Origin: Promethearchaeota archaeon
Lineage (GTDB): Archaea; Asgardarchaeota; Lokiarchaeia; Sigyniarchaeales; SOKP01
Length of the DNA stretch: 64,000 nt
Reading direction: 5' to 3'
NCBI GenBank assembly: GCA_048940925.1
Contig: JBHLOC010000012.1
Coordinates: 38,316 to 102,315 of the forward strand
In this document: in pieces, positions 1 through 64,000 of the stretch
How positions within the stretch are numbered: position 1 is the first letter of the stretch
Layout: the number at the start of each line of letters is the position of its first letter
Made by a program: the position numbers and the translations under genes
Notes under the pieces: generated by a model
Databases searched by the model: none
The model's input: the letters and a program-made list of their open reading frames with translations, nothing else
What the model was told of the DNA's origin: nothing

Positions 1-331
1 GTGAATAAACTACTCATAATCTAAGATAATCTCTTTTAAATTCGACTTTCAACATTTTTTTTGGGAAAATAAAAGCAATGATAATTAGAATTATCTCTAA
101 AATAAGAAAACTCATGGACTTGAAATCCTCAATAATTAATTTCATATTACGTTATGATTTATAGAATAGTTGTAAAAAACATTGTAAAATTCAATTGATA
201 TAAATTCTCATATATGTGGGTAAAATTATAATGAAATTATTCTCTTATCTAGATAATGCTAATATATTATTATTCAAATCGGTATAAAAGATTATTTAAA
301 TTAACTTAATAATAAGAAGAATTTACACATT

Positions 332-796
332 CTAATATTGAAATTCTTTTAATCGACCATAATTCTCTATTTTATTGTATTTCTTATTTTTCGAGTTAAA
401 ATGAATATATATAGGAGAATCATTAAGGATCGGAAAAGACTTAAAAATTGTTCTATCTGCGTATCTGAGCGCCTTCAAAACTAGTGGCAAATGATAACGA
501 AATATTCTTTCTCGCATATGTGCCCATCCAAATATAAATCCTCCGCTAACATGAAGATAAAGATGTAACTCATAAACATTATTATTAAATTGCCACTCAG
601 CTAAGACCTCATCTCTCATCAATCGTGTATAAAAACTTGAGATCTGTTTATAATCGTATTGAGATGCTATTGTGAGAAATAAATCACCTGTTGAATCAGA
701 ATGAGTTAAAGTATATTTCCGTGGGAGAATAAAATTCGCTGGATCTACAGAATCCTTATATACAACATGTAATTTTTCAGGATTAAAATCTGCCAT
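332..796 (-). CDS. Staygreen (SGR) family protein, Mg-dechelatase homologue
   Basis: Motifs LPRKYTLTHSDSTG, RLMRDEVLAEW, HVSGG, R-x-IF-x3-LPLVLKA and IHFNS...NKIE-x-G align with plant SGR and bacterial SGR homologues. Confidence 0.92.
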   Translation of the reverse strand: MADFNPEKLHVVYKDSVDPANFILPRKYTLTHSDSTGDLFLTIASQYDYKQISSFYTRLMRDEVLAEWQFNNNVYELHLYLHVSGGFIFGWAHMRERIFRYHLPLVLKALRYADRTIFKSFPILNDSPIYIHFNSKNKKYNKIENYGRLKEFQY

Positions 797-921
797 TTTT
801 ACATTAAATTTATTTCAAAATAAGGTTTAAAAATTTCTCTTATAAACAATTAATGAAAACTATTTAATCCTTTCTGTAGTTAAAAATGCAATAAAAGAAA
901 AAATAAAGTTGAATTTGATAA

Positions 922-1743
922 ATGACTCACCTAAAAGGAAAAACACTTTTTATTACAGGTGCTAGTAGAGGTATAGGAAAAGCTATTGCATTGAAAGCAG
1001 CTAAAGATGGTGCTAATATTACAATAGTCGCTAAAACAAAAGAAGCTCATCCGAGATTACCTGGAACTGTCTATACTGCTGTAGAAGAAATTAGATCTAT
1101 GGGGGGTAACGCTCTTCCTGCCATAACTGATATAAGGTATGAGGATCAAGTTATGAATGCTATAAATGCTACAGTTGATGAATTTGGAGGGATTGATATC
1201 CTTATTAATAATGCCAGTGCTATAAATTTATCCCCTACTTTAGAAATTGAAATGAAACGGTATGATCTCATCTTTTCAGTTAATGTACGTGGAACATTTT
1301 TATGCTCAAAACTATGTATTCCCTATCTCAAAAACGCAGAAAATCCACACATATTGAATTTATCCCCTCCGCTAAATCTTGATCCAAAATGGTTTAAAAA
1401 TAATTTAGCCTATACTATGTCTAAATATGGAATGAGTATGTGTGTTTTAGGTATGGCGGAAGAATATAAAAAAGATGGGATTGCTGTTAATGCATTGTGG
1501 CCACGTACATCAATTGCAACAGCTGCTGTTAGAAATCTATTAGGAGGAGAATCAGCAATCAAACATTCAAGAAAACCAGAAATTGTAGCAGATGCAGCAT
1601 ATATAATTTTAACGAAACCAAGTAGAGAATGTACAGGGAATTTTTTTATAGATGAGGATCTACTAATTGAAAATGGCATAACTGATCTTGACAAATATTC
1701 AGTTGATTTGGGCTCAGCTCTTTATCCCGATTTCTTTCTATAA
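922..1743 (+). CDS. Short-chain dehydrogenase, HSDL2-like
   Basis: TGASRGIG, NNAS and YTMSK catalytic motif; HILNLSPPL and NALWPRT are typical of the HSDL2 subfamily. Confidence 0.9.
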   Translation: MTHLKGKTLFITGASRGIGKAIALKAAKDGANITIVAKTKEAHPRLPGTVYTAVEEIRSMGGNALPAITDIRYEDQVMNAINATVDEFGGIDILINNASAINLSPTLEIEMKRYDLIFSVNVRGTFLCSKLCIPYLKNAENPHILNLSPPLNLDPKWFKNNLAYTMSKYGMSMCVLGMAEEYKKDGIAVNALWPRTSIATAAVRNLLGGESAIKHSRKPEIVADAAYIILTKPSRECTGNFFIDEDLLIENGITDLDKYSVDLGSALYPDFFL

Positions 1744-1870
1744 ATTCCTAATAATTACTATTTTTTCAAATAAAGTAAATCTTAGACTAGTAAATTCAAA
1801 TACAGATTGTAAAAGAATGAATATAATATAATTCACTAAAAAATTATTCAAATTTTTTATATATTGGATT

Positions 1871-3046
1871 ATGTTATTTTCATTTATGAATTTACTGAAC
1901 TTATTTATTGGTCTCCATCTTAAGCTCAAACAATACAGAGTGCAGTTTATCTTTTTCTTTTTATACTGGTTTAGTGGTTTTCTTTTTTTTCTTATTACTG
2001 AACCAAACGAGACTTTTGGGAATTTATTCTTATTCTCAATAACTGTTAGATCTCCAGCAGATGCAGGGGATTATGCTAAATTTTATGCGTTAGTATGGCC
2101 AATTTTACTTGAAGTTATAGTATTTGGATTTATCATGGGTGAGTTACTGGAAAGATATAATCCTATTGTTACTAGTAGAATTCTTGCTCGCCATAGATAT
2201 TTTCATACTGTTATTATTGGATATCACCATCTTTCTATTAGGATTCTCGAATATTGCATTGATAATGAAAAACCTTTTTGCCTTATTGAGGATTGCGAAG
2301 AATTAGTCGAAGATCTAATAAATGCAGGTCATCCTATAGTTATAGGCGATGCTGTCGAAACAACTAACCTCATTGCTGCGAATATTAAAAGTGCTAAAGA
2401 AGTTTTTATCAATGTAGGTGACGTTAGAGTGGCAATAATCTGTACAGCTAAAATTCGAAAAATTAATCCTGAATGCCCTATATATGTACGTGCTTTTGAT
2501 GATCATGTACGAGAGTATCTTAGACAACCTCCATTGAATGCATTCTCATTTTCAACCTCAAATTGGGCAATGGATCATATTCGCAAATGGACACAAGGTA
2601 AAACTGGGAATGCTATTGTGATTGGGCGCGATAGCTTAACCCATCGTATTGCATACCACCTTTCTTTGCAATCTGGGCGTCAAGTATTTCTATTTGATGA
2701 TGAACATGAGGGTATTGAGTTTGTGGTAAATGACCAAATGCATTTAATTAATGAATTTGCTCGCTTTTTAAGTGATCTACGCGCTCATGTGAATTTAGAT
2801 GAAGTTTCCCAAGTATTTATATGTTGGAAACGTGAATCTGAATTTGATGAATCAATATATTTAACGTCTAAACTTTATTTACGACATCCTGAAATTGAAG
2901 TTTATGTCCGTATCTTTGATGAAGAATTAAGAGAATTAGTAGAAAATTATAATGCAAAGACTTTTTCAACCTCTATGAATGCTTTTAATATGCTTCAAAA
3001 AGAAGTGAAAAAAGATTCAGCAATTTATCCAAAAGAATCTAGTTAA
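1871..3046 (+). CDS. Membrane protein with two TrkA-N/RCK-like domains (K+ channel-like, selectivity filter degenerate)
   Basis: N-terminal TM helices, HTVIIGY Rossmann-like motif, IVIGDA-x7-AANIKSAK, second AIVIGRD domain; no TVGYG. Confidence 0.7.
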   Translation: MLFSFMNLLNLFIGLHLKLKQYRVQFIFFFLYWFSGFLFFLITEPNETFGNLFLFSITVRSPADAGDYAKFYALVWPILLEVIVFGFIMGELLERYNPIVTSRILARHRYFHTVIIGYHHLSIRILEYCIDNEKPFCLIEDCEELVEDLINAGHPIVIGDAVETTNLIAANIKSAKEVFINVGDVRVAIICTAKIRKINPECPIYVRAFDDHVREYLRQPPLNAFSFSTSNWAMDHIRKWTQGKTGNAIVIGRDSLTHRIAYHLSLQSGRQVFLFDDEHEGIEFVVNDQMHLINEFARFLSDLRAHVNLDEVSQVFICWKRESEFDESIYLTSKLYLRHPEIEVYVRIFDEELRELVENYNAKTFSTSMNAFNMLQKEVKKDSAIYPKESS

Positions 3047-3133
3047 ATTTGATATTTTTTTTAATCTAAATATTAAAATTTTTCATAATTAATTTTAAAT
3101 ATGTTAATTTAATACTTAGAATGGACTTATGCT

Positions 3134-4066
3134 ATGTTAAATAAATCTAAAATACTCAAAAATTTTCAAAATAGTTTAGCTGAAAAAAACTATAAAGGTC
3201 TAGTAATTTCTGCTAAGCATATTCGTGATTTACATAACGACATTGAAAAGCATAATAAAAAAGAGCTTTTTGATCCTCTATTTTATTACGAATGCCTTTC
3301 ATATTTTGAATTCGAGCCTGTATTAAATTTGCCTGAAAAATATTCACTATTTATCGTTGCAGTTCCGCAGCCCTCCTTTAAAGTAAATTTCATATGGAAA
3401 AATGAGAATGTACCCTTACTTATTCCTCCAACATATCTATATGGTCAAAAAGTAATAGATGAGGTTAAGGAGATATTAGAAGGTATTTTGCATCCAGAAG
3501 GCTATAAAGTAGTATATGCTCGTATTCCATTTAAAACATTAGCTGTACGTAGCGGATTAGCAAAATATGGAAGAAATAATATCACCTATATTTCAGAAAT
3601 GGGGAGTTTCTATCGCTTAGCTGCATTTTACTCAGACTTTCCAATAGAGAAAGATTCGTGGCAAGAACTAAAAATGATGGAGTTATGTGAAAATTGTTCT
3701 GCCTGCATAAATAACTGTCCTACACAAGCTATTTCATCTGAACGTTTCCTCTTACATGCCGAACGCTGTATTACTTTTCATAATGAGCATCCTAGAGATA
3801 TTCCGTTCCCAAAATGGTTAGACTCTTCATGGCATAATTGTCTTGTAGGTTGTCTTCATTGCCAAAGAGTTTGTCCTGCGAATAAGAAAGTATTTAAATG
3901 GATTGAACAGGGACCTATATTTTCTGAAGAGGAGACAAAAGAAATTTTAGAAGGAAATGTTTTTGAGCAAATTTCTGGAGAAACTGCGAAGAAACTTGCT
4001 AATTTTGACTTAAATGAGTTTCTTGAATTATTTCCCCGAAATCTTAGTGTTTTTTTAAAAAAATGA
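3134..4066 (+). CDS. Epoxyqueuosine reductase (QueG)-like 4Fe-4S double-cluster protein
   Basis: KTLAVRSGLAKYGRNN, CENCSACINNCP, CITF and CLVGCLHCQRVCP. Confidence 0.8.
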   Translation: MLNKSKILKNFQNSLAEKNYKGLVISAKHIRDLHNDIEKHNKKELFDPLFYYECLSYFEFEPVLNLPEKYSLFIVAVPQPSFKVNFIWKNENVPLLIPPTYLYGQKVIDEVKEILEGILHPEGYKVVYARIPFKTLAVRSGLAKYGRNNITYISEMGSFYRLAAFYSDFPIEKDSWQELKMMELCENCSACINNCPTQAISSERFLLHAERCITFHNEHPRDIPFPKWLDSSWHNCLVGCLHCQRVCPANKKVFKWIEQGPIFSEEETKEILEGNVFEQISGETAKKLANFDLNEFLELFPRNLSVFLKK

Positions 4067-4304
4067 ATCTAGAAAAAATAAAATAAATACTTGATTAAGG
4101 GATTGCTCTCCCCCTCCTCTCATAATTCCCAGATTACTCCTATATCTACTAAAGAATAATAATCTCTTATTCCATATTGGTGGAAGATTTAAAAGATTTA
4201 AAAAAAAATATAATAATTTTGTAAAGCATAAAAACTATGCATTCTTAGATTATATTATAATTGAAATTATTTTCATACTTTTTTTAAATATGTTGAATTG
4301 ATTT

Positions 4305-4955
4305 ATGATTCGTGTTTTAAATAAAATCCGACAGGATAAAAAAGAATTTATTACTTCTGATGAACTAAAGAGCTATTGTGAAGAGTTATACTTGGATTAT
4401 CGCCGTATTAGTGATTATCTAATATCACGAGGTAATTTATTATCTATTGTAGAAGATGTTTATTATGTAAAATCTGCAACTGAGGTTAATAAGAAAAAAT
4501 TAAAATATTCTTTTTTTAAGCTCTTATCAAAAGCTTTAAGATTTAAGCAAATAAATAATTGGTACTTTGGTCTTTATACGGCATTGGATCTATTGAATAT
4601 CAGTTATAACCATGATAATAATTATTTTTACTTAATTAATGACAAGATTGTATATAATAAACCTACAATAATTTTAGGTAAAAAATTCCGATTTTTAAGA
4701 TTCAATAATTCTTTCTTTAATTTTGGAATAATCCAAAACAAAACACGACATTCAGATCTCGAAAAAACCATTTTAGATTTAATTTATTTATGGGAATATA
4801 ACCAAATGAATGAAAACAGAATACTCATCGAAGTTTCTAAATTAATAGATGGAATTTCTGAGGAAAAAATACTAGAATATTCTCAATATTATCCCGAATC
4901 AAACCAAAAACTATTGAAGAGAGCTTTAAATAGATTATCAATATCTACGCATTAA
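4305..4955 (+). CDS. AbiEi-like wHTH regulator (type IV TA antitoxin family), orphan
   Basis: YLISRG-x4-I-x3-YYV, WYFGLYTAL and SDLEKTILDLIYL match archaeal AbiEi-like proteins. Confidence 0.7.
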   Translation: MIRVLNKIRQDKKEFITSDELKSYCEELYLDYRRISDYLISRGNLLSIVEDVYYVKSATEVNKKKLKYSFFKLLSKALRFKQINNWYFGLYTALDLLNISYNHDNNYFYLINDKIVYNKPTIILGKKFRFLRFNNSFFNFGIIQNKTRHSDLEKTILDLIYLWEYNQMNENRILIEVSKLIDGISEEKILEYSQYYPESNQKLLKRALNRLSISTH

Positions 4956-5064
4956 GATTAAGCTTAATACTTGTTTTACAAACTTTTTATTTTAGATCAA
5001 AAATGAAATTTTTATGTCGCGCTTAATTTTAAATCCCATATTTTATTAAGAGTATCATAATTAA

Positions 5065-6417
5065 ATGACTTTAAAGAGCCATCCAAGTGATAAGGAGCAT
5101 TTAAAATATTTAGAGAAATTTAACATAAATCAACGTTATGCTCTTTTTACCATTATCCTATGTATTCTTCTCGATTCGTTTGGATATTCTATGGTTCTAC
5201 CCTTATTACCTGGAATTGCTAAGGATTTTGGAGCCTCAGATTTTATGGTTGGAATTTTGATTTCATCAAATGCACTTTCCGCACTAATATTTGTTCCAAT
5301 ATGGGGTAAATTGAGTGATAAATATGGACGCAAACCTATCCTAATAATCTCACAAGGGGGTACCGCTCTTGCATTCTTTTTTTTAGGATTATCTAATTCT
5401 ATTTATTTTATCCTTTTTGGTAGAATTTTAGATGGGATGTTTGGTGGTCAAATTCCCGCCATCCGAGCTTATGTTACTGATGTCACTACTCCACAAACAA
5501 GAGCTTCCCATATGAGTAAATTCATGGTTGGATATACTGGGGGTATGATTGCAGGTCCTATCATTGGAGGCTTTTTAGGGGTAATCAATTGGCGTATTCC
5601 TTTTTTTTTCGCAAGTGTTTTATCTGTTTTTGCTATCTTTTTAACAAAAATAATTTTAGTTGAAAGCATGCCAAAAGAGAGAAGAGTTGAAATTCAGCAA
5701 CGTCTTCAATCTATACACTTAAATTCAGGAATTAAAAGGAGTATTTGGAATGGTGAAGTAATAAGTCGACTCATCCAAACTTTTTTAATCTCTCTAATTA
5801 GCTCAATGTTCATGTCAAGTTATGCTTTAGTCCTTAATAAAAGATATGGAGCAAATGCCTCCGTAATCGGTTTAGTTATGGCAGTGGCAGGTGTTGGTCT
5901 TTTAATATATGGTTTAATTCTAATAAGACCAATACTTAGAAAAGTAGGTGAAAAACGAATTTTAATTATTACTTTTATTTTAGCGATTATCATATTCATC
6001 ATCTACCCTTATTTATATGAATTTTGGATGGTTTTTCCATTTGTTTTAGTATTTGCATTTATGTTAGCTTTGATGAGACCGCTTATTTCTGCAAATATCA
6101 CTAAAGCAGTTGATCCAGATAGGCAAGGAGTTGTAAGTGGGTGGGCTGTTAATCTTCAGTCGTCTTCACAAGTAATAGGTCCTTTACTTTCAACTGGATT
6201 CTTACAAATTGGTGGTTTAGCTATTAGTGTTATTTACTTGGATTCATATGAATTAATTGGATTTATGAATGTGATATTAGCCGTTATTTTATTTCTAGTC
6301 GGTTATTTTGATGTTAAACTACACCCTAAACTATATGCTTATGAGAAAATTAGGAGAAAACGACTAGAGGTAATAAAAAGACGAATTCCAAATAAAGAAG
6401 AGATAGAAATAGAATAG
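5065..6417 (+). CDS. MFS transporter, TetA/DHA1-like
   Basis: About 12 TM helices; GKLSDKYGRKP motif A; GRILDG; GPIIGG. Confidence 0.92.
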   Translation: MTLKSHPSDKEHLKYLEKFNINQRYALFTIILCILLDSFGYSMVLPLLPGIAKDFGASDFMVGILISSNALSALIFVPIWGKLSDKYGRKPILIISQGGTALAFFFLGLSNSIYFILFGRILDGMFGGQIPAIRAYVTDVTTPQTRASHMSKFMVGYTGGMIAGPIIGGFLGVINWRIPFFFASVLSVFAIFLTKIILVESMPKERRVEIQQRLQSIHLNSGIKRSIWNGEVISRLIQTFLISLISSMFMSSYALVLNKRYGANASVIGLVMAVAGVGLLIYGLILIRPILRKVGEKRILIITFILAIIIFIIYPYLYEFWMVFPFVLVFAFMLALMRPLISANITKAVDPDRQGVVSGWAVNLQSSSQVIGPLLSTGFLQIGGLAISVIYLDSYELIGFMNVILAVILFLVGYFDVKLHPKLYAYEKIRRKRLEVIKRRIPNKEEIEIE

Positions 6418-6511
6418 TTCCTTTAAAACTAATTTATAATTTGCCAATTAAATGTAATCACGATAAATTTGAAAAATATTTATGCCAAACTGAAAACTTT
6501 AGCTGTTTATC

Positions 6512-6721
6512 ATGAAGAAAATTAATATAATTGAAACAAAAACAGGAAAACTTCAAGGATATATTGAAAATGGTATATCTATATTTAAGAGAAATCCTTA
6601 TGTGCAACCTCCAGTTGGTAAATTGAGATTAAAGGCTCCAGTATTAAAAAAATCATGGGAATTTAGACCAGAAATTCCAAAATCGATTTCAGCTATTACA
6701 CCTTCGTTAAGTAGAGAATAA
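6512..6721 (+). pseudogene. Truncated type-B carboxylesterase N-terminus
   Basis: ETKTGKLQG...IFKRNPYVQPPVGKLRLKAP matches the carboxylesterase start (FKGIPYA-PPVG-LRF-P) but the ORF ends at 69 aa. Confidence 0.75.
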
Positions 6722-6809
6722 GAATTATGATGTGGAATTAAGATATGATCTCAATATTAAAATAATATTTCCAATTTTATTTATAAATAATAATCTATTA
6801 TTGAAGAAA

Positions 6810-7532
6810 ATGAATATTGAAAAGATTTGGACAACAAGCGATTGGACAACTCATGCGCGGAGTATCATTCATGGACTTAGTGAATTTCCGGAAGATTCAA
6901 AACTTATTTTAATTTTACGACATTCCCATAGAAATGAACCAGAACCGGGGTTCCTAGACAAAGTCTATAAATTAAGATTAACTCCAGAGGGCCATGCTGT
7001 TGCAGAAAAATTTGGGGAAAATCTACCTAAAGACAGGCCAATTCGGATCTTTCATAGTATAATATGGCGATGTGAAGAAACAGCAGCTAACATTCATAAA
7101 GGCTTTTCAAAAATAGGGGGAAAAAGCGAATTAAAAGGAGAATTTGCTCCTCTCTCTAATATCGGAATAGATAATCGATCTTTTTTAAATCAATTTAAAA
7201 AATATCGTTTTAGAGATGTTTTATTCCGTTGGGTTGCAGGTTTTTATCTTCCTGAGGAATGGACTCCTTTTACACAATATGTTCAAAATTCAGCTCATCT
7301 TATATGGAATCAACTTAAAGATGCCCCTGAAAAAGGATTAGATATATATATAACCCATGACTGGCATTTAATTAGTTTTAGATTTGGTTGGTTTGGACTA
7401 CCTCCAGACGAGAGGTGGGTAAAATTTTTAGGGGGATTTGCCTTTACATTTGAAGAAGATCATATTTTGTTATTAGATTATGGCGATTTGAGACCAATAG
7501 AATTTCCCCATTGGTGCAAAATCGAAAAATAA
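6810..7532 (+). CDS. Histidine phosphatase superfamily protein
   Basis: ILRHSHR, LTPEG, S-x3-RC-x-ETA, ITHD. Start moved to ATG 6810, about 25 nt after TTTATAAA. Confidence 0.82.
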   Translation: MNIEKIWTTSDWTTHARSIIHGLSEFPEDSKLILILRHSHRNEPEPGFLDKVYKLRLTPEGHAVAEKFGENLPKDRPIRIFHSIIWRCEETAANIHKGFSKIGGKSELKGEFAPLSNIGIDNRSFLNQFKKYRFRDVLFRWVAGFYLPEEWTPFTQYVQNSAHLIWNQLKDAPEKGLDIYITHDWHLISFRFGWFGLPPDERWVKFLGGFAFTFEEDHILLLDYGDLRPIEFPHWCKIEK

Positions 7533-8078
7533 TCTTATAATAATTATATATAATTAATATGGAAATGCACTAGTTGCATCACTATCAGTTATTACAGTAA
7601 AATACTGTTTTATTAACAGCTCACTTTGTTTAACTCCTCTTGGATCCCCCCAATCCAAATGTGTATAAGAAAGTAGAGGTAAATAATGCATAACAATTCA
7701 AGGATCATAAATAAAAATTCCACACGTCATCATAATCAATACCTATTATCTCTTTTTCAATTTTTTGTCTTAAATCAATTTTATTCTGCCACCAAGAAGC
7801 TTTGTAAGTAATCAATATAAATTCCATCGATTTGACTTAGATATTTTCAAGCGTGTGAAGAAAATAGGATTTAAATTTTATTTTAATGAAGTTTTGTTCA
7901 AATACTTAATGAAGAAATCCCTTGATTTAAGTTTTGAAGGTGAAAAAGTCGATGAAATATTTACAAATTACCCTGATAAACAACCTAAATTAAGACAAAA
8001 CTATCAAAATCATCAGGAAATCCCTTTATTTTAAAAAAAAAGAAAAAAAATTAAAATTAATAATAAAAGTTTACAATA

Positions 8079-8579
8079 TCATTTACGTCGATTTGCTATT
8101 ATAATTAGTAAACCAATTGCAAAAACCACAGGAATCAAGAAGTAAAATCCAGATGAAATACTTTTCGCATCCGCTGGCTCTATTCGTGTGATTTCAAACC
8201 AAATTGTAACCTCTTCGTCATTGATATTATCCATATAAATACCGTAAGAACCTTCTAAAGTAACCTTGTAACTCCATGATCCCCCTCTACTATTAGAGCT
8301 AAATTCTATATATGTAAAATCTTCACCCCTCATAAAATTACTACCATTTTCACTATCCATTAAATATACATCTATTCCAGGACCACTTTTTACGTTATAG
8401 TCGATTTCTAACTTGTCTCCAGCATAACAGCTTTTGCTGGAACTAAATTTTTGATTAGCTGGTAAGGTAATCTCTTGAGTAGTTGTCCATTTAGTGCCTT
8501 GAACCTCCTTAACTAAAAATGTAAGTAAAATTGTGAAGAATATGGCATAGAAAAAAAATCTCGCTTTCTTTTTTATCAT
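8079..8579 (-). CDS. Secreted, membrane-anchored beta-sandwich (GOLD/p24-like) protein
   Basis: Signal peptide; GDKLEIDYNV-x4-IDVYLMD...GSYGIYMDN pattern; C-terminal TM plus RRK. Confidence 0.55.
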   Translation of the reverse strand: MIKKKARFFFYAIFFTILLTFLVKEVQGTKWTTTQEITLPANQKFSSSKSCYAGDKLEIDYNVKSGPGIDVYLMDSENGSNFMRGEDFTYIEFSSNSRGGSWSYKVTLEGSYGIYMDNINDEEVTIWFEITRIEPADAKSISSGFYFLIPVVFAIGLLIIIANRRK

Positions 8580-8833
8580 TTTTTATCACATATTATATTA
8601 GATTTCAAATTTATTATATAAAACTTGAATATAAAAATATTATTAAATTCAATGTATAACAAGTCTTTATAGAAATTATCTAACATTTCTCCTAAAATCT
8701 TAGATACAATATTAATTGGATCTTCTTCTAATAGGATCTATCCTCTATATTCCTAGCTACTAGTGAAATATACAAAATTATTGCGATATAATTATAAAGT
8801 CCCAAAAAAAGTATGATAAAAAGTAATTAAGTT

Positions 8834-9715
8834 TTAAGCTTTTGCAGCGTTTTCAGCAATTGCGTCTGAAATTTGCCCCCATATCTCTGGAGGTAAACTA
8901 TGGCCCATTCCATCAATAATTAGCAATTCTGCACCTGGTATTGATTTTGCTGTCTCTTTACCGCCTTCAAGAGGAACGAGAGGATCATCTCCTCCATGAA
9001 TAACTAGTGTGGGAACTTTGATTGATGATAGTTTAGATCTCCTATCTCCATTTGCCAAAATTGCTAACAACTGACGTCCAAAACCAAGAGGGTAAAAACA
9101 TCTGTCAAACACTTTTTCAGCTATTTTTCGACTTCTTTCTTCATTAAAAGGGAATCCTGAACCATAGAGTAATCTTCCAACCTTTAAAGAATTTTCTATA
9201 TATGCGCTACGTTCTGTAGGAGCAGGTGTAACTAATACTTGCATTGCTTCTGAAGTTGGTTGTGGAAGGTCAGGATTTCCTGTTGTGCTCATAATAGAAG
9301 TAAGGCTTAAAACTCGATTTGGATGTCGAAATGTGATAATTTGTGCAATCATACCACCCATGGATGCCCCACAAATATGAGCTTTATCAATCTTAAGAGC
9401 ATTTAAAATACCAATAGCATCATCTGCCATATCTTCCAATGAATAAGGTGCTTCAATTGTCTCACCTCGTTGCATAGCCGCAATTGCTTTCATAATATTT
9501 GGTCTACCTGCTTCTTCAAACTTAGTTGATAAACCAACATCTCTGTTATCGTATCGAATTACATAAAAACCACGGTCTAAAAAGAATTGGATGAATTCTT
9601 TGTCCCAAGCAATCATTTGGCCACCTAGTCCCATAACCAATAATAATGGTTTATCTGAAGGATTACCAAAAGTTTCATACTCAATTTCTATATTATTTAC
9701 TTTTGCTTTCGGCAT
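8834..9715 (-). CDS. Alpha/beta hydrolase (RdmC-like esterase)
   Basis: GASMGG nucleophile, DNRDVGLS, HGGDDPL, GMGH. Confidence 0.92.
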   Translation of the reverse strand: MPKAKVNNIEIEYETFGNPSDKPLLLVMGLGGQMIAWDKEFIQFFLDRGFYVIRYDNRDVGLSTKFEEAGRPNIMKAIAAMQRGETIEAPYSLEDMADDAIGILNALKIDKAHICGASMGGMIAQIITFRHPNRVLSLTSIMSTTGNPDLPQPTSEAMQVLVTPAPTERSAYIENSLKVGRLLYGSGFPFNEERSRKIAEKVFDRCFYPLGFGRQLLAILANGDRRSKLSSIKVPTLVIHGGDDPLVPLEGGKETAKSIPGAELLIIDGMGHSLPPEIWGQISDAIAENAAKA

Positions 9716-9785
9716 TTTATCATCCTAAATATTTTTTTTATTTTTAAAATATTCAAAAGTTTTTAAATTATTGGTAGCTTAACTT

Positions 9786-10000
9786 CACAATAAAAAAGCG
9801 ATTAAATCTATATGGATTCCAATCCCAACTAGATTCCAATTTCGTTGAAAGTTTTTCTTCCAAATATACATACCAATGGTATAGCAGACGATTATCCAAT
9901 AATAATTACAATAACAATCATAATAAAAAGAGACAATAGTAAATTATCCTGATAAACTAAGAGCAGAGGTGCAAATTATATAGAGGACTTTAATGTTGAT
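9786..10000 (-). pseudogene. Frameshifted remnant of a membrane protein gene
   Basis: Two adjacent hydrophobic frames: FAPLLLVYQDNLLLSLFIMIVIVIIIG* then WIIVCYTIGMYIWKK...GIGIHIDLIAFLL*. Confidence 0.3.
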
Positions 10001-10027
10001 ATATGAATGAATAGATAAATGTATCAA

Positions 10028-10372
10028 TCAACAAGTTAAATGGAATGCTCCTGCTATTTTTCTATTTCCTTTAATTTCTTGGTTATATAACTGTATTGCC
10101 TCTTGAGTTGGAAGAGAAATAATCTCAAAATTCAAATTTTTAGTTAGTTCTAGTGGCACATTCATTAATCCCGAATTCCCAGTTCCGATAATTAGGAGTT
10201 CTGGGGCATAATCTAAAACATATTTTAAATCCTCTTTAGATATATGATGTCCTTTTTCTCGCCACCAGTTTGGTATAACACTTTTACCAAGAAGAATTAT
10301 ATCTTCATAAAAAGTTTCATTTTCGAGTGAAATACTACCAAATTGATAATTTTTTATGAATTCTGAGGTCAT
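10028..10372 (-). CDS. Mth938-like (AAMDC/NDUFAF3 family) protein
   Basis: WWREKGH, IIGTG-x-SG and C-terminal HLTC. Confidence 0.9.
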   Translation of the reverse strand: MTSEFIKNYQFGSISLENETFYEDIILLGKSVIPNWWREKGHHISKEDLKYVLDYAPELLIIGTGNSGLMNVPLELTKNLNFEIISLPTQEAIQLYNQEIKGNRKIAGAFHLTC

Positions 10373-10475
10373 ATATGATTAAAGTATTTTTTCCTTAAAA
10401 ACTAAATTAACTCTATTGAGAATTTTAGCTAAATGTGGTCAAGAGAAACATAATAAGCCAGTAAAATCCAGAAAC

Positions 10476-11339
10476 CTAACTTCCGATTACTATAAAAGTG
10501 ATTAATTCAATAAGGATTCCTATTTTTAATAATAATCCAATTATATTGAACATTTTTCTTTCAGATATACTTTTCAAAATTAAAACAGACGCCAATCCAA
10601 TAATAATAAGATCAACAACCATAAAAAAAAGATATAAAAGCGGGAATGCAATATTAGTGAAAATTGGAAGTATAAAAAAGGTAATTGCTAAAAATTGGAG
10701 AACTAGAGAAGATTTTAAACTATTATATATATCATCTCCTCTTTTGAAAATTACCTCTCTTTCAGCTTGATCTCTTTTTGGTAGATCTTTTATTAATTCA
10801 CGGGATAATTGTAGGAAAGAAGCTGTTAAAAAGAAGAAATACACGAATAACGGAATTAATCGGGTAATTAATAGTGCTCCATAAAGTATTCCTAGTGAAA
10901 ATACAAGACATCTAATTATCGACTTAATAAGATCACTATTTATTTTAATTTTGAAAGCATAATAACCTAAAAGAGCCCAGAGAATACCAAATGAGACAGC
11001 AAAAACTAAAATAAAAATATTAAGATGATAGATAGTCGAAGAGATTATTATACTAATAATCGCTAGCATAAGCCCAATAAGATATGTTACTCCAAATATT
11101 ATTTTTGCTTGTTTTATACTGAATCTATTATCAGAAGAAGGATTTTCTATTATTTGAAGTATTTTTATTATAATAATTCCCGATAAAGCTAAGAATAAAT
11201 AAGCAATAGGACCAAACATAACGCTTGCAGTAAAAATTTCAATACTAATGCCTTTTCGAGAGAGAAATATGCCAATAAAGACCATTATACTGCCCACTAT
11301 TGCTGGTTTAATTGACTTCAAATAATCTCTGAGATTCAA
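10476..11339 (-). CDS. Divergent UbiA-family prenyltransferase (DGGGP synthase-like)
   Basis: Multi-TM layout, YLKSIKP start, SRELIKD second motif; first Asp-rich motif missing. Confidence 0.6.
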   Translation of the reverse strand: MNLRDYLKSIKPAIVGSIMVFIGIFLSRKGISIEIFTASVMFGPIAYLFLALSGIIIIKILQIIENPSSDNRFSIKQAKIIFGVTYLIGLMLAIISIIISSTIYHLNIFILVFAVSFGILWALLGYYAFKIKINSDLIKSIIRCLVFSLGILYGALLITRLIPLFVYFFFLTASFLQLSRELIKDLPKRDQAEREVIFKRGDDIYNSLKSSLVLQFLAITFFILPIFTNIAFPLLYLFFMVVDLIIIGLASVLILKSISERKMFNIIGLLLKIGILIELITFIVIGS

Positions 11340-11357
11340 ACTATACCTCCTATCATT

Positions 11358-13694
11358 TTAATCATTATACATTCTTGTATAATTGTTAAAATTGAGCACT
11401 AATTTTTGATTTCCGAATTCGATGATTGCTGTTTTTGTACCAAAATCTTGATAACAGTAATCATTGCTAAAACGAGGATAAGGCCCCAAATCAATTTCTA
11501 TATTATTAACATACATTGGACTATACCAAGAAACACTAACTAGACCTTGAGATGGTGAATTATATTGTACATTATAACCAAGAACTTGAGGAATAATTTT
11601 TACTTGAGATTGTGAAATTTCTGATATAAATTGATTAAAGGATTTATATTCATCAACGCTACCTAACTCTATTATCCATACATTTTTATAACCATTTACT
11701 CGAAGTTCATAATTTGAAATCCATTCAGTTTTTTTATAGGAATATAAAGCAATATACCCATCTCCTCTGGCACCAAATGTCCATTTACCATGTTGTTCCC
11801 ACTCATCAAAAGCCCAGCGAGGGAAATATGCATGTTGGTAAAATTTATTTCCTGAAAAGAGGTTAAAAAAATAGAGAAGAATTTCTCCCTCTAAAGGAAG
11901 TGTTTCACGGTCATACTGAATGATTCCAATATTTTTATATAATGTAGCACGAGGATTCCATCCACCTACATATTCTTGTTCTAAATCCTTGGTGATACCT
12001 CCAGGAGAATTAGTATATACAAATGCATTATCATCTAAGGAAGCTTGCCAAATATGTTCCTGATAGCTATTCATTCCTTTTTGGTGATCCTGAGATCCAG
12101 AGAGCTGATAATAAGGAGTTCTATATGTATAAGTGTTTGAGGTTTCCAAACAAATGCCTTGGGTAATGAGTTTTAACTTCTCAGAATATTTTTTTAATGG
12201 AATCCCATGTAAAAAGGCAGATATTTCAAAAAAATCAGATACTATTTTTGGACCGTACATATTCTCTGACTTTATATTATATTTTTCGACGAGGGTAAAC
12301 ACATCATCTATAGTTTGAGGGGGTAAAACTGCCGACATACCTAACCAGAACATTAAATCTTCTTCATTGTACTCAATATCATATAAGGGACCTTCATCCA
12401 TACCAATATTATTTCTCTCTTTGTGTTCATTATATAAAGTTGCATTATTTGCAATATCTTCTAAAATAGGTGGAGGAGCATAGTGACCACTTGTAGCTAA
12501 AGCTACAGCGGCAAGATTATGATTATCATTAGGGTTGTGTTCTCCAATTCCAAGCATAATCCATGCTGATTCAGAGGTGCTATCTCTAGAAGCAGGTGAT
12601 AGAGCACTAGTTCCTAATTTTGTTCTATCATAGGCGCGACCATGAGTAGTAGCATATCTACCTTTAAAATAATTATTGGCAAAATCAAAAGCAATGATAT
12701 CCATTACCATAGCAGCTTTATATACAATCTCTGGATCTTCAGAAAAGTCGACTAAATTAACTAATGCGGCAATATCTTCTGTATAATACGTGTTTGAATG
12801 CCATTCTGCAAAACCAAATTGTGCACGCCAGTCAAGCCATCTTTTAATCAAGGGTATGGCATGATATACATGTTCAATACCAGTCATACCAGAATTTACA
12901 AAGGTATCATTAGGAAAAAGTTGTCCAATCAGCAATTCTGCTGTATGAAATAGAATTTGATGGTTTTCCGTATAAAAAATAATATCGTCTCTTCTTGGTT
13001 CTGTATACCAATATTTAGTTTTACCAAAGGCGTCAATAATTCTGTTTCTTATTGTTGGACTTAAAATATTCTTATTTATATCAAAATATATCAAACGTAA
13101 GAGAGAATTTAATCTAAAATCTAATGTATCCTTAAAATTTAAAATTTTATAAAGAGAATTATCAAAACTCTCCTCACTAACATTTAACTCTAGATACACA
13201 CGAGCAGCTTGTGCATATACGTCATTACTATTTATACTATCATTTAAATATAGTTCTTGTCGTTGCTTGAATCCACTTGTAGCATTAAATGTCTCAAATA
13301 AATTAAAAGTACGATTAAAATTAGTTCTCATTGAATATTTCCACTGTTCTTGACTAATCTTAGGATTTTGATAATTTTGTTTATGTATAAAGAATTGCGG
13401 TAGAATTAAGATAATAAATATAAAAAATAACTTGGGGAATTTTTTCTTTTTAGAATTTTGATGTGATTTTAGTTTATATATTTTGAAAAACAAATAGATT
13501 GCAAATAACAAAATTAGGATGTTATTGAATAAACTATTAGACGTTAGAGAATAAATTCCAAAAAGGAAAATTATAAGAAAGCCACCAATGCTGCTTGAAA
13601 TAATCAATCTCCAACATAAAATAACAACTAGTATGATAATAGTTGAACAAATCAAAATCATTACTGATTTTTTATTGGTGCTAAATTTCTCCAT
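11358..13694 (-). CDS. Membrane-anchored (alpha/alpha)-toroid plus beta-sandwich protein, heparinase II/III-like putative glycan lyase
   Basis: Three N-terminal TM segments; TENHQILFHTAELL, GFAEWHSNTYY and QEHIWQA motifs; located in the glycan cluster. Confidence 0.5.
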   Translation of the reverse strand: MEKFSTNKKSVMILICSTIIILVVILCWRLIISSSIGGFLIIFLFGIYSLTSNSLFNNILILLFAIYLFFKIYKLKSHQNSKKKKFPKLFFIFIILILPQFFIHKQNYQNPKISQEQWKYSMRTNFNRTFNLFETFNATSGFKQRQELYLNDSINSNDVYAQAARVYLELNVSEESFDNSLYKILNFKDTLDFRLNSLLRLIYFDINKNILSPTIRNRIIDAFGKTKYWYTEPRRDDIIFYTENHQILFHTAELLIGQLFPNDTFVNSGMTGIEHVYHAIPLIKRWLDWRAQFGFAEWHSNTYYTEDIAALVNLVDFSEDPEIVYKAAMVMDIIAFDFANNYFKGRYATTHGRAYDRTKLGTSALSPASRDSTSESAWIMLGIGEHNPNDNHNLAAVALATSGHYAPPPILEDIANNATLYNEHKERNNIGMDEGPLYDIEYNEEDLMFWLGMSAVLPPQTIDDVFTLVEKYNIKSENMYGPKIVSDFFEISAFLHGIPLKKYSEKLKLITQGICLETSNTYTYRTPYYQLSGSQDHQKGMNSYQEHIWQASLDDNAFVYTNSPGGITKDLEQEYVGGWNPRATLYKNIGIIQYDRETLPLEGEILLYFFNLFSGNKFYQHAYFPRWAFDEWEQHGKWTFGARGDGYIALYSYKKTEWISNYELRVNGYKNVWIIELGSVDEYKSFNQFISEISQSQVKIIPQVLGYNVQYNSPSQGLVSVSWYSPMYVNNIEIDLGPYPRFSNDYCYQDFGTKTAIIEFGNQKLVLNFNNYTRMYND

Positions 13695-14046
13695 TATCCC
13701 TAATGAATATTTACTACTATTTAAAAACAGGTCCTTTCAGGGATTTTGACAAGAAAGTTAATATATTAAGATATTAAGACTAAAAGAATAAAAAATTACA
13801 AATAAAAATAGAATAAAAAAAGAATAAATAAAATAATTTATCTGGTTAAAGCTCGAAAGACTTGATTCATACCAGTATTGACCAATGCATATTTTATATT
13901 TTTTCTCATTTTTTTAACCTTTTTTTTTGGTTGTTTATTAATTATAATTTAGATTCAATTACATATATAGTTCTTGATTCATAACTCTCTGAAAAGTTCG
14001 AACCATTAGAAAAGTCTTTCATAATAATAAAAATTAGATAAAAAAG

Positions 14047-15417
14047 CTATTGGTATTGAGGGTCTCTTGAAACACAACCTACATTATTCCCTAATTTCAT
14101 AAGTTCAGAACATTTTGAACAGGATATACAAACTTGATTCTTATCAATAAATCCTTCTTGAAAAATTTGTTTTGGAAAGTTAGGATTTGCTAAAGCCATT
14201 CTGCCAAATCCACAAATATCAACATTATTTTCATGAATTAATCCTGCAGTGACATTACTTGCAAATTGACGTAAATAAGAATAGCCTGAGCCAATTATTT
14301 TCATATCTTCTGGTATGTGTTGTTTAATGAAAGATGTAAACCTAATGAGCCTGTTTACTCCATATAGGGGATGTTCATTTGGTAGATTTCCTCCTTCTGT
14401 AGGTGTATCAAATGGTCTTGTAATGTGAGGTTTATAATGTGGATTACCAGCGGTAATGTTAATCAATCTTATACCTAGGTTATAAAGTCTTTTGATTAAT
14501 TCCAATGGTTCAGTAAGATCGATTGATGCTGGAAAGACCTCATTTATAATATTTTTTACTCCAAATCCATTAGGATAAGGTATTCCATCATATAAGCTCA
14601 TTCTTGTAGTTATTAAAAAATTTTTATCATTTCCAAACTCTTTTTTCAATTTGTAAATAATGTTAAGGAAAAACTTCGCTCTATTATCTAAAGATTCACC
14701 TCCATATCTAGAATTAACACGCATTCTTGAACAGAATAGTTCGTGAATTAAATAGCCATGACAGGACTTAATATCTACTCCATCAAAACCTACTTCTTTT
14801 GCTAAAAGAGCCTTTTGAACCCAATTATCTTCTAAACTTTCCAATTCATTGTCTGTTATTATAATACCATCTTTTATTGAAAGACCTCTTGAATCATCTA
14901 ATTCAGAATTATGATAAGCACGAATTGGATATTTTTTACCATCTCTGACACTATATCTTCCCGAATGATTTAATTGTAATATTAATACACACTTATGTTT
15001 GAATCCTAACTCCTCTAAAGTATTGTTGCAAATTTCCCGTGTATTTGACACTAAATCTACAAACTGTTTATAATTTTCCCTGGAGAGCATTAATTGATGA
15101 GGACTTGAGCGGCAATCTTTATTAATCGCAGTGGCTTCAAACCAAATTAAACTAGCACCACCTTTTGCATACCTTTCATACCGCCTATAAGTTAAATCTC
15201 CCGGCGAGCCATCTAGATTTGCATCAAATCCTTCCATCGGTTGTATTGATAACCTGTGTGGAATTGTCCTATTATTAACTTTTATATTTTGCTTTAAAAT
15301 TTCTAAATCATTACTTATTGGAATTTCTAATCCTAATTCATGAATTTTAATCTCTAAATCTCTTAGAGTTTTATACTTAAAGGACTCAAATTGCATATAC
15401 TTAGGATTTGAATTCAT
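14047..15417 (-). CDS. NADH:flavin oxidoreductase (Old Yellow Enzyme family)
   Basis: QPMEG, QLNHSGR, GFDGVDIKSCHGYL, GFGR, C-terminal CISCSKC. Confidence 0.9.
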   Translation of the reverse strand: MNSNPKYMQFESFKYKTLRDLEIKIHELGLEIPISNDLEILKQNIKVNNRTIPHRLSIQPMEGFDANLDGSPGDLTYRRYERYAKGGASLIWFEATAINKDCRSSPHQLMLSRENYKQFVDLVSNTREICNNTLEELGFKHKCVLILQLNHSGRYSVRDGKKYPIRAYHNSELDDSRGLSIKDGIIITDNELESLEDNWVQKALLAKEVGFDGVDIKSCHGYLIHELFCSRMRVNSRYGGESLDNRAKFFLNIIYKLKKEFGNDKNFLITTRMSLYDGIPYPNGFGVKNIINEVFPASIDLTEPLELIKRLYNLGIRLINITAGNPHYKPHITRPFDTPTEGGNLPNEHPLYGVNRLIRFTSFIKQHIPEDMKIIGSGYSYLRQFASNVTAGLIHENNVDICGFGRMALANPNFPKQIFQEGFIDKNQVCISCSKCSELMKLGNNVGCVSRDPQYQ

Positions 15418-15475
15418 TAGTTTATATTTAGATATTCCTTAATAAAGAACTTTTCATTTTTTCTTATGATGATTT

Positions 15476-16108
15476 ATGAGGAAAAAGAAGATTTTACTAT
15501 GTCAAAGAGGTAGATATTTTTTTAGTGGTAAGACATATTCCTATTTCCAAGACATTTTGAGTGATTATATCGTTGATAATTATGAAGATGTCGAGATCTT
15601 TGATAATAGAGAATTTTTTGAATATGATACAACTATCTTTTTTACGCAATCCGGTGAATTTTCTGTAGCACAAGAAAAAAATGTGTTAGATTTTATTGCT
15701 AGTGGAAAAGGATTTATAGGATTACATGGTGCTTCAGCTTCTTTTAAAGAGCATCCCAAATATTATGAAATGATTGGAGGACGATTTATTGGGCATAAAA
15801 AGAAGTGTAATATTGAAATAAAAATTTTAGATAAAGAACACCCTATCACAGCAAATTTTGACGATTTCAATTTTTTTGACGAGCCGTATCGACATGATTT
15901 TTCTATGAAAGGTGATATGAAGGTTTTAGCAGAAGCCTATTATCATGATGAAGAAGATCCTGATCCTGAACCGATTATTTGGGTAAAAACCTATGGTGAA
16001 GGGAGAGTTGCATTTTGTGCTTTAGGTCACCAAGTCAAATCTTTAAAAAATGAAATCTTTCGTAAAATCATAAGAAACTCTGTAAAATGGGTATTAGAAG
16101 GACAATAA
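15476..16108 (+). CDS. ThuA-like domain protein
   Basis: GKGFIGLHGAS, HPIT, DEPY, YGEGRVAFCALGH. Confidence 0.9.
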   Translation: MRKKKILLCQRGRYFFSGKTYSYFQDILSDYIVDNYEDVEIFDNREFFEYDTTIFFTQSGEFSVAQEKNVLDFIASGKGFIGLHGASASFKEHPKYYEMIGGRFIGHKKKCNIEIKILDKEHPITANFDDFNFFDEPYRHDFSMKGDMKVLAEAYYHDEEDPDPEPIIWVKTYGEGRVAFCALGHQVKSLKNEIFRKIIRNSVKWVLEGQ

Positions 16109-16123
16109 GATTGGTGAAGTGAA

Positions 16124-17149
16124 ACGAAAACTAATAAAGTCGTAAAAGTAGGGATAATTGGTTGCGGTGGGATCGCAAGGAAGTATAAATTTGCATCTAG
16201 AATAATAAAAAACACTAAAATCGTTGCTGCTGCAGATTTAAACATTAACAGAGCAATTAAAATAGCTGGAAAAAAAAATGCGTGTATTGATATTGAAGAA
16301 ATATATAGAAATGAGGATATAGATGCAGTTTATATATCTACACCTCATCATCTCCATAAACCTATGATAAAACAAGCTTTCGAACATGGAAAGCATGTTC
16401 TATGTGAAAAACCCGTAGGAGTTTCAGTAGATGATGCTAGAAAAATTAGAGATTTAGATCTTCAATATTCTGATTTAAAATTAGGATTCAATTATAATTA
16501 TAGATATGATCATAATTGTTATCGTTTAGTTAAAGCTATACAAGGAGGATATTTAGAAGAAGTATATTATGCTAATTGTAATATATTTTTCAGCAGAGAT
16601 GAATCTTATTTTGAAAAAGGACCTTGGAGAATAAAAAAAGAAACCGCTGGTGGAGGAACCCTATTAACTCATGGATCACATATGGTTGATATTATGATAT
16701 GGGCTTTTGGTGAACCTAGATCAGTTATAGGTAAAATTGATAACATGAAGTTCAAAAATATAGAAGTAGAAGACTTTGCCTTAGGTATAATTGAATTTGA
16801 AAATGGAGTATATGCTCAAATCAATGACTCAACATTTGTTAAACCTCCATATGGTATGTTTAAAGAAAGAGTAGAGTTAGAAATTTTTGGAAAGAAAGGG
16901 AGATGCTACTATAAAGGGCCTTGGCCAAAATCCTCATTAACTTGGAAAGGTATTAAAAAATACAAAATTAAAAAAGATACAAAAGGATTTTCCCACTTTG
17001 GGAGATCAATAAAAGCATTTGGTGATTGGGTTCTAAACAATAAACCATACTTCAATACAATAGAAGAAAGCTCTAAAGCTCTAATTTTGATATCCGCTTT
17101 ATACAAATCTTCAGAAACAGGTAAAAAAGAGATAATAGAGAAATTATAG
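16124..17149 (+). CDS. Gfo/Idh/MocA oxidoreductase (extended 5' to an ACG codon)
   Basis: In-frame upstream of the ORF-track start: KVGIIGCGGIA and DAVYISTPHHLH; then CEKP and GGGTLLTHGSH. Confidence 0.88.
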   Translation, partial: TKTNKVVKVGIIGCGGIARKYKFASRIIKNTKIVAAADLNINRAIKIAGKKNACIDIEEIYRNEDIDAVYISTPHHLHKPMIKQAFEHGKHVLCEKPVGVSVDDARKIRDLDLQYSDLKLGFNYNYRYDHNCYRLVKAIQGGYLEEVYYANCNIFFSRDESYFEKGPWRIKKETAGGGTLLTHGSHMVDIMIWAFGEPRSVIGKIDNMKFKNIEVEDFALGIIEFENGVYAQINDSTFVKPPYGMFKERVELEIFGKKGRCYYKGPWPKSSLTWKGIKKYKIKKDTKGFSHFGRSIKAFGDWVLNNKPYFNTIEESSKALILISALYKSSETGKKEIIEKL

Positions 17150-17181
17150 AGAAATTAACAGGAGAAACTAAATTCTCTGCA

Positions 17182-19215
17182 TCATAAGGTGAACTGAGTA
17201 GTTAACAGATCTTTAGCTCGGGATGAACCACCCATGTAAAGGGTGTAATTTATATATTCAATTTCCCAAGATTTCGATTCTGGATTGTACCATGCTAGAT
17301 TTTTAATAGGGACTTCAATTTTTACAGTTTCAGTTTCATTTGGTTCCAAATGAACACGTGAAAATCCTTTTAATAATTTTAGAGGACGGTCGATTTGAGA
17401 TTCTTCAAATCCTATGTATAATTGAACCACCTCATCTCCTGCAACTTTTCCGGTATTCTTAATATCTACCGTAGCAATAACTTTTTCATCCTTAACTTCG
17501 ACTTGTAAATTACCATAACTAAATGTGGTATAGCTTAACCCAAAACCAAAAGCAAATGCTGGTTCCAAGCCCTCTTTTTCAAAAAGAGTATACCCATGAT
17601 AATATCCATACTCAATTTCATCTGCGTTTTTATCAAAAAAAGGTAAATGGTTAGGATCTTTTGGAATTGTAAAAGGAAGTTTTCCTCCTGGGTTGACATC
17701 TCCAAAAATTATCTTCGCCAAGGCGTTCCCCCCTTCCATACCCGAATACCAAGCCACTAAAATCGCAGGGACTTGATCTTTCCATTCTTCCATGATTATA
17801 GCGCTTCCTCCAATTAAAATAACAACACAATTTTGATTTTCACTAGCCACTAATTTAATTAATTCTATTTCATTATCATGTAAGGATAAATTCTCTCTAT
17901 CTCCACCAATTTTGAGTTCACGAATAAATTCTCCTTCATCCTTATGATCTAAACCTACGATTAAAATTGCCGCATCCACTTCTTTAGCTATAGATCTCAC
18001 ACTTTCTTTATCTGATCCTTCAATATACAGTATTTCAACTGAATCTCCTAAATAATTTTGAATGCCTTTTAATGGAATAATAACATATCTGGTTGTTACA
18101 TTACTACTACCGCGATCTCCAGTGTTTTTAATCGTTGCTAATCGTCCAAAAATCGCAATTTTGTTAATTTTATTTTTATTTAGTGGTAAAATATTTTCCT
18201 CATTTTTTAGTAATACCATACTCTTTTCTGCTGCTTCTAATGCAATCCTACAATGTTCTTCACATCCAATTATAGCAGACTCATAAGTTTGGGGATCTTC
18301 TTTTGTAACATAGTGGAGAATTGTTCGCATAATCCGTCCAACAGCTTCATCAATCATAGCTTGTGAAATTTTACCTTGCTGTAGTGCCTTTTTTACTCTT
18401 CTATATTTATAATATTTAGCTCGTGGCATTTCTACATCTAATCCCCCAGTTATTCCTCCTATAGTGCTTTTAACACCTCGCATCCAATCAGAATGAACAA
18501 ATCCCTGAAAGTTCCACTCACTTTTCAGTATATTTCGCAATAAATATTTATTATGTCCACAGTAATTACCACGAACTTTATTATAAGCAGTCATTATAGT
18601 TGCACACCCCTCCTCTACACAGCGTTTGAAGTGAGGAAGATATACTTCACGAAGTGTTCTTTCATCAATTTTTACATTTACTTTAAACCTAGCAGTTTCA
18701 ATACTATTTGCGGCAAAATGTTTGGCAGTGGCCATAACATTATGCTTTTGTACACCTCGAGTTAGTGAAGCACCAAATTCTCCTATAAGAAAAGGATCCT
18801 CTCCATATGTTTCTTGAGCCCTTCCCCACGAAGGATGACGCAAAAGGTTAATACACACTCCTCCAAAAAGATTACCTCCATGTGCTCGAACTTCTTTTCC
18901 AATTATGTCTCCTATTTTATGCTCCAAATTAACATCCCACGATGCCCCACGAGCTATTGATACCGGAAAACAAGTAGAACCTGGGATAACTACTCCTCGA
19001 GGTCCATCAGTAAATTTGAATGGAGGAATTTTGAATTTTTTTGAACCTGCCCCATCGTACACTCGTCTTCCTACTCCTCTATCTTTTAATACTTTTAGGA
19101 TTAGACCATTTCCTGTCATTTGATGTACCTTCTCTTTCAAACTCATATTGTTAAGGACATATTGAACAAAATTTTCAATTTCTTCCTCAGTTATACCTTT
19201 CTTTATTTCATACAT
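17182..19215 (-). CDS. GH3 beta-glucosidase
   Basis: DGPRG, GRAQETYGEDP, KHFAAN, SDW nucleophile, C-terminal Fn3-like domain. Confidence 0.95.
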   Translation of the reverse strand: MYEIKKGITEEEIENFVQYVLNNMSLKEKVHQMTGNGLILKVLKDRGVGRRVYDGAGSKKFKIPPFKFTDGPRGVVIPGSTCFPVSIARGASWDVNLEHKIGDIIGKEVRAHGGNLFGGVCINLLRHPSWGRAQETYGEDPFLIGEFGASLTRGVQKHNVMATAKHFAANSIETARFKVNVKIDERTLREVYLPHFKRCVEEGCATIMTAYNKVRGNYCGHNKYLLRNILKSEWNFQGFVHSDWMRGVKSTIGGITGGLDVEMPRAKYYKYRRVKKALQQGKISQAMIDEAVGRIMRTILHYVTKEDPQTYESAIIGCEEHCRIALEAAEKSMVLLKNEENILPLNKNKINKIAIFGRLATIKNTGDRGSSNVTTRYVIIPLKGIQNYLGDSVEILYIEGSDKESVRSIAKEVDAAILIVGLDHKDEGEFIRELKIGGDRENLSLHDNEIELIKLVASENQNCVVILIGGSAIIMEEWKDQVPAILVAWYSGMEGGNALAKIIFGDVNPGGKLPFTIPKDPNHLPFFDKNADEIEYGYYHGYTLFEKEGLEPAFAFGFGLSYTTFSYGNLQVEVKDEKVIATVDIKNTGKVAGDEVVQLYIGFEESQIDRPLKLLKGFSRVHLEPNETETVKIEVPIKNLAWYNPESKSWEIEYINYTLYMGGSSRAKDLLTTQFTL

Positions 19216-19361
19216 CTATGTAATCTACATTTAAGACAATAAATTCAGTTAAAGTTAATAAAATTAAAAATAGATTTAAAAAAAACTTTTTTTTCAAAAT
19301 TATATATTCTTTCCACATTTTTATGGCTTTCCCAGAGAGCTTTTCAATGTAAATGATTTTT

Positions 19362-21056
19362 TTATAGAGATATTCCAAGATCTGACAAACTAAGGAATAG
19401 AGATGGTATCATCCATGCAAAAAAGAATGTTAATCCCACTAGTGAAATAATTTTTGCTCGTTTGTTAAATTTATTTTCTTGCTCGGTATTCACAGATCCT
19501 CTTGCTATTAATAATGTAATTAAAGATAAAGGAGCAAATAGAAAACCGAACCAAGATAATTTATATGCTAATTTTGAATCTGACTTAATATCATGACGGA
19601 TCTCATTCTTCTCAATAACATTCAACCACTCGGCATTATAAAATGCCTCCTCTACATTTAGTTGTCCTGCTTGCCACCACTTCTTTTCTGATCTCCTAGC
19701 AGGAACGATTTGAGCAGCAATCGTACCCATACACCATTCTAAGCTTCCTGTGAATTTTACTTTTTCCCAGAGTAGCAAAATTACTTCCAACATCAGGAAA
19801 GTTATACCCATTGTAATAAATACTCCACCCCAATCCAGTAATTTATAAGGTTTACCATAAATTAATGTAGAAACGATATAATGTGACACAAAATATAACC
19901 ACTGAATATTATAAATTGTGAATGCAACGAACCCAAATCGTCGAATAAATCGTGTTTTATCAGCAAACTGCTTACCACGACCACGAAATTCCACCACACG
20001 CACTACAACCATGATAAGGCAAATAGCTGTTCCATTTAAAGCCATAAATTGAAATAGCCATCCATAGAGTATCACAGGGCTATTAATAGCTGGATTATTA
20101 GGAACCCAATCTCGATGAAAGGGTAGACCTTTATAAACATTCAAAGTTGCATCCAATCCAATCGCATCCATTAAAAGGATAAGTGTGACAATAAGACCGA
20201 CGACACCTACAAAAAACATCAAAAATCCATATTGCATTGTCTGTTTGGGAAACTTCCGCGGCACTTCTTCTCTTTGTTGAGCTAAACGGATGCCAATGAT
20301 ACTACCAATAAATGATACTGCTAAGTACGGAAAGATTGGTTCTTCCTTTCCCGCAAAAGCGTTAAAAAAGAAAAGTGTTATAAATTCCCACCATTCTGAT
20401 TTCCCTAAGTATGGGTATTGGACTGGAACCCCTGTTTTAGGATTTATAGCCCACGGATAGCCAGGTATTATCAAATCGACAAGCCACCACATTATTGGAG
20501 TAAGTAAGAGAACAATTCCTGCTAGTAGGAGATATATGTATATTAATTTTGAAGGATTCTTCCAACCACCTTTTCTTGAAAGGATACCTTGCACAATACC
20601 ATTTAGGATAATACACCATGCAATTGTGTGAATTGTTTCAAAATGATAACTGCGATAAAGTATTACTTGCCAATTCCACTCAGATGGGTTATTCAAAGTT
20701 TTCATGAGATTTGGGACCGCTCCATGAATTCCAAGTATACTCTCAGAAATCATGGCAAAAATTAATAATATGACTCCCCCTATAATCTGTCTTATCACTA
20801 AATCCTTAACACTCTTCCCTGCCTGAAGGTGTCGATACATACTTATCATATTTCCAATGGCTGAAACCATTAAGAAAAAGCCAGCTAGCCCTCCTAAGAA
20901 GGGCAATACTATAAATGCTACAATATTAGCTGTTGGGATATCATTAATTTTGGCGAGTAAACTATTGACATCTAAAACATGAAGGATAGTATGCAAAAAG
21001 ACCATTAGCACAATTGCTATACCACGTAAAAAATCAATACTGGCAAATCGTCTCAT
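19362..21056 (-). CDS. HGSNAT/DUF1624-like polytopic membrane acyltransferase
   Basis: RFASIDFLRGIAIVLMVFLH N-terminus, about 13 TM helices, PIFPY motif. Confidence 0.7.
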   Translation of the reverse strand: MRRFASIDFLRGIAIVLMVFLHTILHVLDVNSLLAKINDIPTANIVAFIVLPFLGGLAGFFLMVSAIGNMISMYRHLQAGKSVKDLVIRQIIGGVILLIFAMISESILGIHGAVPNLMKTLNNPSEWNWQVILYRSYHFETIHTIAWCIILNGIVQGILSRKGGWKNPSKLIYIYLLLAGIVLLLTPIMWWLVDLIIPGYPWAINPKTGVPVQYPYLGKSEWWEFITLFFFNAFAGKEEPIFPYLAVSFIGSIIGIRLAQQREEVPRKFPKQTMQYGFLMFFVGVVGLIVTLILLMDAIGLDATLNVYKGLPFHRDWVPNNPAINSPVILYGWLFQFMALNGTAICLIMVVVRVVEFRGRGKQFADKTRFIRRFGFVAFTIYNIQWLYFVSHYIVSTLIYGKPYKLLDWGGVFITMGITFLMLEVILLLWEKVKFTGSLEWCMGTIAAQIVPARRSEKKWWQAGQLNVEEAFYNAEWLNVIEKNEIRHDIKSDSKLAYKLSWFGFLFAPLSLITLLIARGSVNTEQENKFNKRAKIISLVGLTFFFAWMIPSLFLSLSDLGISL

Positions 21057-21165
21057 TCTAGATCATTCAATAATTTTTATTTTAATATAGTATGATAGAT
21101 ACTTTCTAATATTTATTCTTTTAAATACAATAACAATTTTAATACAGCTAAATAAATAATATGTT

Positions 21166-21972
21166 ATGAATCACGATAAAATAAAAGTCGCTCTGATTAC
21201 TGGCAGTACTCATGGGATTGGAAAAGCAATAGCTTTAGAGCTAGCAAAAATTGGGTTTTCAGTAGTAATCAATGGGGCATCAACAAAGGAATTATCAGAA
21301 GATTATAAAAATACCCTTAATGAAATTTTCAAAAATGATGTCAAAGATAAATACATTTATATTCAAGCTGACGTAAGTAACGGAGAAGATCGTCAAGAAA
21401 TGATTTCTAGAATTAAGCAAAAATTTAACAGAATAGATGTTTTGGTAAATAATGCGGGAGTAGGACCAATTAAAAGGGGAGATCTTTTAGAAGTGACTGA
21501 AAAATCATATGATAGAGTAATGGATATTAATCTAAAAGGTCCTTTTTTCTTGACTCAAGCAATTGCAAAATGGATGATTGAGCTTAAAAAGAAAATAAAA
21601 GATAATTTTCATCCCTCTATTATAAATATTTCTTCTATAAATCGATATACCGCTTCTTTAAATAGAGGAGAGTATTGTATTTCTAAAGCAGGAATGCGAA
21701 TGATGACGCAATTATTTGCTGTAAGATTAGCCGATTTTGAAATTCCCACATATGAGATATCCCCCGGTATTATTAAAACACCTTTAACAGAACCAAAGAA
21801 CATATCAGAAAGATATGATAAATTAATTAGTGAAGGAATTTCCCCTATCAAAAGATGGGGTGAACCAATTGATATAGCTAAACCTGTAATAGCAATTGTT
21901 CAGGGTTTATTACCATTCTCGACAGGTGCGGTTTTAGATATAGATGGTGGTTTTCATATACACCGTTTATAA
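21166..21972 (+). CDS. SDR oxidoreductase (sugar-cluster associated 3-ketoacyl-ACP reductase-like subfamily)
   Basis: TGSTHGIG, NNAG, RGEYCISKAG, C-terminal DGGFHIHRL. Confidence 0.88.
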   Translation: MNHDKIKVALITGSTHGIGKAIALELAKIGFSVVINGASTKELSEDYKNTLNEIFKNDVKDKYIYIQADVSNGEDRQEMISRIKQKFNRIDVLVNNAGVGPIKRGDLLEVTEKSYDRVMDINLKGPFFLTQAIAKWMIELKKKIKDNFHPSIINISSINRYTASLNRGEYCISKAGMRMMTQLFAVRLADFEIPTYEISPGIIKTPLTEPKNISERYDKLISEGISPIKRWGEPIDIAKPVIAIVQGLLPFSTGAVLDIDGGFHIHRL

Positions 21973-21986
21973 AGGATGAGGTTAAA

Positions 21987-24011
21987 ATGGAGGATAAAAA
22001 AGTAGCTCTTAAGGATTTAGATATTAAAGAATATAATGCTATCATTATTGGTTCTGGAGCAGCAGGATTAAATTGTGCTCTTCATTTAATTATGGAAGGA
22101 ATTCCATCTGATGATGTAGCAATTGTTACTGACAATTTAGGTGGTGGAACTTCCTTTAATGCAGGTTCTGATAAGCAAACTTATTATAAAATGTCTATTT
22201 ATGGAGATCAGACTGATTCACCTTATAATTTAGCTAAAGATCTCTATTCCGGAGGGGCAATGCATGGTGATATAGCTTTAATTGAAGCTACAAATTCAAT
22301 AAGAGAATTTTTTCATCTAGTTCAATTAGGTGTTCCTTTTCCATATGATAAATTTGGTGGATTTGTTGGATATAAAACAGATAATGATCCAAGACAGCGA
22401 GCTACATCAATAGGCCCATTAACTTCACGAGAAATGGGTAAACGTTTATTAAAAGCTGTCCAAGGAAATAGTATTAAAATTTATGATAAATTTTATGCGA
22501 TAAAACTAATCATTGATGATAGTAGTGAAAAACCGGAAGTGTGTGGTGTAATATGTATTAATACAGACTTATTGTCCCAAGGTAAAAGCTTAAAGAATTT
22601 TTCAGATTCAATACAAATCTTTAAAGCAAGAAATATCATAATAGCTACTGGTGGTCCTGCTATACTATACAAGAATTCTGTCTATCCTAAATCGCAAACG
22701 GGAACAACAAGTTTAGTTATCGAAGCAGGATGTAAACTTCAAAATTTAACTGAATCACAATTTGGAATAGCATCAACCAAGTTCCGCTGGAATCTCTCCG
22801 GATCATATCAACAAGTAATCCCAAGATATTTTTCTCGGGATGAAACTGGCATAGAAAGGGAATTTCTTTATGAGATATTTCCCTCTTTTAAAGAACTTTC
22901 AAGAGCTATATTTTTGAAAGGATATCAATGGTCATTTAATTCTATAAGAATTGATAATTTTGGCTCATCATTAATAGATCTAGCAGTATATCATGAATCA
23001 GAAAAGTTGAATAGGCATGTGTTTTTAGATTTCACTCAAAATCCTAAAGACTATAATTATAACGATCTATTCAAAGGAGCAAAAGAGTATTTAATTAAAT
23101 CTAATGCATTAGGAGATTCTCCTATTGAACGTCTGAGTAAATTGAATGACCAAGCAATTTTAATATATAAAAACAATAATATCAATCTAGCTTCAGAACC
23201 TCTTGAAATTGCGGTTTGTAACCAACACCTAAATGGTGGTGTATCCTGTGATATATGGTGGGAAACAACCACTGTAAAGCACCTCTTTGCTGTTGGAGAA
23301 ATTAATGGTAGTCACGGAATTTATAGACCTGGTGGAGCTGCATTAAACTCAGGACAAGTGGGAGGATTAAGAGCTGCTCAAAAAATAATACAAATATATA
23401 GTAATATTCCTTCAATAAATCCTTCAAGATTTCAACATAAGGTAAAAAAAGAAATAACTGAAATATTAAGTAGAATTTCACAAATTTTAAAAAATGATCC
23501 TTCTAAATCTGAAAATTTTCTCACACCTGAAAGACTCTTAAGTCAAATTCAAAATGGAATGACAAAATATGGATCAATCATCCGTCCTTTAAAAAATCTT
23601 AAAAAAGCAATTTCCAAGGTTCAATTTCAATTAGATAATATAAAGAACTTACTTGCTATCAATACAAATATTGAAATCGTGGATTTTTTTAGAGTTAGAG
23701 ATGCTCTTGTTACACAATTATTCTTTTTAAAAACACTATTAGATTATCATCTCTCATTTGGGAGAAGCAGAGGATCATACTTGATTTTAAGAGATAACTT
23801 AAATGAATCATTATCAGAGTTTTATATTGTACCTCCTGATAAACTAAAGGAATACAAATTTATACATAATAACATGAATTTATCAAAAAAAATCCAAACA
23901 ATTCAATTAAAAAATGGTCAAATATTTATCGAATGGGAAGATATAAGAGATGTTCCTACTGAGTTTGGATGGTTTGAAAACATATGGAAAGAATTTTACA
24001 AAAACAAATAA
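21987..24011 (+). CDS. FAD-binding oxidoreductase, SdhA/NadB flavoprotein fold
   Basis: IIGSGAAG, ATGG, QHLNGG, LFAVGE-x2-GSHG-x2-RPGG-x-AL, RSRG. Confidence 0.85.
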   Translation: MEDKKVALKDLDIKEYNAIIIGSGAAGLNCALHLIMEGIPSDDVAIVTDNLGGGTSFNAGSDKQTYYKMSIYGDQTDSPYNLAKDLYSGGAMHGDIALIEATNSIREFFHLVQLGVPFPYDKFGGFVGYKTDNDPRQRATSIGPLTSREMGKRLLKAVQGNSIKIYDKFYAIKLIIDDSSEKPEVCGVICINTDLLSQGKSLKNFSDSIQIFKARNIIIATGGPAILYKNSVYPKSQTGTTSLVIEAGCKLQNLTESQFGIASTKFRWNLSGSYQQVIPRYFSRDETGIEREFLYEIFPSFKELSRAIFLKGYQWSFNSIRIDNFGSSLIDLAVYHESEKLNRHVFLDFTQNPKDYNYNDLFKGAKEYLIKSNALGDSPIERLSKLNDQAILIYKNNNINLASEPLEIAVCNQHLNGGVSCDIWWETTTVKHLFAVGEINGSHGIYRPGGAALNSGQVGGLRAAQKIIQIYSNIPSINPSRFQHKVKKEITEILSRISQILKNDPSKSENFLTPERLLSQIQNGMTKYGSIIRPLKNLKKAISKVQFQLDNIKNLLAINTNIEIVDFFRVRDALVTQLFFLKTLLDYHLSFGRSRGSYLILRDNLNESLSEFYIVPPDKLKEYKFIHNNMNLSKKIQTIQLKNGQIFIEWEDIRDVPTEFGWFENIWKEFYKNK

Positions 24012-24022
24012 TATGTTAAAAG

Positions 24023-24340
24023 ATGAATGGTTCTAATGACTTAAGGGAATTAATTTCTTTATCCAAAATAGGAGAAAAAATTTTTAAAATAAAAGATATG
24101 TATAATTTAAATCTAATATCTAATTTATCGAAAGAAGCGCATGATTTATATTTAATAAGAATGTCAATCTGTAATCAACTTCTTGAACAATTAGATAAAA
24201 AAGGCATAACTGTTGAGAAAATTAAAGATTTTATAGGAAATAAGCTGAAGCAAAATAGAGAACGGTTAAATAATGCAAAAAATGCTAATGAAACTAAATT
24301 CATTCAAATATCGATTAAAGAATGGGAGGATTTTTTGTAA
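24023..24340 (+). CDS. Hypothetical helical protein
   Basis: 105-aa ORF 11 nt downstream of the flavoprotein gene. Confidence 0.55.
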   Translation: MNGSNDLRELISLSKIGEKIFKIKDMYNLNLISNLSKEAHDLYLIRMSICNQLLEQLDKKGITVEKIKDFIGNKLKQNRERLNNAKNANETKFIQISIKEWEDFL

Positions 24341-24361
24341 TTACTTTATTATTTATTTAAT

Positions 24362-26362
24362 TTAGCTCTTTTTTGTTCTTACATTCTCTATTAAGTCAAT
24401 ATCAAATTTTTTCCGTAGATTCCAGTAAATAATAATACTAATAGTAATAATAATCGATATGATGCTGATAATCCCAATTATAGTTAGTATAAAGGGATAG
24501 AACGTGTCTCCTGTCTTTTGATATCTAGAAGCTATAACGCTCGCATCATCCAGACAATAACTAGTTGTAGGCACTTGTGAATAACCCATAGATATATGTG
24601 CAACATCAAGTCTATAAATTGGATCCTGCATTAAACAAACTCGTCTATCATGTGCAGGAATTAACGTCGTATAAATTCTTAATTCACCTTCAACTGAGAC
24701 GATTATTTCTTCCCTCCAATCCCCTAAAACATCGGCCCAAGCTACTTGATATCCTTCAATCCCTTCAAAGTGAGTAATATTTGTATCGAAATCGAAGATT
24801 CTACCATTATATACTAATTCTCTTTGAGGATCTGAGTCCCAATAAACAGCCTTAGGTTGTAAACCAATATTAAATTTCTCTTCATTCGCAATAAGAGTTC
24901 CATTTGCAGAATGTAACCATCTTTTAGGATAAACATCCTCTCCACTATAACATTCCATTCCTGGATAGGAGGGATCAATATCAGAAACTAATCCTTGACT
25001 ATGAATGTGATAAGCTATCTCATCTATCCCCCATAGGACATCTCCGGTTGCAGCATCAACCATACATATTCCGTAGTCATATTTAGGAATAGGGTGGATA
25101 ACGCCTTCAATCCCATAATATATCTCAAGTCCCGGATGTCCGGGGTCTATATCACCAACATAACAATGATCTGGATGTGATAAACCTGTAGACCAAAGTC
25201 CTTTACCGTCTTCATCAATTACACAAGATCCTAGCACAATTTCGTCACAATTGTCAGAATCCACATCAGCAGTATGCATAAAATGAGCACCTTGACCATA
25301 ATACATAAAAAAATTTTCTTGATTACTGTCCCATTGCCACAATTTTTCAAGATTATTACCATTCAAGTTAATTGCTTCAAGCCTCATTATCCCATATGTC
25401 CCTCGTGCTACTAAAATGCTAGGATGGCAGCCATCTAAGTAAGCTACTCCAAGTTGGTTTCTAGAATTCCAACTGTAAACTTGTAAGTCACGTTTAAACC
25501 AATTAATATGAGTTATTTCATTACCAGATACTCCTTCCCAGATCGAAAGACATTCTGGACCATATTGAACACGTCCAGTAATATCTCGGTGATCACCCTT
25601 TCCAGTTTTAACTGCAATTTCAGCTTTATTATCTCCATCAAAATCATAGGCGATATAGGGAGAATACCAAATCCCTTGTTCAATATCCCATCCAAGATCG
25701 TTTTGCCATAAAAATGAGCCATTAGAGAGATAGGCTTCGATCTTATATGTGTCTTGGCTAGCTCTCCAGTTACCATTGAAATAAGGTTCTAAAGGATCAA
25801 TATTCACATTTGGTTGTTTTATAACATAATCATAGCTCCCATCCCCATTAAGATCTGCAATTCCAACCTTTTGGAATGTATAATTTCCATTAAGTGCTAT
25901 TGATATATATGCTTCATTTATATTGTTTCTAATACTAGTATTTTCAGAAGGAGTGAGTTCATTGCCATTAATTATAGGACGAACCCAATAATTAAAGTTA
26001 CTTTCATTCAATGAGATTTTATCAATAAAATCTGTAGTTAAATTTATTGGAAAGGTATTTAATTTAACAGGTGCACTTTCTAAACTATCCCGATAAAGAT
26101 TAAAGGAAATATTTTTTGAATCTTCTTCAAGTAACCTCCATCCTATATATACATGACTATGATTAATATACATAGCAACTAAGCCTCGGTTAAGATGTTC
26201 TTTATCATGCTCACCCTCACAATATTCAATCTTATATTCTTTATAATAAAAAGTATTGAAAATCTGTTGAAAAACACTAATGTATAGTAAAAACACAATG
26301 ATTAGAAGAATTGAGAAGCTTATTTTGCGTCTACGAGGTGATTTGCGCTTTTTAACTTTCAT
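24362..26362 (-). CDS. Rhamnogalacturonan lyase, PL11 (YesW/YesX-like), membrane anchored
   Basis: LNRGLVA, ADLNGDGSYD, YDFDGDNKAE, ARGTY, GQGAH, ADVLGDWREE, LMQDPIYR; TM segments at both ends. Confidence 0.9.
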   Translation of the reverse strand: MKVKKRKSPRRRKISFSILLIIVFLLYISVFQQIFNTFYYKEYKIEYCEGEHDKEHLNRGLVAMYINHSHVYIGWRLLEEDSKNISFNLYRDSLESAPVKLNTFPINLTTDFIDKISLNESNFNYWVRPIINGNELTPSENTSIRNNINEAYISIALNGNYTFQKVGIADLNGDGSYDYVIKQPNVNIDPLEPYFNGNWRASQDTYKIEAYLSNGSFLWQNDLGWDIEQGIWYSPYIAYDFDGDNKAEIAVKTGKGDHRDITGRVQYGPECLSIWEGVSGNEITHINWFKRDLQVYSWNSRNQLGVAYLDGCHPSILVARGTYGIMRLEAINLNGNNLEKLWQWDSNQENFFMYYGQGAHFMHTADVDSDNCDEIVLGSCVIDEDGKGLWSTGLSHPDHCYVGDIDPGHPGLEIYYGIEGVIHPIPKYDYGICMVDAATGDVLWGIDEIAYHIHSQGLVSDIDPSYPGMECYSGEDVYPKRWLHSANGTLIANEEKFNIGLQPKAVYWDSDPQRELVYNGRIFDFDTNITHFEGIEGYQVAWADVLGDWREEIIVSVEGELRIYTTLIPAHDRRVCLMQDPIYRLDVAHISMGYSQVPTTSYCLDDASVIASRYQKTGDTFYPFILTIIGIISIISIIITISIIIYWNLRKKFDIDLIENVRTKKS

Positions 26363-26562
26363 TCAAAAACCTTAATTAAATTATAGAAAATTAATATCAA
26401 TGAAACTAAAAGCTTTATTAGATTTAAAGATTAAAAATTGAAATAAAACTATAATTACACTAAGTTTGAAATTATTTTTAATATATTATCATATTCTTTA
26501 ATAGTTCAGGGAGATTTAGAACAATCAAAAAGAATATAAATTTTAAGTAAGAGGTGTAATTA

Positions 26563-27411
26563 ATGAGCATGAAAGGAAAAATTTGTATGATTACAGGAGC
26601 AAACTCTGGCATTGGAAAAGCGACAGCAATAGGTTTGGCAGAAATGGGTGCAAATATAATCATGATTTGTCGTGATAAAGAACGTGGGAAAAAAGCACAA
26701 GAAGAAATAATTGATCTCACAGGTAATACTAATGTAGATCTATTTATATGTGATTTATCATCTCAAGAATCTATTCGTAAACTAGTATCAGAATTCAAGA
26801 AAAAATATCAATCTTTAAATGTGCTTATTAATAATGCTGGACTTATGCTTTCGAAACGTACATTATCTGTTGATGGAGTAGAAATGAATTTTGCTGTACA
26901 CCATCTTGCTCCCTTCTTGTTGACAAACTTATTGCTTGATATGTTAAAAAAAAGTGCTCCTAGTCGTATTATAAATGTAACTTCTGCAGCTCATAAAACG
27001 GCAAAAATAAATTTTGATGATCTACAAAGTGAAAACAAGAAATATCGCTTATTTAAAGTATATGGAATATCAAAATTAGCAGCTATGTTATTTACTTATG
27101 AATTGAGTCGAAGATTAGAAGGAAGTGGAGTAACTGTTAATGCTGTTCATCCTGGTGTTGTAAACACTAATTTAAGTCGAGATCATTCTGCTTTTAGTAG
27201 AGGATTTGCAAAACTCTTCTTTAAAAGCCCAAGAGAAGGTGCTCAAACTTCTATTTATTTAGCAACTTCTCCAGATATAGAAGGAGTAACAGGAAAATAT
27301 TTCATAAAAAAGGAACCTAGAGAATCTTCTAAAGAGTCTTATAATAAGAAAGATGCAAAAAGATTATGGGAAATTAGCTCTGAAATGACAAAATTAGATC
27401 CAATTATTTGA
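26563..27411 (+). CDS. SDR, retinol dehydrogenase-like
   Basis: TGANSGIG, NNAG, YGISK, VHPG; GAGGTG RBS upstream. Confidence 0.92.
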   Translation: MSMKGKICMITGANSGIGKATAIGLAEMGANIIMICRDKERGKKAQEEIIDLTGNTNVDLFICDLSSQESIRKLVSEFKKKYQSLNVLINNAGLMLSKRTLSVDGVEMNFAVHHLAPFLLTNLLLDMLKKSAPSRIINVTSAAHKTAKINFDDLQSENKKYRLFKVYGISKLAAMLFTYELSRRLEGSGVTVNAVHPGVVNTNLSRDHSAFSRGFAKLFFKSPREGAQTSIYLATSPDIEGVTGKYFIKKEPRESSKESYNKKDAKRLWEISSEMTKLDPII

Positions 27412-27670
27412 GAGCATTATTTCCAATCTTTTATTTTATTTTTAAATATAAGGATAACTTTAATAGAAAGAGCACCAAACTGTACGAATAGGTTATACAT
27501 TGAGATTTTATCATCAGATACTTCTAAAAATTTTATTATTTCATAATTTTCAAAATTGATTTTTTTTTTTCCAACTGAAATTAAGAAAAGTTTTTTAAAT
27601 ATACGTAGATAATTACTTAGTTGTAACTATTAGAATATAATATTAACCCAAAAAATTTTATTAAAATATC

Positions 27671-28594
27671 ATGCAAGAGAATAAGACTCCTTTGAAAGAT
27701 AAAATCATGTGTCCAATTTGTAATTTTAAATTCATCCCTGATTCATTCCATTTTGAAAAAACTCATTTTGATACTGAGGAAAATAAAGGTGAACTTACTA
27801 AAATTTTAGATGAAACTCATCAGGTTATTATCAATCCTTTTACTGCTATTCGAGGTTCTTGGGTAACTTATTGTCCTGAATGTAGATATATTATTAAATT
27901 TGCAGCAGAGATTGGTAAAAAAGAAAGAGCAGATGATGCTCATCGTATACTAAAGAGAGGCCTATTCGAGGAATTTGGAAAAGAGTATAAGTATAATTAC
28001 AATATAAGTGAAAAGCCTTATATGGACAAATCAGATTACTTTATTGAAAAAGTTGACAATATTAAAAGAAAAATAAAACTCGCTTTAGATGAAATAAATT
28101 TCGAACACTGGGGTACTCCCTATAAAGAATGGAAAAATAGTAAAGCTGAAGACTCCTTCAAATTTGTTATTCACTTCTTTTCAAATTTAGAAGATTATAT
28201 TAATTCTAATGTAGAAGATTTTAAAATTAGAGAAATGCCGGAAAAAATTAAAGCATTGAATTTACATACAGAACTTGAGGATTTAATTCATGCAATTCGA
28301 GATCTAAAAGATAAAATAGCTCATGATGTTTATGAGTTAACAGAAGAAGAAGAAGAGGTGGTTGATAAAACATTCATCGAATTTATATACTATTTAATCA
28401 AGAAACAATTAAAACCTTTAAATTTAGACGCAATCCAAATTAAACCTGAATATAACTTTATTGATATTAATGATATCAATTATGAAATACGGGAATTCTT
28501 GAATGTGTATTTAAACAAAATATTACATATTGAAGACTTTTATTATGGATTTCTGACTCCCTTATTAAAGGATCTTGGAATGTCTATTATTTAA
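27671..28594 (+). CDS. Hypothetical protein with Zn-ribbon (CPIC...CPEC) and possible HEPN-like C-terminal domain
   Basis: Two CxxC pairs; IRDLKDKIAH resembles the HEPN R-x4-H motif. Confidence 0.5.
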   Translation: MQENKTPLKDKIMCPICNFKFIPDSFHFEKTHFDTEENKGELTKILDETHQVIINPFTAIRGSWVTYCPECRYIIKFAAEIGKKERADDAHRILKRGLFEEFGKEYKYNYNISEKPYMDKSDYFIEKVDNIKRKIKLALDEINFEHWGTPYKEWKNSKAEDSFKFVIHFFSNLEDYINSNVEDFKIREMPEKIKALNLHTELEDLIHAIRDLKDKIAHDVYELTEEEEEVVDKTFIEFIYYLIKKQLKPLNLDAIQIKPEYNFIDINDINYEIREFLNVYLNKILHIEDFYYGFLTPLLKDLGMSII

Positions 28595-28810
28595 AAAATA
28601 GTAATCCAAGGTTATGTAACTTCTATTTTTTATATGGTAAATATGAATTAATTGAGATTATTCAATGGATACTTAAGCAATTATATTTAAATCCTATATA
28701 TTAATTTAATTTCAAGAATAATAATAATTGATAGAACATAATGATTTGATATTGTATAACATTCTTGAAATAGCAAATCTAAAAATAGAAAACTCGGAGT
28801 TCAACAAAAA

Positions 28811-29608
28811 TTGCCTAAAGTAAAGGTCAATAATATAAATATGTATTATGAAATTCGTGGAGATGGATTTCCAATTATAATGATAACAGGAATCTCTTTT
28901 TGTCTCAGGATATGGGATGATTCTCTAATTGAAGAGCTTTCAAAAAGATTTAAAGTTATCTTATTTGATAACAGAGGAGCAGGTCAAACTGATATATCTG
29001 AAGGAGAATTTACGATAAAGATGATGGCTGATGATACAGCTGGATTAATGGAAATATTAAATATTGAACGTGCTCATATACTTGGATTTTCGATGGGAGG
29101 AATGATTGCTCAAGAACTAGCCTTAAATTTTCCCCAAAAGGTTGAAAAGCTCATTCTTTGGGGAACTGCTTGCGGGGGAAGAAAATCGATTCCTCCAGAT
29201 CTTGCAGCATATAAATTTTTAATAGGTGCAATTGAAGATTTAACCCCTGAAAGAATAGCTAAGTCAACTATTCCACTAGCATTTACTAGAGATTTTATTG
29301 AAAACAATCCGAAATATATTAATGATAAAATTCAAAGAATTCTCAAATGTCGTATTCCATTTAGTAGTTATGCGAGACAAGCAAAAGCAATGTTTAATTT
29401 CAATACTTGTAGGAGACTCAAAAAAATGGATATCCCAACCTTAATTATGCAAGGTAAAAAAGATATTCTTGTTCCAGCAAAAAATGGAGAGATATTAGCA
29501 GAGTTAATACCTAGAGCAAAACTTGTATTATTTGAACAGAGTGCTCATGCTATTTTCCCTCATGAACCAGATTTATTCTTAAAGGTTTTAATTCAATTTA
29601 TTAGTTAA
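28811..29608 (+). CDS. Alpha/beta hydrolase
   Basis: DNRGAGQT, GFSMGG, GKKD, SAH; TTG start. Confidence 0.92.
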   Translation: MPKVKVNNINMYYEIRGDGFPIIMITGISFCLRIWDDSLIEELSKRFKVILFDNRGAGQTDISEGEFTIKMMADDTAGLMEILNIERAHILGFSMGGMIAQELALNFPQKVEKLILWGTACGGRKSIPPDLAAYKFLIGAIEDLTPERIAKSTIPLAFTRDFIENNPKYINDKIQRILKCRIPFSSYARQAKAMFNFNTCRRLKKMDIPTLIMQGKKDILVPAKNGEILAELIPRAKLVLFEQSAHAIFPHEPDLFLKVLIQFIS

Positions 29609-29889
29609 ATTTTTATTTTTATTGCTTGAACAGGGCAAATATCAACACATTTCATGCAATCAGGGCAACATTTATCAGCATATGACCTAAAAATCATATG
29701 AATTTTAAATTTCTGAGGAGCACCATTTTCATCTTTTTTTTTCATTGGAACAAACATAAGGAGATTATAAGGGCAAACTTGAAGACATTTTAAGCATTTA
29801 GTAGGCCTTAATTCCTCTGGATCATATGGTAAATTGCACTTTTTGGGATCATGTTTGAATTTAACCATGAATTTTACCAACTCTACCAA
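29605..29889 (-). CDS. Small 4Fe-4S ferredoxin-like protein
   Basis: CLKCLQVCP and CPDCMKCVDICP. Confidence 0.8.
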   Translation of the reverse strand: MVELVKFMVKFKHDPKKCNLPYDPEELRPTKCLKCLQVCPYNLLMFVPMKKKDENGAPQKFKIHMIFRSYADKCCPDCMKCVDICPVQAIKIKI

Positions 29890-30731
29890 AGTCTACGTGC
29901 AATTGAATGACTATTTCTATCAGTCAAACTAATAGCATTTTGCTCACATACAGACCTACATTGTCCACAGCCAAAACAAATTTTAGGATTTATCATAGCA
30001 CGATCATCTTCTCCAAAACTTATAGCCCCATATTGGCATCTCTCGATGCAACTACCGCAGCTAATACATTCATCATCATTAACCTCTGCTACATATTCTG
30101 CTTTTCTATATGTATTAGTTATACCATACCATAACTTTGGTCTTGCCGCATAGCAATAAGAAGTATCGCAATTACATATACAAACTGACTGAGGAAGGTC
30201 ATACCACCAGAAAACAGAATGTGTATATCCTTTTTCTGAAAATTCTTCTAACTTTTCTTTTGCTTCTTCAGGACTAAGCTTTATTTCTTTCCAAGCTCTA
30301 GGATCTTTTCTCTGAATCTCTGTAAGTGGACCAAAGTTTAAGCATTTAAACTCATCTTTACCTTTAAAAATTCTTTGGCACATACATGGATATACAACAT
30401 GATCATAACTTAAATCTACAATCTTCAAGGCATCTTCTATTGGAACTACTTGACCACAATGAGTTTTTATAGCTAAATAATTACCATACTTTTTAACTAT
30501 CTTGCCAAATACAGGAATTTTTGTCCAATCAACCATATCCAATAGCTTTGAAGTAGGAAGCGGAAACCATGCTGAATCAGCACCTTTAACTGCTTCTCTA
30601 ACTTTTTTCGATTCTCTACCTAAAATCCTATCTAGAAGTGATAACTTGTGAAAAAGCTCTTCTGAGTACGCTTTTGGATTCAAATACCATTTTCCGTACC
30701 CTTCTGCATGTTTTCTGCAATATTTACACAT
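29883..30731 (-). CDS. 4Fe-4S binding protein
   Basis: CMCQ, ICNC-x4-C, CISCGSCIERC, CFGCGQCRSVC. Confidence 0.85.
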   Translation of the reverse strand: MCKYCRKHAEGYGKWYLNPKAYSEELFHKLSLLDRILGRESKKVREAVKGADSAWFPLPTSKLLDMVDWTKIPVFGKIVKKYGNYLAIKTHCGQVVPIEDALKIVDLSYDHVVYPCMCQRIFKGKDEFKCLNFGPLTEIQRKDPRAWKEIKLSPEEAKEKLEEFSEKGYTHSVFWWYDLPQSVCICNCDTSYCYAARPKLWYGITNTYRKAEYVAEVNDDECISCGSCIERCQYGAISFGEDDRAMINPKICFGCGQCRSVCEQNAISLTDRNSHSIARRLW

Positions 30732-30858
30732 AAAATATAAATGTTATCTATTCTAAAAATTTTAAATAGTTTAATATAAGTATAACATTATTTAAATTTT
30801 TAAGATTGTATTTATTTTCTAATAATCCGAAAGATCACTCGTGAATGTATACTAATAA

Positions 30859-31701
30859 GTGAAATATATGGAATCCAAGACGATGAATGTTTTAGCAATT
30901 TTTGCCCATCCTGATGATTTAACCTATTTTAGTGCAGGAACAATAGCCAAATGGGCTGAACAAGGTTATAATATAAGCACCCTTTGTTGCACAAGAGGAG
31001 AAGTAGGTTCTCTAAGAATTGAAATTAAAAAAGAAGAAGTTGCAGCTTTACGTGAAAAAGAACTTAGAACCGCTAATAAAATACTAGGAGTAAAAGAAAC
31101 TATAATTTTGGACTTTCCAGATGGAGGATTAATGGATAGTTCAAAATTACGTGAAAGACTTGTTTATTATGTTAGAAAATTTAAAGCAGATAGGGTCGTA
31201 ACTCTTGATCCCTGGGCAACCTATGAGGTGCATCCTGATCATTTAATTGTAGGACGAATGGCAGCAGAAGCAGGTACATTCGCAATGTTTCCATTATTAT
31301 ATCCCGAACAGATAAAGGAAGGTCTAGAACCATATCATTGTTCTGACATATGGTTTATGGGGTTACTTGGCCATCAACCAAATTGCTTTGTTGATATCTC
31401 TTCAACTCTCGAAAAAAAAATTCAAGCTGCATTGAAATTTGAAGCAACATTAGAACTCATTGCTCGTTTATTCTCACCAGATATTTCACCTTATCACATA
31501 ACTCCAGATGATATGAAGAAATTGTCTAAAAATGCTGGTAAACTTTTACGTTCTATTGCTACTACTATAGGAAGGAGAGTTGATTTACAAGCAGCTGAAG
31601 CATTTTATACTCAAAAAGTATTACCCGGACATTTTGATAACATTCAACAACAAATGATGGAAATGTTGGGAAATCCTCCTGAAAGACCAAAGATTTACTA
31701 A
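30859..31701 (+). CDS. PIG-L/LmbE family deacetylase
   Basis: AHPDD, TRGEVG, REKE, HPDH. Confidence 0.92.
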   Translation: MKYMESKTMNVLAIFAHPDDLTYFSAGTIAKWAEQGYNISTLCCTRGEVGSLRIEIKKEEVAALREKELRTANKILGVKETIILDFPDGGLMDSSKLRERLVYYVRKFKADRVVTLDPWATYEVHPDHLIVGRMAAEAGTFAMFPLLYPEQIKEGLEPYHCSDIWFMGLLGHQPNCFVDISSTLEKKIQAALKFEATLELIARLFSPDISPYHITPDDMKKLSKNAGKLLRSIATTIGRRVDLQAAEAFYTQKVLPGHFDNIQQQMMEMLGNPPERPKIY

Positions 31702-31704
31702 TAT

Positions 31705-33015
31705 TCAAGAAAACTTAATCTTCTTACTAATTTCTTTATTTAAATAAACGCTAATAGCAAAAATTATGCTAAATGTAATAATCAATTCATAACCTGGAAT
31801 CATTACTTCATTATCGATGTTACCACGCCATAAAAAAATTAATATATTATTATTACTGCTGTCAGTAATCATATCATTATAACCATCATTATTTGCATCA
31901 CCGATAAATACCGTTTCTGGATTACCCTCTACTTCTATAGAGATTTGAGGATTCCAATCGCTGATTTCATTATTCCATATTAATAACGAAATAGCAAAAG
32001 AATCATAACTTGATGTAATAATATCATTGTATCCATCATTATTCGCATCTCCAATAAAAACGCATTTAGGAAGATTAATAACTTTCTTTCGAAATCCAGG
32101 ATCCCAATCACCAGCAATATTATTCCACAAAAATATTGAGATATCATCTCCTCCCAAATTAGCAGTTACAATATCTTTATACCCATCATTATTAGCATCT
32201 TCCACATAAACCCAGTGAGGAATATTTCCAACTTGTTTATCAAATGAACCGTCCCAATCTCCATTGCTTGAATTCCATAATATTATTGAAATGCTATCAT
32301 CCAATGTATTTGCTGTGATAATATCATTATATCCATCATTATTAACATCCTCAACGACTACGTTCCAAGGATTATTTCCTACCCTTTTAGTTATTGGAGG
32401 GTTCCACGCCTTCAAAGTGTGATTCCAAATTAGAATTGTTATTCTATCAATTTGATCGTTTGCGGTAACAATATCATTAAAACCATCATTATTAGCATCT
32501 TCCACTTGAACAAAATGTGGATATAATCCAACTTTAATATTTACCATTTCTTCCCAATCATTAATTGTGTCATTCCATAGTAGTATTGAAACACTTCCAC
32601 TTGCCCAATTCGCAGATATAAGATCATTTTTACCATCATTATTCGCATCTCCTATATACACTCCATATGGACCTACTCCAGTTGTTAATTCAAAATTTTG
32701 GTCCCAATCACCCGATGTATCATTCCATAATAAAACGGATATATCATATCCATGAAGATTTGCAGTTACTATATCATTATACCCATCATTATTTGCATCT
32801 CCCACAAAAACAGATTTAGGAACATTTCCAACAGGACGTTTAATAGCAGTTTCCCATTCATTAGCAATTTGTTGGGACTCCGTACCATCATTCGATTCAA
32901 ACTTTCCTGCTTGTATAATCTTGTTAAAATTCAAAAGAATGAAATTAAATAATAAAGTAATAAATAATATCCCAAATACTACTAGAATTACTTTTCTCTT
33001 TGATTCAGATCTCAT
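31705..33015 (-). CDS. FG-GAP/VCBS repeat beta-propeller surface protein with IPGY-TM sorting signal
   Basis: N-terminal TM/signal; seven ~50-aa repeats; C-terminal IPGYELIITF... plus basic tail. Confidence 0.88.
   Translation of the reverse strand: MRSESKRKVILVVFGILFITLLFNFILLNFNKIIQAGKFESNDGTESQQIANEWETAIKRPVGNVPKSVFVGDANNDGYNDIVTANLHGYDISVLLWNDTSGDWDQNFELTTGVGPYGVYIGDANNDGKNDLISANWASGSVSILLWNDTINDWEEMVNIKVGLYPHFVQVEDANNDGFNDIVTANDQIDRITILIWNHTLKAWNPPITKRVGNNPWNVVVEDVNNDGYNDIITANTLDDSISIILWNSSNGDWDGSFDKQVGNIPHWVYVEDANNDGYKDIVTANLGGDDISIFLWNNIAGDWDPGFRKKVINLPKCVFIGDANNDGYNDIITSSYDSFAISLLIWNNEISDWNPQISIEVEGNPETVFIGDANNDGYNDMITDSSNNNILIFLWRGNIDNEVMIPGYELIITFSIIFAISVYLNKEISKKIKFS
31830..32835 (-). 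repeat. Seven ~150-bp intragenic tandem repeats (P-x2-V-x2-[GE]DANNDGYNDI-x-TAN...ISILLWN...W)
   Basis: Recurrent CCATCATT...GCATC(T/A)CC blocks at about 150-nt spacing on the + strand. Confidence 0.9.
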
Positions 33016-33173
33016 CTGATCATGATGATATAATTTAAAATACTCATATTATTGATAAATTAGTATTTATTAGTTATGAAAAGATCAAAAAGAAGTCTGA
33101 ATATTATAACTGATTTTTTTTTTAAGCATAATTTTTAGCCATTCAAATGCTCTTATCATTCTCATTTCTGTTC

Positions 33174-33302
33174 TTATTTTAAAGCTCCTTTTTCTTTATT
33201 TTTTTCATTTATTAATTTTGCTTCTTCTAAGTTTGTTAAATTATTTCTTAAACCTTCTGCTAATACGCTTAGCTTGTTTGCTGTAGCTGAGACTTCTTCC
33301 AT
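33174..33302 (-). pseudogene. C-terminal remnant of a methyl-accepting chemotaxis protein
   Basis: MEEVSATANKLSVLAEGLRNNL matches the MCP C-terminal methylation helix; only 42 aa remain. Confidence 0.6.
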
Positions 33303-33385
33303 TCGGAATGAATATAAAGATCTGTATTCTAAAAATTAGCCTATAGAAAATAAGTGGAGGTAAATGCTTTACCCCTCTATGATTT

Positions 33386-33733
33386 CTATTCCTGTATTTT
33401 AACATTTCTTAAAGGGACCCAACCTCTTTTTCCTTTTTCATTAGTTGCCCAAATCCAATCAGCTTCTTCTTTTTCAGCGATTAATAGTTCACCAATCTTA
33501 ACAGAGAGTTCAGTTGCTTCATAATCTTGTTCCATTTTACAAGTTTTTCCACGAATTTCAAGATACTTTGCGGGTACCCAACGGCTTATGCCAAATTTAT
33601 TAGTGCACCAAATCCAGCCTGACCATTCACTTTCTTTCTCTCCAATTATCAAGACTTCACCTTTAGTAATTACAAGTGGTTCTGTGTAATCAGAATCATA
33701 ATCTTCAATAACAAGATAACTTTTTTCTTTCAT
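33386..33733 (-). CDS. Tandem SH3-domain protein
   Basis: DYD-x5-L-x3-GE...WIWC...WVP-x2-YL and DYEATELSV-x2-GE...WIW...GWVP. Confidence 0.85.
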   Translation of the reverse strand: MKEKSYLVIEDYDSDYTEPLVITKGEVLIIGEKESEWSGWIWCTNKFGISRWVPAKYLEIRGKTCKMEQDYEATELSVKIGELLIAEKEEADWIWATNEKGKRGWVPLRNVKIQE

Positions 33734-33783
33734 TTCTTTATCATATTTTAAGTTTTTTAATTATCAAGAACAAGATTTAGTAA

Positions 33784-34191
33784 TTACTCTTTCGCAACCT
33801 TAAAAATTGAAAAGGTCCCATATGCTTTAGAAACTAGTACTTCCCCGTTCATAATCTCTGACTCAAGCACACCAAATGACTTTCCTCTGTGAATTACTTT
33901 TGTATTACAAATTAGTATTCCTTCTCTGACAGGTTTAAAATAGGTGATTTTAAGTTCTACTGTTGCACACAGCTCATCTTTTTCTAATAAAGAATATAAT
34001 GCTCCTCCCATACCAGTATCTGCCATTGAATACATAACTCCTCCATGAACTGTTTTATGTGGATTAAAGTGAACTTTATTTATATTTAAAACACATTGGG
34101 AATATCCAGTTTTCAATTCCGTAAACTCAAATCCTATTAAATCACCAAATGGGTGAAATCCTTTAGATTTAAGTGGATTAGGTTCAGACAT
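33784..34191 (-). CDS. PaaI family thioesterase
   Basis: NPHKTVHGG...AD-x2-MG, TVELKITYFKP. Confidence 0.92.
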   Translation of the reverse strand: MSEPNPLKSKGFHPFGDLIGFEFTELKTGYSQCVLNINKVHFNPHKTVHGGVMYSMADTGMGGALYSLLEKDELCATVELKITYFKPVREGILICNTKVIHRGKSFGVLESEIMNGEVLVSKAYGTFSIFKVAKE

Positions 34192-34296
34192 AATCTATAC
34201 AAAAATCAATTAAATTTAATGTTTATTGAATTCTGAAAACTATAAATAATGTCAGAGATTAAATACTTAAAATAATCTTTAATTGGGCGAATTAAT

Positions 34297-35514
34297 GTGT
34301 CAATTTTGTTTGATGCTATGAAAATTGGTCAAATGGAAGTAAAAAACCGTTTTGTACGATCAGCAACTATAGAAAATATGGCAAAAGATAATGGTGAAGT
34401 CACTAAAGAGTTTATAAAACTTCATAGAATTCTTGCGAAAGGAGAAGTTGGTTTAATTATTCCCGGATATATGTATGTTCATCCCTTAGGTCGAGCATAC
34501 AGATATCAAACAGGAATACATGATGATAAAATGGTACCTGGTTTAAAGAGAGTAGTTAATGCAATACATGAAGAAGAGAGTAAGATTGCATTCCAGATTG
34601 TCCATGCAGGGATGCAGACCTTTTCGAGATTAATTGGAGGAACACCTGCAGGCCCTTCTGGAGAAATCCTGAATCCTATTTCGGTTGAATATTCAAAACA
34701 AATGACTGAAGAAGAAATTCTAGATACAATTGAAAATTTTGTTGAAGCAGCTAAACGTGTGGTTGAAACAGGAGCAGATGCTGTTCAACTACATGCTGCT
34801 CATAGTTATTTAATCAATCAATTTTTATCACCTTTCTATAATCGTAGACAAGATGATTGGGGGGGATCAGATGAAAACAGATTTCGCTTTTTAAAAGAAA
34901 TAATTGTAAAAACCAGAAAGGTTTTACCTTCTGATTTTCCTATTTTAATAAAATTAAATACCAATGATTATACTCCAGATGAAGGTATAATACCTTCATT
35001 AGCAGCTCAATATTCTGAATGGCTAATAAAACTAGGTATTGATGCAATTGAGATAAGCTGTGGATCGGGATATTCTATTTTTAACATGTGTAGGGGAAAC
35101 ATTCCTGTTAGGGAAATTATTCAAGCTGTTCCAGATTATATGAAAGCAATGACAGAAAATGTGTATCAGGATATGGTTGGGAAATTTAATTTCGAAGAGG
35201 GTTATAATCTTGAAGCTGCTAAGCTAATTAAACCTATAATTGGTGATATTCCTCTTATCTTGGTTGGAGGTTTAAGAAACAAAAGTTTCATGGAAGGGCT
35301 AATAAAAAATGAATATGCTGATCTCATCTCTATGTCTCGTCCCTTTATTAAAGAACCTTTACTTGTCAAAAATATAAAAGAAGGGAAGCAAGAAGCTGCT
35401 GCATGTATTTCTTGTAATCGCTGTCTTGCGGCGATAGCGAATGATTATCCGATTAAATGCTATGAAAAAAAATTTCCAAAAGAAAATAAATTCACAATTT
35501 ATTTTCAAACATAA
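34297..35514 (+). CDS. NADH:flavin oxidoreductase (OYE family)
   Basis: KNRFVRSAT, QIVHAG, QLHAAHSYL-x2-QFLSP, CISCNRC. Confidence 0.92.
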   Translation: MSILFDAMKIGQMEVKNRFVRSATIENMAKDNGEVTKEFIKLHRILAKGEVGLIIPGYMYVHPLGRAYRYQTGIHDDKMVPGLKRVVNAIHEEESKIAFQIVHAGMQTFSRLIGGTPAGPSGEILNPISVEYSKQMTEEEILDTIENFVEAAKRVVETGADAVQLHAAHSYLINQFLSPFYNRRQDDWGGSDENRFRFLKEIIVKTRKVLPSDFPILIKLNTNDYTPDEGIIPSLAAQYSEWLIKLGIDAIEISCGSGYSIFNMCRGNIPVREIIQAVPDYMKAMTENVYQDMVGKFNFEEGYNLEAAKLIKPIIGDIPLILVGGLRNKSFMEGLIKNEYADLISMSRPFIKEPLLVKNIKEGKQEAAACISCNRCLAAIANDYPIKCYEKKFPKENKFTIYFQT

Positions 35515-35529
35515 TTTTAATTTAAAAAA

Positions 35530-36171
35530 GTGTTAATAAATATGGTTAATATCCGTTTTTTAGGAAATGCATGTGTAGAACTTATTGGAAAACAAGATCA
35601 TATAATTATTGATCCAACTTTCTTGAAAGAGCCACAGCCAGGAATTGAAAGAATTTTTTTGACTCACCATCACTCAGACCATTTTGATCAAGAAAAATTG
35701 CTGGAAATCGAAACCAATTTCTCAATGGAAGGTAAAGCACTTGAAATATATGGTCCTCTATGTGTATATGAGGAATTTGATATCAATTGCATTCTTATTG
35801 AGCCCACCTCAAAGATTGATCTTATTAATGGATATGTAGAAGTATTCGAAAATGATTGTTGGAAAGCCCCTGGATGTGTAGCTTATTTAATCACTATGGA
35901 TAACAAAAAAATCCTACATACCGCAGATTCTGCGGAGTTTTCAAATCAATTATATAATCTAAAAGGAGAAATAGATGTTTGCTTTGTTGCTTGTTTTGAA
36001 AACAATTTTAATGACTATTTAGAGTTTCTGAAGACTAAAGAATTAAAAAAAGCTTTCCCTTATCATTATAATTTTGAAAAAGAAGAGGAAGCAAAGAAAC
36101 TAGCTACTTTTCTTACTGAGAATGGAATAAATTCGGAATTCCTTTCAATAGGCTCAGAATATAAAATATGA
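35530..36171 (+). CDS. MBL-fold metallo-hydrolase (UlaG-like)
   Basis: IIDP, THHHSDH, HTADS, PYHY. Confidence 0.85.
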   Translation: MLINMVNIRFLGNACVELIGKQDHIIIDPTFLKEPQPGIERIFLTHHHSDHFDQEKLLEIETNFSMEGKALEIYGPLCVYEEFDINCILIEPTSKIDLINGYVEVFENDCWKAPGCVAYLITMDNKKILHTADSAEFSNQLYNLKGEIDVCFVACFENNFNDYLEFLKTKELKKAFPYHYNFEKEEEAKKLATFLTENGINSEFLSIGSEYKI

Positions 36172-36304
36172 GTCTTGAAAAGAATGAGATACCTCTTTTG
36201 TTGAATAATTCTTTTATATTGCTAAAAATTAAGAACTATATTAGAAAGATACATCTTAAGGAAATTCAATAAATATAATATTTAATAAAAAAAGGGAAAT
36301 TCAT

Positions 36305-36760
36305 ATGGAAAATGAGGCAATTCAAGATAAATGGCCTGAAATAGGTACTTATTGTTGGGGTTGTGGAAGGAGTAACGAGCATGGATTGCAAATAAAGAGT
36401 TATTGGGAAGGAGATGAATGTGTATGTACCTGGAAACCAAAGCGATATTATTGTGCATATCCAGGTAGAGGGTGTGGGGGGATACTTGCAACTATTCTTG
36501 ACTGTCATTGCCTTAATACAGCCGCTTCAGCAGCTCACAGAGCAGAAGGTCGAGAAGAAGGAACTGATCCTCCAATTATGTACGCAACAGGAACTTTATC
36601 GGTAAAATTTCTAAATCCCGCACCACTCAATAAACCATGGATTTTTCGGGCTCGAGTTAAAGAAATGAGTGAAAGAAAAATAACTGTATCTTGCTCAGTT
36701 TTCGCTAAAGAAAAAGAGTGTGCTAATGGTGAGATAGTTGCGATAAGAATGAGAATATAA
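36305..36760 (+). CDS. Hotdog-fold (PaaI-like) thioesterase
   Basis: CWGCG-x2-NEHGL, GGILATILDCH, TGTLSVKFL-x-P. Confidence 0.88.
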   Translation: MENEAIQDKWPEIGTYCWGCGRSNEHGLQIKSYWEGDECVCTWKPKRYYCAYPGRGCGGILATILDCHCLNTAASAAHRAEGREEGTDPPIMYATGTLSVKFLNPAPLNKPWIFRARVKEMSERKITVSCSVFAKEKECANGEIVAIRMRI

Positions 36761-36815
36761 AATAATTCCTTTTTTTTAAATTCTTGAATATAATCAATAA
36801 ATTAATTGCAAATAA

Positions 36816-37109
36816 TTATAAGTCATCTAGTTCAAAAGTATTATGTCCTTTCTTATGTTTTTTCGGGGTCTTAAAATCATCCTCGAATGATTTAGCGAAA
36901 TCTCCTAATTCTTGACGAGCTAGTATTTCATCATCATCAATCTTTCCAATCAATTCTTTATCAAAATCTAATTCACAGTTAAGACAGTGGATAAAATCTC
37001 CATAATCTATGACATCTCTCGATTGACACCTTGGACAATAGGATTCTGAATTAATGTTTTTCATAAATACCATGATCAAAATTTTTGTCAAGATCAATAT
37101 AAACATCAC
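36816..37109 (-). CDS. Small Zn-ribbon protein (real start probably ATG 37073 or 37064)
   Basis: CPRC-x12-CLNC, acidic tail. Confidence 0.65.
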   Translation of the reverse strand: MMFILILTKILIMVFMKNINSESYCPRCQSRDVIDYGDFIHCLNCELDFDKELIGKIDDDEILARQELGDFAKSFEDDFKTPKKHKKGHNTFELDDL

Positions 37110-37317
37110 TATTATTAAACTATTCTACAATAATGAAAAATGACAAAGTGAATAGATAAGTATTGTTGCGAATAATGTTTAATCCACAAAAAGATTTCAC
37201 AGAAATGCAAAAAAAGATAGGATTAGATAAATACTGATTTCCTTTCTAAAAATGACATATTAACAGAAAAACAAAATACCTAGTTCATTTTTTATATATA
37301 GAAGTAAAATAAAAAGT

Positions 37318-38157
37318 ATGTTCTTTCAAAAAAATAAAGTAATATTTCTCTTAATATTAATACTTGGGGTAATATTAGGAGCAATTGCAGTTGTCTTATT
37401 ATATGGTTTTAACTGGTCTATAATAGTAGAATCCTACCAAACACAAGAAGGAGCTCTAGGAGTTATACTTATTATTGGCATCCGAATAATAATTGTATTC
37501 TTAATGTCTATTTATACCTTCTATACTTGGTTTAAGCAGGAAAAACAGTTTTTCTCTGACATACCTTTTCTCTTTGGTATCTTCTTCTTACTGCTCATTT
37601 TTGGGAAGTTATTAGATTTATTTATCGATTTTACTTATTTTGAATTAGATAGCGAATTACTAAATCTTGTAGCAAAAACTCGATACCTTTTAGCAATTTT
37701 TGATCTCTTACCTATGATTTATCTTAGCATTTATATGATATTAATTTCGCTTTCATTAAAAGAACGATTCGCCAAATTATCTAATGAGAGATACCTAAAT
37801 AAGATAAGAATATGGATTGTAGTAATAATTATCAGCATTGAGATGTTTGTTTGTATTTTTATTATTAATATGGAAATTGCCCCAATCATATATCCTTTAA
37901 CCATACTTCCATCCCTGATTGCTATTGTCTGGTTATTTAGATTCGCCTGGAAAAATAAACGTCTTTCGCAGGTCAATACTCATATACTTATGATTGGATT
38001 TGGCTTATATTTAATTACATCAATCTTTAGACCATTATTACAATTTATTATTGGTGAATCACCTCTATTCATTATATTGATTGAGTCCATAGATATAATT
38101 ATCTTCATAATTATCTTTATTGGTTTCTATAAGAAGTCAAATTATCCCCCAGATTGA
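37318..38157 (+). CDS. Polytopic membrane protein (7-8 TM)
   Basis: Eight hydrophobic segments with short loops; no catalytic motif recognised. Confidence 0.7.
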   Translation: MFFQKNKVIFLLILILGVILGAIAVVLLYGFNWSIIVESYQTQEGALGVILIIGIRIIIVFLMSIYTFYTWFKQEKQFFSDIPFLFGIFFLLLIFGKLLDLFIDFTYFELDSELLNLVAKTRYLLAIFDLLPMIYLSIYMILISLSLKERFAKLSNERYLNKIRIWIVVIIISIEMFVCIFIINMEIAPIIYPLTILPSLIAIVWLFRFAWKNKRLSQVNTHILMIGFGLYLITSIFRPLLQFIIGESPLFIILIESIDIIIFIIIFIGFYKKSNYPPD

Positions 38158-38299
38158 AAAATTAAACAATTTTTTAAAAAATCTCTATCTTTTACTTAAT
38201 CCATATAAATTCCAATATATTTAAAAAACATTTTTTTTAGTTTCTTGAAAAGGTAAATTCAGAGTCTGATTTTTACTGGATAAATTTTGCAGATGATTC

Positions 38300-39499
38300 T
38301 TAACGTATTCTTTTCTCATAGACAATATGCTTTCTAATGGGAGTACAATGAGGAAAAATCGAATTAACAGCTTTCTGGTTATTTACACCCTTTGAGTTTC
38401 CTGTCCACACCGCAGTTCCTTCATAATAAGTTAGACTTCTCATTGACCTATTCGTGGCTTGCCCGAAGTTATTTAATGAAGAGAATACACCTTTGCCATT
38501 ATAGCCTTTCCGCACCATTGCTGTATGAACATTTATACGAGTTATATATTCGCCTCTCCAATACTGATAATAATCATACAATCCGATTAAAAGCCCTATA
38601 AGTTTCCCTGTTCTGCGTTCAATCGCCATTGGAAACATTGTTACCATGTTCTCTAAATCTGCCTCTTCCCATGCTTCTATAAATTCTGGAATATGAGAGT
38701 ATTTTTTAAACATATCTCTGGGGTCATGAAATCTAAAATGGGATTTGGGCGCATTTATGGCTAATTTAATAACTTCCAACAGATTTTCTCTCCCTCCACC
38801 ACTAGTATCTGGAAGGAGTGAACTAAAAGAGCTTATGGCAAGGTCTATAATATCATCAACCTTCTCCAGTAGTTCATCCTGGGTTACACAACATAATTTA
38901 AGAGAGTTATCTAGGTAATTACCTCTTTTCCATGATTCTTCATCGACTCGTAGACATGTATATTCGGATTCGGGGATATACCCTAAGCGTTCAAGATACG
39001 TTGATAATTCAGAAAAGGGATCATCAAACCCTACTCCATATAATAATTGTTCATTAAATCCTTCAACCTGGAGACCAAATCCCATCTTGTTTTTAGGATA
39101 ATTAAAAGGTCCTCTCATCTTCCTAAACTTGTGTTCTTTTATAAATAATTCACAATTCCTAAGTAAATGTTTACAAGTATCAAAATTCTTTACATACAGC
39201 CACCCAAATGTACCACATTTCCGTCCATAACTTTTATACTCTGGACTTAAATCTGACAATACAATTCCAAAAGGTTTCCCGTCATAATACGCGATAAATA
39301 CTTTTAATTTATAATCAGGAATTTGTAGTTTTGATTGTATATACTCTAAATAGGTTTCTATTACAAAAGGCTTAACGCTTATATCTGGAACAAAAAGTAA
39401 ATTATCAAATGCGGTCTCGATCTCTTTAATATCAGTTGTATCATTAACCTTCAATAAAGATTCAATTATTTTTTCACTCTTCTGTAGTTCTTGTGTCAT
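38300..39499 (-). CDS. YghO-like double-GNAT-fold acyltransferase
   Basis: GTFGW, MRGPFNY...GLQVEGF, YLERLGY, and C-terminal V-x3-YNGKGV acyl-CoA binding motif. Confidence 0.6.
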   Translation of the reverse strand: MTQELQKSEKIIESLLKVNDTTDIKEIETAFDNLLFVPDISVKPFVIETYLEYIQSKLQIPDYKLKVFIAYYDGKPFGIVLSDLSPEYKSYGRKCGTFGWLYVKNFDTCKHLLRNCELFIKEHKFRKMRGPFNYPKNKMGFGLQVEGFNEQLLYGVGFDDPFSELSTYLERLGYIPESEYTCLRVDEESWKRGNYLDNSLKLCCVTQDELLEKVDDIIDLAISSFSSLLPDTSGGGRENLLEVIKLAINAPKSHFRFHDPRDMFKKYSHIPEFIEAWEEADLENMVTMFPMAIERRTGKLIGLLIGLYDYYQYWRGEYITRINVHTAMVRKGYNGKGVFSSLNNFGQATNRSMRSLTYYEGTAVWTGNSKGVNNQKAVNSIFPHCTPIRKHIVYEKRIR

Positions 39500-39652
39500 A
39501 TAACTTTCACGTAATTATCTAGTTAATGTGCTAATTGTCATTTTGACTTTTTAATAATAGATATTGCCTGCTCTTTTTAAAGGAAAAAAGTGATTTTTCT
39601 TTTAAATAGGATAGAAAAAAGATAATGTAATTACTTCCGAAAAAGTGATTAT

Positions 39653-40822
39653 ATGATTGAACAACAAAATATATGTAAGAAATGTATTTTACCTGAAGGA
39701 TTTCTTGGAATTCAATTGAATTCAGAAGGACTCTGTAACTTCTGTGTTGACCCCAACTATAAGAATATAAATTATTCCCGTACGATAAATAGTCCAGAAA
39801 GGACTTCAGAAGCTCTAAAGGATTGGAACCATGTAGTAAAGGATATGCAAAAGAAGCATACCCATAGAAAGTATGATTGCATTTTAGGATATTCAGGAGG
39901 TAAGGATTCGACTGCACTCTTGCATTACATGATAAATGATCTGAATCTAACTCCCTTAGCAGTAACTTCTGATACAGGATTTATGACAGATATAGCGAAA
40001 GATAATATGAAAACTACTCTTCAAGAGATTCAAGTAGACCATATACTTATTGAAAACTGCATTCCTGCTTTTATTAAGTTATATAAATACCATTTCTTCA
40101 ATCACACATCAAATGAGGTATTCTTAGCCCGAAATATCTGCGACTACTGTTCTGATTTAATCCATAGCATCATAGTGAAAGAAGCAATAAAACGGGAAAT
40201 TCCCTATGTATTATTCGGATACTCCCCTGAACAAACCTTCCGTTATTTCTATGAAATGCCCCATGAACAAGTTATCACAGATTGGAGACCAGAAATACTC
40301 GACAGCCCTTTTTTTGATGAGGATGATGCTAAATGGTATCTCACTGATGGAGAACTTGATAATGGTAAGCTTCCACGAGTAATACTTCCATATCATGTTA
40401 TACCATATAGGGAACAAGATATAATTGAATTAGTAGAGTCTAAAGAGTATATTAAGAAAGGACATGCCGATCCGCTATTAACAAACTGCAGTGTTGTTCA
40501 TGCCGCTACTTTTTATGATTTCAATAGATATGGCGGGATACTTTATGCCTGCCAATATGCTGAATTAGTGCGTCAAAATCCAGAATCACGGAAAAAATGG
40601 TTGAGAACACTTAAAATATCTGCTCCTTTAATTCTAGAAAATAAATTTAAAGCCAAAGAAGTTAATATGTTTTTCAAACAAATTGACGTATCTCAAGAAG
40701 AAATGCTAGAACATATTCATAAGCAATTACAAGAAGATCCCAATAGAAAAATAATAGAGCAAAATATCGCGATGTTTCGGAAGAAACGAAAGCCTCGACA
40801 GCAAATACCTGCAACTCCCTAA
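39653..40822 (+). CDS. PP-loop ATP pyrophosphatase, N-acetyl-sugar amidotransferase (WbpG)-like
   Basis: CKKC-x16-CNFC, YDCILGYSGGKDS, CDYC, TNC. Confidence 0.78.
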   Translation: MIEQQNICKKCILPEGFLGIQLNSEGLCNFCVDPNYKNINYSRTINSPERTSEALKDWNHVVKDMQKKHTHRKYDCILGYSGGKDSTALLHYMINDLNLTPLAVTSDTGFMTDIAKDNMKTTLQEIQVDHILIENCIPAFIKLYKYHFFNHTSNEVFLARNICDYCSDLIHSIIVKEAIKREIPYVLFGYSPEQTFRYFYEMPHEQVITDWRPEILDSPFFDEDDAKWYLTDGELDNGKLPRVILPYHVIPYREQDIIELVESKEYIKKGHADPLLTNCSVVHAATFYDFNRYGGILYACQYAELVRQNPESRKKWLRTLKISAPLILENKFKAKEVNMFFKQIDVSQEEMLEHIHKQLQEDPNRKIIEQNIAMFRKKRKPRQQIPATP

Positions 40823-40937
40823 TAACTTAATATTAAATTATTTTCTTATTCTATATTTAACCAAAAACAATAGGATAGCTGTCTAATAATAATCTTATGA
40901 TATATAATAGTTATAAGAGAAAAAAAAGTAGATAGAA

Positions 40938-41090
40938 TCATCGACAAAGATCTTTTTGAAATTTGTCTAACTCATCATTCCCAGTCTCCCCTGCTTCAAT
41001 AAGAAGTGTATAATCTAAATATTGTGTCCAGTCAATTTCTCTTTTCTTTACTATTGGAAATGGAATATTTTTTATTTTAGCTTCTGTCAT
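40938..41090 (-). CDS. Unannotated 50-aa small protein
   Basis: ATG 41090 preceded by GAGGTG RBS and its own TATA motif; MTEAKIKNIPFPIVKKREIDWTQYLDYTLLIEAGETGNDELDKFQKDLCR. Confidence 0.6.
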   Translation of the reverse strand: MTEAKIKNIPFPIVKKREIDWTQYLDYTLLIEAGETGNDELDKFQKDLCR

Positions 41091-41137
41091 ATGTACACCT
41101 CTAAATTATAATAATTTGTAAAAAAAATATACACTTC

Positions 41138-41156
41138 TATATTTAAAGGAAAAATT
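41138..41156 (-). promoter_or_regulatory. T-rich BRE plus TATA promoter motif AATTTTTCCTTTAAATATA
   Basis: 18 of 19 nt identical to the copy at 42785-42803; upstream of the 50-aa ORF. Confidence 0.55.
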
Positions 41157-41443
41157 AGTAGAAAATCAGATTTAAAAAATTAAACTTTATTTCTTAAAAG
41201 CATTCCAGCAAAAAAGAGGGATTAAAGATACAAGAATTGATAATAACTTTATCCTTTCAGTAAGTGGAGATGTGAATAAAAAATGTAAAATAACTGAAAT
41301 AAGAAGCAAAATTCCATTCATTATAAATAATTTTGAAATAGAGTTATTATGTTTAGACAATTAATCCTGTCATCATACTTGATCTCACCATGCCGTTAAA
41401 ATTCTTAATAGGAAACCTCGCCTTTAGGTTAGAAACAATAGAA

Positions 41444-42724
41444 TTAGAGACTTTTTTTCTTCGGAAAAATCTTAAGTTCATATGAATATTGAATTCCAAG
41501 GATTTTTAATAGATCCTTTCCTTCTTGTAAGAGCTGAATGTTATTAATCTCTCCTTTATACCAGTTATATAGTATACAGTCTTCAAACTTACCTGTTTTT
41601 TTGTTATATTTCCAACTAGGCACGTATCCCCGCGGGTGTAGACCAAATTCAGTAAAAATCTTTTGATGAGTAGGCTTATAGGCAGAAATAAATGCTTCAC
41701 AATAGCGAATATTATATATTTTTCCACATTCTATAAACTTTTGAATAAATACATAGAGTTCCTCTAAACATTTTACATTGTATTGAGTTTTTTCAAAATT
41801 TTGGACCGTGGGTGTATAAAGAAATTTAAAAAAGGAATCAGAATCCTTAAAAGAAAATTTAATAGACTCATATCCAAATCTATCTCTTGAAATTTCTTGC
41901 ATTAGATTATTGTGTAATTCTTTTATTTTTTGAATGTTGAGGTGTAACTCCAGCTTATTTGTATTTATAATCTTACAGGAACCTAGATTATATCGTTTAT
42001 CGGAATAGAGAAATCCGTCAAGTGCTTCAGATAGGATTTGAGGGGATTTCTTGCTTCGCATAGTGGTTAAGGTTCTTTCATCATAACTTAGTATTAGTAA
42101 ATCAGACTCAACTTTATTGTAGAATATATCTTTACAAGGATAAAAAGCAACAGGTCTAAATCCTAACGCACTTAGGAAATACTGTGATTTTGAATGAGCA
42201 GTACGGCATTCCCCGTACCACCTAAAAATTCTATCATAATACTTTTTATACATTGTAATAATTGAGCCCATAGCCATTTTCATGATATCTAGCCTTCCTA
42301 AGAATTTCTTCTTAAGATTAAATCCCCTGACACTTCCCAGCTTTTTATCGAAGTCTAGGATAAAAGTGAAACATCCTACAATTACATGATCCTTGGTTTC
42401 GAATACCAACCATTCAACATTAGGACTATCGAGCATTTTCAGAATTTTTTGCCTATCTTCCATCTCTTTATAGGGATAAGAATTATTATAGACATCTTTA
42501 TAGATGAATATTATTTCATCTATATCTTCAGGCTTAGCATTTCGAATTATAGGATTGATTCTCTTTTTATCGCTCCTTCCTTTAATCTCAAAATCAAGCC
42601 ATGTTCCTTCTTGAAAATCACATTCTGCAAGTTCATCGAAGGATTGTAGAAATTGCTGCGTGAAATTCATAAACATGTCATCATAGGAGATGACTGAGGT
42701 GGTGATCAATTTTTTTGATATCAT
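41444..42724 (-). CDS. GNAT-domain protein (tandem GNAT-like)
   Basis: IRNAKPED, YNNSYPY, ECRTAHSKSQ, LGFRPVAFYP, second GLHPRGYVP. Confidence 0.7.
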   Translation of the reverse strand: MISKKLITTSVISYDDMFMNFTQQFLQSFDELAECDFQEGTWLDFEIKGRSDKKRINPIIRNAKPEDIDEIIFIYKDVYNNSYPYKEMEDRQKILKMLDSPNVEWLVFETKDHVIVGCFTFILDFDKKLGSVRGFNLKKKFLGRLDIMKMAMGSIITMYKKYYDRIFRWYGECRTAHSKSQYFLSALGFRPVAFYPCKDIFYNKVESDLLILSYDERTLTTMRSKKSPQILSEALDGFLYSDKRYNLGSCKIINTNKLELHLNIQKIKELHNNLMQEISRDRFGYESIKFSFKDSDSFFKFLYTPTVQNFEKTQYNVKCLEELYVFIQKFIECGKIYNIRYCEAFISAYKPTHQKIFTEFGLHPRGYVPSWKYNKKTGKFEDCILYNWYKGEINNIQLLQEGKDLLKILGIQYSYELKIFPKKKSL

Positions 42725-42784
42725 AGCTACTATTTTCTCATCTTGTGCGATGTGTTAGAATTACTTAACCCCTTTTTTATCAAA

Positions 42785-42803
42785 TATATTTAAATGAAAA
42801 ATT
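42785..42803 (-). promoter_or_regulatory. T-rich BRE plus TATA promoter motif AATTTTTCATTTAAATATA
   Basis: Upstream of the GNAT gene (start 42724); near-identical to 41138-41156. Confidence 0.55.
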
Positions 42804-42904
42804 GTGGAAGCCCTTAAGGAGATTTTGCCTTTAAATAGCATACACTCTTCTTAAAAAAGGTAAGTTCTTGTTATAAAAAATAATAGGAAAAAATGAAAGA
42901 GAAA

Positions 42905-43261
42905 TTAATTTTGTAATTGGTCTTTTAATCTTTGACAGATATTAGAGATTCTTTTTCCAAGTTCCTCAAATAACGTATCTTTTTCTTCTAATAATCTATT
43001 TTTTTCCTGTAATTGCGTATGAATTTCATGATTAACCGGTTTTGGAGCAAATGAATTATGGTAAAATTGAAATATGCCTTGTAATTGTTCTAATAGATCT
43101 GCACGGAACTCCAATATCTGCCGTTTTACCTCGATAGGTTTACACTGTCCTTTACTGAGACGATCAATACTCTGTCTTAAGTTCTCTAATTCTTCTTCAT
43201 CAAAAATAACCTTTTCTAATGAATTATATAACATTTCATTTTGCGATTTTTGTTTTTCCAT
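42905..43261 (-). CDS. Coiled-coil hypothetical protein, last gene of the membrane operon
   Basis: GGAGG RBS; heptad-rich sequence; 12 nt after the preceding gene. Confidence 0.7.
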   Translation of the reverse strand: MEKQKSQNEMLYNSLEKVIFDEEELENLRQSIDRLSKGQCKPIEVKRQILEFRADLLEQLQGIFQFYHNSFAPKPVNHEIHTQLQEKNRLLEEKDTLFEELGKRISNICQRLKDQLQN

Positions 43262-43273
43262 ATGATTACCTCC

Positions 43274-46200
43274 TTAACTATAAATAAAGTCCTGAATCTC
43301 TTCAAAAAATTGTTTAATTCTATTATATAACTGTGTCGGATCATCCTTTCCAAAGGTAATAATTCTAAAGGAGTCTACATATGCTTGTAATAGTTCCTTA
43401 CGATAGGGAAACTCTTCAAAGCTACTAAGAAGATCGTAAAACATATTTAATTGATTATCTGTAACTAATCCTTCTTCATTATGAAAGTGGGTATACACAT
43501 TAGCTAAATATCTTCTCAAAAAATCATGCTCTATTTTCAATGCTTTCTTATGATTTCCCTTTCGAAGTGCATCCCAGATTAAGTATACCTCATGATAGGA
43601 ATCTGATAACTCACGTTGCAATGCTTTCTTTAGATTCTCTTTCTGGATAATAACTCTTCTGTGCTCGAATGGAGCAGGTGCATCCGCCTCTTTATCCATC
43701 ACTTCAACATTGATCTCTCCGTGAAGTCGTTGTTGAGCCTGATAATAATCTTGTAAAGCTATATTGTATTGTTCTCCGACACGATATGAAGTACGAATGG
43801 ATTGAGAACCACTTGCTTTTCGAGAATGATCTTCTACTAAATAGTGGTGTTTAATAAGAATATCGAGTAATATATCACGTAATTTAGTGATATGCTCTTT
43901 TTTCACTCTTCGCTGTATTGCTTTAGGTGCGATAAATTTTAATAGCTCTTTTTTTAATTTTTCCTTATATAAATTACCTATATTATCTAATTGACTTAAT
44001 GATGAAAGAAAGTCCATAATTTCTTTACGATACCCCATATAATTGCCTAAATCAATCTCAAAGATAGTTTGATGGGCGTGTTCCAAAAGTCTCCTTTCTG
44101 CATCCCTTAAATCATACCCCTGTGTTCTCATAAATGGAACGATTTCTTCATAAGGGAGTGGATGTTTTTTCACAATATCATCATATTCGAGTTGCACTGG
44201 AAACGCTTGATATATATCTTCTCTTTTGATTAAAGCTTTACAATTATTAAGATTCTTAAGATAATCAAGTTGATAGGTATTATTCCGTTTGGAACTGTAA
44301 TAGCCTGTTCCCACCAATTCTTGAAGATTCATCAAGTTTTTTAATAATGAAATGTCTCGATTATCAACTGCTTTAAACACCATGATATTAGGAAAATAGT
44401 TGAATACATTTTGATGTATGCTATGGACTTGATTTGCAGAATATACTACTCCGAATCCATGTTGACGTAAAGATCCTAAGAATTTGTCAATTTTACCATA
44501 ATGAGACTGTGTTGTTATATATCTGGAATCAAAGAATATATCAATACTAGGCATAAATATAATTTTTGGAATATACCCATCATTTGTCGTAATATAATGA
44601 ATGAGTTTGGAGACAATCAAAAATGCAAAGAATAACTGGGTGCTAAATTCATTCGTAATAGAAAGATCTACAATAACAGTTTTATCTGTCTTTATAAAAT
44701 CAGAGGATAGCACCTTGGATGCTGTAGCATTTAAGCATAATATAAGGTCTTCTTGCGTTAAATCAGAAAATACAGATCCTAATGCCATATTTGGTGGTCG
44801 TTTCTCCCAATCGCTTTGTGTTCTTATTTCTAAATTAAGTGAAGGAAGATCCATTTCAGGATTTTTTAATATTGTATTTCTAAACATTTCAATAGTTCGC
44901 TTGTCCTTTCGAAATGCTAATCCATAGACATCAAATAGAAATTCTTGGTATTTGCTATTGCTAAGATCATAAGGAATATCAGATCGTAAGGGATCTAAGC
45001 TGAATGAAGTTCCTAGTTTGAAATAGAGGAGTTCTTTCTCAAATTGGGTACCTTCAAAAAAGGAGATCAGTTTGGACCATCTCCCTGAAAAATCAAATAT
45101 AAGAGAAGGGATTTTGGCTTGGATTAATTCAGCAGCAATTTTCATAGAGGTATGTTCTCTCTCTTCAGATGTCCCATTTACGATGAGAAGCTGTCTTAAC
45201 TGATTTAACGTAAATCCGAAGGGAATTTCTGTTTCTAATATTTCTGTATTGAGTGTATGACCAAGAGTAATGAAATTTTTCAAGTGTAAAGGAGTGTTGA
45301 ATTCTGCCCCTATTCGTGTCTCTACACCTTTCTTATATTCATCAGAAATCTCAACCAACTTATTTAGAGTTTTTCCTTGCAGGATTAAGTATTGTAAGTG
45401 AGTACCACTTAACTTATAGTTATATGTCTTAAGGGTAGAGCATAAATATCCTGAGATTAGTTTACGTTTATGAAGAGGCATAAGCCGTAGTCCATTAAAA
45501 TTGGAGATAAACGCATGAGCAATTGCTTTACTCTTTTCATTAAGCTCATGTTCTAAATGAAGCATGTTTCGTACTCGCACTCGTCTGATATACTTACGAT
45601 TTGAGACTGATAACAGGAGCATAGATTCCCATAGCCCAGAACGCATAGTTGCCCATCGATGTTCTATGCTCGTAATTTCTCTTTTCTTTCTTCTCACCTT
45701 TTTTCTTAAATATTTATCCCATAGATAATAACGAGTAAAATCAAACCAATGTTGCGCTCTTGTATTAAGATGTTTAAAACAGGCTCTTTCAAACCGAGCT
45801 ATACTTATAGGTGTATTACATACCGTATATCCGAATGGAACTTTCTGAATCATTGCCGATTGAGTAAAGCTGTTCGCATGAGCAATGAGAGACGGACAAT
45901 ACTCATCTAAATTATACATTCTAAGATTTACCAGCATTTCATCGTTAATATGAAGAAAAATACTGGTAGGAATTCTGCTTGAAAAGTGGAATTTTATATC
46001 CGAAAATGGGTGTATAACAGTAAAATCTTTATTGTGGAGAAATAAAGTTTGAGAACCATGAAATAATAGCCCTCTCCACCATAGCCATATAATTCCAAAT
46101 ATTATTATAAAATTAATTGGAATAATGTAGAGAAAAAAACCAAGAATAATAAGAAATACATCTAAGTAGAAGATTACTATTGTGATAAAAATGATTTTAA

Positions 46201-47062
46201 ATCCTACTATCGAATTTTTTGGCTTAATAGTCTGTTCAGAAGCTTTAATAGGAATACTTTCTTTAAAGAAAAATGTACGTATACCATTTATTAACTCATC
46301 TCCTGAAAGTAATGTTATTTTGAAGTGATGGAAATTTGACGCAAATAAATTACGAAAGATTGCCTGATATTCGTATATTTTACTCTGTAAAAGATCAATT
46401 TTAAATTGTCGTAGAAACCCACGAATAGAAGAATGAATGCAAAAATAAATATAAGTCTTATAAGATCCCTGTGATCTTGTCTGAGTGCGTTGATTTTCAC
46501 TACTAGAAAGGTGAATCATCGGAATATGAATAACTTGATAAGTAAAGGGAATTAATTTACCGAGATCACTTAAGGTTTTAATATAGGTATTGGTAGTCTC
46601 ATGGACGTTTTCAGGGATAACCTCAATTTTAAACAATTGTATTGCAATATGAGTTAAATCTTCTTTATTCGTAACATAGAGGGTTGGGGTATCCCTTTTT
46701 TTCTGCCAAAATATGAAGTTAGAAAAGGGATTAAACATGAAGGATTTTCGAAAGGTAAATGAAATAAGATTTACGAAATTATAGCATTGGTCATAAAACG
46801 CTACAAGAAAAAACAGTAAGAATAGAACTCCTATGCTTACCGCAATATATAGTGGGATACCAACAAGATATGTAATAACTATAATAGACATTATTAGCAC
46901 TAAAAGGGAGATAGCTCTAATACTTGAAAAAGTGGTATTAATATGCTTAGGTTGAGGAGGTGTCCTCCAAATATTTAGGTAATCTTTATCTATCTCAAAT
47001 TCTACATTTCTCTTTAAGGTATATTTTTTCTTCTGGAATTTAGGCTCTTCTGACTCAATCAT
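43274..47062 (-). CDS. Membrane-bound VirB4/HerA(FtsK)-like protein with degenerate ATPase motifs
   Basis: Two TM hairpins each followed by an alpha/beta domain; ITLG...FGFTLNQLRQLLIVNGTSEEREHT, IPSLIFDFSGRW, LDPL, TVIVDLS, LRQHGFGVVYSANQ. Confidence 0.72.
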   Translation of the reverse strand: MIESEEPKFQKKKYTLKRNVEFEIDKDYLNIWRTPPQPKHINTTFSSIRAISLLVLIMSIIVITYLVGIPLYIAVSIGVLFLLFFLVAFYDQCYNFVNLISFTFRKSFMFNPFSNFIFWQKKRDTPTLYVTNKEDLTHIAIQLFKIEVIPENVHETTNTYIKTLSDLGKLIPFTYQVIHIPMIHLSSSENQRTQTRSQGSYKTYIYFCIHSSIRGFLRQFKIDLLQSKIYEYQAIFRNLFASNFHHFKITLLSGDELINGIRTFFFKESIPIKASEQTIKPKNSIVGFKIIFITIVIFYLDVFLIILGFFLYIIPINFIIIFGIIWLWWRGLLFHGSQTLFLHNKDFTVIHPFSDIKFHFSSRIPTSIFLHINDEMLVNLRMYNLDEYCPSLIAHANSFTQSAMIQKVPFGYTVCNTPISIARFERACFKHLNTRAQHWFDFTRYYLWDKYLRKKVRRKKREITSIEHRWATMRSGLWESMLLLSVSNRKYIRRVRVRNMLHLEHELNEKSKAIAHAFISNFNGLRLMPLHKRKLISGYLCSTLKTYNYKLSGTHLQYLILQGKTLNKLVEISDEYKKGVETRIGAEFNTPLHLKNFITLGHTLNTEILETEIPFGFTLNQLRQLLIVNGTSEEREHTSMKIAAELIQAKIPSLIFDFSGRWSKLISFFEGTQFEKELLYFKLGTSFSLDPLRSDIPYDLSNSKYQEFLFDVYGLAFRKDKRTIEMFRNTILKNPEMDLPSLNLEIRTQSDWEKRPPNMALGSVFSDLTQEDLILCLNATASKVLSSDFIKTDKTVIVDLSITNEFSTQLFFAFLIVSKLIHYITTNDGYIPKIIFMPSIDIFFDSRYITTQSHYGKIDKFLGSLRQHGFGVVYSANQVHSIHQNVFNYFPNIMVFKAVDNRDISLLKNLMNLQELVGTGYYSSKRNNTYQLDYLKNLNNCKALIKREDIYQAFPVQLEYDDIVKKHPLPYEEIVPFMRTQGYDLRDAERRLLEHAHQTIFEIDLGNYMGYRKEIMDFLSSLSQLDNIGNLYKEKLKKELLKFIAPKAIQRRVKKEHITKLRDILLDILIKHHYLVEDHSRKASGSQSIRTSYRVGEQYNIALQDYYQAQQRLHGEINVEVMDKEADAPAPFEHRRVIIQKENLKKALQRELSDSYHEVYLIWDALRKGNHKKALKIEHDFLRRYLANVYTHFHNEEGLVTDNQLNMFYDLLSSFEEFPYRKELLQAYVDSFRIITFGKDDPTQLYNRIKQFFEEIQDFIYS

Positions 47063-47900
47063 GGTTTATATCCTCTGTGGTTCTACTATTTTTCTTATAT
47101 AATATATAGAGTAGGATACAGGGCACAAAACAGATGGGACCCAATAATCCAAACACTCCTATGGTACTCGGTTGCATAATCATTTGTAATAACATTAATA
47201 GACTAAACATGAAGAATAACAACCCTACGCCAAAAACAAAATAAGAAAACATATGAGTCTGAGAACGCTGATAAGAGATATTATCCTTGAGAGTACCCTC
47301 AACGATGATTTTTCTACTTTTATGATTAGTAAGGGTATCTTTCATGGTCTTTAAATGAATTGCAGTTTTTAGGGTATTGGCATCCAGTCTTCTTGTATTT
47401 CCCTTTAACAATTGGGTCTCCTGTTGCTGGATTTTTTGTAATAATAACGGGTGAAGGAGATCATCATTTTTCCTTTTTTTCTGGGCCATCGAGGATAAAA
47501 ATGAAAACAAATTGCCAGGAGTCGTTATTGTAAGATCTTCTACTTGTAGGGTCTCATGCAAATTGGGTATATCTAATTTTAATAATTCAAAATAGTTAGC
47601 AAAGATTGTCTTGATATAATCGAGCGGTACATTACCCTGTGACTTTAAGAATACCTGCTCACATTCTTGTATGGAATAGAGAAGATCATCAGGAAAAATC
47701 TGGATCTTGAGATTCTTTAAGAATACCTCATTTATCATCCTCATATATTCAAAAAGTGTCTCGTGTTTATTCTTATTACAAGCTCTCATTCCTAATTTAA
47801 TCCCAAATTCATTGAGCTTATTATTGGTAAGAATTATCCCAACCCACGCTAATTTCTTATAATTATGGGTTCTCATACAAACTAAGATCAAATTCTTCAA
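47055..47900 (-). CDS. Hypothetical protein, soluble N-terminal domain plus two C-terminal TM helices
   Basis: TTG start; overlaps the next gene by 8 nt; hydrophobic hairpin near the C-terminus. Confidence 0.7.
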   Translation of the reverse strand: MKNLILVCMRTHNYKKLAWVGIILTNNKLNEFGIKLGMRACNKNKHETLFEYMRMINEVFLKNLKIQIFPDDLLYSIQECEQVFLKSQGNVPLDYIKTIFANYFELLKLDIPNLHETLQVEDLTITTPGNLFSFLSSMAQKKRKNDDLLHPLLLQKIQQQETQLLKGNTRRLDANTLKTAIHLKTMKDTLTNHKSRKIIVEGTLKDNISYQRSQTHMFSYFVFGVGLLFFMFSLLMLLQMIMQPSTIGVFGLLGPICFVPCILLYILYKKNSRTTEDINHD

Positions 47901-47911
47901 TTTCGTGGTAT

Positions 47912-48553
47912 TTATGATTTTAACTTCACCTCCTCTTCAGCCAACAATTTATCTAAATCTAAAGGCTCTTGAGCATTCAAGATGGTCTGCTCAACAGTCT
48001 TCTCCTTCTTGTCAAAACGTCGTATCGTTTGATAATGGAAGGAAGCATAGGGAGTGATTAAAACAAAAGCAATAATTTGGGCAATATATCCCGGACCAAT
48101 TGCACAAAAATGAAGAGAATGAGTCTGTAAATCCTCATAATAGGCAAAAGGAAAGTTGAGATCTCTAGGTATAAAAAACAATAAGGGAAATGCAAACAAA
48201 TTGATAAAAATTAAACTCCAGATACATATAGTAATCCAAGAGGAGAATATGATCCTATCGTGATTTTTATCAGTGTCAATATCTCTAAAGAGGACATCAT
48301 AGAAGGCCAAAATAATAATAATAATTGAAATAATTGCAATGAAAAAAGCTTCAGGAATTTCATACTGGTCTGTAAGGATATTGGGTTGTGTGGTGTGAAT
48401 AGACCATCCAAAAACCATGCTGAAATGCCCTGTCACGATTACTTCATGAAAAGCACCATAGATATAAAAGGAATACCAATCTAAGAATAATGATGCTAAG
48501 AATAAAATAAGACCTATGATAAAACACTTCTTAAATGTATCTTTTTGGGTCAT
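47912..48553 (-). CDS. Four-TM membrane protein (claudin-like topology possible)
   Basis: TM1-LDWY, extracellular loop, TM2/TM3, loop, GPGY-TM4, charged tail. Confidence 0.7.
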   Translation of the reverse strand: MTQKDTFKKCFIIGLILFLASLFLDWYSFYIYGAFHEVIVTGHFSMVFGWSIHTTQPNILTDQYEIPEAFFIAIISIIIIILAFYDVLFRDIDTDKNHDRIIFSSWITICIWSLIFINLFAFPLLFFIPRDLNFPFAYYEDLQTHSLHFCAIGPGYIAQIIAFVLITPYASFHYQTIRRFDKKEKTVEQTILNAQEPLDLDKLLAEEEVKLKS

Positions 48554-48556
48554 GAC

Positions 48557-50332
48557 TCACTCATTTAAAAACCTACTATATTTTCGAATAACTTTTTCTT
48601 TGTGGGTTGGTTGCCCTTCAAAAAACTTATCGTTTTGTACGATTTCTCTCAATTTAGATTTGGTATACAAATCTTCAGCATAAGTCTCTTCTATTTTGGA
48701 AATCACTTGAGTCTCAACAGTAGTATCAATACATTCATAGGAAAACTGAGCCATCAGTTCAGCAGAAAGCTGTTCATTAATTAGAATAAGGACTGAATCA
48801 TCTAGAATTTGGCGATAATACGGTAATGATGTCTTATCGAATATCATAGATTTATTTTGTAGATATCTAATATAAATAAAGGTTACTACACCTAAATATA
48901 TCCCAATTAAGCAGTATCCGAATATCGTTATGAAATTTAATAGAAAAAATGTTTGGAAAAGTATGAGAAGGAGAGCCACAAACCCAAAGCTTAGGATTGG
49001 TATAGAAGAATAGCGTATTTTCTCAATAAAATTATCTCGAATCTCATCATATTCAGCTGCTAGATCCTCACTTTCAGAAAACTCTTCTATAAGAGAATAT
49101 TTGCGTTCTAGAAAATCAAGAATTTCAGGGAGTTGAGCTAGTTCGATAACATGAATGTTTGTAGATTTATGATAGGCAAAAGGAATAACTTTATCTAAGA
49201 ACCCAACAGAACCAAGACACACAAGTAAAGGTTCAAGCAGTATTTTATATTGTAAGGGTCCATTTCGATATAATACCTTTTTAAAAAGAATTGATTTCTC
49301 CACCGATATCTCAAGTTTAAGAAAGTTAGTGAGCATCTGAGAGAATTGTCCTGAATTCATCAAATCATTTAGCATAACTTGGCATACTTTAGATAATTTG
49401 GTAAGGTAGGTGGTACAAACTTTCTTTATTGAAGGTTCCTCTTTCTTTACCTCACCCTCATAATCAATATGCGCCTGGGATATTTTTATTTTTCCTGTGA
49501 ATGAACTAAACTTAATAGGAAGTATAAGTAATAATTCCAGCATTTCATTTAATCTGAGCTGCTTTACCGCAATTGCATCAACAGTTGTAAATAGAGTTCC
49601 AGATTTAGGAAGAATATGATAATCTAAGGATTTTAATTCTGAATTTAATCGCGTAAGGAATTCTTGTCTTTCAATTTTTTCTGGGTGAATTACTACTGGT
49701 TTTTTTATTACTTCTTGGATTTTGGGAATGCTTTCTTCTTTAGGAATTTCATAAGTAATAGACTCTTCTTGAACAGGAGGAGTCATCACAGCTTTTATAG
49801 TGGAATTTACTCTATTGGGATGAGGATAGCTTTTTCCTAACTGTGAGATCTTAAATTTCTCTTCAAACCACGGTTTAAGTTCTTTTATATCCTCTACAGG
49901 TTCAACTTCATATTCTCTACCCTCCTTCTCAACAGTATCATAATAATATTCGGGTTCCTCATATTCAATCAAATCCTTTTCATCATGAGCTAGTTCAGAA
50001 TGCTCGGAGGCAGAATACTCATTTAAAGTTTTAAGACTACTAAACGACTTTGCAGCTCCAATAATTTTTTGAGCTGATTTCTCTCCAATCCCCTCAACTT
50101 CAGCTACTTGAGCTATGGTACTATTAGCTATCTTCTCAATCGAATCAAACCCATAGCGAAGAAGTCGCTCAGCAGTAGTTGACCCTACATATTTTAACTT
50201 AGTAATATCATTTTTTGCGGTAGCGCTTGCAATGAAAGCATTATCAATGGGTCTAGTCTCTTTATCCTCTTTTTCGGTTTCACCGTCAGTTAAATCTAAC
50301 GCATTATCAATTATTTTATCATGTTCTGTCAT
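48557..50332 (-). CDS. Membrane-anchored helix-hairpin-helix DNA-binding protein
   Basis: LKYVGSTTAERL and VEGIGEKSAQKI double HhH (RadA-N-like), acidic linker, central alpha/beta domain, two TM helices. Confidence 0.78.
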   Translation of the reverse strand: MTEHDKIIDNALDLTDGETEKEDKETRPIDNAFIASATAKNDITKLKYVGSTTAERLLRYGFDSIEKIANSTIAQVAEVEGIGEKSAQKIIGAAKSFSSLKTLNEYSASEHSELAHDEKDLIEYEEPEYYYDTVEKEGREYEVEPVEDIKELKPWFEEKFKISQLGKSYPHPNRVNSTIKAVMTPPVQEESITYEIPKEESIPKIQEVIKKPVVIHPEKIERQEFLTRLNSELKSLDYHILPKSGTLFTTVDAIAVKQLRLNEMLELLLILPIKFSSFTGKIKISQAHIDYEGEVKKEEPSIKKVCTTYLTKLSKVCQVMLNDLMNSGQFSQMLTNFLKLEISVEKSILFKKVLYRNGPLQYKILLEPLLVCLGSVGFLDKVIPFAYHKSTNIHVIELAQLPEILDFLERKYSLIEEFSESEDLAAEYDEIRDNFIEKIRYSSIPILSFGFVALLLILFQTFFLLNFITIFGYCLIGIYLGVVTFIYIRYLQNKSMIFDKTSLPYYRQILDDSVLILINEQLSAELMAQFSYECIDTTVETQVISKIEETYAEDLYTKSKLREIVQNDKFFEGQPTHKEKVIRKYSRFLNE

Positions 50333-50357
50333 AGGTCTAGTATCATTATAGCCAGAC

Positions 50358-50374
50358 TTTATAAAGGAAAAAAA
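50358..50374 (-). promoter_or_regulatory. Promoter of the membrane operon (TTTTTTTCCTTTATAAA), leaderless spacing
   Basis: TATA box ends 25 nt upstream of ATG 50332. Confidence 0.55.
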
Positions 50375-50455
50375 GGTAAACCGAAAATTTTTATTTATAA
50401 ATATCCACTACTATCATGAAATAGGACGGAAATATTAGTATTTCAAATAAGATAA

Positions 50456-50574
50456 GTTTCCTGCTAGCACCCTGGATTTTTGTCTTTTAGTAGTGTAAAT
50501 TTTTACACTCTGATTTCGCCCTCCTCCCCCTTGAACGTTTAATGGAGCGGTATTGCTCCGAGCTAGCAGGAAAC
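50456..50574. ncRNA. Candidate structured RNA or cruciform element (119 nt)
   Basis: Perfect 13-bp terminal inverted repeat GTTTCCTGCTAGC/GCTAGCAGGAAAC with internal hairpins at 50492-50509 and 50544-50559; GC-richer than its flanks. Confidence 0.5.
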
Positions 50575-50592
50575 GCCTTTTAACCAAGAAAT

Positions 50593-50970
50593 ATGATTTT
50601 TTTTCTTTATATTCGATTATTTTATCAACTATTAGACTATTCATATAAGAGAGGAAATATCATTATTGTCTCTGGAAAGATAAAGAATAAAGCTGAAGTA
50701 AAACGAAAGGCAAAAAAGCCTATATTATGTCCCTTATGCCAAGAGAAAATTGAAATTGGAGTAGAAAATTCTGTTGTTAAGGATATTTCTTTGTCAAATT
50801 TAGTCTATTTTCCTCACATTCATATACATGGTAATCCTCTTCATGCTTTAATCTGCTATCTTAACTCAAAATTAGAGACAAGAAATATTGGAATCATTAA
50901 AAGTATTGAAATTTCACGGGATTCGGATACTCTTAAACAAGTTATGAATAAATGGACAAATCCTTATTAG
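50593..50970 (+). CDS. Small Zn-binding protein (CPxC...HxHxHGxPxH), start uncertain
   Basis: CPLC and FPHIHIHGNPLHALICY; overlaps the helicase start. Confidence 0.7.
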   Translation: MIFFLYIRLFYQLLDYSYKRGNIIIVSGKIKNKAEVKRKAKKPILCPLCQEKIEIGVENSVVKDISLSNLVYFPHIHIHGNPLHALICYLNSKLETRNIGIIKSIEISRDSDTLKQVMNKWTNPY

Positions 50971-53513
50971 CAGAGGGATTACAGATTAGTCTTACAGATT
51001 TCACGAGTAAAATTGAAGAAAAAGAAATTGAATCTCAAAAAAATAAAGAGATTTTCAAATATATTCCTGAAGAAAAAATACTCAGAGTATTATTCGAAAA
51101 TCGTATTTTTGAATTACGGGATATTCAAAAAGAGGCCATCAAAAAAGGTCTATTCTTCAGAAAATCATTTTTAGTTTGTGCTCCTTCTGGAAGTGGTAAG
51201 ACATTAATAGGAGAGATCTGTGCTGCGAATAATGTATTTCAGAAGTTTGGGAAATCAGTCTATTTGGTTCCTTATAAAGCTTTGGCGACAGAAAAATATT
51301 ATCATTTTAAAAAAGGATATAAAAGGTTTGGAATCAAAGTAAAATTGTCCATTGGAGATTATGATGTGGATGATTCTAAGTTATCAAAAGCAGATATTAT
51401 AGTTACTACCTATGAAAAATGCGATTCACTATTGCGAAATTTTTATGATAAAGACTGGATTTATGACATTTCAACGATTATTATTGATGAAATTCATATA
51501 ATTGGAGAATCAGATCGAGGTCCTAGGTTAGAATCATTGATCGTACGACTAAATGAATTTCTACACAACCCTCAAATTATCGGATTAAGTGCCACAATCG
51601 CAAATCCTGAGTTTTTTAACACGTGGCTCTCTTCATTAGGTAATAGAACTACGCTTATAAAATCCGATTCACGTCCTGTACCCTTGCATTATAAAATCGA
51701 AATAACCCAGAATAAAGATTCTACCATAAAACATACCGTAAAATCTATTTTAGGAAAAAATGGTCAATTGCTCATCTTTGTAAATAAACGAAGAAGTGCT
51801 CAGCAAACTGCAGAATCGCTACAAATCTTAGTAAAAAAATATCTTGAAGATGCAGAATTAACCATATGTAAAGCATTAGAAAAGCGTCTTGATTCTATTA
51901 AAGGTGGGCATCAAGATTTAAAGAAGGTAATTAAATCTGGAATCGCATTTCATCATGCAGGACTCCTTCCTCGTGAACGAAGACTTATTGAAGATAATTT
52001 TCGAAAACGAATCATAAAGGTTGTATGCTGTACAACTACTTTATCAGCAGGAATAAATACTCCCGCACGAGCGGTTATCCTTAAGGATTTTAAAAAATAT
52101 GTGAGATCGGGGCATAATATTACAAATTATTCTGGTTATTTTGAAAATGGAGATGGGTTTAGCTATTTTAGACCTTTTTCAGCAAATGAAGTATTTCAGA
52201 TATTAGGAAGAGCTGGACGACCTGGATTGGATTCTGTAGGGTATGGTATTATCCTTGTAAAGAATATAGATGAGAAATTATGGGTTGAAGATCATTTTTT
52301 TAATGTCCAGCTGCCTTCTCATGAACTAATTCCTCGATATAATAATTTAGACTCAGGATTGAATAAAATAAATACATTGCAAGAACAGGTATTATTACGT
52401 GTATTTGAAGAAAAGCATATTACTACTGAAAAGCTAAAGGAATTTTTTGAAAAGACCTATTTTTGGTTTGGAATTAAAGATAAAATGAGACAACAAAAAA
52501 TTCCTATCGAACAATTATTAATGATAAGAGAGATAACTCCTCAGAATATTCTCAAGCTTCATTCTGATCCTCAGAGAGTAGAACAATTAAGAAAATCTCA
52601 TTATCAGATTAAATTATCACATTTTAATGACTCTACCCTCGGGGGACATGTGAAAACCGATTATGGAGTTTATTTCTGCCAATTCACGATCGAGACTGGT
52701 ATCCAATGTTCATGCGGATTCCAAAACGGCATGTCTGATAATTTTGCAAATGACGAGTTTTCATTTCACTTTTGTGATCACATTACTTTATTTCTTCAAT
52801 ATTTAATTGAATTACCTGATCAGTCCTTACAGAAATATACTAATTCTATCATCCCTAAAAGTATCAAAAATCAATATATTCTCTCTTATTTGTTTGAGAA
52901 AGGGCTTATTATGAGAGATAAAAAAGGGTTTCTCACCTGCTCTCAGTTTGGAAGTCTAATTATCAAATTATATTTATATCCTGTATCGGGAGTAATGATC
53001 AGATATAAACTTGAGAACAATGAAATTAATACCTTTCAGCAACTTATCAAGGAAGCCTATGATGTGCTTAAAGCAGAATATCGGGTAAAAGACTTTCATA
53101 TGCTTCAACCGCTTTTAGAATGGGCTGACGAAGAACCTATAGAAGAAATTTTAGAGCGGTACAACATTATGGCAGGAGATTTACATTCGGTGAGAGATAA
53201 TTTGGAGCGTATTGTCTCATTTATAGGCCATATTGCTAGTGATCTGAGTACAAATGGGTATGATCTTAGAACCAAGTTATCAAGAGTATCAGAAATGGCA
53301 GAGACTCTAAGAATCCGTGTTAAATACGGAATCCGAGAAGAATTATTTGATCTGGTGTTGAGATTACATGATGTTGCAAGGGTTCGAGCGCGAATTCTCT
53401 TTAATGCGGGATATCATACCGCTACTAAAGTAAAACAAGAAAATCCCTATATACTATATCAAAAAACAGGATTAGGAATTAATTTATGCAAAAAAATTAT
53501 TGGTGAAAAATAA
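50952..53513 (+). CDS. hel308: Ski2-like SF2 helicase, Hel308/Hjm paralog with inserted SWIM zinc finger
   Basis: APSGSGKT, PYKALA, DEIH, SAT, HHAGL, GINTPA, QILGRAGRPG, CSC-x19-CDH, C-terminal VARVRARILFNAG. Confidence 0.88.
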   Translation: MDKSLLAEGLQISLTDFTSKIEEKEIESQKNKEIFKYIPEEKILRVLFENRIFELRDIQKEAIKKGLFFRKSFLVCAPSGSGKTLIGEICAANNVFQKFGKSVYLVPYKALATEKYYHFKKGYKRFGIKVKLSIGDYDVDDSKLSKADIIVTTYEKCDSLLRNFYDKDWIYDISTIIIDEIHIIGESDRGPRLESLIVRLNEFLHNPQIIGLSATIANPEFFNTWLSSLGNRTTLIKSDSRPVPLHYKIEITQNKDSTIKHTVKSILGKNGQLLIFVNKRRSAQQTAESLQILVKKYLEDAELTICKALEKRLDSIKGGHQDLKKVIKSGIAFHHAGLLPRERRLIEDNFRKRIIKVVCCTTTLSAGINTPARAVILKDFKKYVRSGHNITNYSGYFENGDGFSYFRPFSANEVFQILGRAGRPGLDSVGYGIILVKNIDEKLWVEDHFFNVQLPSHELIPRYNNLDSGLNKINTLQEQVLLRVFEEKHITTEKLKEFFEKTYFWFGIKDKMRQQKIPIEQLLMIREITPQNILKLHSDPQRVEQLRKSHYQIKLSHFNDSTLGGHVKTDYGVYFCQFTIETGIQCSCGFQNGMSDNFANDEFSFHFCDHITLFLQYLIELPDQSLQKYTNSIIPKSIKNQYILSYLFEKGLIMRDKKGFLTCSQFGSLIIKLYLYPVSGVMIRYKLENNEINTFQQLIKEAYDVLKAEYRVKDFHMLQPLLEWADEEPIEEILERYNIMAGDLHSVRDNLERIVSFIGHIASDLSTNGYDLRTKLSRVSEMAETLRIRVKYGIREELFDLVLRLHDVARVRARILFNAGYHTATKVKQENPYILYQKTGLGINLCKKIIGEK

Positions 53514-53518
53514 GAGTT

Positions 53519-53803
53519 ATGGATTCTAAATCTGATTCTAACAGCACTAAGCAGGAACTTAAGATATACTCACGCGATAAGAATATAATTCCGAAAGATG
53601 CTAAACCTAAACAATTATTAGAACCAAAGGGTAACGTGGAGCAGATTTGTGATGAAAATATCATCACTTTACAAAAGATCCATGCCATATTGCTCAATTG
53701 TAGAAATTTATCTGAAAGACAAAAGTGTGAATTTGCCGAAAGTGAGCGATACTTCATGAAACTCCACTTAAAGAAACTACTGAAAAAATTAGAACAGAAA
53801 TAG
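53519..53803 (+). CDS. Hypothetical protein
   Basis: 94-aa ORF 5 nt after the helicase, followed by an oligo-T tract. Confidence 0.55.
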   Translation: MDSKSDSNSTKQELKIYSRDKNIIPKDAKPKQLLEPKGNVEQICDENIITLQKIHAILLNCRNLSERQKCEFAESERYFMKLHLKKLLKKLEQK

Positions 53804-53879
53804 CCGTATTTTTTATTTTTTTTCTTTAAAAATATTGGATAATTCTTTTTTACAAATAATCAGAATAAGGTAATTATAT

Positions 53880-54143
53880 CTGAGTTCTAAAATCTCAAAA
53901 GAAAAGTATCAAGATAATATCAGACTTAAGATAACTGAAGAAAGAATTGTCGGTTTAGAGAAAGCGGTTATCTCTTTTTCTAAGCTCACTGGATTTTCTC
54001 ATACTGCATTTGTTTATACCGGAAATGAATCGATCCCATTTAAAGACACTCATCCTGTATATCAAACTATTCTGCGAAATGAATTTGCTGATGCTATTAG
54101 GAAATCTGTGAAGGAAAGAAAGAGAGTTCTTAACTTATTATAA
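53880..54143 (+). CDS. Unannotated 87-aa protein with CTG start
   Basis: Open frame from CTG 53880 to TAA 54143; AAGGT upstream; fills the gap between annotated genes. Confidence 0.5.
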   Translation: MSSKISKEKYQDNIRLKITEERIVGLEKAVISFSKLTGFSHTAFVYTGNESIPFKDTHPVYQTILRNEFADAIRKSVKERKRVLNLL

Positions 54144-54668
54144 CCTCTCTACATCTAACTTATAGGAATTAGAGGTTAATTTAATTAGTATTCCGTTTTC
54201 TAAAAAATTTCGGGTTAAGATCTTGATTTCAGAAGAGGGAATTCCAAAATTATCTGCCATCACTTCTATTACGTATAATGGAAATTTCTTATACATTGAT
54301 GAAATTTTTAAAAGCATTTTCTTGTAACTCTTCAGTAGTCTATCATCGTCATTTTCAATGTTCTTGATCTGTCTTGATCTAGAACTTGAACGTGCTACTT
54401 TAAAGTCGCTGGAAGCTCTTAAGTCTGGAATATCCCCTATTGTCTTGATTGCTAGTTCATGCTGTCGTGTTTTCACCACCTCTATTGCTTTACTAACCCC
54501 ATTTACTAATTCGCTTGAGTCTTGTATATTTTCTACTTTATGAGACCTTCCGCATCTTAGGCATTTCTTGGTCTTTTGGGTAGTCTTGACATACATATAT
54601 TGGTGACATTTTCTACAGGTAAATACATAATAGGGTGTCTGATCTCTTTCCCATGCGATATCTTCCAT
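54138..54668 (-). CDS. DUF1922-like Zn-ribbon protein with C-terminal wHTH-like region
   Basis: VFTCRKC-x13-KCLRCGR; start overlaps the Hef stop. Confidence 0.7.
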   Translation of the reverse strand: MEDIAWERDQTPYYVFTCRKCHQYMYVKTTQKTKKCLRCGRSHKVENIQDSSELVNGVSKAIEVVKTRQHELAIKTIGDIPDLRASSDFKVARSSSRSRQIKNIENDDDRLLKSYKKMLLKISSMYKKFPLYVIEVMADNFGIPSSEIKILTRNFLENGILIKLTSNSYKLDVERL

Positions 54669-56800
54669 TATATTTCCTCTTTTTGAGTGTCCAATATATT
54701 TTTAACAATAAACGAAAGTTCTTCTTCATTATCGATACAAATGACATGAAGCTGATTATCCTTTCCAAATCTTATAAGTCTTTCTCGAAGCACCCGTTTC
54801 TCGCCTTCGAGTTCTTCTTTGAAAGTAATGAAATCAAAAACGATAATTAATAATTCACATAACTCTTGGAAATCGTTTAATTCAGAGATAAAGGTTGGAT
54901 CAGCTATTTTATCAGGGGGATAGATTTGAATTAACACTTTATTTAATAAAATAATATGAAGATCTGAATCAGTAATTTCATAATGAAGATAATTCTGTTC
55001 TAATTGCTTTCGTAATCCATATTTCATTGAAAGATGTGAACTTATTTTGACCTCTGCATCTTTAATACCTTCCTCTTTAGGATGTAAAAAAGCTCGAAGA
55101 TTTGACTGTCTCTGCCTTGTATTCTCTCTTCTTATTTCTCGAGGAACCAACTCAGTGCTTTTCATTTCTGATACTGACTCAATGTCCACAAGAGGAAATT
55201 CATAGTGTTCACGTTCCTGTGTAGGTTGTCTCAGAGTAAAGTTCATTCTCTTAAGCTTATTTAATGCAATTCTCAGGTATATCTCATCATGAGTGTTCTT
55301 GCAATATAAGATTATCACTCGACCTTGTCGATGTCGTGCAGTCCGTCCTTTACGTTGAATAAGCCTAATTTCAGATGCCACTACATCATAGAATATTACT
55401 AAATCACATTCCGCAATATCCAGACCTTCTTCTCCCACATTAGTGCTTACTAAGACGTTATATTCTCCCTCTCTAAATTGATCTAGAATCTCGATTTGTT
55501 GTTTTTGGGATAAACCTTTATCATCCGTAGACTTAGTTGCTTGTCCTACAAATCGTACCGCATGAATCCTATTCGTATCCTTAAGCTTATTTACAATATT
55601 TTTAACAGAATCCCGAAGTTTTACAAAAACTAGAATTCGGGAAATAGGATTAGTTCTCAACTCATCTAAAATTACTTTAACCAACACTTGATATTTGGGA
55701 TGAATTAAGTTATCAGGGGTAAAATCATGATTTTTCTTAAGCTCCAAGAATAGTTGATTTAATCTATAATCCCCTGTTAATACTCGTACTGCTTTGGAAC
55801 TATTTTTCTTTTTAGCATCTTTATACATTTTCTCAAGATAATGTAATAGTACATCAAGTCCCTGCTGTTCAATTAATTCTTGCATATGGAACAATATTAA
55901 TCCTTGGGCATTAATAGATAAGGCGCTATATACTCCAATTGTATCCCCATTCTTTAAAGCAGCAATTAGTTCACTATTGAGTCGCAATAGATCTTTTCTA
56001 ATAATATGAGCATATAATGGTTCTCCCTTAATTTCCAAAAAATTAAGCTGAGAAAGATATTGTAAGCGTTCTTCTAATACGCTGTTAAGCAATTCATATG
56101 CATGACTCATTAATTCAGTTAAATTTACTCCGATTTTATACACATCCATTGGTTTGAGATAAGTTTTCACATCTCTATCTTTTCGGGTTCGAATATGGAT
56201 ATTCTCCTGAGAAATAAATAGATTTTTACACAGCATATTGATTTTTTGCTTTGATGCTCCTGGAGATGCTGTCAACCCTAAAATGGTTCCATCGGGATTT
56301 TGTTCTACAAATTTCTCTGCTATCATGGTATAGGGATAGTCTCCTGATGCATGATGAGCCTCATCAAAAATAATAAGAGCAGTAGTTTCAAGTGTATATT
56401 TGTTATGTATTAAATCGTTTCGTAAGGTTTGAGGAGTGTAAAAAATGATTTGAGAATTATTAAATATTTCTGCTCGATCTTGGGGGTTAACTTTCCCAGT
56501 AAGCACTACAAAGGTATCTTCAGGAAGAGTGAGGAACTTCATAAATGTGTCATAGTGCTGATTAATTAAAGGTCTGGTGGGAGCAAGGACAATTATTTTG
56601 CTCTGGGGCGGGTATGTTTGTAATATTCTACTTGCCACTAGCACTGCGATTATAGTCTTTCCTAATCCTGTTGGTAGCACTACTAAGGAGTTTTTTAATA
56701 TACATTTATTGGCAATTTCGGTCTGATATTTTCGTATTTCAAGGTCTCTTCCCTTTACTAAAGAAGCCGAATTAGTAGAATTTGTCTTAAGTGCCCCCAT
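54668..56800 (-). CDS. hef: Hef/FANCM(Mph1)-like SF2 helicase with degenerate ERCC4-like C-terminal domain
   Basis: RKYQ, LPTGLGKT, PTRPL, DEAHHA, TASPG, FVGQA, GEEGLDI, QRKGRTAR. Confidence 0.9.
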   Translation of the reverse strand: MGALKTNSTNSASLVKGRDLEIRKYQTEIANKCILKNSLVVLPTGLGKTIIAVLVASRILQTYPPQSKIIVLAPTRPLINQHYDTFMKFLTLPEDTFVVLTGKVNPQDRAEIFNNSQIIFYTPQTLRNDLIHNKYTLETTALIIFDEAHHASGDYPYTMIAEKFVEQNPDGTILGLTASPGASKQKINMLCKNLFISQENIHIRTRKDRDVKTYLKPMDVYKIGVNLTELMSHAYELLNSVLEERLQYLSQLNFLEIKGEPLYAHIIRKDLLRLNSELIAALKNGDTIGVYSALSINAQGLILFHMQELIEQQGLDVLLHYLEKMYKDAKKKNSSKAVRVLTGDYRLNQLFLELKKNHDFTPDNLIHPKYQVLVKVILDELRTNPISRILVFVKLRDSVKNIVNKLKDTNRIHAVRFVGQATKSTDDKGLSQKQQIEILDQFREGEYNVLVSTNVGEEGLDIAECDLVIFYDVVASEIRLIQRKGRTARHRQGRVIILYCKNTHDEIYLRIALNKLKRMNFTLRQPTQEREHYEFPLVDIESVSEMKSTELVPREIRRENTRQRQSNLRAFLHPKEEGIKDAEVKISSHLSMKYGLRKQLEQNYLHYEITDSDLHIILLNKVLIQIYPPDKIADPTFISELNDFQELCELLIIVFDFITFKEELEGEKRVLRERLIRFGKDNQLHVICIDNEEELSFIVKNILDTQKEEI

Positions 56801-57407
56801 TCGCTTCCACTCTAACTATATAATTCTCAATAATAAATTCACTAATCGCCTTATTACTCTTATTATATGAAATAAGCATATCTCCAATTTTTTGTCCTAT
56901 ATCAGAGAGATACACTAAGTTATTTTGAGCAATAATAAAAAGAAGTGGATGAGTTTCGAGTAATATATTAAGTTTTTGAGTGAGTGGGCTGGACTGTAAG
57001 ATGTTAAATCCTTTACCCTTATGGACTACTTTAAACCAGTAATAGATATCATTTAGCACTTTTATTTGGGTGGAAGTAAACTTAATTATAATTGGCTCTT
57101 TTATTTGCTTTTGAACAATCATATAGAGTTGATTCCCTTCCCTTTTTCTAAGTAGTTTATAGTCCTTAAAGATGGTATGAAACATATTTTGGTATTCTAC
57201 AATAAGAGAGATTAGCTCATTGATATCTGTTGAGCTAACTTGTAAGTATTGTGCAAATTTAGTGATATTAAATTTTTTATTATAATTGTTCTTGAATCGG
57301 CTTAAGATGTCTAACATATTCCGTAATAAATTAATTGTCTTCTTGATATATTTACCAATCTGACTAGTAAGTTCCAGAGACTGTGAATCGAAACTCATCA
57401 AGATCAC
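56787..57407 (-). CDS. Hypothetical protein, possible tandem winged-helix
   Basis: FNITKFAQYLQVSSTDINELI HTH-like segment; YLSDIGQKI wing; overlaps hef. Confidence 0.55.
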   Translation of the reverse strand: MILMSFDSQSLELTSQIGKYIKKTINLLRNMLDILSRFKNNYNKKFNITKFAQYLQVSSTDINELISLIVEYQNMFHTIFKDYKLLRKREGNQLYMIVQKQIKEPIIIKFTSTQIKVLNDIYYWFKVVHKGKGFNILQSSPLTQKLNILLETHPLLFIIAQNNLVYLSDIGQKIGDMLISYNKSNKAISEFIIENYIVRVEANGGT

Positions 57408-57442
57408 AATAAGTTAAGATAATAAAAAGAAAAAAACTCAAC

Positions 57443-60382
57443 TTATCGTTTCTTTAGTTTTTTAGTTTTCACGGTAGTAATTACTATGACACTTCCAGGA
57501 ATGATAGTCAAAATGGTGATAACGGGAATAGTTTGAAGGAGTTCATTCTTATAATTGAGATTAGGTTTATCAAGAGGATCATCTGGGACCTCATTTTCAG
57601 GTATGATCTCTCCTTTATAGAAAGTATAGTTCCCAAGAAACATCCATTCGTTAGTTATTCCATCTGTAAGATAAATCCCGAAAGTATAAGACGAGTCAAG
57701 ATTAACCTCATAGTTCAGAGAAAAGATTGAATAATTCTCGTGGTCGTGCCTATAGAAATATTCTGTATCCAAAAATCCATATTCCCAATATACTGACGCA
57801 TAAGCTGAGCCGAATGATATGTTATGATCTTTTAGGCTTGTTCGATAGGTACCATTAATTTCAAGATATACAGAACTATTTATCGCATCAGTTTTTAAAG
57901 AATAATTTATAGCGTACTCGGTATAGATAGTAATATTCTTTTCACTAATCTTTCTAAATCCTTCATATGCTTCTAATCTCATAGGTATTTCAGGATAATA
58001 ATTCCTATCTATTGGTACATATACTTCTTTTGTGAACTCATTACCTTCTACTCTATCAAACAAAATCGTACCTAAATCCTTATGGATACATTTTAAGGTG
58101 ATATATGTGCCATAATCATCAATGATGAGATTCTGAACATTTGCAGTAAAAGGAATATACTCGCCTAACGGTATAGTTTCAGGATAATCCACATTGATAA
58201 TCACATCACTATTCTGTGCCAAATCGCATATCCAATGTAAAATTGCATGATCCATTCTATTATGGGTAGGAGTCAAATAAAATTCACATAGTTCTTCTGA
58301 ATATATCGCTTTCATCAAATTTTGGATAGAAATTGAATTAAATTCTATATCGAGATCAAGTATTTGGACGATTTTGTAAGAAAAATAAATATTCTTGATA
58401 TTAGTATAATCCAGATGATCTAAAACATAATTCTCAATCTTTTGGGTATTTTTACTAAATAAGTTCAATGCTTTAAGGGCATAAATCATATAATAGGTGT
58501 GTTCTAAAATATCTTCTACCTTCGAAGTATATCCGGGATCAAGATAAAGATAATTTGTAGATTCTACTATCTTTCTATCAATAAAGCAATACAAAGCATT
58601 TGTATCGAAGGGGAGTTGACTAAGCTCACCTAATCCGAGGAACTGTGCCAATAATTCCAAATTTCGAACCGCATAATATGTATTTAGGAAGAATACATTC
58701 TTGCTTAAATACTCAGAGAACGTCGGATTATAAGGTTCCCAATAAGTAAATCCCCCAAAACTGTTATAATATGAATCATTGAGAAATTGAGAAGCAATAA
58801 TATCATTTAATAATTCGTTTAAATCATAGCTTTGCCCAAAGTCATCAAGTTTAAACATATTCTGTAAGGAAGTGAGGGCGTGAAAAGTTGCTTTATGAGA
58901 AATAAGCACGTTAACATCATCCACATAGTTCTTATATCCTATAGTATAGAATTCATAGGGACGTGATCGAAAGCCGATAAATGATTTACCTCCTGCAATA
59001 TATTCTACAAATCGACATGAACCTGTAGTATAATATGAAGAGATAATATCATTATAAAGTTGAGAAATATCGAGATCTGAAAGTCTATCATATAATTTAT
59101 ACGAAGAGACAATACTATGGATTAAATCCATACTCATATAATCCCTAGATAAAGGAGTAAATCCATCATAACTATAATAGTTTGAGATAGCACTACTGAT
59201 TTGAGTTTTGTCATCTTCATCTAATCGCGAAATCTCACCCGTATTATTTAACACCCGTATAATCTGAAATATATCTATGAGTTCGTGATAATCAAGTAAA
59301 GTGGAAGAATCCCAGGTTCCCCATGAATTGCGATTGTTAAGTAGAAATGCAATCACATTTTCACGGTTGATATTCGGATCATTAGTAATATCAGAGAGCT
59401 CCAGTCCAAGTGCAGTCGCTACGATATTCGCATATTCTATGCCAAAATCCATCTGTGATATTCGAAAATAATAAGTGGTAGAATCATATAATCCATCTAA
59501 AAAGGAGTAGAAGTTAGGCTCACTAATGCTTCCTTGCATACCAAATAGTTCCAATGTCTTGATACAATAATATGAACTGAGCATATTAGGTTCAAAAAGA
59601 GGACTAAGGCTATCAAAGGAGCTATTTAGATCATTAAGAAATCCACCTACCATCCAACCTGCTCCTTGAGATATTTGTAACTCATTTACATATTGGATAA
59701 TCTGATCCCTTTCAGCAGTATATAATGTCCAATCATCCATTAGAAGATCTAATGCATAAACCGCAAAAAAAGTATTATCCATAGTTGAAATTTTGAATCC
59801 TTCTTCTAAGGTTTGTTCATATTTTTGCCCGATAAATCCCGAAGTATCGGTATCATAGCAGTCCCAAATATATGAAATCATCTTCGAAGTATCAATTAAG
59901 TTAAGGGAGTTTAATAAATCTAATGACATTATCCCATAGCAATTAACTTCCAATTGCGTATTTAAGGGATAATATACTTGATTGAAGTCAGTATCAAGAT
60001 ACCTATAGGCATACTTATCCATGAATAAATTCATATCACCATCATAATAAGACATAATATGGTTGAGGACTTCAGTGCCATTTATATCCTCTAACTTCCC
60101 AATAGCATCTAATATATACAAACCATAATAGGTTGCTTGAATTGAAGAATCAAACATTTGTGTGTAATACCCATCATCTTGATATTGACGAATCTTTTGG
60201 GAAAAGATTTCTTGGAGTATCTCCCCATTACTCTTCGAGGAATGTCCGAGATGGGTATGATCCAACTTGTTATAAGGTAAAAACTCAACTTTAGCACCGC
60301 TTCTAGGGAAGATATACATTATTGAACCTGCAAATACAAACATGAAAAATAGAATAGTACTTAACTTTTTTCTTTTCATCAT
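57443..60382 (-). CDS. Large surface protein with prenyltransferase/squalene-cyclase-like (alpha/alpha) repeats and C-terminal TM anchor
   Basis: Signal peptide; repeated TY(Y/F)(A/G)-x3-L-x2-L and GGF motifs; beta-rich C-terminal region; TM plus KKLKKR. Confidence 0.7.
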   Translation of the reverse strand: MMKRKKLSTILFFMFVFAGSIMYIFPRSGAKVEFLPYNKLDHTHLGHSSKSNGEILQEIFSQKIRQYQDDGYYTQMFDSSIQATYYGLYILDAIGKLEDINGTEVLNHIMSYYDGDMNLFMDKYAYRYLDTDFNQVYYPLNTQLEVNCYGIMSLDLLNSLNLIDTSKMISYIWDCYDTDTSGFIGQKYEQTLEEGFKISTMDNTFFAVYALDLLMDDWTLYTAERDQIIQYVNELQISQGAGWMVGGFLNDLNSSFDSLSPLFEPNMLSSYYCIKTLELFGMQGSISEPNFYSFLDGLYDSTTYYFRISQMDFGIEYANIVATALGLELSDITNDPNINRENVIAFLLNNRNSWGTWDSSTLLDYHELIDIFQIIRVLNNTGEISRLDEDDKTQISSAISNYYSYDGFTPLSRDYMSMDLIHSIVSSYKLYDRLSDLDISQLYNDIISSYYTTGSCRFVEYIAGGKSFIGFRSRPYEFYTIGYKNYVDDVNVLISHKATFHALTSLQNMFKLDDFGQSYDLNELLNDIIASQFLNDSYYNSFGGFTYWEPYNPTFSEYLSKNVFFLNTYYAVRNLELLAQFLGLGELSQLPFDTNALYCFIDRKIVESTNYLYLDPGYTSKVEDILEHTYYMIYALKALNLFSKNTQKIENYVLDHLDYTNIKNIYFSYKIVQILDLDIEFNSISIQNLMKAIYSEELCEFYLTPTHNRMDHAILHWICDLAQNSDVIINVDYPETIPLGEYIPFTANVQNLIIDDYGTYITLKCIHKDLGTILFDRVEGNEFTKEVYVPIDRNYYPEIPMRLEAYEGFRKISEKNITIYTEYAINYSLKTDAINSSVYLEINGTYRTSLKDHNISFGSAYASVYWEYGFLDTEYFYRHDHENYSIFSLNYEVNLDSSYTFGIYLTDGITNEWMFLGNYTFYKGEIIPENEVPDDPLDKPNLNYKNELLQTIPVITILTIIPGSVIVITTVKTKKLKKR

Positions 60383-60537
60383 AAATTATCCTTGAAGTAT
60401 GAATAATACTACTCTTAAAGCGAATCTATTTAAATAAAAAAATTGAACTGCCACTCAATAGCTATTATGAAGAGGGGAAAAGGAGGATAAAAAAAGTGAA
60501 GTAATTAGGAGGGTAAAAACCTGACCTAACATAATCA

Positions 60538-61767
60538 TCAGCACTTAAAGGGCGGACCTTTGCCTTTTGAATATGTCCTGAAAAGCATATTAAACTGTGG
60601 AAGTTTTACGATGTCATCTTTCTCACACTGATTGAACTTTTGATATGGCTTATAAATGTTCAGTTTGGCAAGAATTAAGTTATTATCCTCATCTTTTAAA
60701 GCAAAGAGATAAAAATCAATTGAATCATTATTATTAAAGACTTTCTTTGCATGTCCAGGTATAATTTTAACAATATCACTAGTCTCTTCTGGACTTTCAA
60801 ATATACCTAACCTTTTCATAATGTCTACTAATAAATCAGAAGATTTTACTAAACTTTTAAATCTCTTCACATTAAATCGCTCAAAAAAATTACTTTTTAC
60901 TTGAACTTGAATAGTACTCATCCGTATATTAAGTAATTTACAAATAGAATTCACATTTAATGTATCCTTATAACAACACAACGCTGAAATTGAAGCACAT
61001 AACCCAGCGACAACATCATCTTTAGTATTTTTAATGATATCCCATAACTTGTATAAAATTTTTCTAGTGAAGAGCCCAAATGATCTATCTAAATTAAATT
61101 CAGCTTGTATATAACTTATTTTTTGAAGAATAACCATTTGTCGATTATATTCGTTATATTTTGGAAGAAAATTCCTCATCTGCAATTTAAAATGGTTAAA
61201 CTCCTTTTTCGATATTTCACTGTTATTTATGAAATCAGTCTCCGCTCGTGAAATATTTCTTAATTTTAAACAATAGTATGTAACAACTGGAACTAATTTT
61301 TCAACACTTCGATATTTAGTTCCTGGTCTAAAACTATTATATACTTTCACACATTTGTTAAATATGTACTGTTTTAACGAAGCTCCAGAATCATTTAAGT
61401 TAAGTTTGGTGAAGAGATCAGAGATCTTTTTCCAAATATTACGTTTAACTACTCTAGAGTTATCCTGTTCCAAATTTCTCTTATTTAATCGTCTAAACTT
61501 GGTAGAGTTTGGAAAATTCAAACGTTCATGGAGGGTTCCTACTTGAGTTGCTCCTATCCGTGGTGAAATTTGAATGATATCATCATTATAGGGGCGGTTG
61601 TATTGCAATTTTTTGATCTCAAGCACTATACCACAATTTCTACATACATAAGACCCTCTATCTTCAACTATATCCTCCGAATCACATAAATCACATTTTA
61701 AAGTTTCAAATCCGAATAATCTAGCCTCAAATTCCTGTGTTTTATACGAAGCCATTACCTTGATCAC
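60538..61767 (-). CDS. tfb: Divergent transcription factor B (TFB/TFIIB) paralog
   Basis: Zn ribbon CDLC-x13-CRNCG, two cyclin-like repeats, ICKLLNIRMSTI HTH, C-terminal extension ending GKGPP. Confidence 0.8.
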   Translation of the reverse strand: MIKVMASYKTQEFEARLFGFETLKCDLCDSEDIVEDRGSYVCRNCGIVLEIKKLQYNRPYNDDIIQISPRIGATQVGTLHERLNFPNSTKFRRLNKRNLEQDNSRVVKRNIWKKISDLFTKLNLNDSGASLKQYIFNKCVKVYNSFRPGTKYRSVEKLVPVVTYYCLKLRNISRAETDFINNSEISKKEFNHFKLQMRNFLPKYNEYNRQMVILQKISYIQAEFNLDRSFGLFTRKILYKLWDIIKNTKDDVVAGLCASISALCCYKDTLNVNSICKLLNIRMSTIQVQVKSNFFERFNVKRFKSLVKSSDLLVDIMKRLGIFESPEETSDIVKIIPGHAKKVFNNNDSIDFYLFALKDEDNNLILAKLNIYKPYQKFNQCEKDDIVKLPQFNMLFRTYSKGKGPPFKC

Positions 61768-62239
61768 TATTTTTTTGAGTTCACTAAGAAAAATATAAGA
61801 ACGAGTATGCCTAATAAACCCATCGTTTTTTTCATTTTTTGATCGTAAAATATATTTTTTCTCTACTCAAAAGGAACAAAACTCAAAATTTGAGTTTAAT
61901 TTATGCGTCAAGAATAATAAGCGCTATTGATTACTAAGAATTGATTAATCTATAGAGACATAAATTTTTATTTTTTTTTGATAAAAAATAATTTTTTCGT
62001 TTTGAAGATCACCCCCTCAAAATTACACTTGAAGAAAATTATGGGAAAGGTAAGATAATTGCCAGATGAGTTTGATATTGCCATTAATTAAACATAAGCC
62101 GAGATTTTTTTCAATATTAGTTTAAAATTTTATGTTCACTATACTTATCAAATATTTAATCTAAAATTGAAGAAAAAAATTGGTTTTTCTTAATAATTCA
62201 CCATTTTTTCTTTATATTTTCTTATGATCTAAGGATATT

Positions 62240-62995
62240 ATGTTTGAAAATGTGCTAGTCTATACTTTCTTTTGGTTACCAATAGCATTTCTGGTTGGGT
62301 ATTTTTTTGAGAAAATGATCTACCACAGGAGTAAAGGTGGATATAGGACAATGTTTAATGTACTTGCTATTATTGGTGTGGCGGTTCATGAAATAGCTCA
62401 TGCACTCCTAAGTCTTATTACTAGGGTCCCAATTGAAAGAATCGAAGTGAATTATAGGGATAAGGAGACCCGTAAAGTATCACCTCATGGATTAGTTGCT
62501 CATAAGAGGCCAAATAAAGTCTCATTTATTCAATCATTCTTAATCGGCATCGCCCCTTTACTAGTAGGGGTAATACTATTTTTCTTCTTATTAGATATCG
62601 CATGTGATATGTCAGCAGCACCACTATATCGTATTCTGGCGGGATGTTTTTGTGTATCTCTATGTTTCGGAATAAGACCCTCTTCGCAGGATCTTAAGCT
62701 TATTGGGAGAAATTTTCGCAGTAATCCTTCAAAATCACTATTTCAACTTATTCTGTTATGTTCTTCTTTTGGATTGGTATGGTTGTTAGTAGATATATTT
62801 ATGATTAACTTGAATTTCGAGTTTTTATATTACATCATGATCGGTATCGTATTTATGGTATTGAAATATTTCTGTCTGTTATGGTATACAATTTATAAGC
62901 ACATAAGAAGAAATCGACAAGATAAGAAAACAGGAGTATTATACGGTGAAATTATGGAAATAAGTACTCCAAAGTATAAATTTTCAGGTGAATAA
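62240..62995 (+). CDS. Membrane HExxH metallopeptidase (M50-like/zincin)
   Basis: GVAVHEIAH in a TM segment, IGIAPL, PSSQD third-ligand motif. Confidence 0.78.
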   Translation: MFENVLVYTFFWLPIAFLVGYFFEKMIYHRSKGGYRTMFNVLAIIGVAVHEIAHALLSLITRVPIERIEVNYRDKETRKVSPHGLVAHKRPNKVSFIQSFLIGIAPLLVGVILFFFLLDIACDMSAAPLYRILAGCFCVSLCFGIRPSSQDLKLIGRNFRSNPSKSLFQLILLCSSFGLVWLLVDIFMINLNFEFLYYIMIGIVFMVLKYFCLLWYTIYKHIRRNRQDKKTGVLYGEIMEISTPKYKFSGE

Positions 62996-63344
62996 GATGG
63001 TAAAAATATTTTGTTATTTCATATTGATTGTGGCATTTGTATTATTCTATCAAAGAAATCCTGTATTTGGGGTTATCTTGATTATTCTATTTCTTGTAGT
63101 TTTTATAGTGTTCAAATTGAGAAAACATGGGGTTGGTTCTAATGCACTTGGGTATTTTAGCAATAACTCTGCTAGGATAAATTCTCAGAGTAGAGAGATC
63201 CTAACTCTATTAATGCTTCAGAGTCTATTTAATGATATTAATTCAGCAAAAGTAAGTGAAAAGGAAGATAAGAGTGTCTCCCCGCATGAAAAGGAGATAA
63301 ATAAACTAAAGGAAGAGATTCTTGAATTATTGGATGGGAAATAA
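62988..63344 (+). CDS. Small membrane protein (N-terminal TM hairpin plus helical tail)
   Basis: Overlaps the peptidase stop and abuts the RadB-like start. Confidence 0.7.
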   Translation: MNKMVKIFCYFILIVAFVLFYQRNPVFGVILIILFLVVFIVFKLRKHGVGSNALGYFSNNSARINSQSREILTLLMLQSLFNDINSAKVSEKEDKSVSPHEKEINKLKEEILELLDGK

Positions 63345-64000
63345 ATGATTTCAGTATCTACGATATTAGATGACTTATTTTCTCTTCTTTCTCATTACAC
63401 TATAGTAAATATTTCTGGAGAATCAGGTACAGGTAAGACAACATTAGCCCTTTATTTAGGAGGTAATTTCCTTACTTCAAAAAAACCATATCAACATTCG
63501 TGTATCTGGATTCAAGCTAGTGAAATATTCCCAAAAAGACGATTAATCTCACTGTTTAGCTCAAACGATGAAGATCTAGATTATTTAAGCAACAATATAT
63601 ATATAATTCCAGAAGGAAGGATTTTAAAATCGTTTTCCGAACAAGGACAGACACTTCGAAAATTAATAAATTCCGACTTAGTGTTACCCCCTAACCTAAA
63701 ATTTATAGTCATAGACAATATTTCTCATCATCTGCGATTTGAGTTATCTACTCTTTCAGAAGTAAGAGATATTACCAATACGATTGACTATTTTTTTGAT
63801 GAGACACTAATGCCACTGCTATTATTTTGTAAAAGAAAAAACATTTATCTAATATTACTTCATGAGGTATCGTTTGATATGAATGCAGGCCAGCAAAAAC
63901 CATTTCTTCAAAACCTTTATAGCAGATTAAATGTGCTGCATATAAATCTATCAAAAATTTTCAATAATAAGAAAAAAAAGATGAAAATCACTTCTGAAAG
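63345..64000 (+). CDS. radB: RecA-family ATPase, RadB/Rad51-paralog-like (runs off the window end; missing from the ORF track)
   Basis: ATG 63345; ISGESGTGKTT Walker A, WIQASEIFPKRRL, FIVIDNISHHLR Walker B; no N-terminal HhH; frame open to 64000. Confidence 0.8.
   Translation, partial: MISVSTILDDLFSLLSHYTIVNISGESGTGKTTLALYLGGNFLTSKKPYQHSCIWIQASEIFPKRRLISLFSSNDEDLDYLSNNIYIIPEGRILKSFSEQGQTLRKLINSDLVLPPNLKFIVIDNISHHLRFELSTLSEVRDITNTIDYFFDETLMPLLLFCKRKNIYLILLHEVSFDMNAGQQKPFLQNLYSRLNVLHINLSKIFNNKKKKMKITSE

Follow-up and report, generated by a model that had tools for sequence, protein, structure and literature searches.

The Asgard membrane pseudo-VirB4 recombination gene cluster: a predicted VirB4/HerA-fold pseudo-ATPase genetically linked to a Hel308-type helicase

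The window (the whole stretch of DNA analysed, 64,000 nucleotides) carries four compact operons at positions 42905-64000, defined by open reading frame calls and spacing, which we name the Asgard membrane pseudo-VirB4 recombination gene cluster. The reading frames and their spacing agree with the first-pass annotation, which had described a 21-kb cluster of four operons. Read in the direction of transcription, with negative values for overlaps, the gaps are 3, 11, -8 and 12 bp in operon 1, -19 and 5 bp in operon 2, 155, 35, -14 and -1 bp in operon 3, and -8 and 0 bp in operon 4, which is interrupted where the contig ends at window base 64000. The features are:

48557..50332, minus, operon 1: 591-aa HhH membrane protein with a transmembrane (TM) hairpin
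47912..48553, minus, operon 1: 213-aa protein, four predicted TM helices (hydropathy)
47055..47900, minus, operon 1: 281-aa protein, soluble helical N-terminal part and C-terminal TM hairpin (hydropathy)
43274..47062, minus, operon 1: 1262-aa pseudo-ATPase, VirB4/HerA-type P-loop domain in the AF2 model, degenerate Walker motifs
42905..43261, minus, operon 1: 118-aa helical coiled-coil-like protein, final gene
50446..50531, no strand assigned: repeated element of about 85 nt, between divergent operons 1 and 2
50593..50970, plus, operon 2: small Cys/His-rich protein, translationally coupled to the helicase by the 19-bp overlap
50952..53513, plus, operon 2: 853-aa Hel308-type Ski2-like helicase (DEAD, Helicase_C, Helicase_dom4_arc) with an inserted SWIM finger
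53519..53803, plus, operon 2: 94-aa conserved small protein, 3' of the helicase
60538..61767, minus, operon 3: 409-aa divergent TFB/TFIIB-like protein
57443..60382, minus, operon 3: 979-aa protein, N- and C-terminal hydrophobic anchors, alpha-alpha toroid (prenyltransferase-type) repeat
56787..57407, minus, operon 3: 206-aa protein, coupled to the Hef-like gene by the 14-bp overlap
54668..56800, minus, operon 3: 710-aa Hef/FANCM-type helicase paralogue
54138..54668, minus, operon 3: 176-aa zinc-ribbon protein, its gene coupled to that of the Hef-like helicase
62240..62995, plus, operon 4: 251-aa multi-TM protein with a HEIAH motif (hydropathy)
62988..63344, plus, operon 4: 118-aa protein with N-terminal TM hairpin (hydropathy), syntenic in loci L023 and L024
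63345..64000, plus, operon 4: RecA-superfamily (RadB/KaiC-like) P-loop ATPase, Walker A GESGTGKT, interrupted by the contig end

GC content is even across the window (0.30-0.33), and Pfam, PHROG and tRNA searches of the window found no integrase, relaxase, capsid or tRNA gene, in line with the first-pass statement on the first three. No mobile-element, phage or defence signatures were found at the locus, which supports a chromosomal locus without mobile-element character. The 85-nt element lies within a stable stem-loop region (50456-50574; fold z-score -4.65) and has four more copies in the genome (77-91% identity), between which both sides of its closing stem differ; it matches no Rfam family, and the 69-aa reading frame overlying it (50435-50644) is probably spurious.

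The 1262-aa protein has no sequence match in Pfam, NCBIfam or the PDB. It consists of a twice-repeated unit of TM hairpin plus a domain of about 190 aa, followed by a P-loop domain (about residues 585-975) and then a region with a winged helix, and it ends in a helical tail. An AF2 model of residues 335-1262 (pLDDT 75) has a predicted VirB4/HerA-type fold; all fold assignments here depend on predicted models. Foldseek matched the model to HerA (E=3e-11) and TrwK/VirB4 (E=1e-10), and VIA placed it near DndH-C (Z 25.1), VirB4 (24.8), HerA (24.1) and TrwB (21), with superpositions at rmsd 3.9-4.8 Å over about 330 residues; the FtsK motor fits less closely (Z 14.4). Among the structural matches, which include SIR2-HerA and DUF4297-HerA, solely full-length VirB4/TrwK extends the alignment into the domain that precedes the P-loop domain, and the Atlas features of the protein point to DUF87, HerA_C and TrwB. 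The proposed VirB4/HerA likeness thus held up in the models. Both Walker A (NG-x4-R-E) and Walker B (P-x-I-D) are degenerate. The protein has 169 homologues, and for no fewer than 120 the identity is 38-80%. Each of the 30 that were aligned has a degenerate P-loop, as do the distant split forms, with variants such as NGTSEERE, GGSQDER and GGTDEER. Because the Walker motifs are degenerate in all homologues, we regard the protein as a pseudo-ATPase which, as judged from these motifs, cannot be a motor of the Ced/Ted type.

The other proteins of operon 1 include the membrane HhH protein and the two further membrane proteins that the first-pass annotation had called. Alignments of the 591-aa protein resolve, from N to C terminus, (HhH)2 (HHH_5 in Pfam, E=9e-13), an acidic linker, a PD-(D/E)XK-like (NERD/Mrr-like) domain in which Pro replaces the catalytic acid, the TM hairpin, and a helical domain whose last residues form a conserved Y-S-x-F-L-E-D tail. 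Its AF2 model (pLDDT 80) has no PDB match, and its shape matches in the ESM Atlas are NERD, UPF0102 and Mrr_cat (TM 0.47-0.57); in one homologue the protein is interrupted by an NYN RNase domain. Since the HhH domain has no signal peptide and is N-terminal to the TM hairpin, it is probably cytoplasmic, unlike that of ComEA. The same probably applies to all large soluble domains of the operon 1 proteins, because these lack signal peptides and their TM segments are hairpins. The 213-aa protein has no Pfam, NCBIfam or PHROG match and finds only unnamed archaeal clusters in the Atlas, and the 281-aa protein has no family match in Pfam or NCBIfam; both have homologues in synteny (23-37% and 24-46% identity, respectively). 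Two loci (L002 and L003) have a gene of 112-143 aa at the position of the coiled-coil-like gene. By hydropathy and Atlas comparison, no VirB6/CedA-like channel, VirB2-like pilin or polytopic ComEC-like channel was recognised in the cluster.

The helicase of operon 2 scores 414 bits against NF002654, below the cut-off of 887, and the Cys/His residues of its SWIM finger (C586, C588, C608 and H610) are invariant across 11 homologues. Its identity within the window's GTDB family (f1) is 57-76%. In six of six f1 genomes the sole Hel308-type gene found is the cluster helicase, with no canonical Hel308 found; in families f7 and f19 the cluster gene is a separate paralogue adjoining the pseudo-ATPase, and a canonical Hel308 is kept elsewhere. 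The term "Hel308 paralog" used at first pass therefore fits f7 and f19 but needs qualification for f1, in which the cluster helicase may be a plain housekeeping repair helicase. The small Cys/His-rich protein, whose conserved portion is about 85-100 aa, has homologues 5' of the helicase in L002, L003, L010 and L012 (36-74% identity), and the 94-aa protein has homologues in matching position (45-77%).

Operons 3 and 4 bore out several earlier assignments. The Hef/FANCM paralogue matches NF010337 (572 bits) over positions 6-588 of 781 and lacks the XPF nuclease domain; it is 52-62% identical in syntenic loci, and a full Hef with nuclease is encoded elsewhere in the genome (contig C40, 784 bits). 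The zinc-ribbon protein matches DUF1922 (E=1.3e-7) and is syntenic in seven loci. The divergent TFB is recognisable by its TFIIB Zn ribbon (E=2e-5) and, through its family profile, by the first cyclin repeat of TFIIB (E=7e-5), with synteny in six loci. The 979-aa protein, with hydrophobic segments at both termini and homologues in synteny (31-44% identity), is a probable surface protein, as first annotated. The 206-aa protein, with homologues in six loci (26-39% identity), has no family match, and its description as a wHTH protein was not confirmed. Two assignments stand in part. The putative membrane HExxH peptidase does have HEIAH in a multi-TM protein, syntenic in L023, L024 and L025, and is a possible intramembrane metallopeptidase by this motif, but it matches no known family above threshold. 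The putative RadB/Rad51 paralogue is a RecA-superfamily P-loop ATPase, with additional matches to AAA_22 and KaiC, but its RadB match is weak (TIGR02237, 40.7 bits vs a cut-off of 172.4), and equally so for the full-length 234-aa homologue in L024.

Gene order is conserved across at least five genera of f1, so that the genes are not scattered in related genomes, and the locus with conserved flanks is present in 20 of 25 sampled f1 genomes; this synteny partly reflects common ancestry, related genomes being non-independent samples. All 12 f1-type loci with enough sequence have the pseudo-ATPase, 281-aa, 213-aa and HhH genes followed by the divergent small protein and SWIM-bearing helicase genes. 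The DUF1922/Hef/206-aa/979-aa/TFB-like and HExxH/118-aa/RadB-like modules recur in those f1-type loci whose fetched sequence extends far enough. Other flanking genes, among them a 426-aa acetyltransferase-like, a 389-aa and a 399-aa gene, are likewise conserved nearby, and some genomes have one to three additional copies of the large protein.

Beyond f1, a search of 301 Asgard genomes with a split-form profile found the pseudo-ATPase in 134, in shorter versions that are split or fused; in other families the hairpin plus N-domain is encoded as a separate gene. Of 14 Asgard families sampled, 8 have such a form beside a Hel308-type helicase (f15, f9 and f12 among them), and this adjacency persists across differing gene orders and split, fused and duplicated forms. 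In all ten f7 loci and one f26 locus the two genes share a strand and are separated by no more than about 100 bp, and a RadA-like gene lies some 5 kb from the pseudo-ATPase. RadA accompanies the pseudo-ATPase in f19 and f8, and in f19 it is bona fide (332 bits) and in the same operon. That operon also encodes small TM proteins and an M28-like protein of 882 aa with an anchor, which are found again near the pseudo-ATPase gene in f12 and f6. A Hef-like gene adjoins the pseudo-ATPase in f16 and in one f12 locus. A 3-4 Mb genome has two to seven Hel308-family matches, and by our own estimate the chance of such a gene within 10 kb of a given gene is a few percent. The conserved linkage of a membrane module with recombination genes is established and stronger than the first-pass annotation could tell, and established too are the genes themselves, the predicted fold and the degenerate motifs; we found no publication describing this pseudo-ATPase/Hel308 cluster.

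Our tentative reading, which we hold with somewhat less than even confidence, is that the locus is a vertically inherited chromosomal Asgard module in which a membrane scaffold derived from a type IV secretion system (T4SS) is coupled to Hel308-led recombination, for DNA intake or exchange. The scaffold core would descend from the VirB3/VirB4 (or HerA) branch of the FtsK-HerA ATPases, having lost the motifs for nucleotide hydrolysis, and would be tied by gene linkage to a dedicated helicase, the SWIM-bearing one of Hel308 type. In f1, the scaffold gene carries the duplicated hairpin and N-domain unit, and its operon of five genes also encodes the two small membrane proteins and the HhH protein, a putative DNA-binding protein tethered to the membrane, in which (HhH)2 is combined with a degenerate PD-(D/E)XK-like fold. 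The nuclease-less Hef paralogue, the RecA-superfamily ATPase, the probable surface protein with its anchors and the divergent TFB-like factor are encoded around it. We infer complex formation, DNA binding, and the direction and source of DNA movement, as follows. The pseudo-ATPase would assemble into a ring-shaped platform at the membrane, on its cytoplasmic side, where it would retain DNA jointly with the HhH protein. Motor activity would come from the SWIM-bearing Hel308, a 3'-5' translocase, in place of the dead P-loop. Recombination would follow, with RadA/RadB-type proteins and the Hef-like helicase taking over the DNA. Intake or cell-to-cell exchange is favoured, though unproven, because anchored extracellular and small membrane proteins accompany the module in different families. 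Of the DNA acquisition or exchange machine proposed at first pass, the chromosomal, syntenic and recombination-linked character stands, but no active motor ATPase, channel or pilin was recognised.

The cytoplasmic placement of the soluble domains, itself probable, fits handling of the cell's own DNA equally well. A rather unlikely alternative is a membrane-tethered hub for repair or chromosome handling, with no DNA crossing the envelope: the pseudo-ATPase and HhH protein would tether stalled forks, broken ends or chromosomes that have yet to segregate to the membrane or the division site, where RecA-type proteins would process them together with Hel308 and the Hef paralogue. With its TM anchors, FtsK-HerA-type domain and winged helix the pseudo-ATPase shares the layout of FtsK/SpoIIIE, and the FtsK motor also fits the model, but VirB4, HerA and TrwB are nearer in fold. 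Hel308 and Hef are helicases that repair forks and junctions, the f19 operon includes bona fide RadA, and f1 genomes yielded no Hel308-type gene but that of the highly conserved cluster helicase; in f7 and f19, however, the cluster copy is a specialised extra beside the canonical Hel308. Nor does the hub account for the retention in the cluster of anchored extracellular proteins (979 aa here; 882-aa M28-like in f19, f12 and f6) or of several small membrane proteins.

Inherited gene order could also have left a non-DNA membrane complex, for example for protein secretion or envelope assembly with a dead VirB4-like scaffold, beside functionally unrelated housekeeping repair genes. Much of the synteny evidence does come from related genomes, and other flanking genes are conserved as well, but chance adjacency is expected at a few percent, whereas Hel308-type genes adjoin in most families sampled, including short same-strand intervals and operons with RadA; the operon proteins also bear DNA-related domains ((HhH)2, nuclease-like fold, wHTH, and NYN in one homologue), and we consider this explanation improbable. 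An integrated conjugative or viral element or an anti-virus defence island is very improbable: HerA-family ATPases and Hel308-like helicases are known in defence systems, PADLOC returns HamB-type matches for the helicase (E=3e-45), SIR2-HerA and DUF4297-HerA are structural matches and extra copies of the large protein occur, but the PADLOC matches are generic helicase cores with no SIR2 or HamA-type nuclease effector present, the ATPase motifs required by HerA-type defence motors are absent, no mobile-element gene, tRNA target or composition shift was found, and the locus is widespread in f1 with conserved flanks.

If the T4SS-derived scaffold reading is true, the module functionally resembles Ced/Ted or ComFA-driven bacterial uptake. 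Ced of Sulfolobales and Ted of Thermoproteales are DNA-import systems that are domesticated T4SSs, and Ted loci have repair genes (HerA, Rad50) adjoining the VirB4 homologue (PMC9905601). In Sulfolobus, ced and ups are induced in a response to damage that is reported to use the TFB paralogue TFB3 (PMC6101591). The Asgard cluster is likewise a chromosomal archaeal locus with a VirB4/HerA-fold protein, small two-TM and multi-TM membrane proteins, repair genes and a divergent TFB-like gene. It differs in its degenerate P-loop, in that no CedA/TedA (VirB6-like, 6-7 TM) channel or CedA1/TedC (VirB2-like) pilin was recognised, in the lack of sequence similarity to any Ced/Ted component, and in its constant partner, the SWIM-bearing Hel308, which is absent from Ced and Ted.

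The VirB3-VirB4 inner-membrane complex of bacterial T4SSs (TrwM/TrwK of R388, PDB 8rtd and 7o42; VirB4, 4ag5) is similar in that the predicted P-loop domain superposes on 4ag5 and TrwK aligns the preceding domain too. A TM hairpin and N-domain ahead of the P-loop domain recall a VirB3-VirB4 fusion, and the separate hairpin plus N-domain gene of other Asgard families resembles VirB3 with part of VirB4. Unlike VirB4, the Asgard protein has no Pfam VirB4 match, has lost Walker A/B and has an extra winged helix and helical tail; VirB6, B8, B9, B10, B11, D4 and relaxase are absent from the cluster. HerA-NurA end resection and HerA defence systems share the P-loop fold (Z 21-24 to HerA 4d2i, 9x1m and 8yhx) and an association with recombination genes, whereas the Asgard protein is membrane anchored, without evident HAS-barrel or active ATPase, its cluster shows no NurA partner, and the likely motor is a separate SF2 helicase. 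FtsK/SpoIIIE follows the same order, from TM segments at the N terminus through an FtsK-HerA superfamily domain to a winged helix at the C terminus (the FtsK gamma domain), but the structural match is weaker, with no FtsK_SpoIIIE Pfam match and a dead P-loop. In the Gram-positive ComEA/ComEC/ComFA system, homology is limited to generic HhH and helicase folds, the Asgard HhH domain lacks a signal peptide and is probably cytoplasmic, and no counterpart of the ComEC channel was recognised in the cluster; the likeness lies in a membrane protein with HhH for DNA binding, in the tie to RecA-family proteins and, as in ComFA, in an SF2 helicase-type ATPase as the possible pulling motor.

We find that the 1262-aa protein of this locus, predicted to adopt a VirB4/HerA fold, is membrane anchored, lacks ATPase motifs and shares its operon with DNA-binding-type domains, and that its gene is persistently linked to a specialised Hel308, RecA-family genes and anchored surface proteins. 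Below, we refer to it as the pseudo-ATPase. The locus (window 42905-64000) consists of four tight operons, whose neighbouring genes overlap by up to 19 bp or lie up to 35 bp apart, and a TFB-like gene that lies 155 bp upstream of the third operon and is divergent from the fourth:

Membrane operon (pseudo-ATPase at 43274-47062, minus strand): 591-aa HhH_5 protein with a TM hairpin, 213-aa 4-TM protein, 281-aa 2-TM protein, 1262-aa pseudo-ATPase with two TM hairpins, and a small coiled-coil protein of 118 aa
Helicase operon, divergently transcribed (helicase at 50952-53513, plus strand): small Cys/His protein, 853-aa Hel308-type helicase, 94-aa protein
Hef operon: DUF1922 Zn-ribbon protein, 710-aa Hef-type helicase, 206-aa protein, 979-aa doubly anchored protein
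Last operon: multi-TM HEIAH protein of 251 aa, 2-TM protein of 118 aa, RecA-superfamily ATPase truncated at the contig end

The window covers bases 38316-102315 of a 102-kb contig in a 4.8-Mb assembly; the contig ends at window base 64000 and cuts the cluster within its last operon, in the RecA-superfamily ATPase gene. G+C is even across the window (0.28-0.34), no tRNA gene is present in it, and window 40000-64000 has no match in Rfam. The gene list of the first-pass annotation was essentially right, and domain searches, in agreement with it, found no integrase, relaxase or capsid gene in the locus; PHROGs and PADLOC likewise gave no phage-family or specific defence-family signal there. The winged-helix call for the 206-aa protein was not confirmed. 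The gene called RadB securely encodes a RecA-superfamily P-loop protein, but it reaches only 40.7 bits against the TIGR02237 cut-off of 172.4, and a full-length homologue in the fetched locus L024 reaches 45.7 bits against the same cut-off. The proposed membrane peptidase is indeed a multi-TM protein with HEIAH, but it matched no peptidase family. In the TFB-like protein we detected the TFIIB Zn ribbon (E=2e-5, under the Pfam cut-off) and, by family profile, the first TFIIB cyclin repeat (E=7e-5); the second cyclin repeat and the B-reader of the TFB/TFIIB plan (Zn ribbon, B-reader/linker, two cyclin repeats) were undetected.

The divergent intergenic region holds a repeat element (window 50446-50574) with a conserved core of ~85 nt, which the genome carries five times at 77-91% identity (further copies on source-genome, G000, contigs C46:8430-8514, C68:5817-5903, C51:25846-25909 and C51:22512-22575). 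The core sits within a long closing stem whose arms vary between copies yet remain complementary, and the element has a fold z-score of -4.65 and matches no Rfam family. It may be an undescribed small RNA or a miniature repeat, and the 69-aa ORF that lies over it (50435-50644) is probably not a gene. Elsewhere in the window, the minus strand encodes a 666-aa rhamnogalacturonan lyase family 11 protein (24362-26362; RGL11_C E=1e-89), a pectin-degrading enzyme type that is unexpected in an Asgard archaeon, and a 436-aa FG-GAP repeat protein (31705-33015). At 37318-42724 lie genes for a 426-aa acetyltransferase-like protein and for 389-, 399- and 279-aa proteins without known family. These genes also adjoin the operon in loci L002 and L003 (44-71% identity), in a different order, and in two further genomes the 426-aa gene has been relocated and lies between the Hel308 module and the Hef module.

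The pseudo-ATPase had no match in Pfam or NCBIfam (E<=0.01), PHROG or PDB sequences, the PDB having been searched with a 30-sequence profile that returned chance hits only; by the same Pfam and NCBIfam searches, it is not a member of the VirB4 sequence families CagE_TrbE_VirB and AAA_10. It has 169 homologues at E<=0.001, and all of those listed are annotated "hypothetical." The best 120 of the 169 share 38-80% identity and are mostly ~1270 aa; among the matches listed, most are labelled Promethearchaeota by NCBI, with a few Thor-, Hermod-, Hod- or Odinarchaeota. The VirB4/HerA-like fold named in the first-pass annotation was present in the structure prediction: an AlphaFold2 model of residues 335-1262 (mean pLDDT 75) matched HerA (E=3e-11) and TrwK/VirB4 (E=1e-10) in Foldseek, and VIA-align gave high scores to several members of this group.

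VIA-align matches to model residues 250-640 (protein residues ~585-975)
DndH C-domain: Z 25.1
VirB4 (4ag5): Z 24.8, rmsd 3.9 A over 330 residues
HerA (4d2i): Z 24.1
TrwB: Z 21
FtsK: Z 14.4

The predicted fold of the P-loop domain is of the FtsK-HerA/VirB4 type, and the domain cannot be placed with VirB4 rather than HerA because the top VIA-align rows are tied. The domain N-terminal to it was aligned only by full-length VirB4/TrwK, with poor rmsd, and language-model features of the protein likewise pointed to DUF87, HerA_C and TrwB_AAD_bind. Across 30 aligned homologues, the Walker A position reads NG-x4-R-[ED], with an invariant G630 and a nearly invariant R635, while the Walker B position reads P-x-[IV]-D in all 30; distant split forms are also degenerate at Walker A (GGSQDER or GGTDEER). 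Following the P-loop domain, the model shows a helix-helix-helix-strand-strand arrangement, as is usual for winged helices, and the wHTH region of a distant homologue has a weak PadR/HTH_34 match. A complex prediction of pseudo-ATPase residues 584-1110 with the C-terminal half of the cluster helicase scored 0.00, which speaks neither for nor against binding.

Paralogues of the pseudo-ATPase also occur outside the operon (G000 C37:36238-37152, equivalent to L007 11248-12153; L005 9481-13852; L009 192-6058). The copy on C37 of the source genome begins after the TM part, is truncated at a contig end and lies 3' of a gene whose 248-aa product belongs to no family. In two other genomes, a gene for a Cdc48 N-domain standing alone (CDC48_N E=2e-18) precedes the paralogue, in one of them with a TPR protein gene in between. 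A 1302-aa gene in the Thor-labelled locus L005 was considered as a second copy and rejected: when that locus was searched by tblastn with the window protein, the 1283-aa gene was the sole match, so the 1302-aa gene is no detectable homologue.

The HhH protein is ordered as (HhH)2, an acidic linker, a conserved domain of ~200 residues, a TM hairpin, a helical domain and a conserved Y-S-x-F-L-E-D tail. In its model (pLDDT 80), the central domain had no significant PDB match by Foldseek or VIA, the VIA list being filled by the TM helical hairpin. An ESM Atlas shape search, the only search that pointed to PD-(D/E)XK families, returned NERD, UPF0102 and Mrr_cat clusters (TM 0.47-0.57 normalised by hit), which are PD-(D/E)XK nuclease folds. 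The conserved residues of the domain are D252 ... P272-x-K, with Pro at the acid position. A PD-(D/E)XK-like fold is modestly indicated for this domain, and the nuclease fold would probably be inactive. In one orthologue (L010 5614-7962, on G049 C46), a Zc3h12a-type NYN ribonuclease domain is inserted in the acidic linker (E=1.8e-17). The HhH protein has no signal peptide or N-terminal TM segment, and ~440 soluble residues precede the hairpin, which has positive charges on both flanks. Because of these charges and the missing signal peptide, its DNA-binding parts are probably cytoplasmic, unlike those of ComEA; here, as for the other locus proteins, topology was read from hydropathy only.

The Hel308-type helicase of the cluster combines DEAD, Helicase_C and domain 4 with an extra SWIM finger, and we therefore call it Hel308-SWIM. 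The residues of its SWIM-type signature, CxC-x19-CxH, are invariant in 11 homologues, one of them from a different Asgard family (f15; f-numbers denote GTDB families). It falls under the curated cut-offs for archaeal Hel308 equivalogs (414 bits vs 887 for NF002654; 339 vs 1200 for NF040935) and is not matched at full length, with only the helicase core covered. The label "Hel308 paralog" in the first-pass annotation fits families f7 and f19, whose genomes encode a full-length canonical Hel308 elsewhere (822-906 bits) and a distinct paralogue in the cluster (342-369 bits), but it fits less well in the family of the source genome (f1), where six genomes (G000, G008, G083, G113, G147 and G207, five of them given as 99-100% complete) yielded no canonical Hel308 (>800 bits to NF002654). 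In these six, the cluster copy is the best Hel308 match (311-336 bits, six-frame), and the other Ski2-like gene scores 141-150. We therefore rejected the idea that the cluster helicase is a mere spare paralogue; the scores suggest that the f1 family has no Hel308-type helicase to rely on other than the SWIM paralogue. The Hef-like helicase of the window scores 572 bits vs a cut-off of 610, covers profile positions 6-588 of 781 only, and is without the C-terminal XPF-type nuclease and HhH of euryarchaeal Hef. A full Hef with the XPF nuclease is found on contig C40 (784 bits, positions 49-780, Xpf match).

For synteny, all window proteins were compared with the regions that surround the homologues in GTDB representative genomes. 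The core order (pseudo-ATPase, 281 aa, 213 aa and HhH, then the divergent small protein and Hel308-type gene) is conserved in 12/12 f1-type loci with enough sequence, so the genes are kept together in relatives rather than scattered, in keeping with the first-pass view of a single locus. The DUF1922/Hef-like/206/979/TFB-like and HExxH/118/RadB-like modules follow, wholly or partly, where the fetched sequence reaches. Examples with local rearrangements come from genomes G008, G049, G057, G113, G083 and G109 and from NCBI locus L003. Across the syntenic loci, conservation varies strongly from gene to gene: identity is 57-76% for the helicase, 52-63% for the Hef-like protein, 32-46% for the pseudo-ATPase and 23-33% for the HhH protein.

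A single-protein query recovered homologues in 13 of the 15 genomes of the f1 family and none elsewhere among 121. The resulting view that the big protein is confined to f1 was overturned by profile searches, which recovered a smaller form in 134/301 Asgard genomes.

Forms of the pseudo-ATPase among Asgard families
Split form (f19, f15, f12, f9, f8): ~290 aa (TM hairpin and N-domain) plus ~512-533 aa (P-loop domain and wHTH)
Fused form (f7, 55/76 genomes): ~785 aa
Duplicated form (f1): ~1270 aa, with the hairpin and N-domain unit doubled
Long form (f16): ~1415 aa

At all ten f7 loci sampled (10/10, eight genera) and at one f26 locus, the pseudo-ATPase lies <= ~100 bp from a same-strand Hel308-type gene, and a RadA-like gene is found ~5 kb away. 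The order in f19 is Hel308-type, RadA (332 bits, above the cut-off), an anchored M28-like protein of 882 aa, a 3-TM protein, and the 293- and 512-aa proteins. A Hel308-type gene is within a few kb of the pseudo-ATPase gene in f8, f9, f12 and f15, while a Hef-like gene is nearby in one f12 locus and in f16 and a RadA-like gene in f10. Hel308 adjacency is thus seen in 8/14 sampled families, most others being limited by short contigs. We estimate the chance of such adjacency within 10 kb at a few percent, based on 2-7 Hel308-family hits per 3-4 Mb genome; the genomes in this tally are related, not independent, and no P-value is given. Near pseudo-ATPase genes of f19 and f12 is an anchored Peptidase_M28-like protein of ~880 aa (L038 5290-8383, L061 4915-8008, L062 13338-14849), which in f19 sits with the 3-TM protein between the RadA and pseudo-ATPase genes. 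The 979-aa anchored protein of the window locus, though unrelated, offers a parallel.

From the predicted fold, the lost motifs, the domains in the operon and the persistent linkage, we infer a membrane platform that would hold DNA and for which Hel308-SWIM would act as the motor. Tentatively, our preferred function is that DNA is taken in or exchanged and then recombined, since it is not obvious why a purely internal repair hub should require extracellular partners and several membrane ones, and since VirB4-derived DNA importers with repair genes nearby already exist in archaea, namely, Ced and Ted (PMC9905601). A fuller version is possible, if doubtful: an undescribed, Asgard-wide DNA-exchange apparatus in which an ATPase-less membrane ring derived from VirB3/VirB4 docks Hel308-SWIM as a dedicated motor, which reels in DNA from a partner cell or the environment for a second RadA/RadB set. 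The main rival, a conceivable one that we hold with some doubt, is that the cell's own DNA is tethered and processed at the membrane; the cytoplasmic topology, the FtsK-like order of parts and the apparent lack of another Hel308-type helicase in f1 speak for it, and the extracellular and several membrane partners, for which an own-DNA repair hub has no obvious need, speak against it. That the neighbouring genes are functionally unrelated is unlikely and fits the data poorly. A mobile element or defence island is a poor fit as well and highly improbable, as the membrane proteins had no specific match in PHROGs or PADLOC and the helicase resembles HamB, Cas3 and BrxH models only in its generic core.

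The module links a membrane complex of secretion ancestry with Hel308, RadA-type and Hef/FANCM-type proteins and is widely conserved, which makes it a tangible candidate, amenable to testing, for DNA exchange or membrane-coupled genome maintenance in the Asgard lineage. It appears that a motor ATPase has been retained for very long as an inactive scaffold with an unrelated helicase as its constant partner, and that one Asgard family has that SWIM-bearing paralogue as its sole Hel308-type helicase. If the fuller version of the exchange reading is correct, this would be a recombination-coupled gene-exchange machine in the lineage ancestral to eukaryotes and would bear on the origin of sex-like recombination. 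Lokiarchaeia are now in culture, and if the cultured members carry the module, expression, localisation and interaction work would be feasible.

Full-text library searches on Asgard and HerA, VirB4, Hel308, RadA or recombination turned up no paper that describes the module. A 2025 paper notes, for some Asgard lineages, a second clade of RadA, and the passages of it that match our terms do not discuss gene context (PMC12722695); a 2026 Hel308 review mentions Asgard archaea just briefly (PMC13623763). The locus does not qualify as Ced/Ted, T4SS, HerA-NurA, FtsK or competence machinery, because for each of them a defining feature was absent or could not be shown. The Ced/Ted AAA+ ATPase CedB/TedB can drive translocation and has intact Walker A/B motifs, whereas the locus protein has the predicted fold with both motifs degenerate. 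Compared with the VirB6-like channel CedA/TedA (6-7 TM), the only multi-TM proteins here are the 213-aa 4-TM and 251-aa HExxH proteins, which have no family match and fall in unnamed Atlas clusters only; compared with the VirB2-like two-TM pilin CedA1/TedC, neither two-TM protein (281 and 118 aa) is pilin-sized with a family match. The C-terminal P-loop fold of VirB4 is also predicted in the locus protein (Z 24.8, 4ag5) but is not VirB4-specific (DndH-C 25.1, HerA 24.1). HerA joins an N-terminal HAS barrel to an active hexameric ATPase and usually partners with NurA. Its P-loop domain is matched as well (Z 21-24), but the alignments begin after the HerA barrel, the ATPase motifs are degenerate, and domain searches of the cluster turned up no NurA. 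FtsK/SpoIIIE proteins have an intact Walker motor domain, whereas the locus protein has no Pfam match, Z 14.4 and degenerate motifs. ComEA places its HhH outside the cytoplasmic membrane, whereas the HhH protein of the locus, judging from its sequence, has no N-terminal signal or TM segment. The closest architectural relative of the locus is the VirB3-VirB4 inner-membrane unit.

Follow-up and report, generated by a model that had tools for sequence, protein, structure and literature searches.

The question raised by this locus is what an archaeon does with a VirB4-like protein whose ATP-binding residues are gone. In the window (the whole stretch of 64,000 nucleotides that was analyzed, from a Lokiarchaeia [Promethearchaeota] genome), an open reading frame at 43274..47062 on the minus strand encodes 1262 amino acids, starts with ATG behind a GAGGA Shine-Dalgarno-like site, and shares 8 nucleotides with the gene upstream; ORF, fold, and alignment evidence establishes its product (P0001) as a real, full-length VirB4 homolog, a VirB4-like pseudo-ATPase. 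The family assignment depends on profile or fold searches: the 1262-aa sequence alone drew nothing useful from Pfam, PDB, NCBIfam, or PADLOC, with no match in Pfam, NCBIfam, or PADLOC and none to the curated VirB4_CagE, P-loop_TraG, and CD1110 models, against the last of which one family member gave an E value of 0.006. A match to the PCSK9 prodomain (E 0.02) was dismissed as chance, and a search of this genome for PF19044 returned nothing. The nearest named families were CedD of NCBIfam, matched by 13 of 88 members of the dead family (best E 9e-12), and a CedB cluster of the Atlas (0.96), with all matches to named families falling far short of the curated cut-offs (600 bits for CedD). The CedD model was rejected as a discriminator; ordinary HerA genes matched it across Asgard genomes, and 0 of 201 such genomes contained a match above its cut-off.

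The superfamily is apparent from the C-terminal half. Residues 575 to 965 (44168..45340, minus strand), supported by profile and fold searches and by dN/dS, form a pseudo-ATPase domain that belongs by its predicted fold to the FtsK/HerA superfamily; the AF2 model (pLDDT 90) has the HerA/VirB4 strand order and helical insert. A fold search with this half of the protein retrieved VirB4 (4ag5, Z 25.1) and DndH-C (25.0) in a tie, followed by HerA (4d2i, 24.1), and the top 24 rows of a wide fold search contained VirB4, HerA, coupling proteins, packaging ATPases, FtsK, and EccC. Profile matches extended from 4d2i (HerA; E 1e-4) to an anti-phage HerA (E 1e-9). The original prediction had recognized a HerA/VirB4 scaffold, and these searches bear it out, the best structural matches lying inside the FtsK/HerA/VirB4 superfamily.

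Within this scaffold, the motif columns were read from an alignment of the dead protein with 31 Walker-A-intact relatives, and the motifs quoted in the original prediction are all present: NGTSEEREHT occupies the Walker A position (residues 629 to 638; 45149..45178, minus strand), and IIFMPSID occupies that of Walker B (residues 834 to 841; 44540..44563, minus strand). N629 stands in the column of the first Gly, S632 and E634 in those of the other two, R635 at the Lys, and E636 at the Ser/Thr, while P838/S839 take the place of the acidic pair, with Pro838 at the Asp. The canonical Walker A GxxGxGK[ST] was found in 0 of 224 family members, the Lys having become Arg in 196 of 224, and of the 18 near homologs that have GK[ST] in the domain's N-terminal part, 0 have it as GxxxxGK[ST]. 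The Walker B Asp is Pro in 167 of 169 near members, and in the finger/sensor segment (residues 865 to 878), the arginine-finger column holds Arg in 27 of 169 near members versus 24 of 31 intact relatives. Asp657 is present in 169/169 near members; the Gln sensor at the end of strand 4 is kept (Gln878 in 147/169) and is not conserved in distant members, some of which retain an acidic Walker B. A conserved loop specific to the family (residues 920 to 931; 44270..44305, minus strand) carries Arg926 in 223/224 members, is shorter or absent in Walker-A-intact relatives, and is a candidate DNA or partner contact. It might be argued that the domain is not fully dead and acts as a nucleotide sensor, as a slow ATPase with an atypical site made up of the conserved Arg635, Asp657, Asp/Glu841, and Gln878, or as a dominant regulator of an intact paralog, and the acidic Walker B of some distant members would fit; but with the P-loop glycines, Ser/Thr, and arginine finger all gone and Pro at the Walker B Asp, we regard this as quite improbable.

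Loss of function of this kind could be decay. The dead ATPase domain, with a dN/dS of 0.03 to 0.07, is nevertheless the most constrained part of the protein, and because the motif loss spans the family and the domain is under purifying selection, the comparison of sequences indicates that the ATP-binding residues were lost long ago and not through decay. Selected inactivation had been proposed from the intact reading frame, and the alignment of orthologs agrees with it in revealing neither an intact Walker A nor relaxed selection. In a tree, the dead family forms one group over many Asgard lineages, with its branches grouping by lineage; the tree is unrooted and contained no CedB, CedD, or TedB sequence. 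The gene is present in 52 of 68 genomes of its own family, usually as a single copy, and across many Asgard families. Extra copies and fragments occur in some genomes (G000:C37 included). An integrated conjugative element in decay would account for the VirB4 ancestry and for such copies, but it is refuted by selection and distribution, namely, by the constraint on the dead domain, the usual single copy in so many families, the grouping of the tree by lineage, and a 64-kb window with no tRNA and flat GC, and we give it almost no credence. The surroundings of the dead gene showed no further T4SS gene, no relaxase, and no mark of a mobile element, and a plasmid search with a distant family member as the query produced no match.

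The N-terminal half carries the predicted membrane anchors. Four hydrophobic helices, starting at residues 43, 65, 282, and 304, are distributed over two units, each of which joins a membrane hairpin to one half of a VirB4-type N-terminal domain: unit 1 (residues 28 to 268; 46259..46981, minus strand) provides the first half, and unit 2 (residues 272 to 560; 45383..46249, minus strand) provides the second, as judged from AF2, HHalign, and fold searches. The units match each other by HHalign (99.3%, E 3.5e-20, against ≤1.8% for nine shuffled controls and a reversed one), and the AF2 model of this half (pLDDT 92) has the identical secondary-structure order two times. The N-terminal half (residues 28 to 575; model 84 to 548) superimposes on TrwK 15-399 (Z 25.4, rmsd 3.5, 314 residues aligned), the runners-up being ESX-3 and ESX-5 chains (Z 9.3 and 8.6); VirB4 was also the sole significant Foldseek match (E 1e-8; next fold, 0.37), and Atlas models of VirB3-VirB4 fusions gave a TM of 0.57. 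The duplicated hairpin module of the original prediction is thus real insofar as the units are homologous, but its likening to a duplicated VirB3-VirB4 N-terminal fusion does not stand: TrwK 15-399 spans both units, which in the models jointly form one VirB4 N-domain. In Thorarchaeia, the two units lie on two separate genes (profile match, 94.7%).

Two features absent from the original prediction follow the ATPase domain, a probable winged helix (residues about 995 to 1112; 43727..44080, minus strand), modeled by AF2 in the order H-H-H-E-E-H, and then a helical tail. Pfam PadR/HTH_34/MarR matches fall at this region in other family members, and the profile match for this copy is weak (17%).

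The neighborhood is one of recombination. The operon, all on the minus strand, opens with a 591-aa protein (48557..50332) that combines a RadA-type helix-hairpin-helix (HhH) N terminus (Pfam HHH_5, E 9e-13; RadA N terminus, E 4e-10), a middle domain, and a membrane hairpin; it continues with a 213-aa four-helix membrane protein (47912..48553) and a 281-aa protein with a C-terminal membrane hairpin (47055..47900), both coupled genes, and ends after the dead gene with a 118-aa helical protein (42905..43261) that recurs downstream in 11 loci. Each of the three upstream genes accompanies the dead gene in 15 of the 18 main own-family loci. A Hel308-type helicase (50952..53513, plus strand; Pfam) is divergent from the operon and is found at 11/18 own-family and 16/29 other-Asgard loci of the dead gene, the latter also having RadA-like (18/29), XPD (12/29), and FEN1 (12/29) genes; none of these four occurs at the loci of the Walker-A-intact paralog (0/27). 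The 281-aa and 213-aa proteins had no match in family searches, the completed profile comparisons of the Loki operon membrane genes with those of other Asgard classes detected no homology, the small membrane neighbors differing from class to class, and a promoter scan, which uses a bacterial consensus, stayed at chance level. Genes for large surface proteins and for an M50-like peptidase are found repeatedly near the dead gene; together with the ESX matches, they could be taken as signs of a T4SS- or T7SS-like machine for protein secretion or surface assembly, of which the dead protein would be the scaffold and the repair genes mere neighbors. We think this improbable: the ESX matches are far below those of VirB4, the DNA enzymes of the Thorarchaeia operon are codirectional and overlapping, and the dead protein has both a probable winged helix and a partner of the HhH type.

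A motor would have to come from elsewhere, and the genome search that had been proposed for a motif-intact paralog did find one, unlinked to the dead gene, Walker A intact, and in this genome without the N-domain. It forms a 99% clade in the tree, and its long forms have a colinear two-unit N-domain (profile match, 90% and 63%). It is present in 13 of 15 families with the dead gene versus 3 of 15 families without, a family-level co-occurrence with few independent losses behind it; inside the own family, co-occurrence is weak (p 0.08), and in the main loci the paralog never lies near the dead gene. Its Walker B reads ED, DD, or EE, not DE, and by its motifs it is a candidate active partner whose own ATPase activity is uncertain. 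An attempt to model the dead domain together with the paralog of the same genome gave no answer (score 0.00) and counts neither for nor against. In three other families, the paralog has a small hairpin gene beside it; this gene matched nothing in PDB or NCBIfam, and a search of this genome did not find it. A soluble ATPase of 643 aa (G000:C6:474-2405), the other intact candidate, was rejected as a general partner because it is patchy (12/60 relatives) and its N-domain has no profile match to the units. It adjoins extra copies of the dead gene in two genomes.

The closest described systems are those for DNA import in archaea. In the crenarchaeal Ced system, CedB contributes one part of the VirB4 N-domain and CedD another, and import requires both (PMC11868833, PMC11823120); the TedB/TedD proteins of Thermoproteales belong to the Ted system, whose loci too are near recombination genes (PMC11868833, PMC11823120, PMC9905601). 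The dead protein is likewise a chromosomal, membrane-anchored HerA/VirB4-type protein with a VirB4 N-domain in two parts separable onto two genes, as in Thorarchaeia, with two paralogs per genome, recombination genes nearby, and its best NCBIfam and Atlas matches in these systems. In contrast to them, it lacks Walker A, Walker B, and the arginine finger, fuses the N-domain halves with one hairpin each, and continues into the probable winged helix and tail; searches for a CedA/TedA channel or a CedA1/TedC pilin found neither, and its scores lie far under the family cut-offs. Against the Ced/Ted gene pair, this genome sets a dead gene with a full N-domain and an intact paralog with none, candidate partners. 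It shares the full N-domain and ATPase fold with VirB4 (TrwK of R388 and the T. pseudethanolicus VirB4 at the Z scores given above), and its N-terminal membrane hairpin resembles the fused VirB3 of VirB3-VirB4 proteins, from all of which it differs in its lost catalytic motifs and in the second hairpin inserted between the N-domain halves. It has the ATPase fold of HerA of the archaeal HerA-NurA-Mre11-Rad50 operon, but its N terminus is VirB4 type and not a HAS barrel, and it is membrane anchored; separate soluble HerA-like genes are present in this genome, two of them adjoining Mre11/Rad50-like genes.

A conserved dead VirB4-like protein, recombination neighbors, and a motor-intact sister point to an undescribed membrane DNA-handling machine. 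We suggest, at roughly even odds, that the dead protein is the noncatalytic VirB4-type subunit of an Asgard DNA transfer system that resembles Ced/Ted, is encoded on the chromosome, and is inherited vertically. An alternative that we find possible but unlikely is a former T4SS motor that no longer transports and serves as a membrane tether for repair, recombination, or chromosome handling within one cell; the motor is dead in every member, its gene has repair enzymes and an HhH protein anchored in the membrane for neighbors, and neither a VirB6/CedA channel nor a VirB2/CedA1 pilin was identified in searches for this operon. Against a tether speak the complete VirB4 N-domain, the part that touches VirB3 and VirB8 in T4SS (PMC12857230), which is retained at high model confidence, and a motif-intact VirB4-like paralog with the same distribution; DNA transfer is also the job of the closest systems. 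The computed basis of the DNA transfer reading consists of the fold, the family-wide motif loss, selection, the membrane anchors, and the recombination-gene linkage; from there, we infer the following course. The two hairpins would anchor the dead protein in VirB3's stead, its N-domain would dock on a membrane channel or oligomerize, and the dead ATPase domain would form or join a ring in which the conserved Arg loop and winged helix hold DNA. Energy would come from the unlinked paralog, which in the own family has lost its N-domain and would need that of the dead protein, and/or, judging from synteny, from Hel308. DNA might then pass to the linked HhH protein and Hel308 for recombination and, in other Asgard lineages, also to the RadA, XPD, and FEN1 copies.

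Asgard archaea are the nearest prokaryotic relatives of eukaryotes, and the way in which they exchange DNA matters for how sex and meiotic recombination arose; a literature search, short of most subscription papers, returned nothing on VirB4-like genes of Asgard archaea or on these locus tags. The dead family and the intact paralog provide concrete candidates in cultured strains, as both cultured Lokiarchaeia carry the two genes: Promethearchaeum syntrophicum (DSAG12_02162, dead; QEE14850.1, intact) and "Ca. Lokiarchaeum ossiferum" (G055:C1:5632341-5633966, dead; NEF87_002698, intact). The dead/intact pair was not found in Heimdallarchaeaceae or Odinarchaeum. We tentatively advance, as a bolder and less probable proposal than that for the single subunit, the view that most Asgard lineages inherit an undescribed cell-to-cell DNA exchange machine built from ATP-dead and ATP-binding VirB4 paralogs with its own recombination enzymes. 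If true, prokaryotes related to eukaryotes would have a parasexual system. For this class of motor, a VirB4 that most of a phylum retains in dead form, and whose dead domain is its most conserved part, would represent a new design.

The VirB4-like pseudo-ATPase gene (here, the dead gene) has an unbroken 1262-aa frame at 43274-47062 on the minus strand, in a host placed in Promethearchaeota/Lokiarchaeia by the names of its homologues, and is the fourth of five tightly coupled genes (591, 213, 281, 1262, and 118 aa; intergenic gaps, in order, of 3, 11, -8, and 12 nt). The motifs quoted in the original prediction were all found, each where expected. GxxxxGK[ST] occurs in none of 224 nonredundant members (169 near and 55 distant); the column in which 31 of 31 relatives, picked for an intact Walker A motif, place their lysine holds arginine in 158 of 169 near and 38 of 55 distant members, the Walker B aspartate is proline in 167 of the 169 near members and varies among the distant ones, and the arginine finger is not conserved. 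Arg926, within a family-specific loop, is present in 223/224 members, and the dead ATPase domain (aa 575 to 965) is the best-conserved region, with a mean identity of 52% versus 29 to 36% in the two N-terminal membrane-hairpin units and a dN/dS of 0.03 to 0.07 versus 0.14 to 0.25, although dS is close to saturated for two of the three pairs. These sequence comparisons indicate that inactivation is old and selected; that the gene is a product of decay is barely credible, and that a protein with these substitutions is an atypical nucleotide sensor is very improbable. A piece of a second copy, 35% identical, lies elsewhere in the source genome (G000:C37:36355-37154, locus L051), beginning within unit 2 and cut off by the end of the contig; it may be a remnant, a paralogue, or contamination (genome contamination, 8.4%). 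In the single-contig genome of "Ca. Harpocratesius" (G044), the dead gene is in separate pieces at two distant sites (L067 and L068).

Searched singly, the dead protein gave no family match; a profile built from 88 relatives matches HerA structures (E 1e-9). For the AF2 model of aa 575 to 1115 (pLDDT 90), VirB4 4ag5 (Z 25.1; 332 residues aligned, rmsd 4.0) and DndH-C score equally, with HerA close behind, and for the model of aa 28 to 575 (pLDDT 92) VirB4 is the sole significant match (Foldseek E 1e-8 versus 0.37 for the next fold; Z 25.4 against TrwK residues 15 to 399, next chain 9.3), VirB3-VirB4 fusions being among the nearest Atlas models (TM 0.57). Since both parts match VirB4, the protein is a full-length VirB4 homologue carrying its own membrane anchors. 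Residues 995 to 1112 probably form a winged helix, followed by a helical tail, as judged from secondary structure and Pfam matches in other members; the direct profile match for the dead protein is weak. Units 1 (aa 28 to 268) and 2 (aa 272 to 560) are homologous (99.3%, E 3.5e-20; controls, ≤1.8%) and jointly span one VirB4 N domain, so that each consists of a hairpin and one half of that domain. In Thorarchaeia proteins (~785 aa) a single unit is joined to the ATPase domain, and a 200-aa gene two positions upstream encodes a unit on its own (94.7%); in Baldr-, Freyr-, and Helarchaeia one unit is encoded by a separate adjacent gene. Such separation parallels the division between CedB and CedD, the HerA/VirB4-type proteins of crenarchaeal Ced DNA import, whose N domains superpose on different parts of that of VirB4 (PMC11868833). 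In fold and context the dead protein resembles CedB/CedD and VirB4, but neither its catalytic motifs nor its curated-family scores qualify it as either, and it is therefore not classed with them. A literature search found no paper describing this dead family.

Profile matches, a few of them cross-hits to intact relatives, occur in 134 of 301 Asgard genomes, including 52/68 in the host's own family, 51/76 Thorarchaeia, and 6/6 Freyrarchaeia, with none in 28 Heimdallarchaeaceae, 4 Odinarchaeum, or two further families of 11 genomes; one genome labelled Heimdallarchaeota by NCBI has a divergent member (P0274). In a quick, midpoint-rooted tree without a Ced/Ted or plasmid outgroup, 60/60 dead rows fall on one side of a 98% branch and cluster by lineage. 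Two ATPases with membrane anchors (593 and 586 aa; C6:9515-11296 and C40:261473-263233) are the top-scoring intact relatives in the host; CedB is their best NCBIfam match (E 1e-6), and they belong to an Asgard clade (99%) present in 172/301 genomes; both cultured Lokiarchaeia carry dead and intact genes. This paralogue has long forms in Thor-, Hel-, Freyr-, and Baldrarchaeia, which combine membrane helices and a colinear two-unit N domain (90% and 63%) with an intact Walker A motif and arginine finger. In own-family forms the helices run directly into the ATPase, without that domain, so that here the dead and the intact gene complement each other. The clade occurs in 13/15 families with the dead gene versus 3/15 without, a count that leaves out cross-hits and, in family f27, one Loki-type gene and in which kin are not independent. 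Because of this nonindependence, the weak own-family association (p 0.08), the lack of linkage, and an atypical Walker B motif, we treat the paralogue as a hypothetical motor partner. Near it, in three families, lies a conserved two-helix membrane protein of 81 to 85 aa, pilin-like in layout (L169:3254-3499, L191:11550-11801, L185:2877-3131, L186:14148-14405, and L187:15179-15436), with no database match and not found in the host genome.

Other intact ATPases were also seen. Extra dead-gene copies in G012:C76 (L047/L141) and G015:C30 (L048/L142) directly adjoin a soluble, motif-intact ATPase of about 630 to 680 aa and a 1200- to 1670-aa protein with acidic repeats; this pair is also found next to an M50-like gene in L147 and at ~11 kb from a further extra copy in G012:C59. 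In an 874-aa protein (L144:9732-12356, G018:C69), a seven-helix membrane part is fused to an intact ATPase from the patchily distributed soluble family; a 726-aa ATPase and a multihelix membrane gene nearby both look like pilus assembly genes.

Within the window, a 710-aa helicase of the Hef type, for which Pfam gives no obvious nuclease match, a Zn-ribbon DUF1922 gene, similar (69%) to a Thorarchaeia operon gene, and a 206-aa gene occupy 54138-57407 (minus strand). At 57443-61767 (minus strand) there follow a TFIIB-like paralogue and a secreted 979-aa protein that is anchored at its C terminus and has a prenyltransferase-like toroid, both recurring close to the operon in a few relatives; Ced of Sulfolobales is under the control of a TFB paralogue (PMC6101594). 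The gene at 62240-62995 (plus strand) encodes an M50-like membrane peptidase of 251 aa that has an HExxH motif, and in several Lokiarchaeia loci its homologues recur close to the dead-gene family.

The three membrane genes upstream of the dead gene are found with it in 15 of 18 main loci of its own family, and Hel308 in 11; of 29 loci from other Asgard classes, 16 have Hel308, 18 RadA-like genes, 12 XPD, and 12 FEN1, and in Thorarchaeia these form a single overlapping, codirectional operon. Thorarchaeia loci L075 and L171 to L174 have an operon with divergent RadA, XPD, Hel308, a FEN1-like gene, and two RadB-like genes, one of which lacks Walker A, around the dead ATPase. An intracellular membrane tether for repair is conceivable though rather unlikely, and a scaffold for secretion or surface assembly is distinctly improbable. 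The likeliest reading, to which we give about an even chance, is that the dead protein is the noncatalytic membrane subunit of a domesticated Ced/Ted-like DNA transfer system, the main gap in this reading being the missing channel and pilin; a transfer system of this kind, with its dead subunit, would feed recombination.

Follow-up and report, generated by a model that had tools for sequence, protein, structure and literature searches.

An Asgard archaeal HhH protein with a degenerate PD-(D/E)XK domain, tethered to the membrane and encoded together with a degenerate HerA-like protein

The window analysed here is a stretch of 64,000 nucleotides (G+C ~30%) from a Promethearchaeota archaeon (contig JBHLOC010000012.1). 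Its minus strand carries an operon of genes A to E, of which gene A is the subject of this study. The preliminary description, made from the sequence alone, had placed the reading frame of A at 48557-50332 on the minus strand; these coordinates were recovered exactly and the translation comprises 591 aa. The features of the locus are as follows.

48557..50332, minus strand: gene A, first gene of the operon, 591 aa (open reading frame and translation)
50033..50209, minus strand: (HhH)2 domain of RadA-N type in A, residues 42-100 (Pfam HHH_5 and RadA N-domain, by sequence and fold)
49685..50032, minus strand: acidic disordered linker in A, residues 101-216 (pLDDT and composition)
49073..49684, minus strand: domain of A modelled with a PD-(D/E)XK fold, residues 217-420, with a beta-rich insertion at 343-397
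48866..49000, minus strand: transmembrane (TM) or re-entrant helical hairpin in A, residues 445-489 (hydropathy, model helices, 64 relatives)
48560..48865, minus strand: C-terminal helical domain of A, predicted to be cytoplasmic, residues 490-591 (invariant columns, model helices)
47912..48553, minus strand: gene B, 213 aa, membrane protein with four TM segments, starting 3 nt past the A stop codon
47055..47900, minus strand: gene C, 281 aa, soluble N-terminal part and C-terminal TM hairpin
43274..47062, minus strand: gene D, 1262 aa, two TM hairpins and a HerA/DUF87-superfamily core, overlapping C by 8 nt
42905..43261, minus strand: gene E, 118 aa, helical coiled-coil appearance by eye, starting 12 nt past D
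50358..50365, minus strand: TATA-like TTTATAAA, 26-33 nt upstream of the A ATG, read by eye

The genes follow each other closely, with intergenic gaps of 3, 11, -8 and 12 nt from A through E, and the TATA-like element is a candidate for the archaeal promoter from which the operon would be transcribed as a leaderless mRNA. Gene A is a real gene: a profile built without the HhH part retrieved 226 homologous clusters (50% identity level, E <= 1e-3) from a library of 1.8 billion proteins. The MAGs that encode its homologs are Asgard and bear the labels Promethearchaeota, Promethearchaeia or Hermodarchaeota. The full-length model of A (AlphaFold2, 19 sequences) was good over residues 217-568.

The N-terminal head of A matched Pfam family HHH_5 (PF14520) over residues 42-95 (E 8.8e-13, 49 bits for a cut-off of 27), and the best solved-structure sequence matches of residues 43-99 were archaeal RadA N-terminal HhH domains (3etl, E 6.5e-6). 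Likewise, a Foldseek search of the PDB with the full-length model returned an HhH of the RadA N-domain type (rmsd 1.8 A over 59 residues, 41% identity) and nothing beyond the HhH domain. These three lines of evidence confirm the RadA-N-like double HhH proposed in the preliminary description. The Gly-h-Gly (GhG) hairpins are conserved, with G50 and G81, one per hairpin, invariant in 19 A-family sequences, and the fold corresponds to that of solved HhH domains. HHH_5 was detected in 42 of 64 A relatives. The head is followed by a linker of 116 aa (residues 101-216) containing 27 D/E, 15 K/R and 10 P (net charge -12) and modelled as disordered with pLDDT <50, in agreement with the long acidic and Pro-containing linker described earlier. 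A short motif, KPWFEEKF (residues 153-160), is conserved within it, F156 being nearly invariant.

Some members of the family carry a further module, since an NYN/PIN-like RNase domain was found in 7 of the 64 relatives. It precedes the A-family central domain in all five large NYN-bearing forms examined and comes after the HhH in the two large NYN-bearing forms that also matched HHH_5. To judge from domain content, its occurrence in these relatives points to nucleic-acid work.

Downstream of the central domain, residues 445-489 form a hydrophobic block of 45 residues with a median of one charged residue across the 64 relatives and a polar turn near residues 460-470. The full-length model shows two long helices at this place (424-458 and 462-501), and the two TM helices announced by the preliminary description are borne out by hydropathy and by this block, taken as a hairpin. 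The block is flanked on both sides by K/R residues, at 2.8 per 15 residues before it and 3.0 after it in the same relatives. The N-terminus is acidic and devoid of any hydrophobic signal-like segment, as expected from the earlier statement that A has no signal peptide. Since only a very short turn separates the two helices, the hairpin should have its two ends on the same side of the membrane, and the positive flanks together with the leaderless N-terminal part of 440 residues designate this side as the cytoplasm (positive-inside rule). The HhH of A is therefore likely cytoplasmic, the location that had been thought probable before. Beyond the hairpin, a conserved C-terminal domain of ~100 aa (490-591), absent from the preliminary description, was modelled as helices 512-521, 524-534, 542-567 and 575-590. 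It harbours Q529 and E533, the only fully invariant residues across the 64 diverse relatives, and the conserved C-terminal tail is KYSSFLE(D/E).

The central segment was the part for which a PD-(D/E)XK-like fold with Pro in place of the catalytic Glu had been suggested, and the strings on which this was based are all present in the translation (LKSLDYHIL at 233-241, VDAIAVK at 251-257 and LLILPIK at 268-274). Because VIA-align comparisons with the full A model were swamped by the helical hairpin, residues 215-422 were folded separately with 81 relatives, giving a model of high quality (pLDDT 94.4, pTM 0.90). The match list of this lone domain in VIA-align was dominated by PD-(D/E)XK proteins: McrC (7.4), TIP26 (7.3), Can2 (7.1), VC1899 (7.1), FokI (7.0) and BsaWI (6.9), four Hjc structures at 5.5-6.8, and further NucS, Bax1, Can1, SduA, VRR-NUC, NucC, Vsr and many type II restriction enzymes, Cfr10I and NgoMIV among them. 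The model displays the alpha-beta-beta-beta-alpha-beta core of the superfamily. Foldseek with the same lone domain gave nothing at E <= 0.001. Its candidates of nucleotidyltransferase type (cGAS, NF90, PAP) had probabilities of ~0.3 or less, TM values of ~0.13-0.25 and rmsd of 11-16 A, and they were dropped since VIA-align gave a coherent PD-(D/E)XK list. As modelled, the central domain of A thus belongs structurally to the PD-(D/E)XK superfamily, so that the suggested fold is supported by the VIA-align list, while Foldseek of the same region added nothing significant.

Conservation of the canonical motif is partial. D252 directly precedes the second core strand (253-262), and 76 of 81 relatives (94%) have Asp at this position. 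On the next strand, where (D/E)-x-K would be expected, A displays P272-I-K274: the position of the ExK Glu is Pro in 78 of the 81 relatives (96%) and acidic in none of them, and that of the Lys is K/R in 81%. An alignment of A-family and Hjc profiles, weak as it is, falls in the same register. In this hhalign comparison with 30 Asgard Hjc sequences (probability 3.5%, not significant alone), L-x3-G-Y fell on the helix end, D252 on the PD Asp and P272-I-K274 on E-V-K, and the Glu of Hjc helix 1 (alpha1) was aligned with the non-conserved L226. E218, at the helix start, is acidic in 85% of the 81 relatives. A Pfam scan of A detected neither the Hjc family (PF01870) nor any nuclease family profile.

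Outside the canonical motif, several polar positions (K257, E/D380, K381, N392, H394 and K411) are conserved in 85-96% of the 81 relatives. The most conserved stretch of the domain, YKILxEP...VGFxEKxIPFAYQKxTNIH, is the beta-rich insertion of 55 residues (343-397) that the preliminary description had missed. Its qualification of the domain as probably inactivated is a fair reading as far as two canonical acidic residues seem to be missing, but it has to be tempered by the fact that D252, K257, E/D380, K381, N392 and H394 could form a non-canonical site. An active nuclease would then rely on D252 together with recruited E/D380, K381, N392 and H394, after the manner of the Vsr/Cfr10I-type variants, and would have DNA at the membrane as its substrate, for instance in the course of import or export. 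Vsr, Cfr10I and NgoMIV have relocated or unusual active sites and figure among the fold matches of the domain; dead enzymes often lose all their catalytic residues, whereas here D252 (94%), E/D380 (91%), K381 (91%), N392 (90%) and H394 (85%) are retained, and the NYN domain added in some relatives is itself a nuclease domain. Yet, Pro at the ExK Glu in 96% of the relatives, the apparent lack of a conserved counterpart of the alpha1 Glu and the want of a match to any nuclease family profile speak against such an activity, which we hold to be unlikely. From its motif residues, the nuclease-fold domain of A is probably catalytically inactive.

The largest protein of the operon, D, has TM hairpins at about 48-94 and 286-335 and a HerA/DUF87-superfamily core at about 555-1010. 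It gave no match in Pfam or NCBIfam or among PDB sequences (phmmer and profile), the PF01935 model of Pfam did not match D in its own genome, and 194 Asgard D homologs carry no Pfam domain. Its affiliation came from more sensitive comparisons. In the language-model Atlas, D was found next to DUF87/HerA/TrwB at 0.90-0.91. The homologs that the D profile further recovered from other Asgard families are short (480-533 aa) and soluble (BLASTP E 2e-21 over 425 residues), and the Atlas neighbours of a short homolog were DUF87 clusters (0.96-0.97) and a CedB cluster (0.92). A first hhalign of D reached only 28%; once the short homologs were added to the D core, the comparison with nine DUF87 paralogs of the same genome rose to 95.9% (E 5e-9, 377 columns). 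At the place of Walker A, GxxGxGK[ST], D displays N-G-x4-R-E, with R635 at the Lys and E636 at the Ser/Thr, both of which occur in long and short forms. The short forms retain the Walker-B hhhDD, which D has lost. By these residues, D is a HerA-superfamily protein predicted to be unable to bind nucleotide in the canonical way.

The proteins of 280-294 aa encoded upstream of the short D homologs were considered as possible C homologs and rejected on comparison. One of them matches D residues 293-532, which indicates that D is a fusion. The short homologs, found in three other Asgard families, adjoin genes for Hel308 (locus L063), RadA (L064 and L066) and a Hef-like helicase (L065), and through these neighbours the link with recombination genes also holds outside the A-bearing family.

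In the window, the operon itself is adjoined by genes for a Hel308-like helicase (a Hel308 paralog) and a Hef-like helicase. The order A-B-C-D-E(-F) was intact in 8 of 8 loci of the same genus, and A-B-C-D-E held in 27 loci from public MAGs as far as the contigs reach (B in 26/27, D in 23/27), with E conserved behind D in most loci. A divergently transcribed Hel308-like helicase lies upstream of A in 20 of these 27 loci, the Hef-like helicase being located beyond it. Within the genus, sequence identity amounts to ~31% for A and ~40% for D, as compared with 76% for the neighbouring helicase; the operon module evolves fast at a fixed chromosomal position. Fast divergence such as that of A is also typical of conflict systems.

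The distribution of A is narrow. Among 251 Asgard genomes, the A family occurred in 40 of the 54 genomes of one GTDB family, mostly as a single copy, and in 1 of the 197 others. Full-length D followed the same pattern (44 of the 54). Both were present in 38 of these genomes and neither in 8, D only in 6 and A only in 2, counts that come from kin genomes and in which some D-only cases represent a D paralog. The pattern indicates that the operon is passed on or lost as a whole and that cells can do without it, the eight genomes without A and D being 86-99% complete.

Several of these features might evoke a nuclease-NTPase type of defence against viruses or plasmids, bound to the membrane, in which A would sense incoming DNA and D would be a switch or scaffold. 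The best fold matches of the central domain (Cdn1, Upx, McrC, Can2, SduA and NucC in VIA-align) are defence nucleases, the proteins diverge fast, and 8 fairly complete genomes lack the operon in its entirety. The combination of a nuclease fold with a HerA-like protein also recalls nuclease-NTPase defence operons (bioRxiv 10.1101/2025.07.10.664194). Defence systems of this kind are nevertheless at odds with a position fixed between housekeeping repair genes in 27 loci, instead of in a variable island, and with two candidate enzymes that both lack canonical catalytic residues. Searches of the defence and phage libraries PADLOC and PHROGs likewise gave no meaningful match, and we regard a defence function as quite unlikely.

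One D paralog shares its operon with genes for a Cdc48-N-domain protein and a TPR protein but with none for a DNA-binding partner, hence the D scaffold itself may not be DNA-specific. Taken further, this arrangement suggests a complex unrelated to DNA, that is a general membrane scaffold or protein-handling machine in which the modules of A would serve protein contacts, for instance with RadA or Hel308. Such a role sits poorly with the conserved GhG hairpins and the retention of the HhH in 42 of 64 relatives, with the NYN nuclease domain of 7 of them and with recurrent neighbours that are DNA helicases or a recombinase; it is judged very improbable.

With about even confidence, we favour a reading in which A acts as the non-catalytic, DNA-binding adaptor within a membrane complex that faces the cytoplasm and is formed by A, B, C, D and E in one Asgard family. 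In the cytoplasm, duplex DNA of any sequence would be caught by the flexibly tethered HhH head. The nuclease-fold domain, no longer cutting, would grip DNA at ends or branches and/or dock on the D ring, as nucleases do on HerA rings in NurA-HerA and DUF4297-HerA. The TM hairpin would be the membrane anchor, leaving the C-terminal domain and its conserved tail to contact partners. As a whole, the complex would hold chromosomal DNA, or pass it on, on the cytoplasmic side of the membrane, in connection either with the flanking recombination and repair genes (Hel308 paralog, Hef-like helicase) or with intercellular DNA exchange in the manner of Ced.

Since A has no catalytic Glu and its operon includes a HerA/VirB4-like protein that looks ATP-dead, close to repair helicases, A probably holds DNA at the membrane instead of cutting it. 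The proposal of the preliminary description that A is a DNA receptor or a chromosome-membrane tether remains plausible in this context, fitting both the ATP-dead HerA-like partner and the Hel308 and Hef-like neighbours. Some observations count against the adaptor reading. The conserved K257, E/D380, K381, N392, H394 and K411 could be a relocated active site, the operon of the D paralog has no DNA-binding partner, and A evolves fast. A more specific version, which we consider rather doubtful, is that A-E are a domesticated nuclease and HerA/VirB4 module that lost both activities and, in one Asgard lineage, became a passive DNA gate or a chromosome-membrane anchor exchanging DNA with the Hel308/Hef/RadA machinery.

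With respect to Hjc and small PD-(D/E)XK nucleases (1gef, 1ob8, 2wcw, 1hh1), A has Pro for the catalytic Glu and a seemingly unconserved alpha1 Glu, and it adds the 55-residue beta-rich insertion, the HhH, the TM hairpin and the C-terminal domain. Tk-TIP26 (2czr), a TBP-interacting protein whose N-terminal domain is Hjc-like, is a soluble protein that lacks an HhH and has a transcription factor as its target, and it showed no sequence relationship to A. We take TIP26 to be an archaeal precedent for non-enzymatic use of the PD-(D/E)XK fold. In Cdn1 (8z4i) and Upx (9wuf), the matched part is the nuclease domain of a soluble defence effector, Upx being described as a dual PD-(D/E)XK defence protein (PMC13099982). 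A differs from both by its incomplete motif, its membrane anchor and its fixed chromosomal locus.

ComEA resembles A in that its HhH is tethered to the membrane via a linker; this HhH presumably holds DNA irrespective of sequence. The anchor of ComEA is N-terminal and its HhH, of HHH_3 type, is located outside the cell, whereas A has a RadA/HHH_5-type HhH in its N-terminal part, most probably in the cytoplasm, with the anchor C-terminal to it. The ComEA profile TIGR01259 scored 13 bits on A (E 0.077) for a cut-off of 152, and this score, the position of the anchor and the K/R-rich flanks of the hairpin rule out A as a member of the ComEA family. By analogy, A resembles a cytoplasmic counterpart of ComEA and is predicted to be a tethered HhH holder of DNA.

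Pairs in which a nuclease-fold protein is encoded with a HerA-superfamily protein are known from end resection (NurA-HerA) and defence (DUF4297-HerA). The A-D pair is comparable, D being related to the HerA superfamily by the 95.9% hhalign match, yet both of its partners are devoid of canonical catalytic residues and both are membrane-anchored; the fold of NurA is also different. The Ced system of Sulfolobales is another archaeal operon that associates small membrane proteins with a membrane-associated VirB4/HerA-like protein and is linked to repair. Its CedB is an active ATPase, whereas D lacks the Walker-A Lys. We know of no HhH or nuclease-fold subunit in Ced. DNA import by Ced involves CedA, CedA1, CedA2 and CedB, with CedD and CedE as new additions, and no HhH or nuclease-fold subunit figures among the components named in the abstract (PMC11868833). 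Literature on Asgard archaea in combination with VirB4 or HerA yielded no description of the A family. A is a new variation on known types of protein, namely an HhH protein with a degenerate PD-(D/E)XK domain, tethered to the membrane and paired with a degenerate HerA-like protein.

To our knowledge, no Asgard DNA-transfer system has been described. D alone shows no feature tying it to DNA, and it is A, encoded in the same operon, that supplies this link through its RadA-type HhH head and its nuclease-fold domain. If the complex binds DNA, it would provide a concrete, testable starting point for studying how Asgard archaea handle DNA at the membrane, and a clear case of nuclease and NTPase folds retained together after both lost their canonical catalytic residues. 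Should the operon indeed be a passive gate or anchor, the Asgard archaea, the prokaryotes most closely related to eukaryotes, would have their first candidate machinery for exchanging DNA or for coupling recombination to the membrane.

The HerA-like protein D (1262 aa in the window) appeared to be encoded by two separate genes in Asgard families other than the one bearing the membrane-tethered protein A. Such apparent pairs were found at four loci of these other families:

L063, 3905-6318, split-D gene pair
L064, 5596-8045, split-D gene pair
L065, 1278-3775, split-D gene pair
L066, 7531-9947, split-D gene pair

At L066, a 282-aa protein matching D residues 293-532 is followed by a 520-aa protein spanning the HerA-like core; the core protein of L063 further displayed weak winged-helix matches close to its C-terminus. 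The pairs retained the DD of Walker B and have in common with D the replacement of the Walker A Lys by Arg. The pairs adjoin a gene for Hel308, for RadA or for a Hef-like helicase.

A different operon also encodes a D paralog of full length, about 40% identical to D; a partial copy of this paralog occurred in the window's own genome:

L068 (G012:C59), 8092-13955, D-paralog operon
L069 (G204:C22), 8087-14376, D-paralog operon
L067 (G000:C37), 9248-10153, partial D-paralog copy, a fragment borne by a contig end

The gene order at L068 and L069 begins with a Cdc48 N-domain-only protein (171-186 aa), continues with a TPR protein (368-500 aa) and the D paralog, and ends with a 231-aa protein; homologs of A, B, C and E were absent from this operon at both loci.

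A genome-wide search recorded the canonical resolvase Hjc (PF01870) in none of the 18 and none of the 15 genomes searched from the family carrying A; it is present in many other Asgard families (e.g. 9/9 and 7/7 genomes).

Two features of the window flank the A-E operon:

50435-50644, minus strand, 69-aa ORF between A and the divergent gene
41444-42724, minus strand, gene F (426 aa)

The first was matched in related genomes by tblastn (59% over 51 aa, 43% over 65 aa and 87% over 23 aa) and lies between divergent promoters; what is conserved there is either a small ORF or a non-coding element. Gene F, for which Pfam gave no match, comes next after E at nearly all loci, separated from it by 180 nt, and is about 200 residues longer in several genomes. 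Its conservation (about 50-75%) is far above that of A-E, and it is probably a separate unit.

The family of protein A varied in domain content. Five longer relatives (P0142, P0173, P0226, P0234 and P0236) displayed a Zc3h12a-type NYN/PIN-like RNase domain ahead of the central domain, preceded in P0142 and P0173 by the HhH. Two short motifs were conserved outside the folded domains of A and look like candidate docking peptides:

48560-48583, KYSSFLE(D/E), C-terminal tail, last 8 residues of A
49853-49876, KPWFEEKF, disordered linker, residues 153-160 of A

A single MAG contained two copies of A, at L050 (JABXKB010000011.1) and L055 (JABXKB010000014.1). One copy adjoins a Hel308 paralog, with no B, C or D downstream, and the other adjoins a Hef-like helicase, with the complete B-C-D set present. 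This organization suggests that the locus was rearranged or duplicated.

Follow-up and report, generated by a model that had tools for sequence, protein, structure and literature searches.

In a 64,000-nt stretch of DNA from a Promethearchaeota archaeon (GCA_048940925.1 JBHLOC010000012.1:38316-102315; hereafter, the window), two divergent operons are separated by a 119-nt sequence, 50456-50574, that can form several stems. The locus raises the question of whether this sequence acts as RNA or as DNA and, if it is an RNA, which strand is read and what the product does. An earlier note, made from the sequence alone, offered an independent non-coding RNA, a protein-loading DNA site such as an oriT-like hairpin, and a MITE, and named an Rfam scan, a count of copies in the genome, and a covariation analysis at syntenic loci as checks. 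The analysis presented here leaves little doubt that 50456-50574 is a structured RNA gene, one copy of an uncatalogued small non-coding RNA family that we call U-box RNA.

The element folds into a three-way junction

When the window sequence was re-read, the earlier sequence reading of 50456-50574 proved correct. The two ends, GTTTCCTGCTAGC and GCTAGCAGGAAAC, neither of which occurs elsewhere in the window, form a perfect 13-bp closing stem (P1) that encloses the GGAGC/GCTCC hairpin (P3) and the C-rich tract CGCCCTCCTCCCCC. The hairpin made of AGTGTAAA and TTTACACT (P2) also exists, but not with the 8 bp first ascribed to it, which would leave an impossible 2-nt loop; it consists of 7 bp and a 4-nt loop. 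The features of the locus are collected in Table 1.

The plus strand folds with a predicted free energy of −42.6 kcal/mol, compared to −25.6 ± 3.1 for shuffled sequences (n = 200; z = −5.45), and none of the shuffles was as good. The fold is a three-way junction of P1, P2, and P3. Two long strands are left unpaired in the minimum free energy (MFE) fold: a uridine-rich box (the U-box), which is the most conserved feature of the element and was overlooked in the earlier note, and a pyrimidine-rich linker. A 69-aa minus-strand open reading frame (ORF) that crosses the element is spurious and is accounted for by the RNA.

Table 1. Features of the U-box RNA locus, numbered from the first nucleotide of the window.
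Feature	Position	Strand	Basis or comment
TATA-like box of the divergent 591-aa HhH-domain gene (start 50332)	50357-50367	−	predicted from sequence
BRE/TATA-like promoter proposed for the RNA, CCGAAAA + TTTATTTATAAATA (TATA box 50390-50403)	50381-50403	+	predicted from sequence
A-rich zone with probable start site and 25-35-nt leader	50404-50455	+	start placed from TATA position only
P1 5′ strand, closing stem	50456-50468	+	perfect 13 bp with 50562-50574; covariation
U-box CTGGATTTTTGTCTTTTAGT (family consensus ...TTGGT)	50472-50491	+	near-invariance; candidate protein-docking site
P2 hairpin, 7 bp, 4-nt loop (50492-50498 with 50503-50509)	50492-50509	+	fold; compensated sequence change in other genera
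Pyrimidine-rich linker with anti-Shine-Dalgarno-like C-tract CGCCCTCCTCCCCC (50517-50530)	50510-50543	+	unpaired in MFE and consensus folds
P3 hairpin GGAGC-GGTATT-GCTCC (50544-50548 with 50555-50559)	50544-50559	+	covaries between copies; missing in some genera
P1 3′ strand, closing stem	50562-50574	+	as for 50456-50468
3′ tail GCCTTTT (family N-C-C-Y-U-U-U)	50575-50581	+	probable 3′ end or short U-tract
Zinc-ribbon gene and 853-aa DEAD/Hel308-type helicase gene, downstream and co-oriented	50593-53513	+	ORF and domain search
T8 run (50597-50604) and TATA box CTTTATATT (50605-50613) of the zinc-ribbon/helicase operon	50597-50613	+	conserved at orthologous loci

The element belongs to an RNA family of one archaeal family

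BLAST of the element against its own genome (4.8 Mb in 90 contigs, ~31% GC, rated 100% complete) recovered four more copies that have a core of 64 to 85 nt in common at 77 to 91% identity; over the core, the window copy is 91 to 95% identical to other copies. A covariance model (R1) built from 47 copies of the genus finds six copies in this genome. With R1, which had the window copy among its training rows, window positions 50452-50583 score 129.8 bits (E = 5e-31); with a second model (R2), built from 65 diverse copies of 12 genera, the window copy scores 116.7 bits. The match to the family model is full-length: P1, U-box, P2, pyrimidine linker, P3, and a CCYUUU tail are all present. At one contig end (C7:160302-160424, locus L082), there may be a seventh copy in degenerate form (18.6 bits, E = 0.54, three mismatches in the U-box).

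R1 found matches in 98 of the 101 genomes of the host's taxonomic family, covering all 12 genera, with 1 to 12 copies per genome. In the sister family, 1 of 14 genomes had a match, located on a 1.8-kb contig of a fragmented metagenome-assembled genome (MAG), and there was none in the five genomes of two further families of the same order. When 150 genomes of the phylum were searched with R2, all 25 genomes of the host family matched, while 26 other families were without a match except two marginal ones (E of ~1e-4 to 1e-3). A search of named genome records with the 20-nt U-box returned MAGs labeled Promethearchaeota or Promethearchaeia, as NCBI now calls Loki-type Asgard archaea, and a few records with other Asgard or bacterial labels, which we take as submitter labels or mis-binned contigs. 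Outside one family of Loki-type Asgard archaea, U-box RNA is thus essentially absent from the phylum.

Many copies of relatives lie within ~150 nt of a contig end (e.g., G012:C80:1-123, G012:C65:5-136, G027:C140:4-132, and G014:C146:1-60). The repeated core probably breaks short-read assemblies, and copy numbers in MAGs are therefore likely underestimates. Model-confirmed copies were also present on three predicted viral contigs of IMG/VR (UViG_3300042287_000909, UViG_3300029288_000001, and UViG_3300042154_003276; loci L221, L222, and L223), with scores of 49.5, 29.4, and 29.4 bits; one of the contigs is 224,826 bp long, and they may be host fragments. One copy (L047:1494-1652; G002 C12:78088-) has the 30-nt sequence AAGGTGATGGCACTCCCATGCCTGGGGAAT inserted halfway along its C-tract, and in copies L141, L145, and L150 of another genus, a further hairpin separates P2 from the linker; inserted modules are thus tolerated in the junction strands.

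No catalogued RNA accounts for the element. A cmscan of 49800-51200 against Rfam 15 at E ≤ 10 returned nothing overlapping 50456-50574; families whose covariance models had no match on the element include tRNA, 5S, SRP, RNase P, C/D, H/ACA, riboswitches, and Y RNA. ARAGORN predicted no tRNA in the window, and the earlier statement that the element does not fit tRNA or 5S rRNA stands. We found no paper on this RNA, or on the U-box sequence as an archaeal RNA, in the literature on Asgard non-coding RNAs and Sm sites.

Compensatory changes maintain the stems, and the U-box is nearly invariant

In an alignment of 65 diverse copies from 12 genera, 91.8% of cells at modeled pairs were paired, compared to 62.6% with shuffled partners and 34 to 46% when the partners were slid by one to three columns. 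Double compensatory changes were found in all 25 modeled pairs, including all 13 of P1. This alignment was fitted to the model, which somewhat favors the structure; an unfitted MAFFT alignment gives the same pattern. Among 10 positional orthologues of the window copy, the structure was likewise supported: 94.8% of cells were paired (77.7% shuffled, 33 to 50% slid), with double compensatory changes in 12 of the 13 P1 pairs and in 16 of the 25 pairs overall. The variants of P3 stay complementary (GGAGC/GCTCC in the window, GACGC/GCGTC and GACCT/AGGTC in other copies), and among the copies of the host genome, the core is kept while the closing stem and P3 vary on both sides in a compensated fashion. 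Judged by these substitution patterns, the structure of U-box RNA is under selection.

The unpaired strands are conserved in a different manner. The core of the 20-nt U-box consensus, CUGGAUUUUUGUCUUUUGGU, is identical in more than 100 of 126 distinct copies from the 12 genera; the window copy differs from the consensus by one G>A change, and in the host genome the sequence is present only inside family copies. In the alignment fold, four invariant columns within GGAUUUUUGUC are weakly paired, and their invariance leaves no covariation there. The linker that follows P2 varies by subtype, with CCU in 98% and CCUCC in 60% of the 126 copies; the window copy has its commonest form, CGCCCUCCUCCCCC. 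A rearranged fold in which the linker would pair with the P1 3′ strand was considered and set aside; in the commonest subtype the linker resembles that strand, and, by eye, it stays unchanged where P1 changes, as in the window copy. The tail that follows P1 has C at two fixed positions (87 and 75% of the 126 copies) and then U (74 to 79%). Strong covariation combined with 20 nt of invariant, uridine-rich sequence is a pattern that implies a conserved partner macromolecule.

The U-box and the C-rich tract as candidate interaction sites

The reading that we favor, at slightly less than even confidence, is that U-box RNA is a free-standing small RNA, read on the plus strand, that would act in trans as a small ribonucleoprotein (RNP), with the U-box docking a protein and the C-tract pairing with mRNAs. 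The best candidate for the docked protein would be one of the three to four LSm/Sm-like proteins of the genome, where searches gave three clear LSm genes (C40:48209-48403, C85:26597-26812, and C18:46847-47032) and a weak one, and the docking site would be formed by AUUUUUG and UCUUUUG of the U-box. An Sm-type site is a single-stranded RAU(4-6)GR tract between helices, and GGAUUUUUGUC at 50474-50484, between P1 and P2, has this form. Docking of an LSm protein on the U-box is nevertheless a tentative assignment, by analogy: the invariant box of 20 nt is longer than an Sm/LSm ring needs, and LSm gene counts barely differ between genomes of the host family, which have the RNA (three to four matches), and those of the sister family (three matches), the extra match being a weak one.

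The closest comparison for U-box RNA is with Sm-class small nuclear RNAs (snRNAs; U1, U2, U4, U5, and U7, whose site is AAUUUGUCUAG) and with archaeal SmAP/LSm-bound RNAs. They have in common a single-stranded RAU(4-6)G-type tract (GGAUUUUUGUC, then UCUUUUGG) between two helices with a hairpin directly after it, a length of ~120 nt, several gene copies with their own promoters, and a host that encodes LSm proteins. In contrast to the Sm class, U-box RNA has an invariant box longer than an Sm site and a long stem joining its 5′ and 3′ ends, is limited to one Lokiarchaeia family, and has no splicing machinery to serve. Since it is present in that family only and not in the other Asgard archaea searched, it is not an ancestor of the snRNAs.

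The second part of the proposal is that the exposed C-rich tract would mimic the anti-Shine-Dalgarno end of 16S ribosomal RNA (rRNA) and pair with purine-rich ribosome-binding sites of mRNAs, as bacterial small RNAs with C-rich seeds do with or without Hfq. The motif CCCUCCUCCCCC is unpaired in both the MFE and consensus folds and is complementary to the Shine-Dalgarno sequence of the organism. In a genome of the genus, the 3′ end of 16S rRNA reads GAUCACCUCC, with the core GAUCACCUCCA (longer read, GGAUCACCUCCA), and in the host genome the words GGAGG, GAGGT, AGGTG, GGTGA, and GTGAT are 10- to 20-fold enriched at positions −15 to −6 of ATG starts. Such pairing is possible, though we consider it somewhat less probable than LSm docking: no specific mRNA target was found, and the linker varies by subtype, some forms being without CCUCC. 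A genome scan for long complements of the C-tract returned only the antisense of the family's own genes and one polyglycine coding run. The latter, a 14-nt perfect complement at C11:31617-31631 (L020:1501-1515, minus strand), was rejected as a target; it lies at the 3′ end of a 416-aa ORF in low-complexity coding sequence (PPGGGGGGP).

Multicopy sibling small RNAs with C-rich anti-Shine-Dalgarno seeds offer a comparison system for this part: RsaE/RoxS and other Rsa RNAs of Firmicutes, the CcsR “cuckoo” RNAs of alpha-proteobacteria, and sRNA41 of Methanosarcina. Like U-box RNA, they have several paralogous genes, unpaired CCUCC/UCCC motifs, and a stem that leads into a 3′ U-tract. U-box RNA differs in having no sequence or structural homology to them (Rfam scan), in placing its C-tract in a strand of a three-way junction rather than in hairpin loops, and in the additional invariant U-box. 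An anti-Shine-Dalgarno-like tract joined to a candidate docking site makes a trans-acting RNP on ribosome-binding sites the most economical mechanism; we regard the combination of LSm docking and anti-Shine-Dalgarno pairing as a reasoned proposal with roughly one chance in three. The wider version, in which U-box RNA would be the RNA subunit of a lineage-specific Asgard Sm/LSm-type RNP, a counterpart in prokaryotes of the Sm-class snRNPs, with the ring on the internal AUUUUUG between helices and the anti-Shine-Dalgarno mimic controlling translation initiation or ribosome availability genome-wide, is a good deal less probable.

Searches for rRNA itself gave no 16S match in the host genome, and the Rfam small-subunit model found a 3′ fragment only, or nothing, in two single-contig genomes of the genus; rRNA genes may be unassembled or interrupted. 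A role as an rRNA guide (snoRNA- or U3-like) was considered and rejected: the U-box and three linker types paired with 23S rRNA of the family and with partial 16S rRNA of the genus no better than shuffled sequences did. The best duplex, of linker B with 23S rRNA, reached −25.1 compared to −19.4 ± 2.6 for shuffles, the best of which reached −29.3.

The main rival to a trans-acting, base-pairing RNP dispenses with pairing targets. In it, the RNA would be a sponge or scaffold comparable to CsrB, 6S, or Y RNA, whose U-box binds one factor and whose pyrimidine tract binds a KH/PCBP- or S1-like factor or the ribosome. Invariance at every position of the 20-nt box suits a sequence-specific contact with a protein or the ribosome better than a degenerate U-tract would, the linker keeps its composition (CCU in nearly all copies) more than its exact sequence, and searches of the genome and of rRNA gave no conserved target complementary to the RNA. 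We consider this reading unlikely all the same: there is no co-occurring candidate partner protein, and the ribbon-helix-helix (RHH) protein described below looks like a DNA binder. Y RNA and YrlA, in particular, are of similar length (~100 to 120 nt), and they too join their 5′ and 3′ ends in a long bulged stem, have a large internal region rich in pyrimidines, and end U-rich at the 3′ side. U-box RNA differs from them in being without a tRNA-like module, and its genome is without a Ro60/TROVE gene (PF05731, no hits with controls positive); membership in the Y RNA family was rejected on this result and on the lack of an Rfam Y_RNA match.

A separate promoter lies between the RNA and the downstream operon

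In at least 10 genomes of the genus, U-box RNA is located directly upstream of the zinc-ribbon/helicase operon on the same strand, at a distance of 10 to 670 nt. The same order of RNA and gene in relatives shows the window copy to be a positional orthologue and not a recent insertion. Zinc-ribbon homologues are present in 29 of the 40 other genomes of the genus. All nine orthologous loci examined have, between the RNA and the zinc-ribbon gene, a T-run with TTTAAAT or TTTATAT after it, at a variable distance from the RNA; by this conservation, the T-run and TATA box are the operon's own promoter. The T8 run may also terminate U-box RNA.

The zinc-ribbon gene itself (50593-50970) has a conserved N terminus without a canonical start codon. 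Relatives can be aligned no further back than about residue 22 of the window ORF and have stop codons ahead of it, and the conserved coding start is close to ATC, ATT, or ATA codons (~50653-50661), 5 nt after GAGAGG. Translation may begin at a non-AUG codon; if it does not, the ATG at 50593 serves as start in this genome alone.

Other copies of U-box RNA lie upstream of a radical-SAM gene and upstream of genes for a 347-aa RHH protein (p347). The host genome has two p347 genes (L002:90-1133, C46:7022-8062; and L051:6445-7488, C51:24456-25487), and the protein is encoded in 62 of the 101 genomes of the family, often by tandem pairs. U-box RNA is found within 1.5 kb of p347 at both loci of the host genome and at 9 of 30 loci of relatives, mostly ~300 nt upstream on the same strand (chance expectation, <1%). 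No sequence match to p347 was found in Pfam, NCBIfam, or the PDB, and Foldseek gave none below E = 1e-3. In an AlphaFold model (pLDDT 82.7), an N-terminal ribbon-helix-helix (VIA-align Z of 5 to 5.6 to NikR, TraM, and CopA) is followed by unrecognized domains, and no RNA-binding or nuclease fold was recognized. On this model, p347 looks like a DNA binder, which may regulate the RNA or be regulated by it.

These neighborhoods bear on the next rival, in which the element would be a cis-acting 5′ leader, attenuator- or riboswitch-like, of the co-oriented gene downstream, here the zinc-ribbon/helicase operon. A three-way junction with conserved junction strands does resemble an aptamer. By crude ORF calls, and over copies that are not independent, the nearest downstream ORF was co-oriented with 66 and convergent with 23 of the 89 scorable copies (74% co-oriented; 117 copies in all), and besides the recurrent order of RNA and zinc-ribbon/helicase operon, ~30% of the p347 genes have a copy ~300 nt upstream on the same strand. 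Against a leader stand the conserved promoter between the RNA and the zinc-ribbon gene at all orthologous loci, the 23 convergent neighbors, the median distance of 353 nt to a co-oriented ORF (from the same ORF calls and copies), the conserved CCYUUU tail after the stem, and the functionally unrelated genes found downstream (radical-SAM, helicase operon, and RHH protein). The unrelated genes, the intervening promoter, and the convergent neighbors speak against assignment to riboswitches or other cis leaders, and a leader function is improbable, less likely than a scaffold. The neighborhoods fit a free-standing gene in promoter-bearing intergenic regions better than a 5′ leader, and U-box RNA is probably an independent transcription unit, as far as promoter motifs and gene order can tell.

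U-box RNA is probably read from the plus strand

Two lines of evidence point to the plus strand. First, in the unfitted alignment, P1 and P2 contain 47 G-U and 8 A-C combinations, numbers that are swapped on the opposite strand; fitting the alignment to the model gives 102 and 37. Second, TATA-like words are enriched 40 to 70 nt upstream of the model start in 110 copies (33, 25, and 19 per 10-nt bin compared to ~5 to 12), while no peak was observed at any distance on the opposite strand. The CCGAAAA-TTTATTTATAAATA box of the window copy is found at the same distance in its closest orthologue (L200) and in a paralogue (L002). From these patterns, it is very likely that the RNA is read on the plus strand of the window. 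With a conserved covarying family, an upstream TATA-like box, and a separate promoter for the downstream operon, the independent non-coding RNA of the earlier note is borne out.

A TATA box fixed at −26 relative to the start of P1 gave no positional signal, and for this reason the primary transcript is likely to have an A-rich leader of 25 to 35 nt and variable length. The 60 nt upstream of the copies are 51% A. Masking of the U-box by this leader was considered and set aside as weak: the leader/U-box duplex of the window copy has −11.0 kcal/mol (z = −2.1), while the mean over 120 copies is z = −0.6. At the other end, the RNA probably stops either within the CCUUUU tail or ~20 nt further on, at the T8 run. 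With ends predicted in this way, U-box RNA would be ~120 to 160 nt long. A search of sequencing runs located the locus in 17 DNA runs, from sediment and mangrove metagenomes, and in no RNA run.

Transcription from the minus strand would yield a purine- and A-rich RNA carrying GGGGGAGGAGGG and ending in a U-run encoded by the A-rich stretch to the left of the stem. The minus strand also folds well (z = −4.61 in the shuffle test), and in 42 of 110 copies, a run of at least five T begins no more than 10 nt past the stem on that strand, which would suit a terminator. Such an RNA would, however, turn the U-G pairs into C-A mismatches and have no TATA-like enrichment upstream, and in the window its upstream region is taken up by the promoter of the operon, directed oppositely. 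This reading ranks after the cis leader and is quite improbable. The minus-strand features stressed in the earlier note are hence on the wrong strand. Among them, the T-loop-like GTTCAAG is restricted to this copy, no relative keeps it, and the paralogues have CUAUUUUG in its place; it carries no weight.

The remaining rival, a DNA-level element, either a mobile repeat that encodes no protein, such as a MITE, or a hairpin for protein loading (oriT or nick site, origin box), is hardly credible despite its 13-bp terminal inverted repeats, several copies per genome, frequent contig-end positions in relatives, and the three IMG/VR contigs: the terminal repeats differ yet stay complementary, whereas transposase-bound ends would keep their sequence; G-T “pairs” are common; genomes have no more than the 1 to 12 copies given above, and this one has six; there is no target-site duplication at 50449-50455/50575-50581; the position next to the same genes is kept across the genus; and no transposase, relaxase, or Orc1 gene is adjacent. 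Archaeal MITEs such as the Sulfolobus SM elements are also short, non-coding, and present in more than one copy with terminal inverted repeats; U-box RNA differs from them in its covarying ends, few copies, lack of target duplication, and orthologous positions. Both DNA readings of the earlier note, the MITE and the oriT-like site, are thereby contradicted.

Discussion

Among known prokaryotes, Asgard archaea are the nearest relatives of eukaryotes, and to our knowledge, almost nothing is known about their non-coding RNAs. Essentially all genomes of a large Loki family, as yet uncultured, carry U-box RNA. The helicase-linked copy of the window brings together positional orthology with a covariation test of its own and a separate downstream promoter; the family as a whole is associated with an RHH protein. 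Current annotation leaves the copies blank or splits them into short reading frames that are spurious, among them the 69-aa frame at 50435-50644. The family merits an Rfam entry even if its partner is not an LSm protein, and such an entry would improve the annotation of hundreds of MAGs. If the partner of the U-box is an LSm ring, U-box RNA would provide a well-defined and testable archaeal Sm-site RNP.
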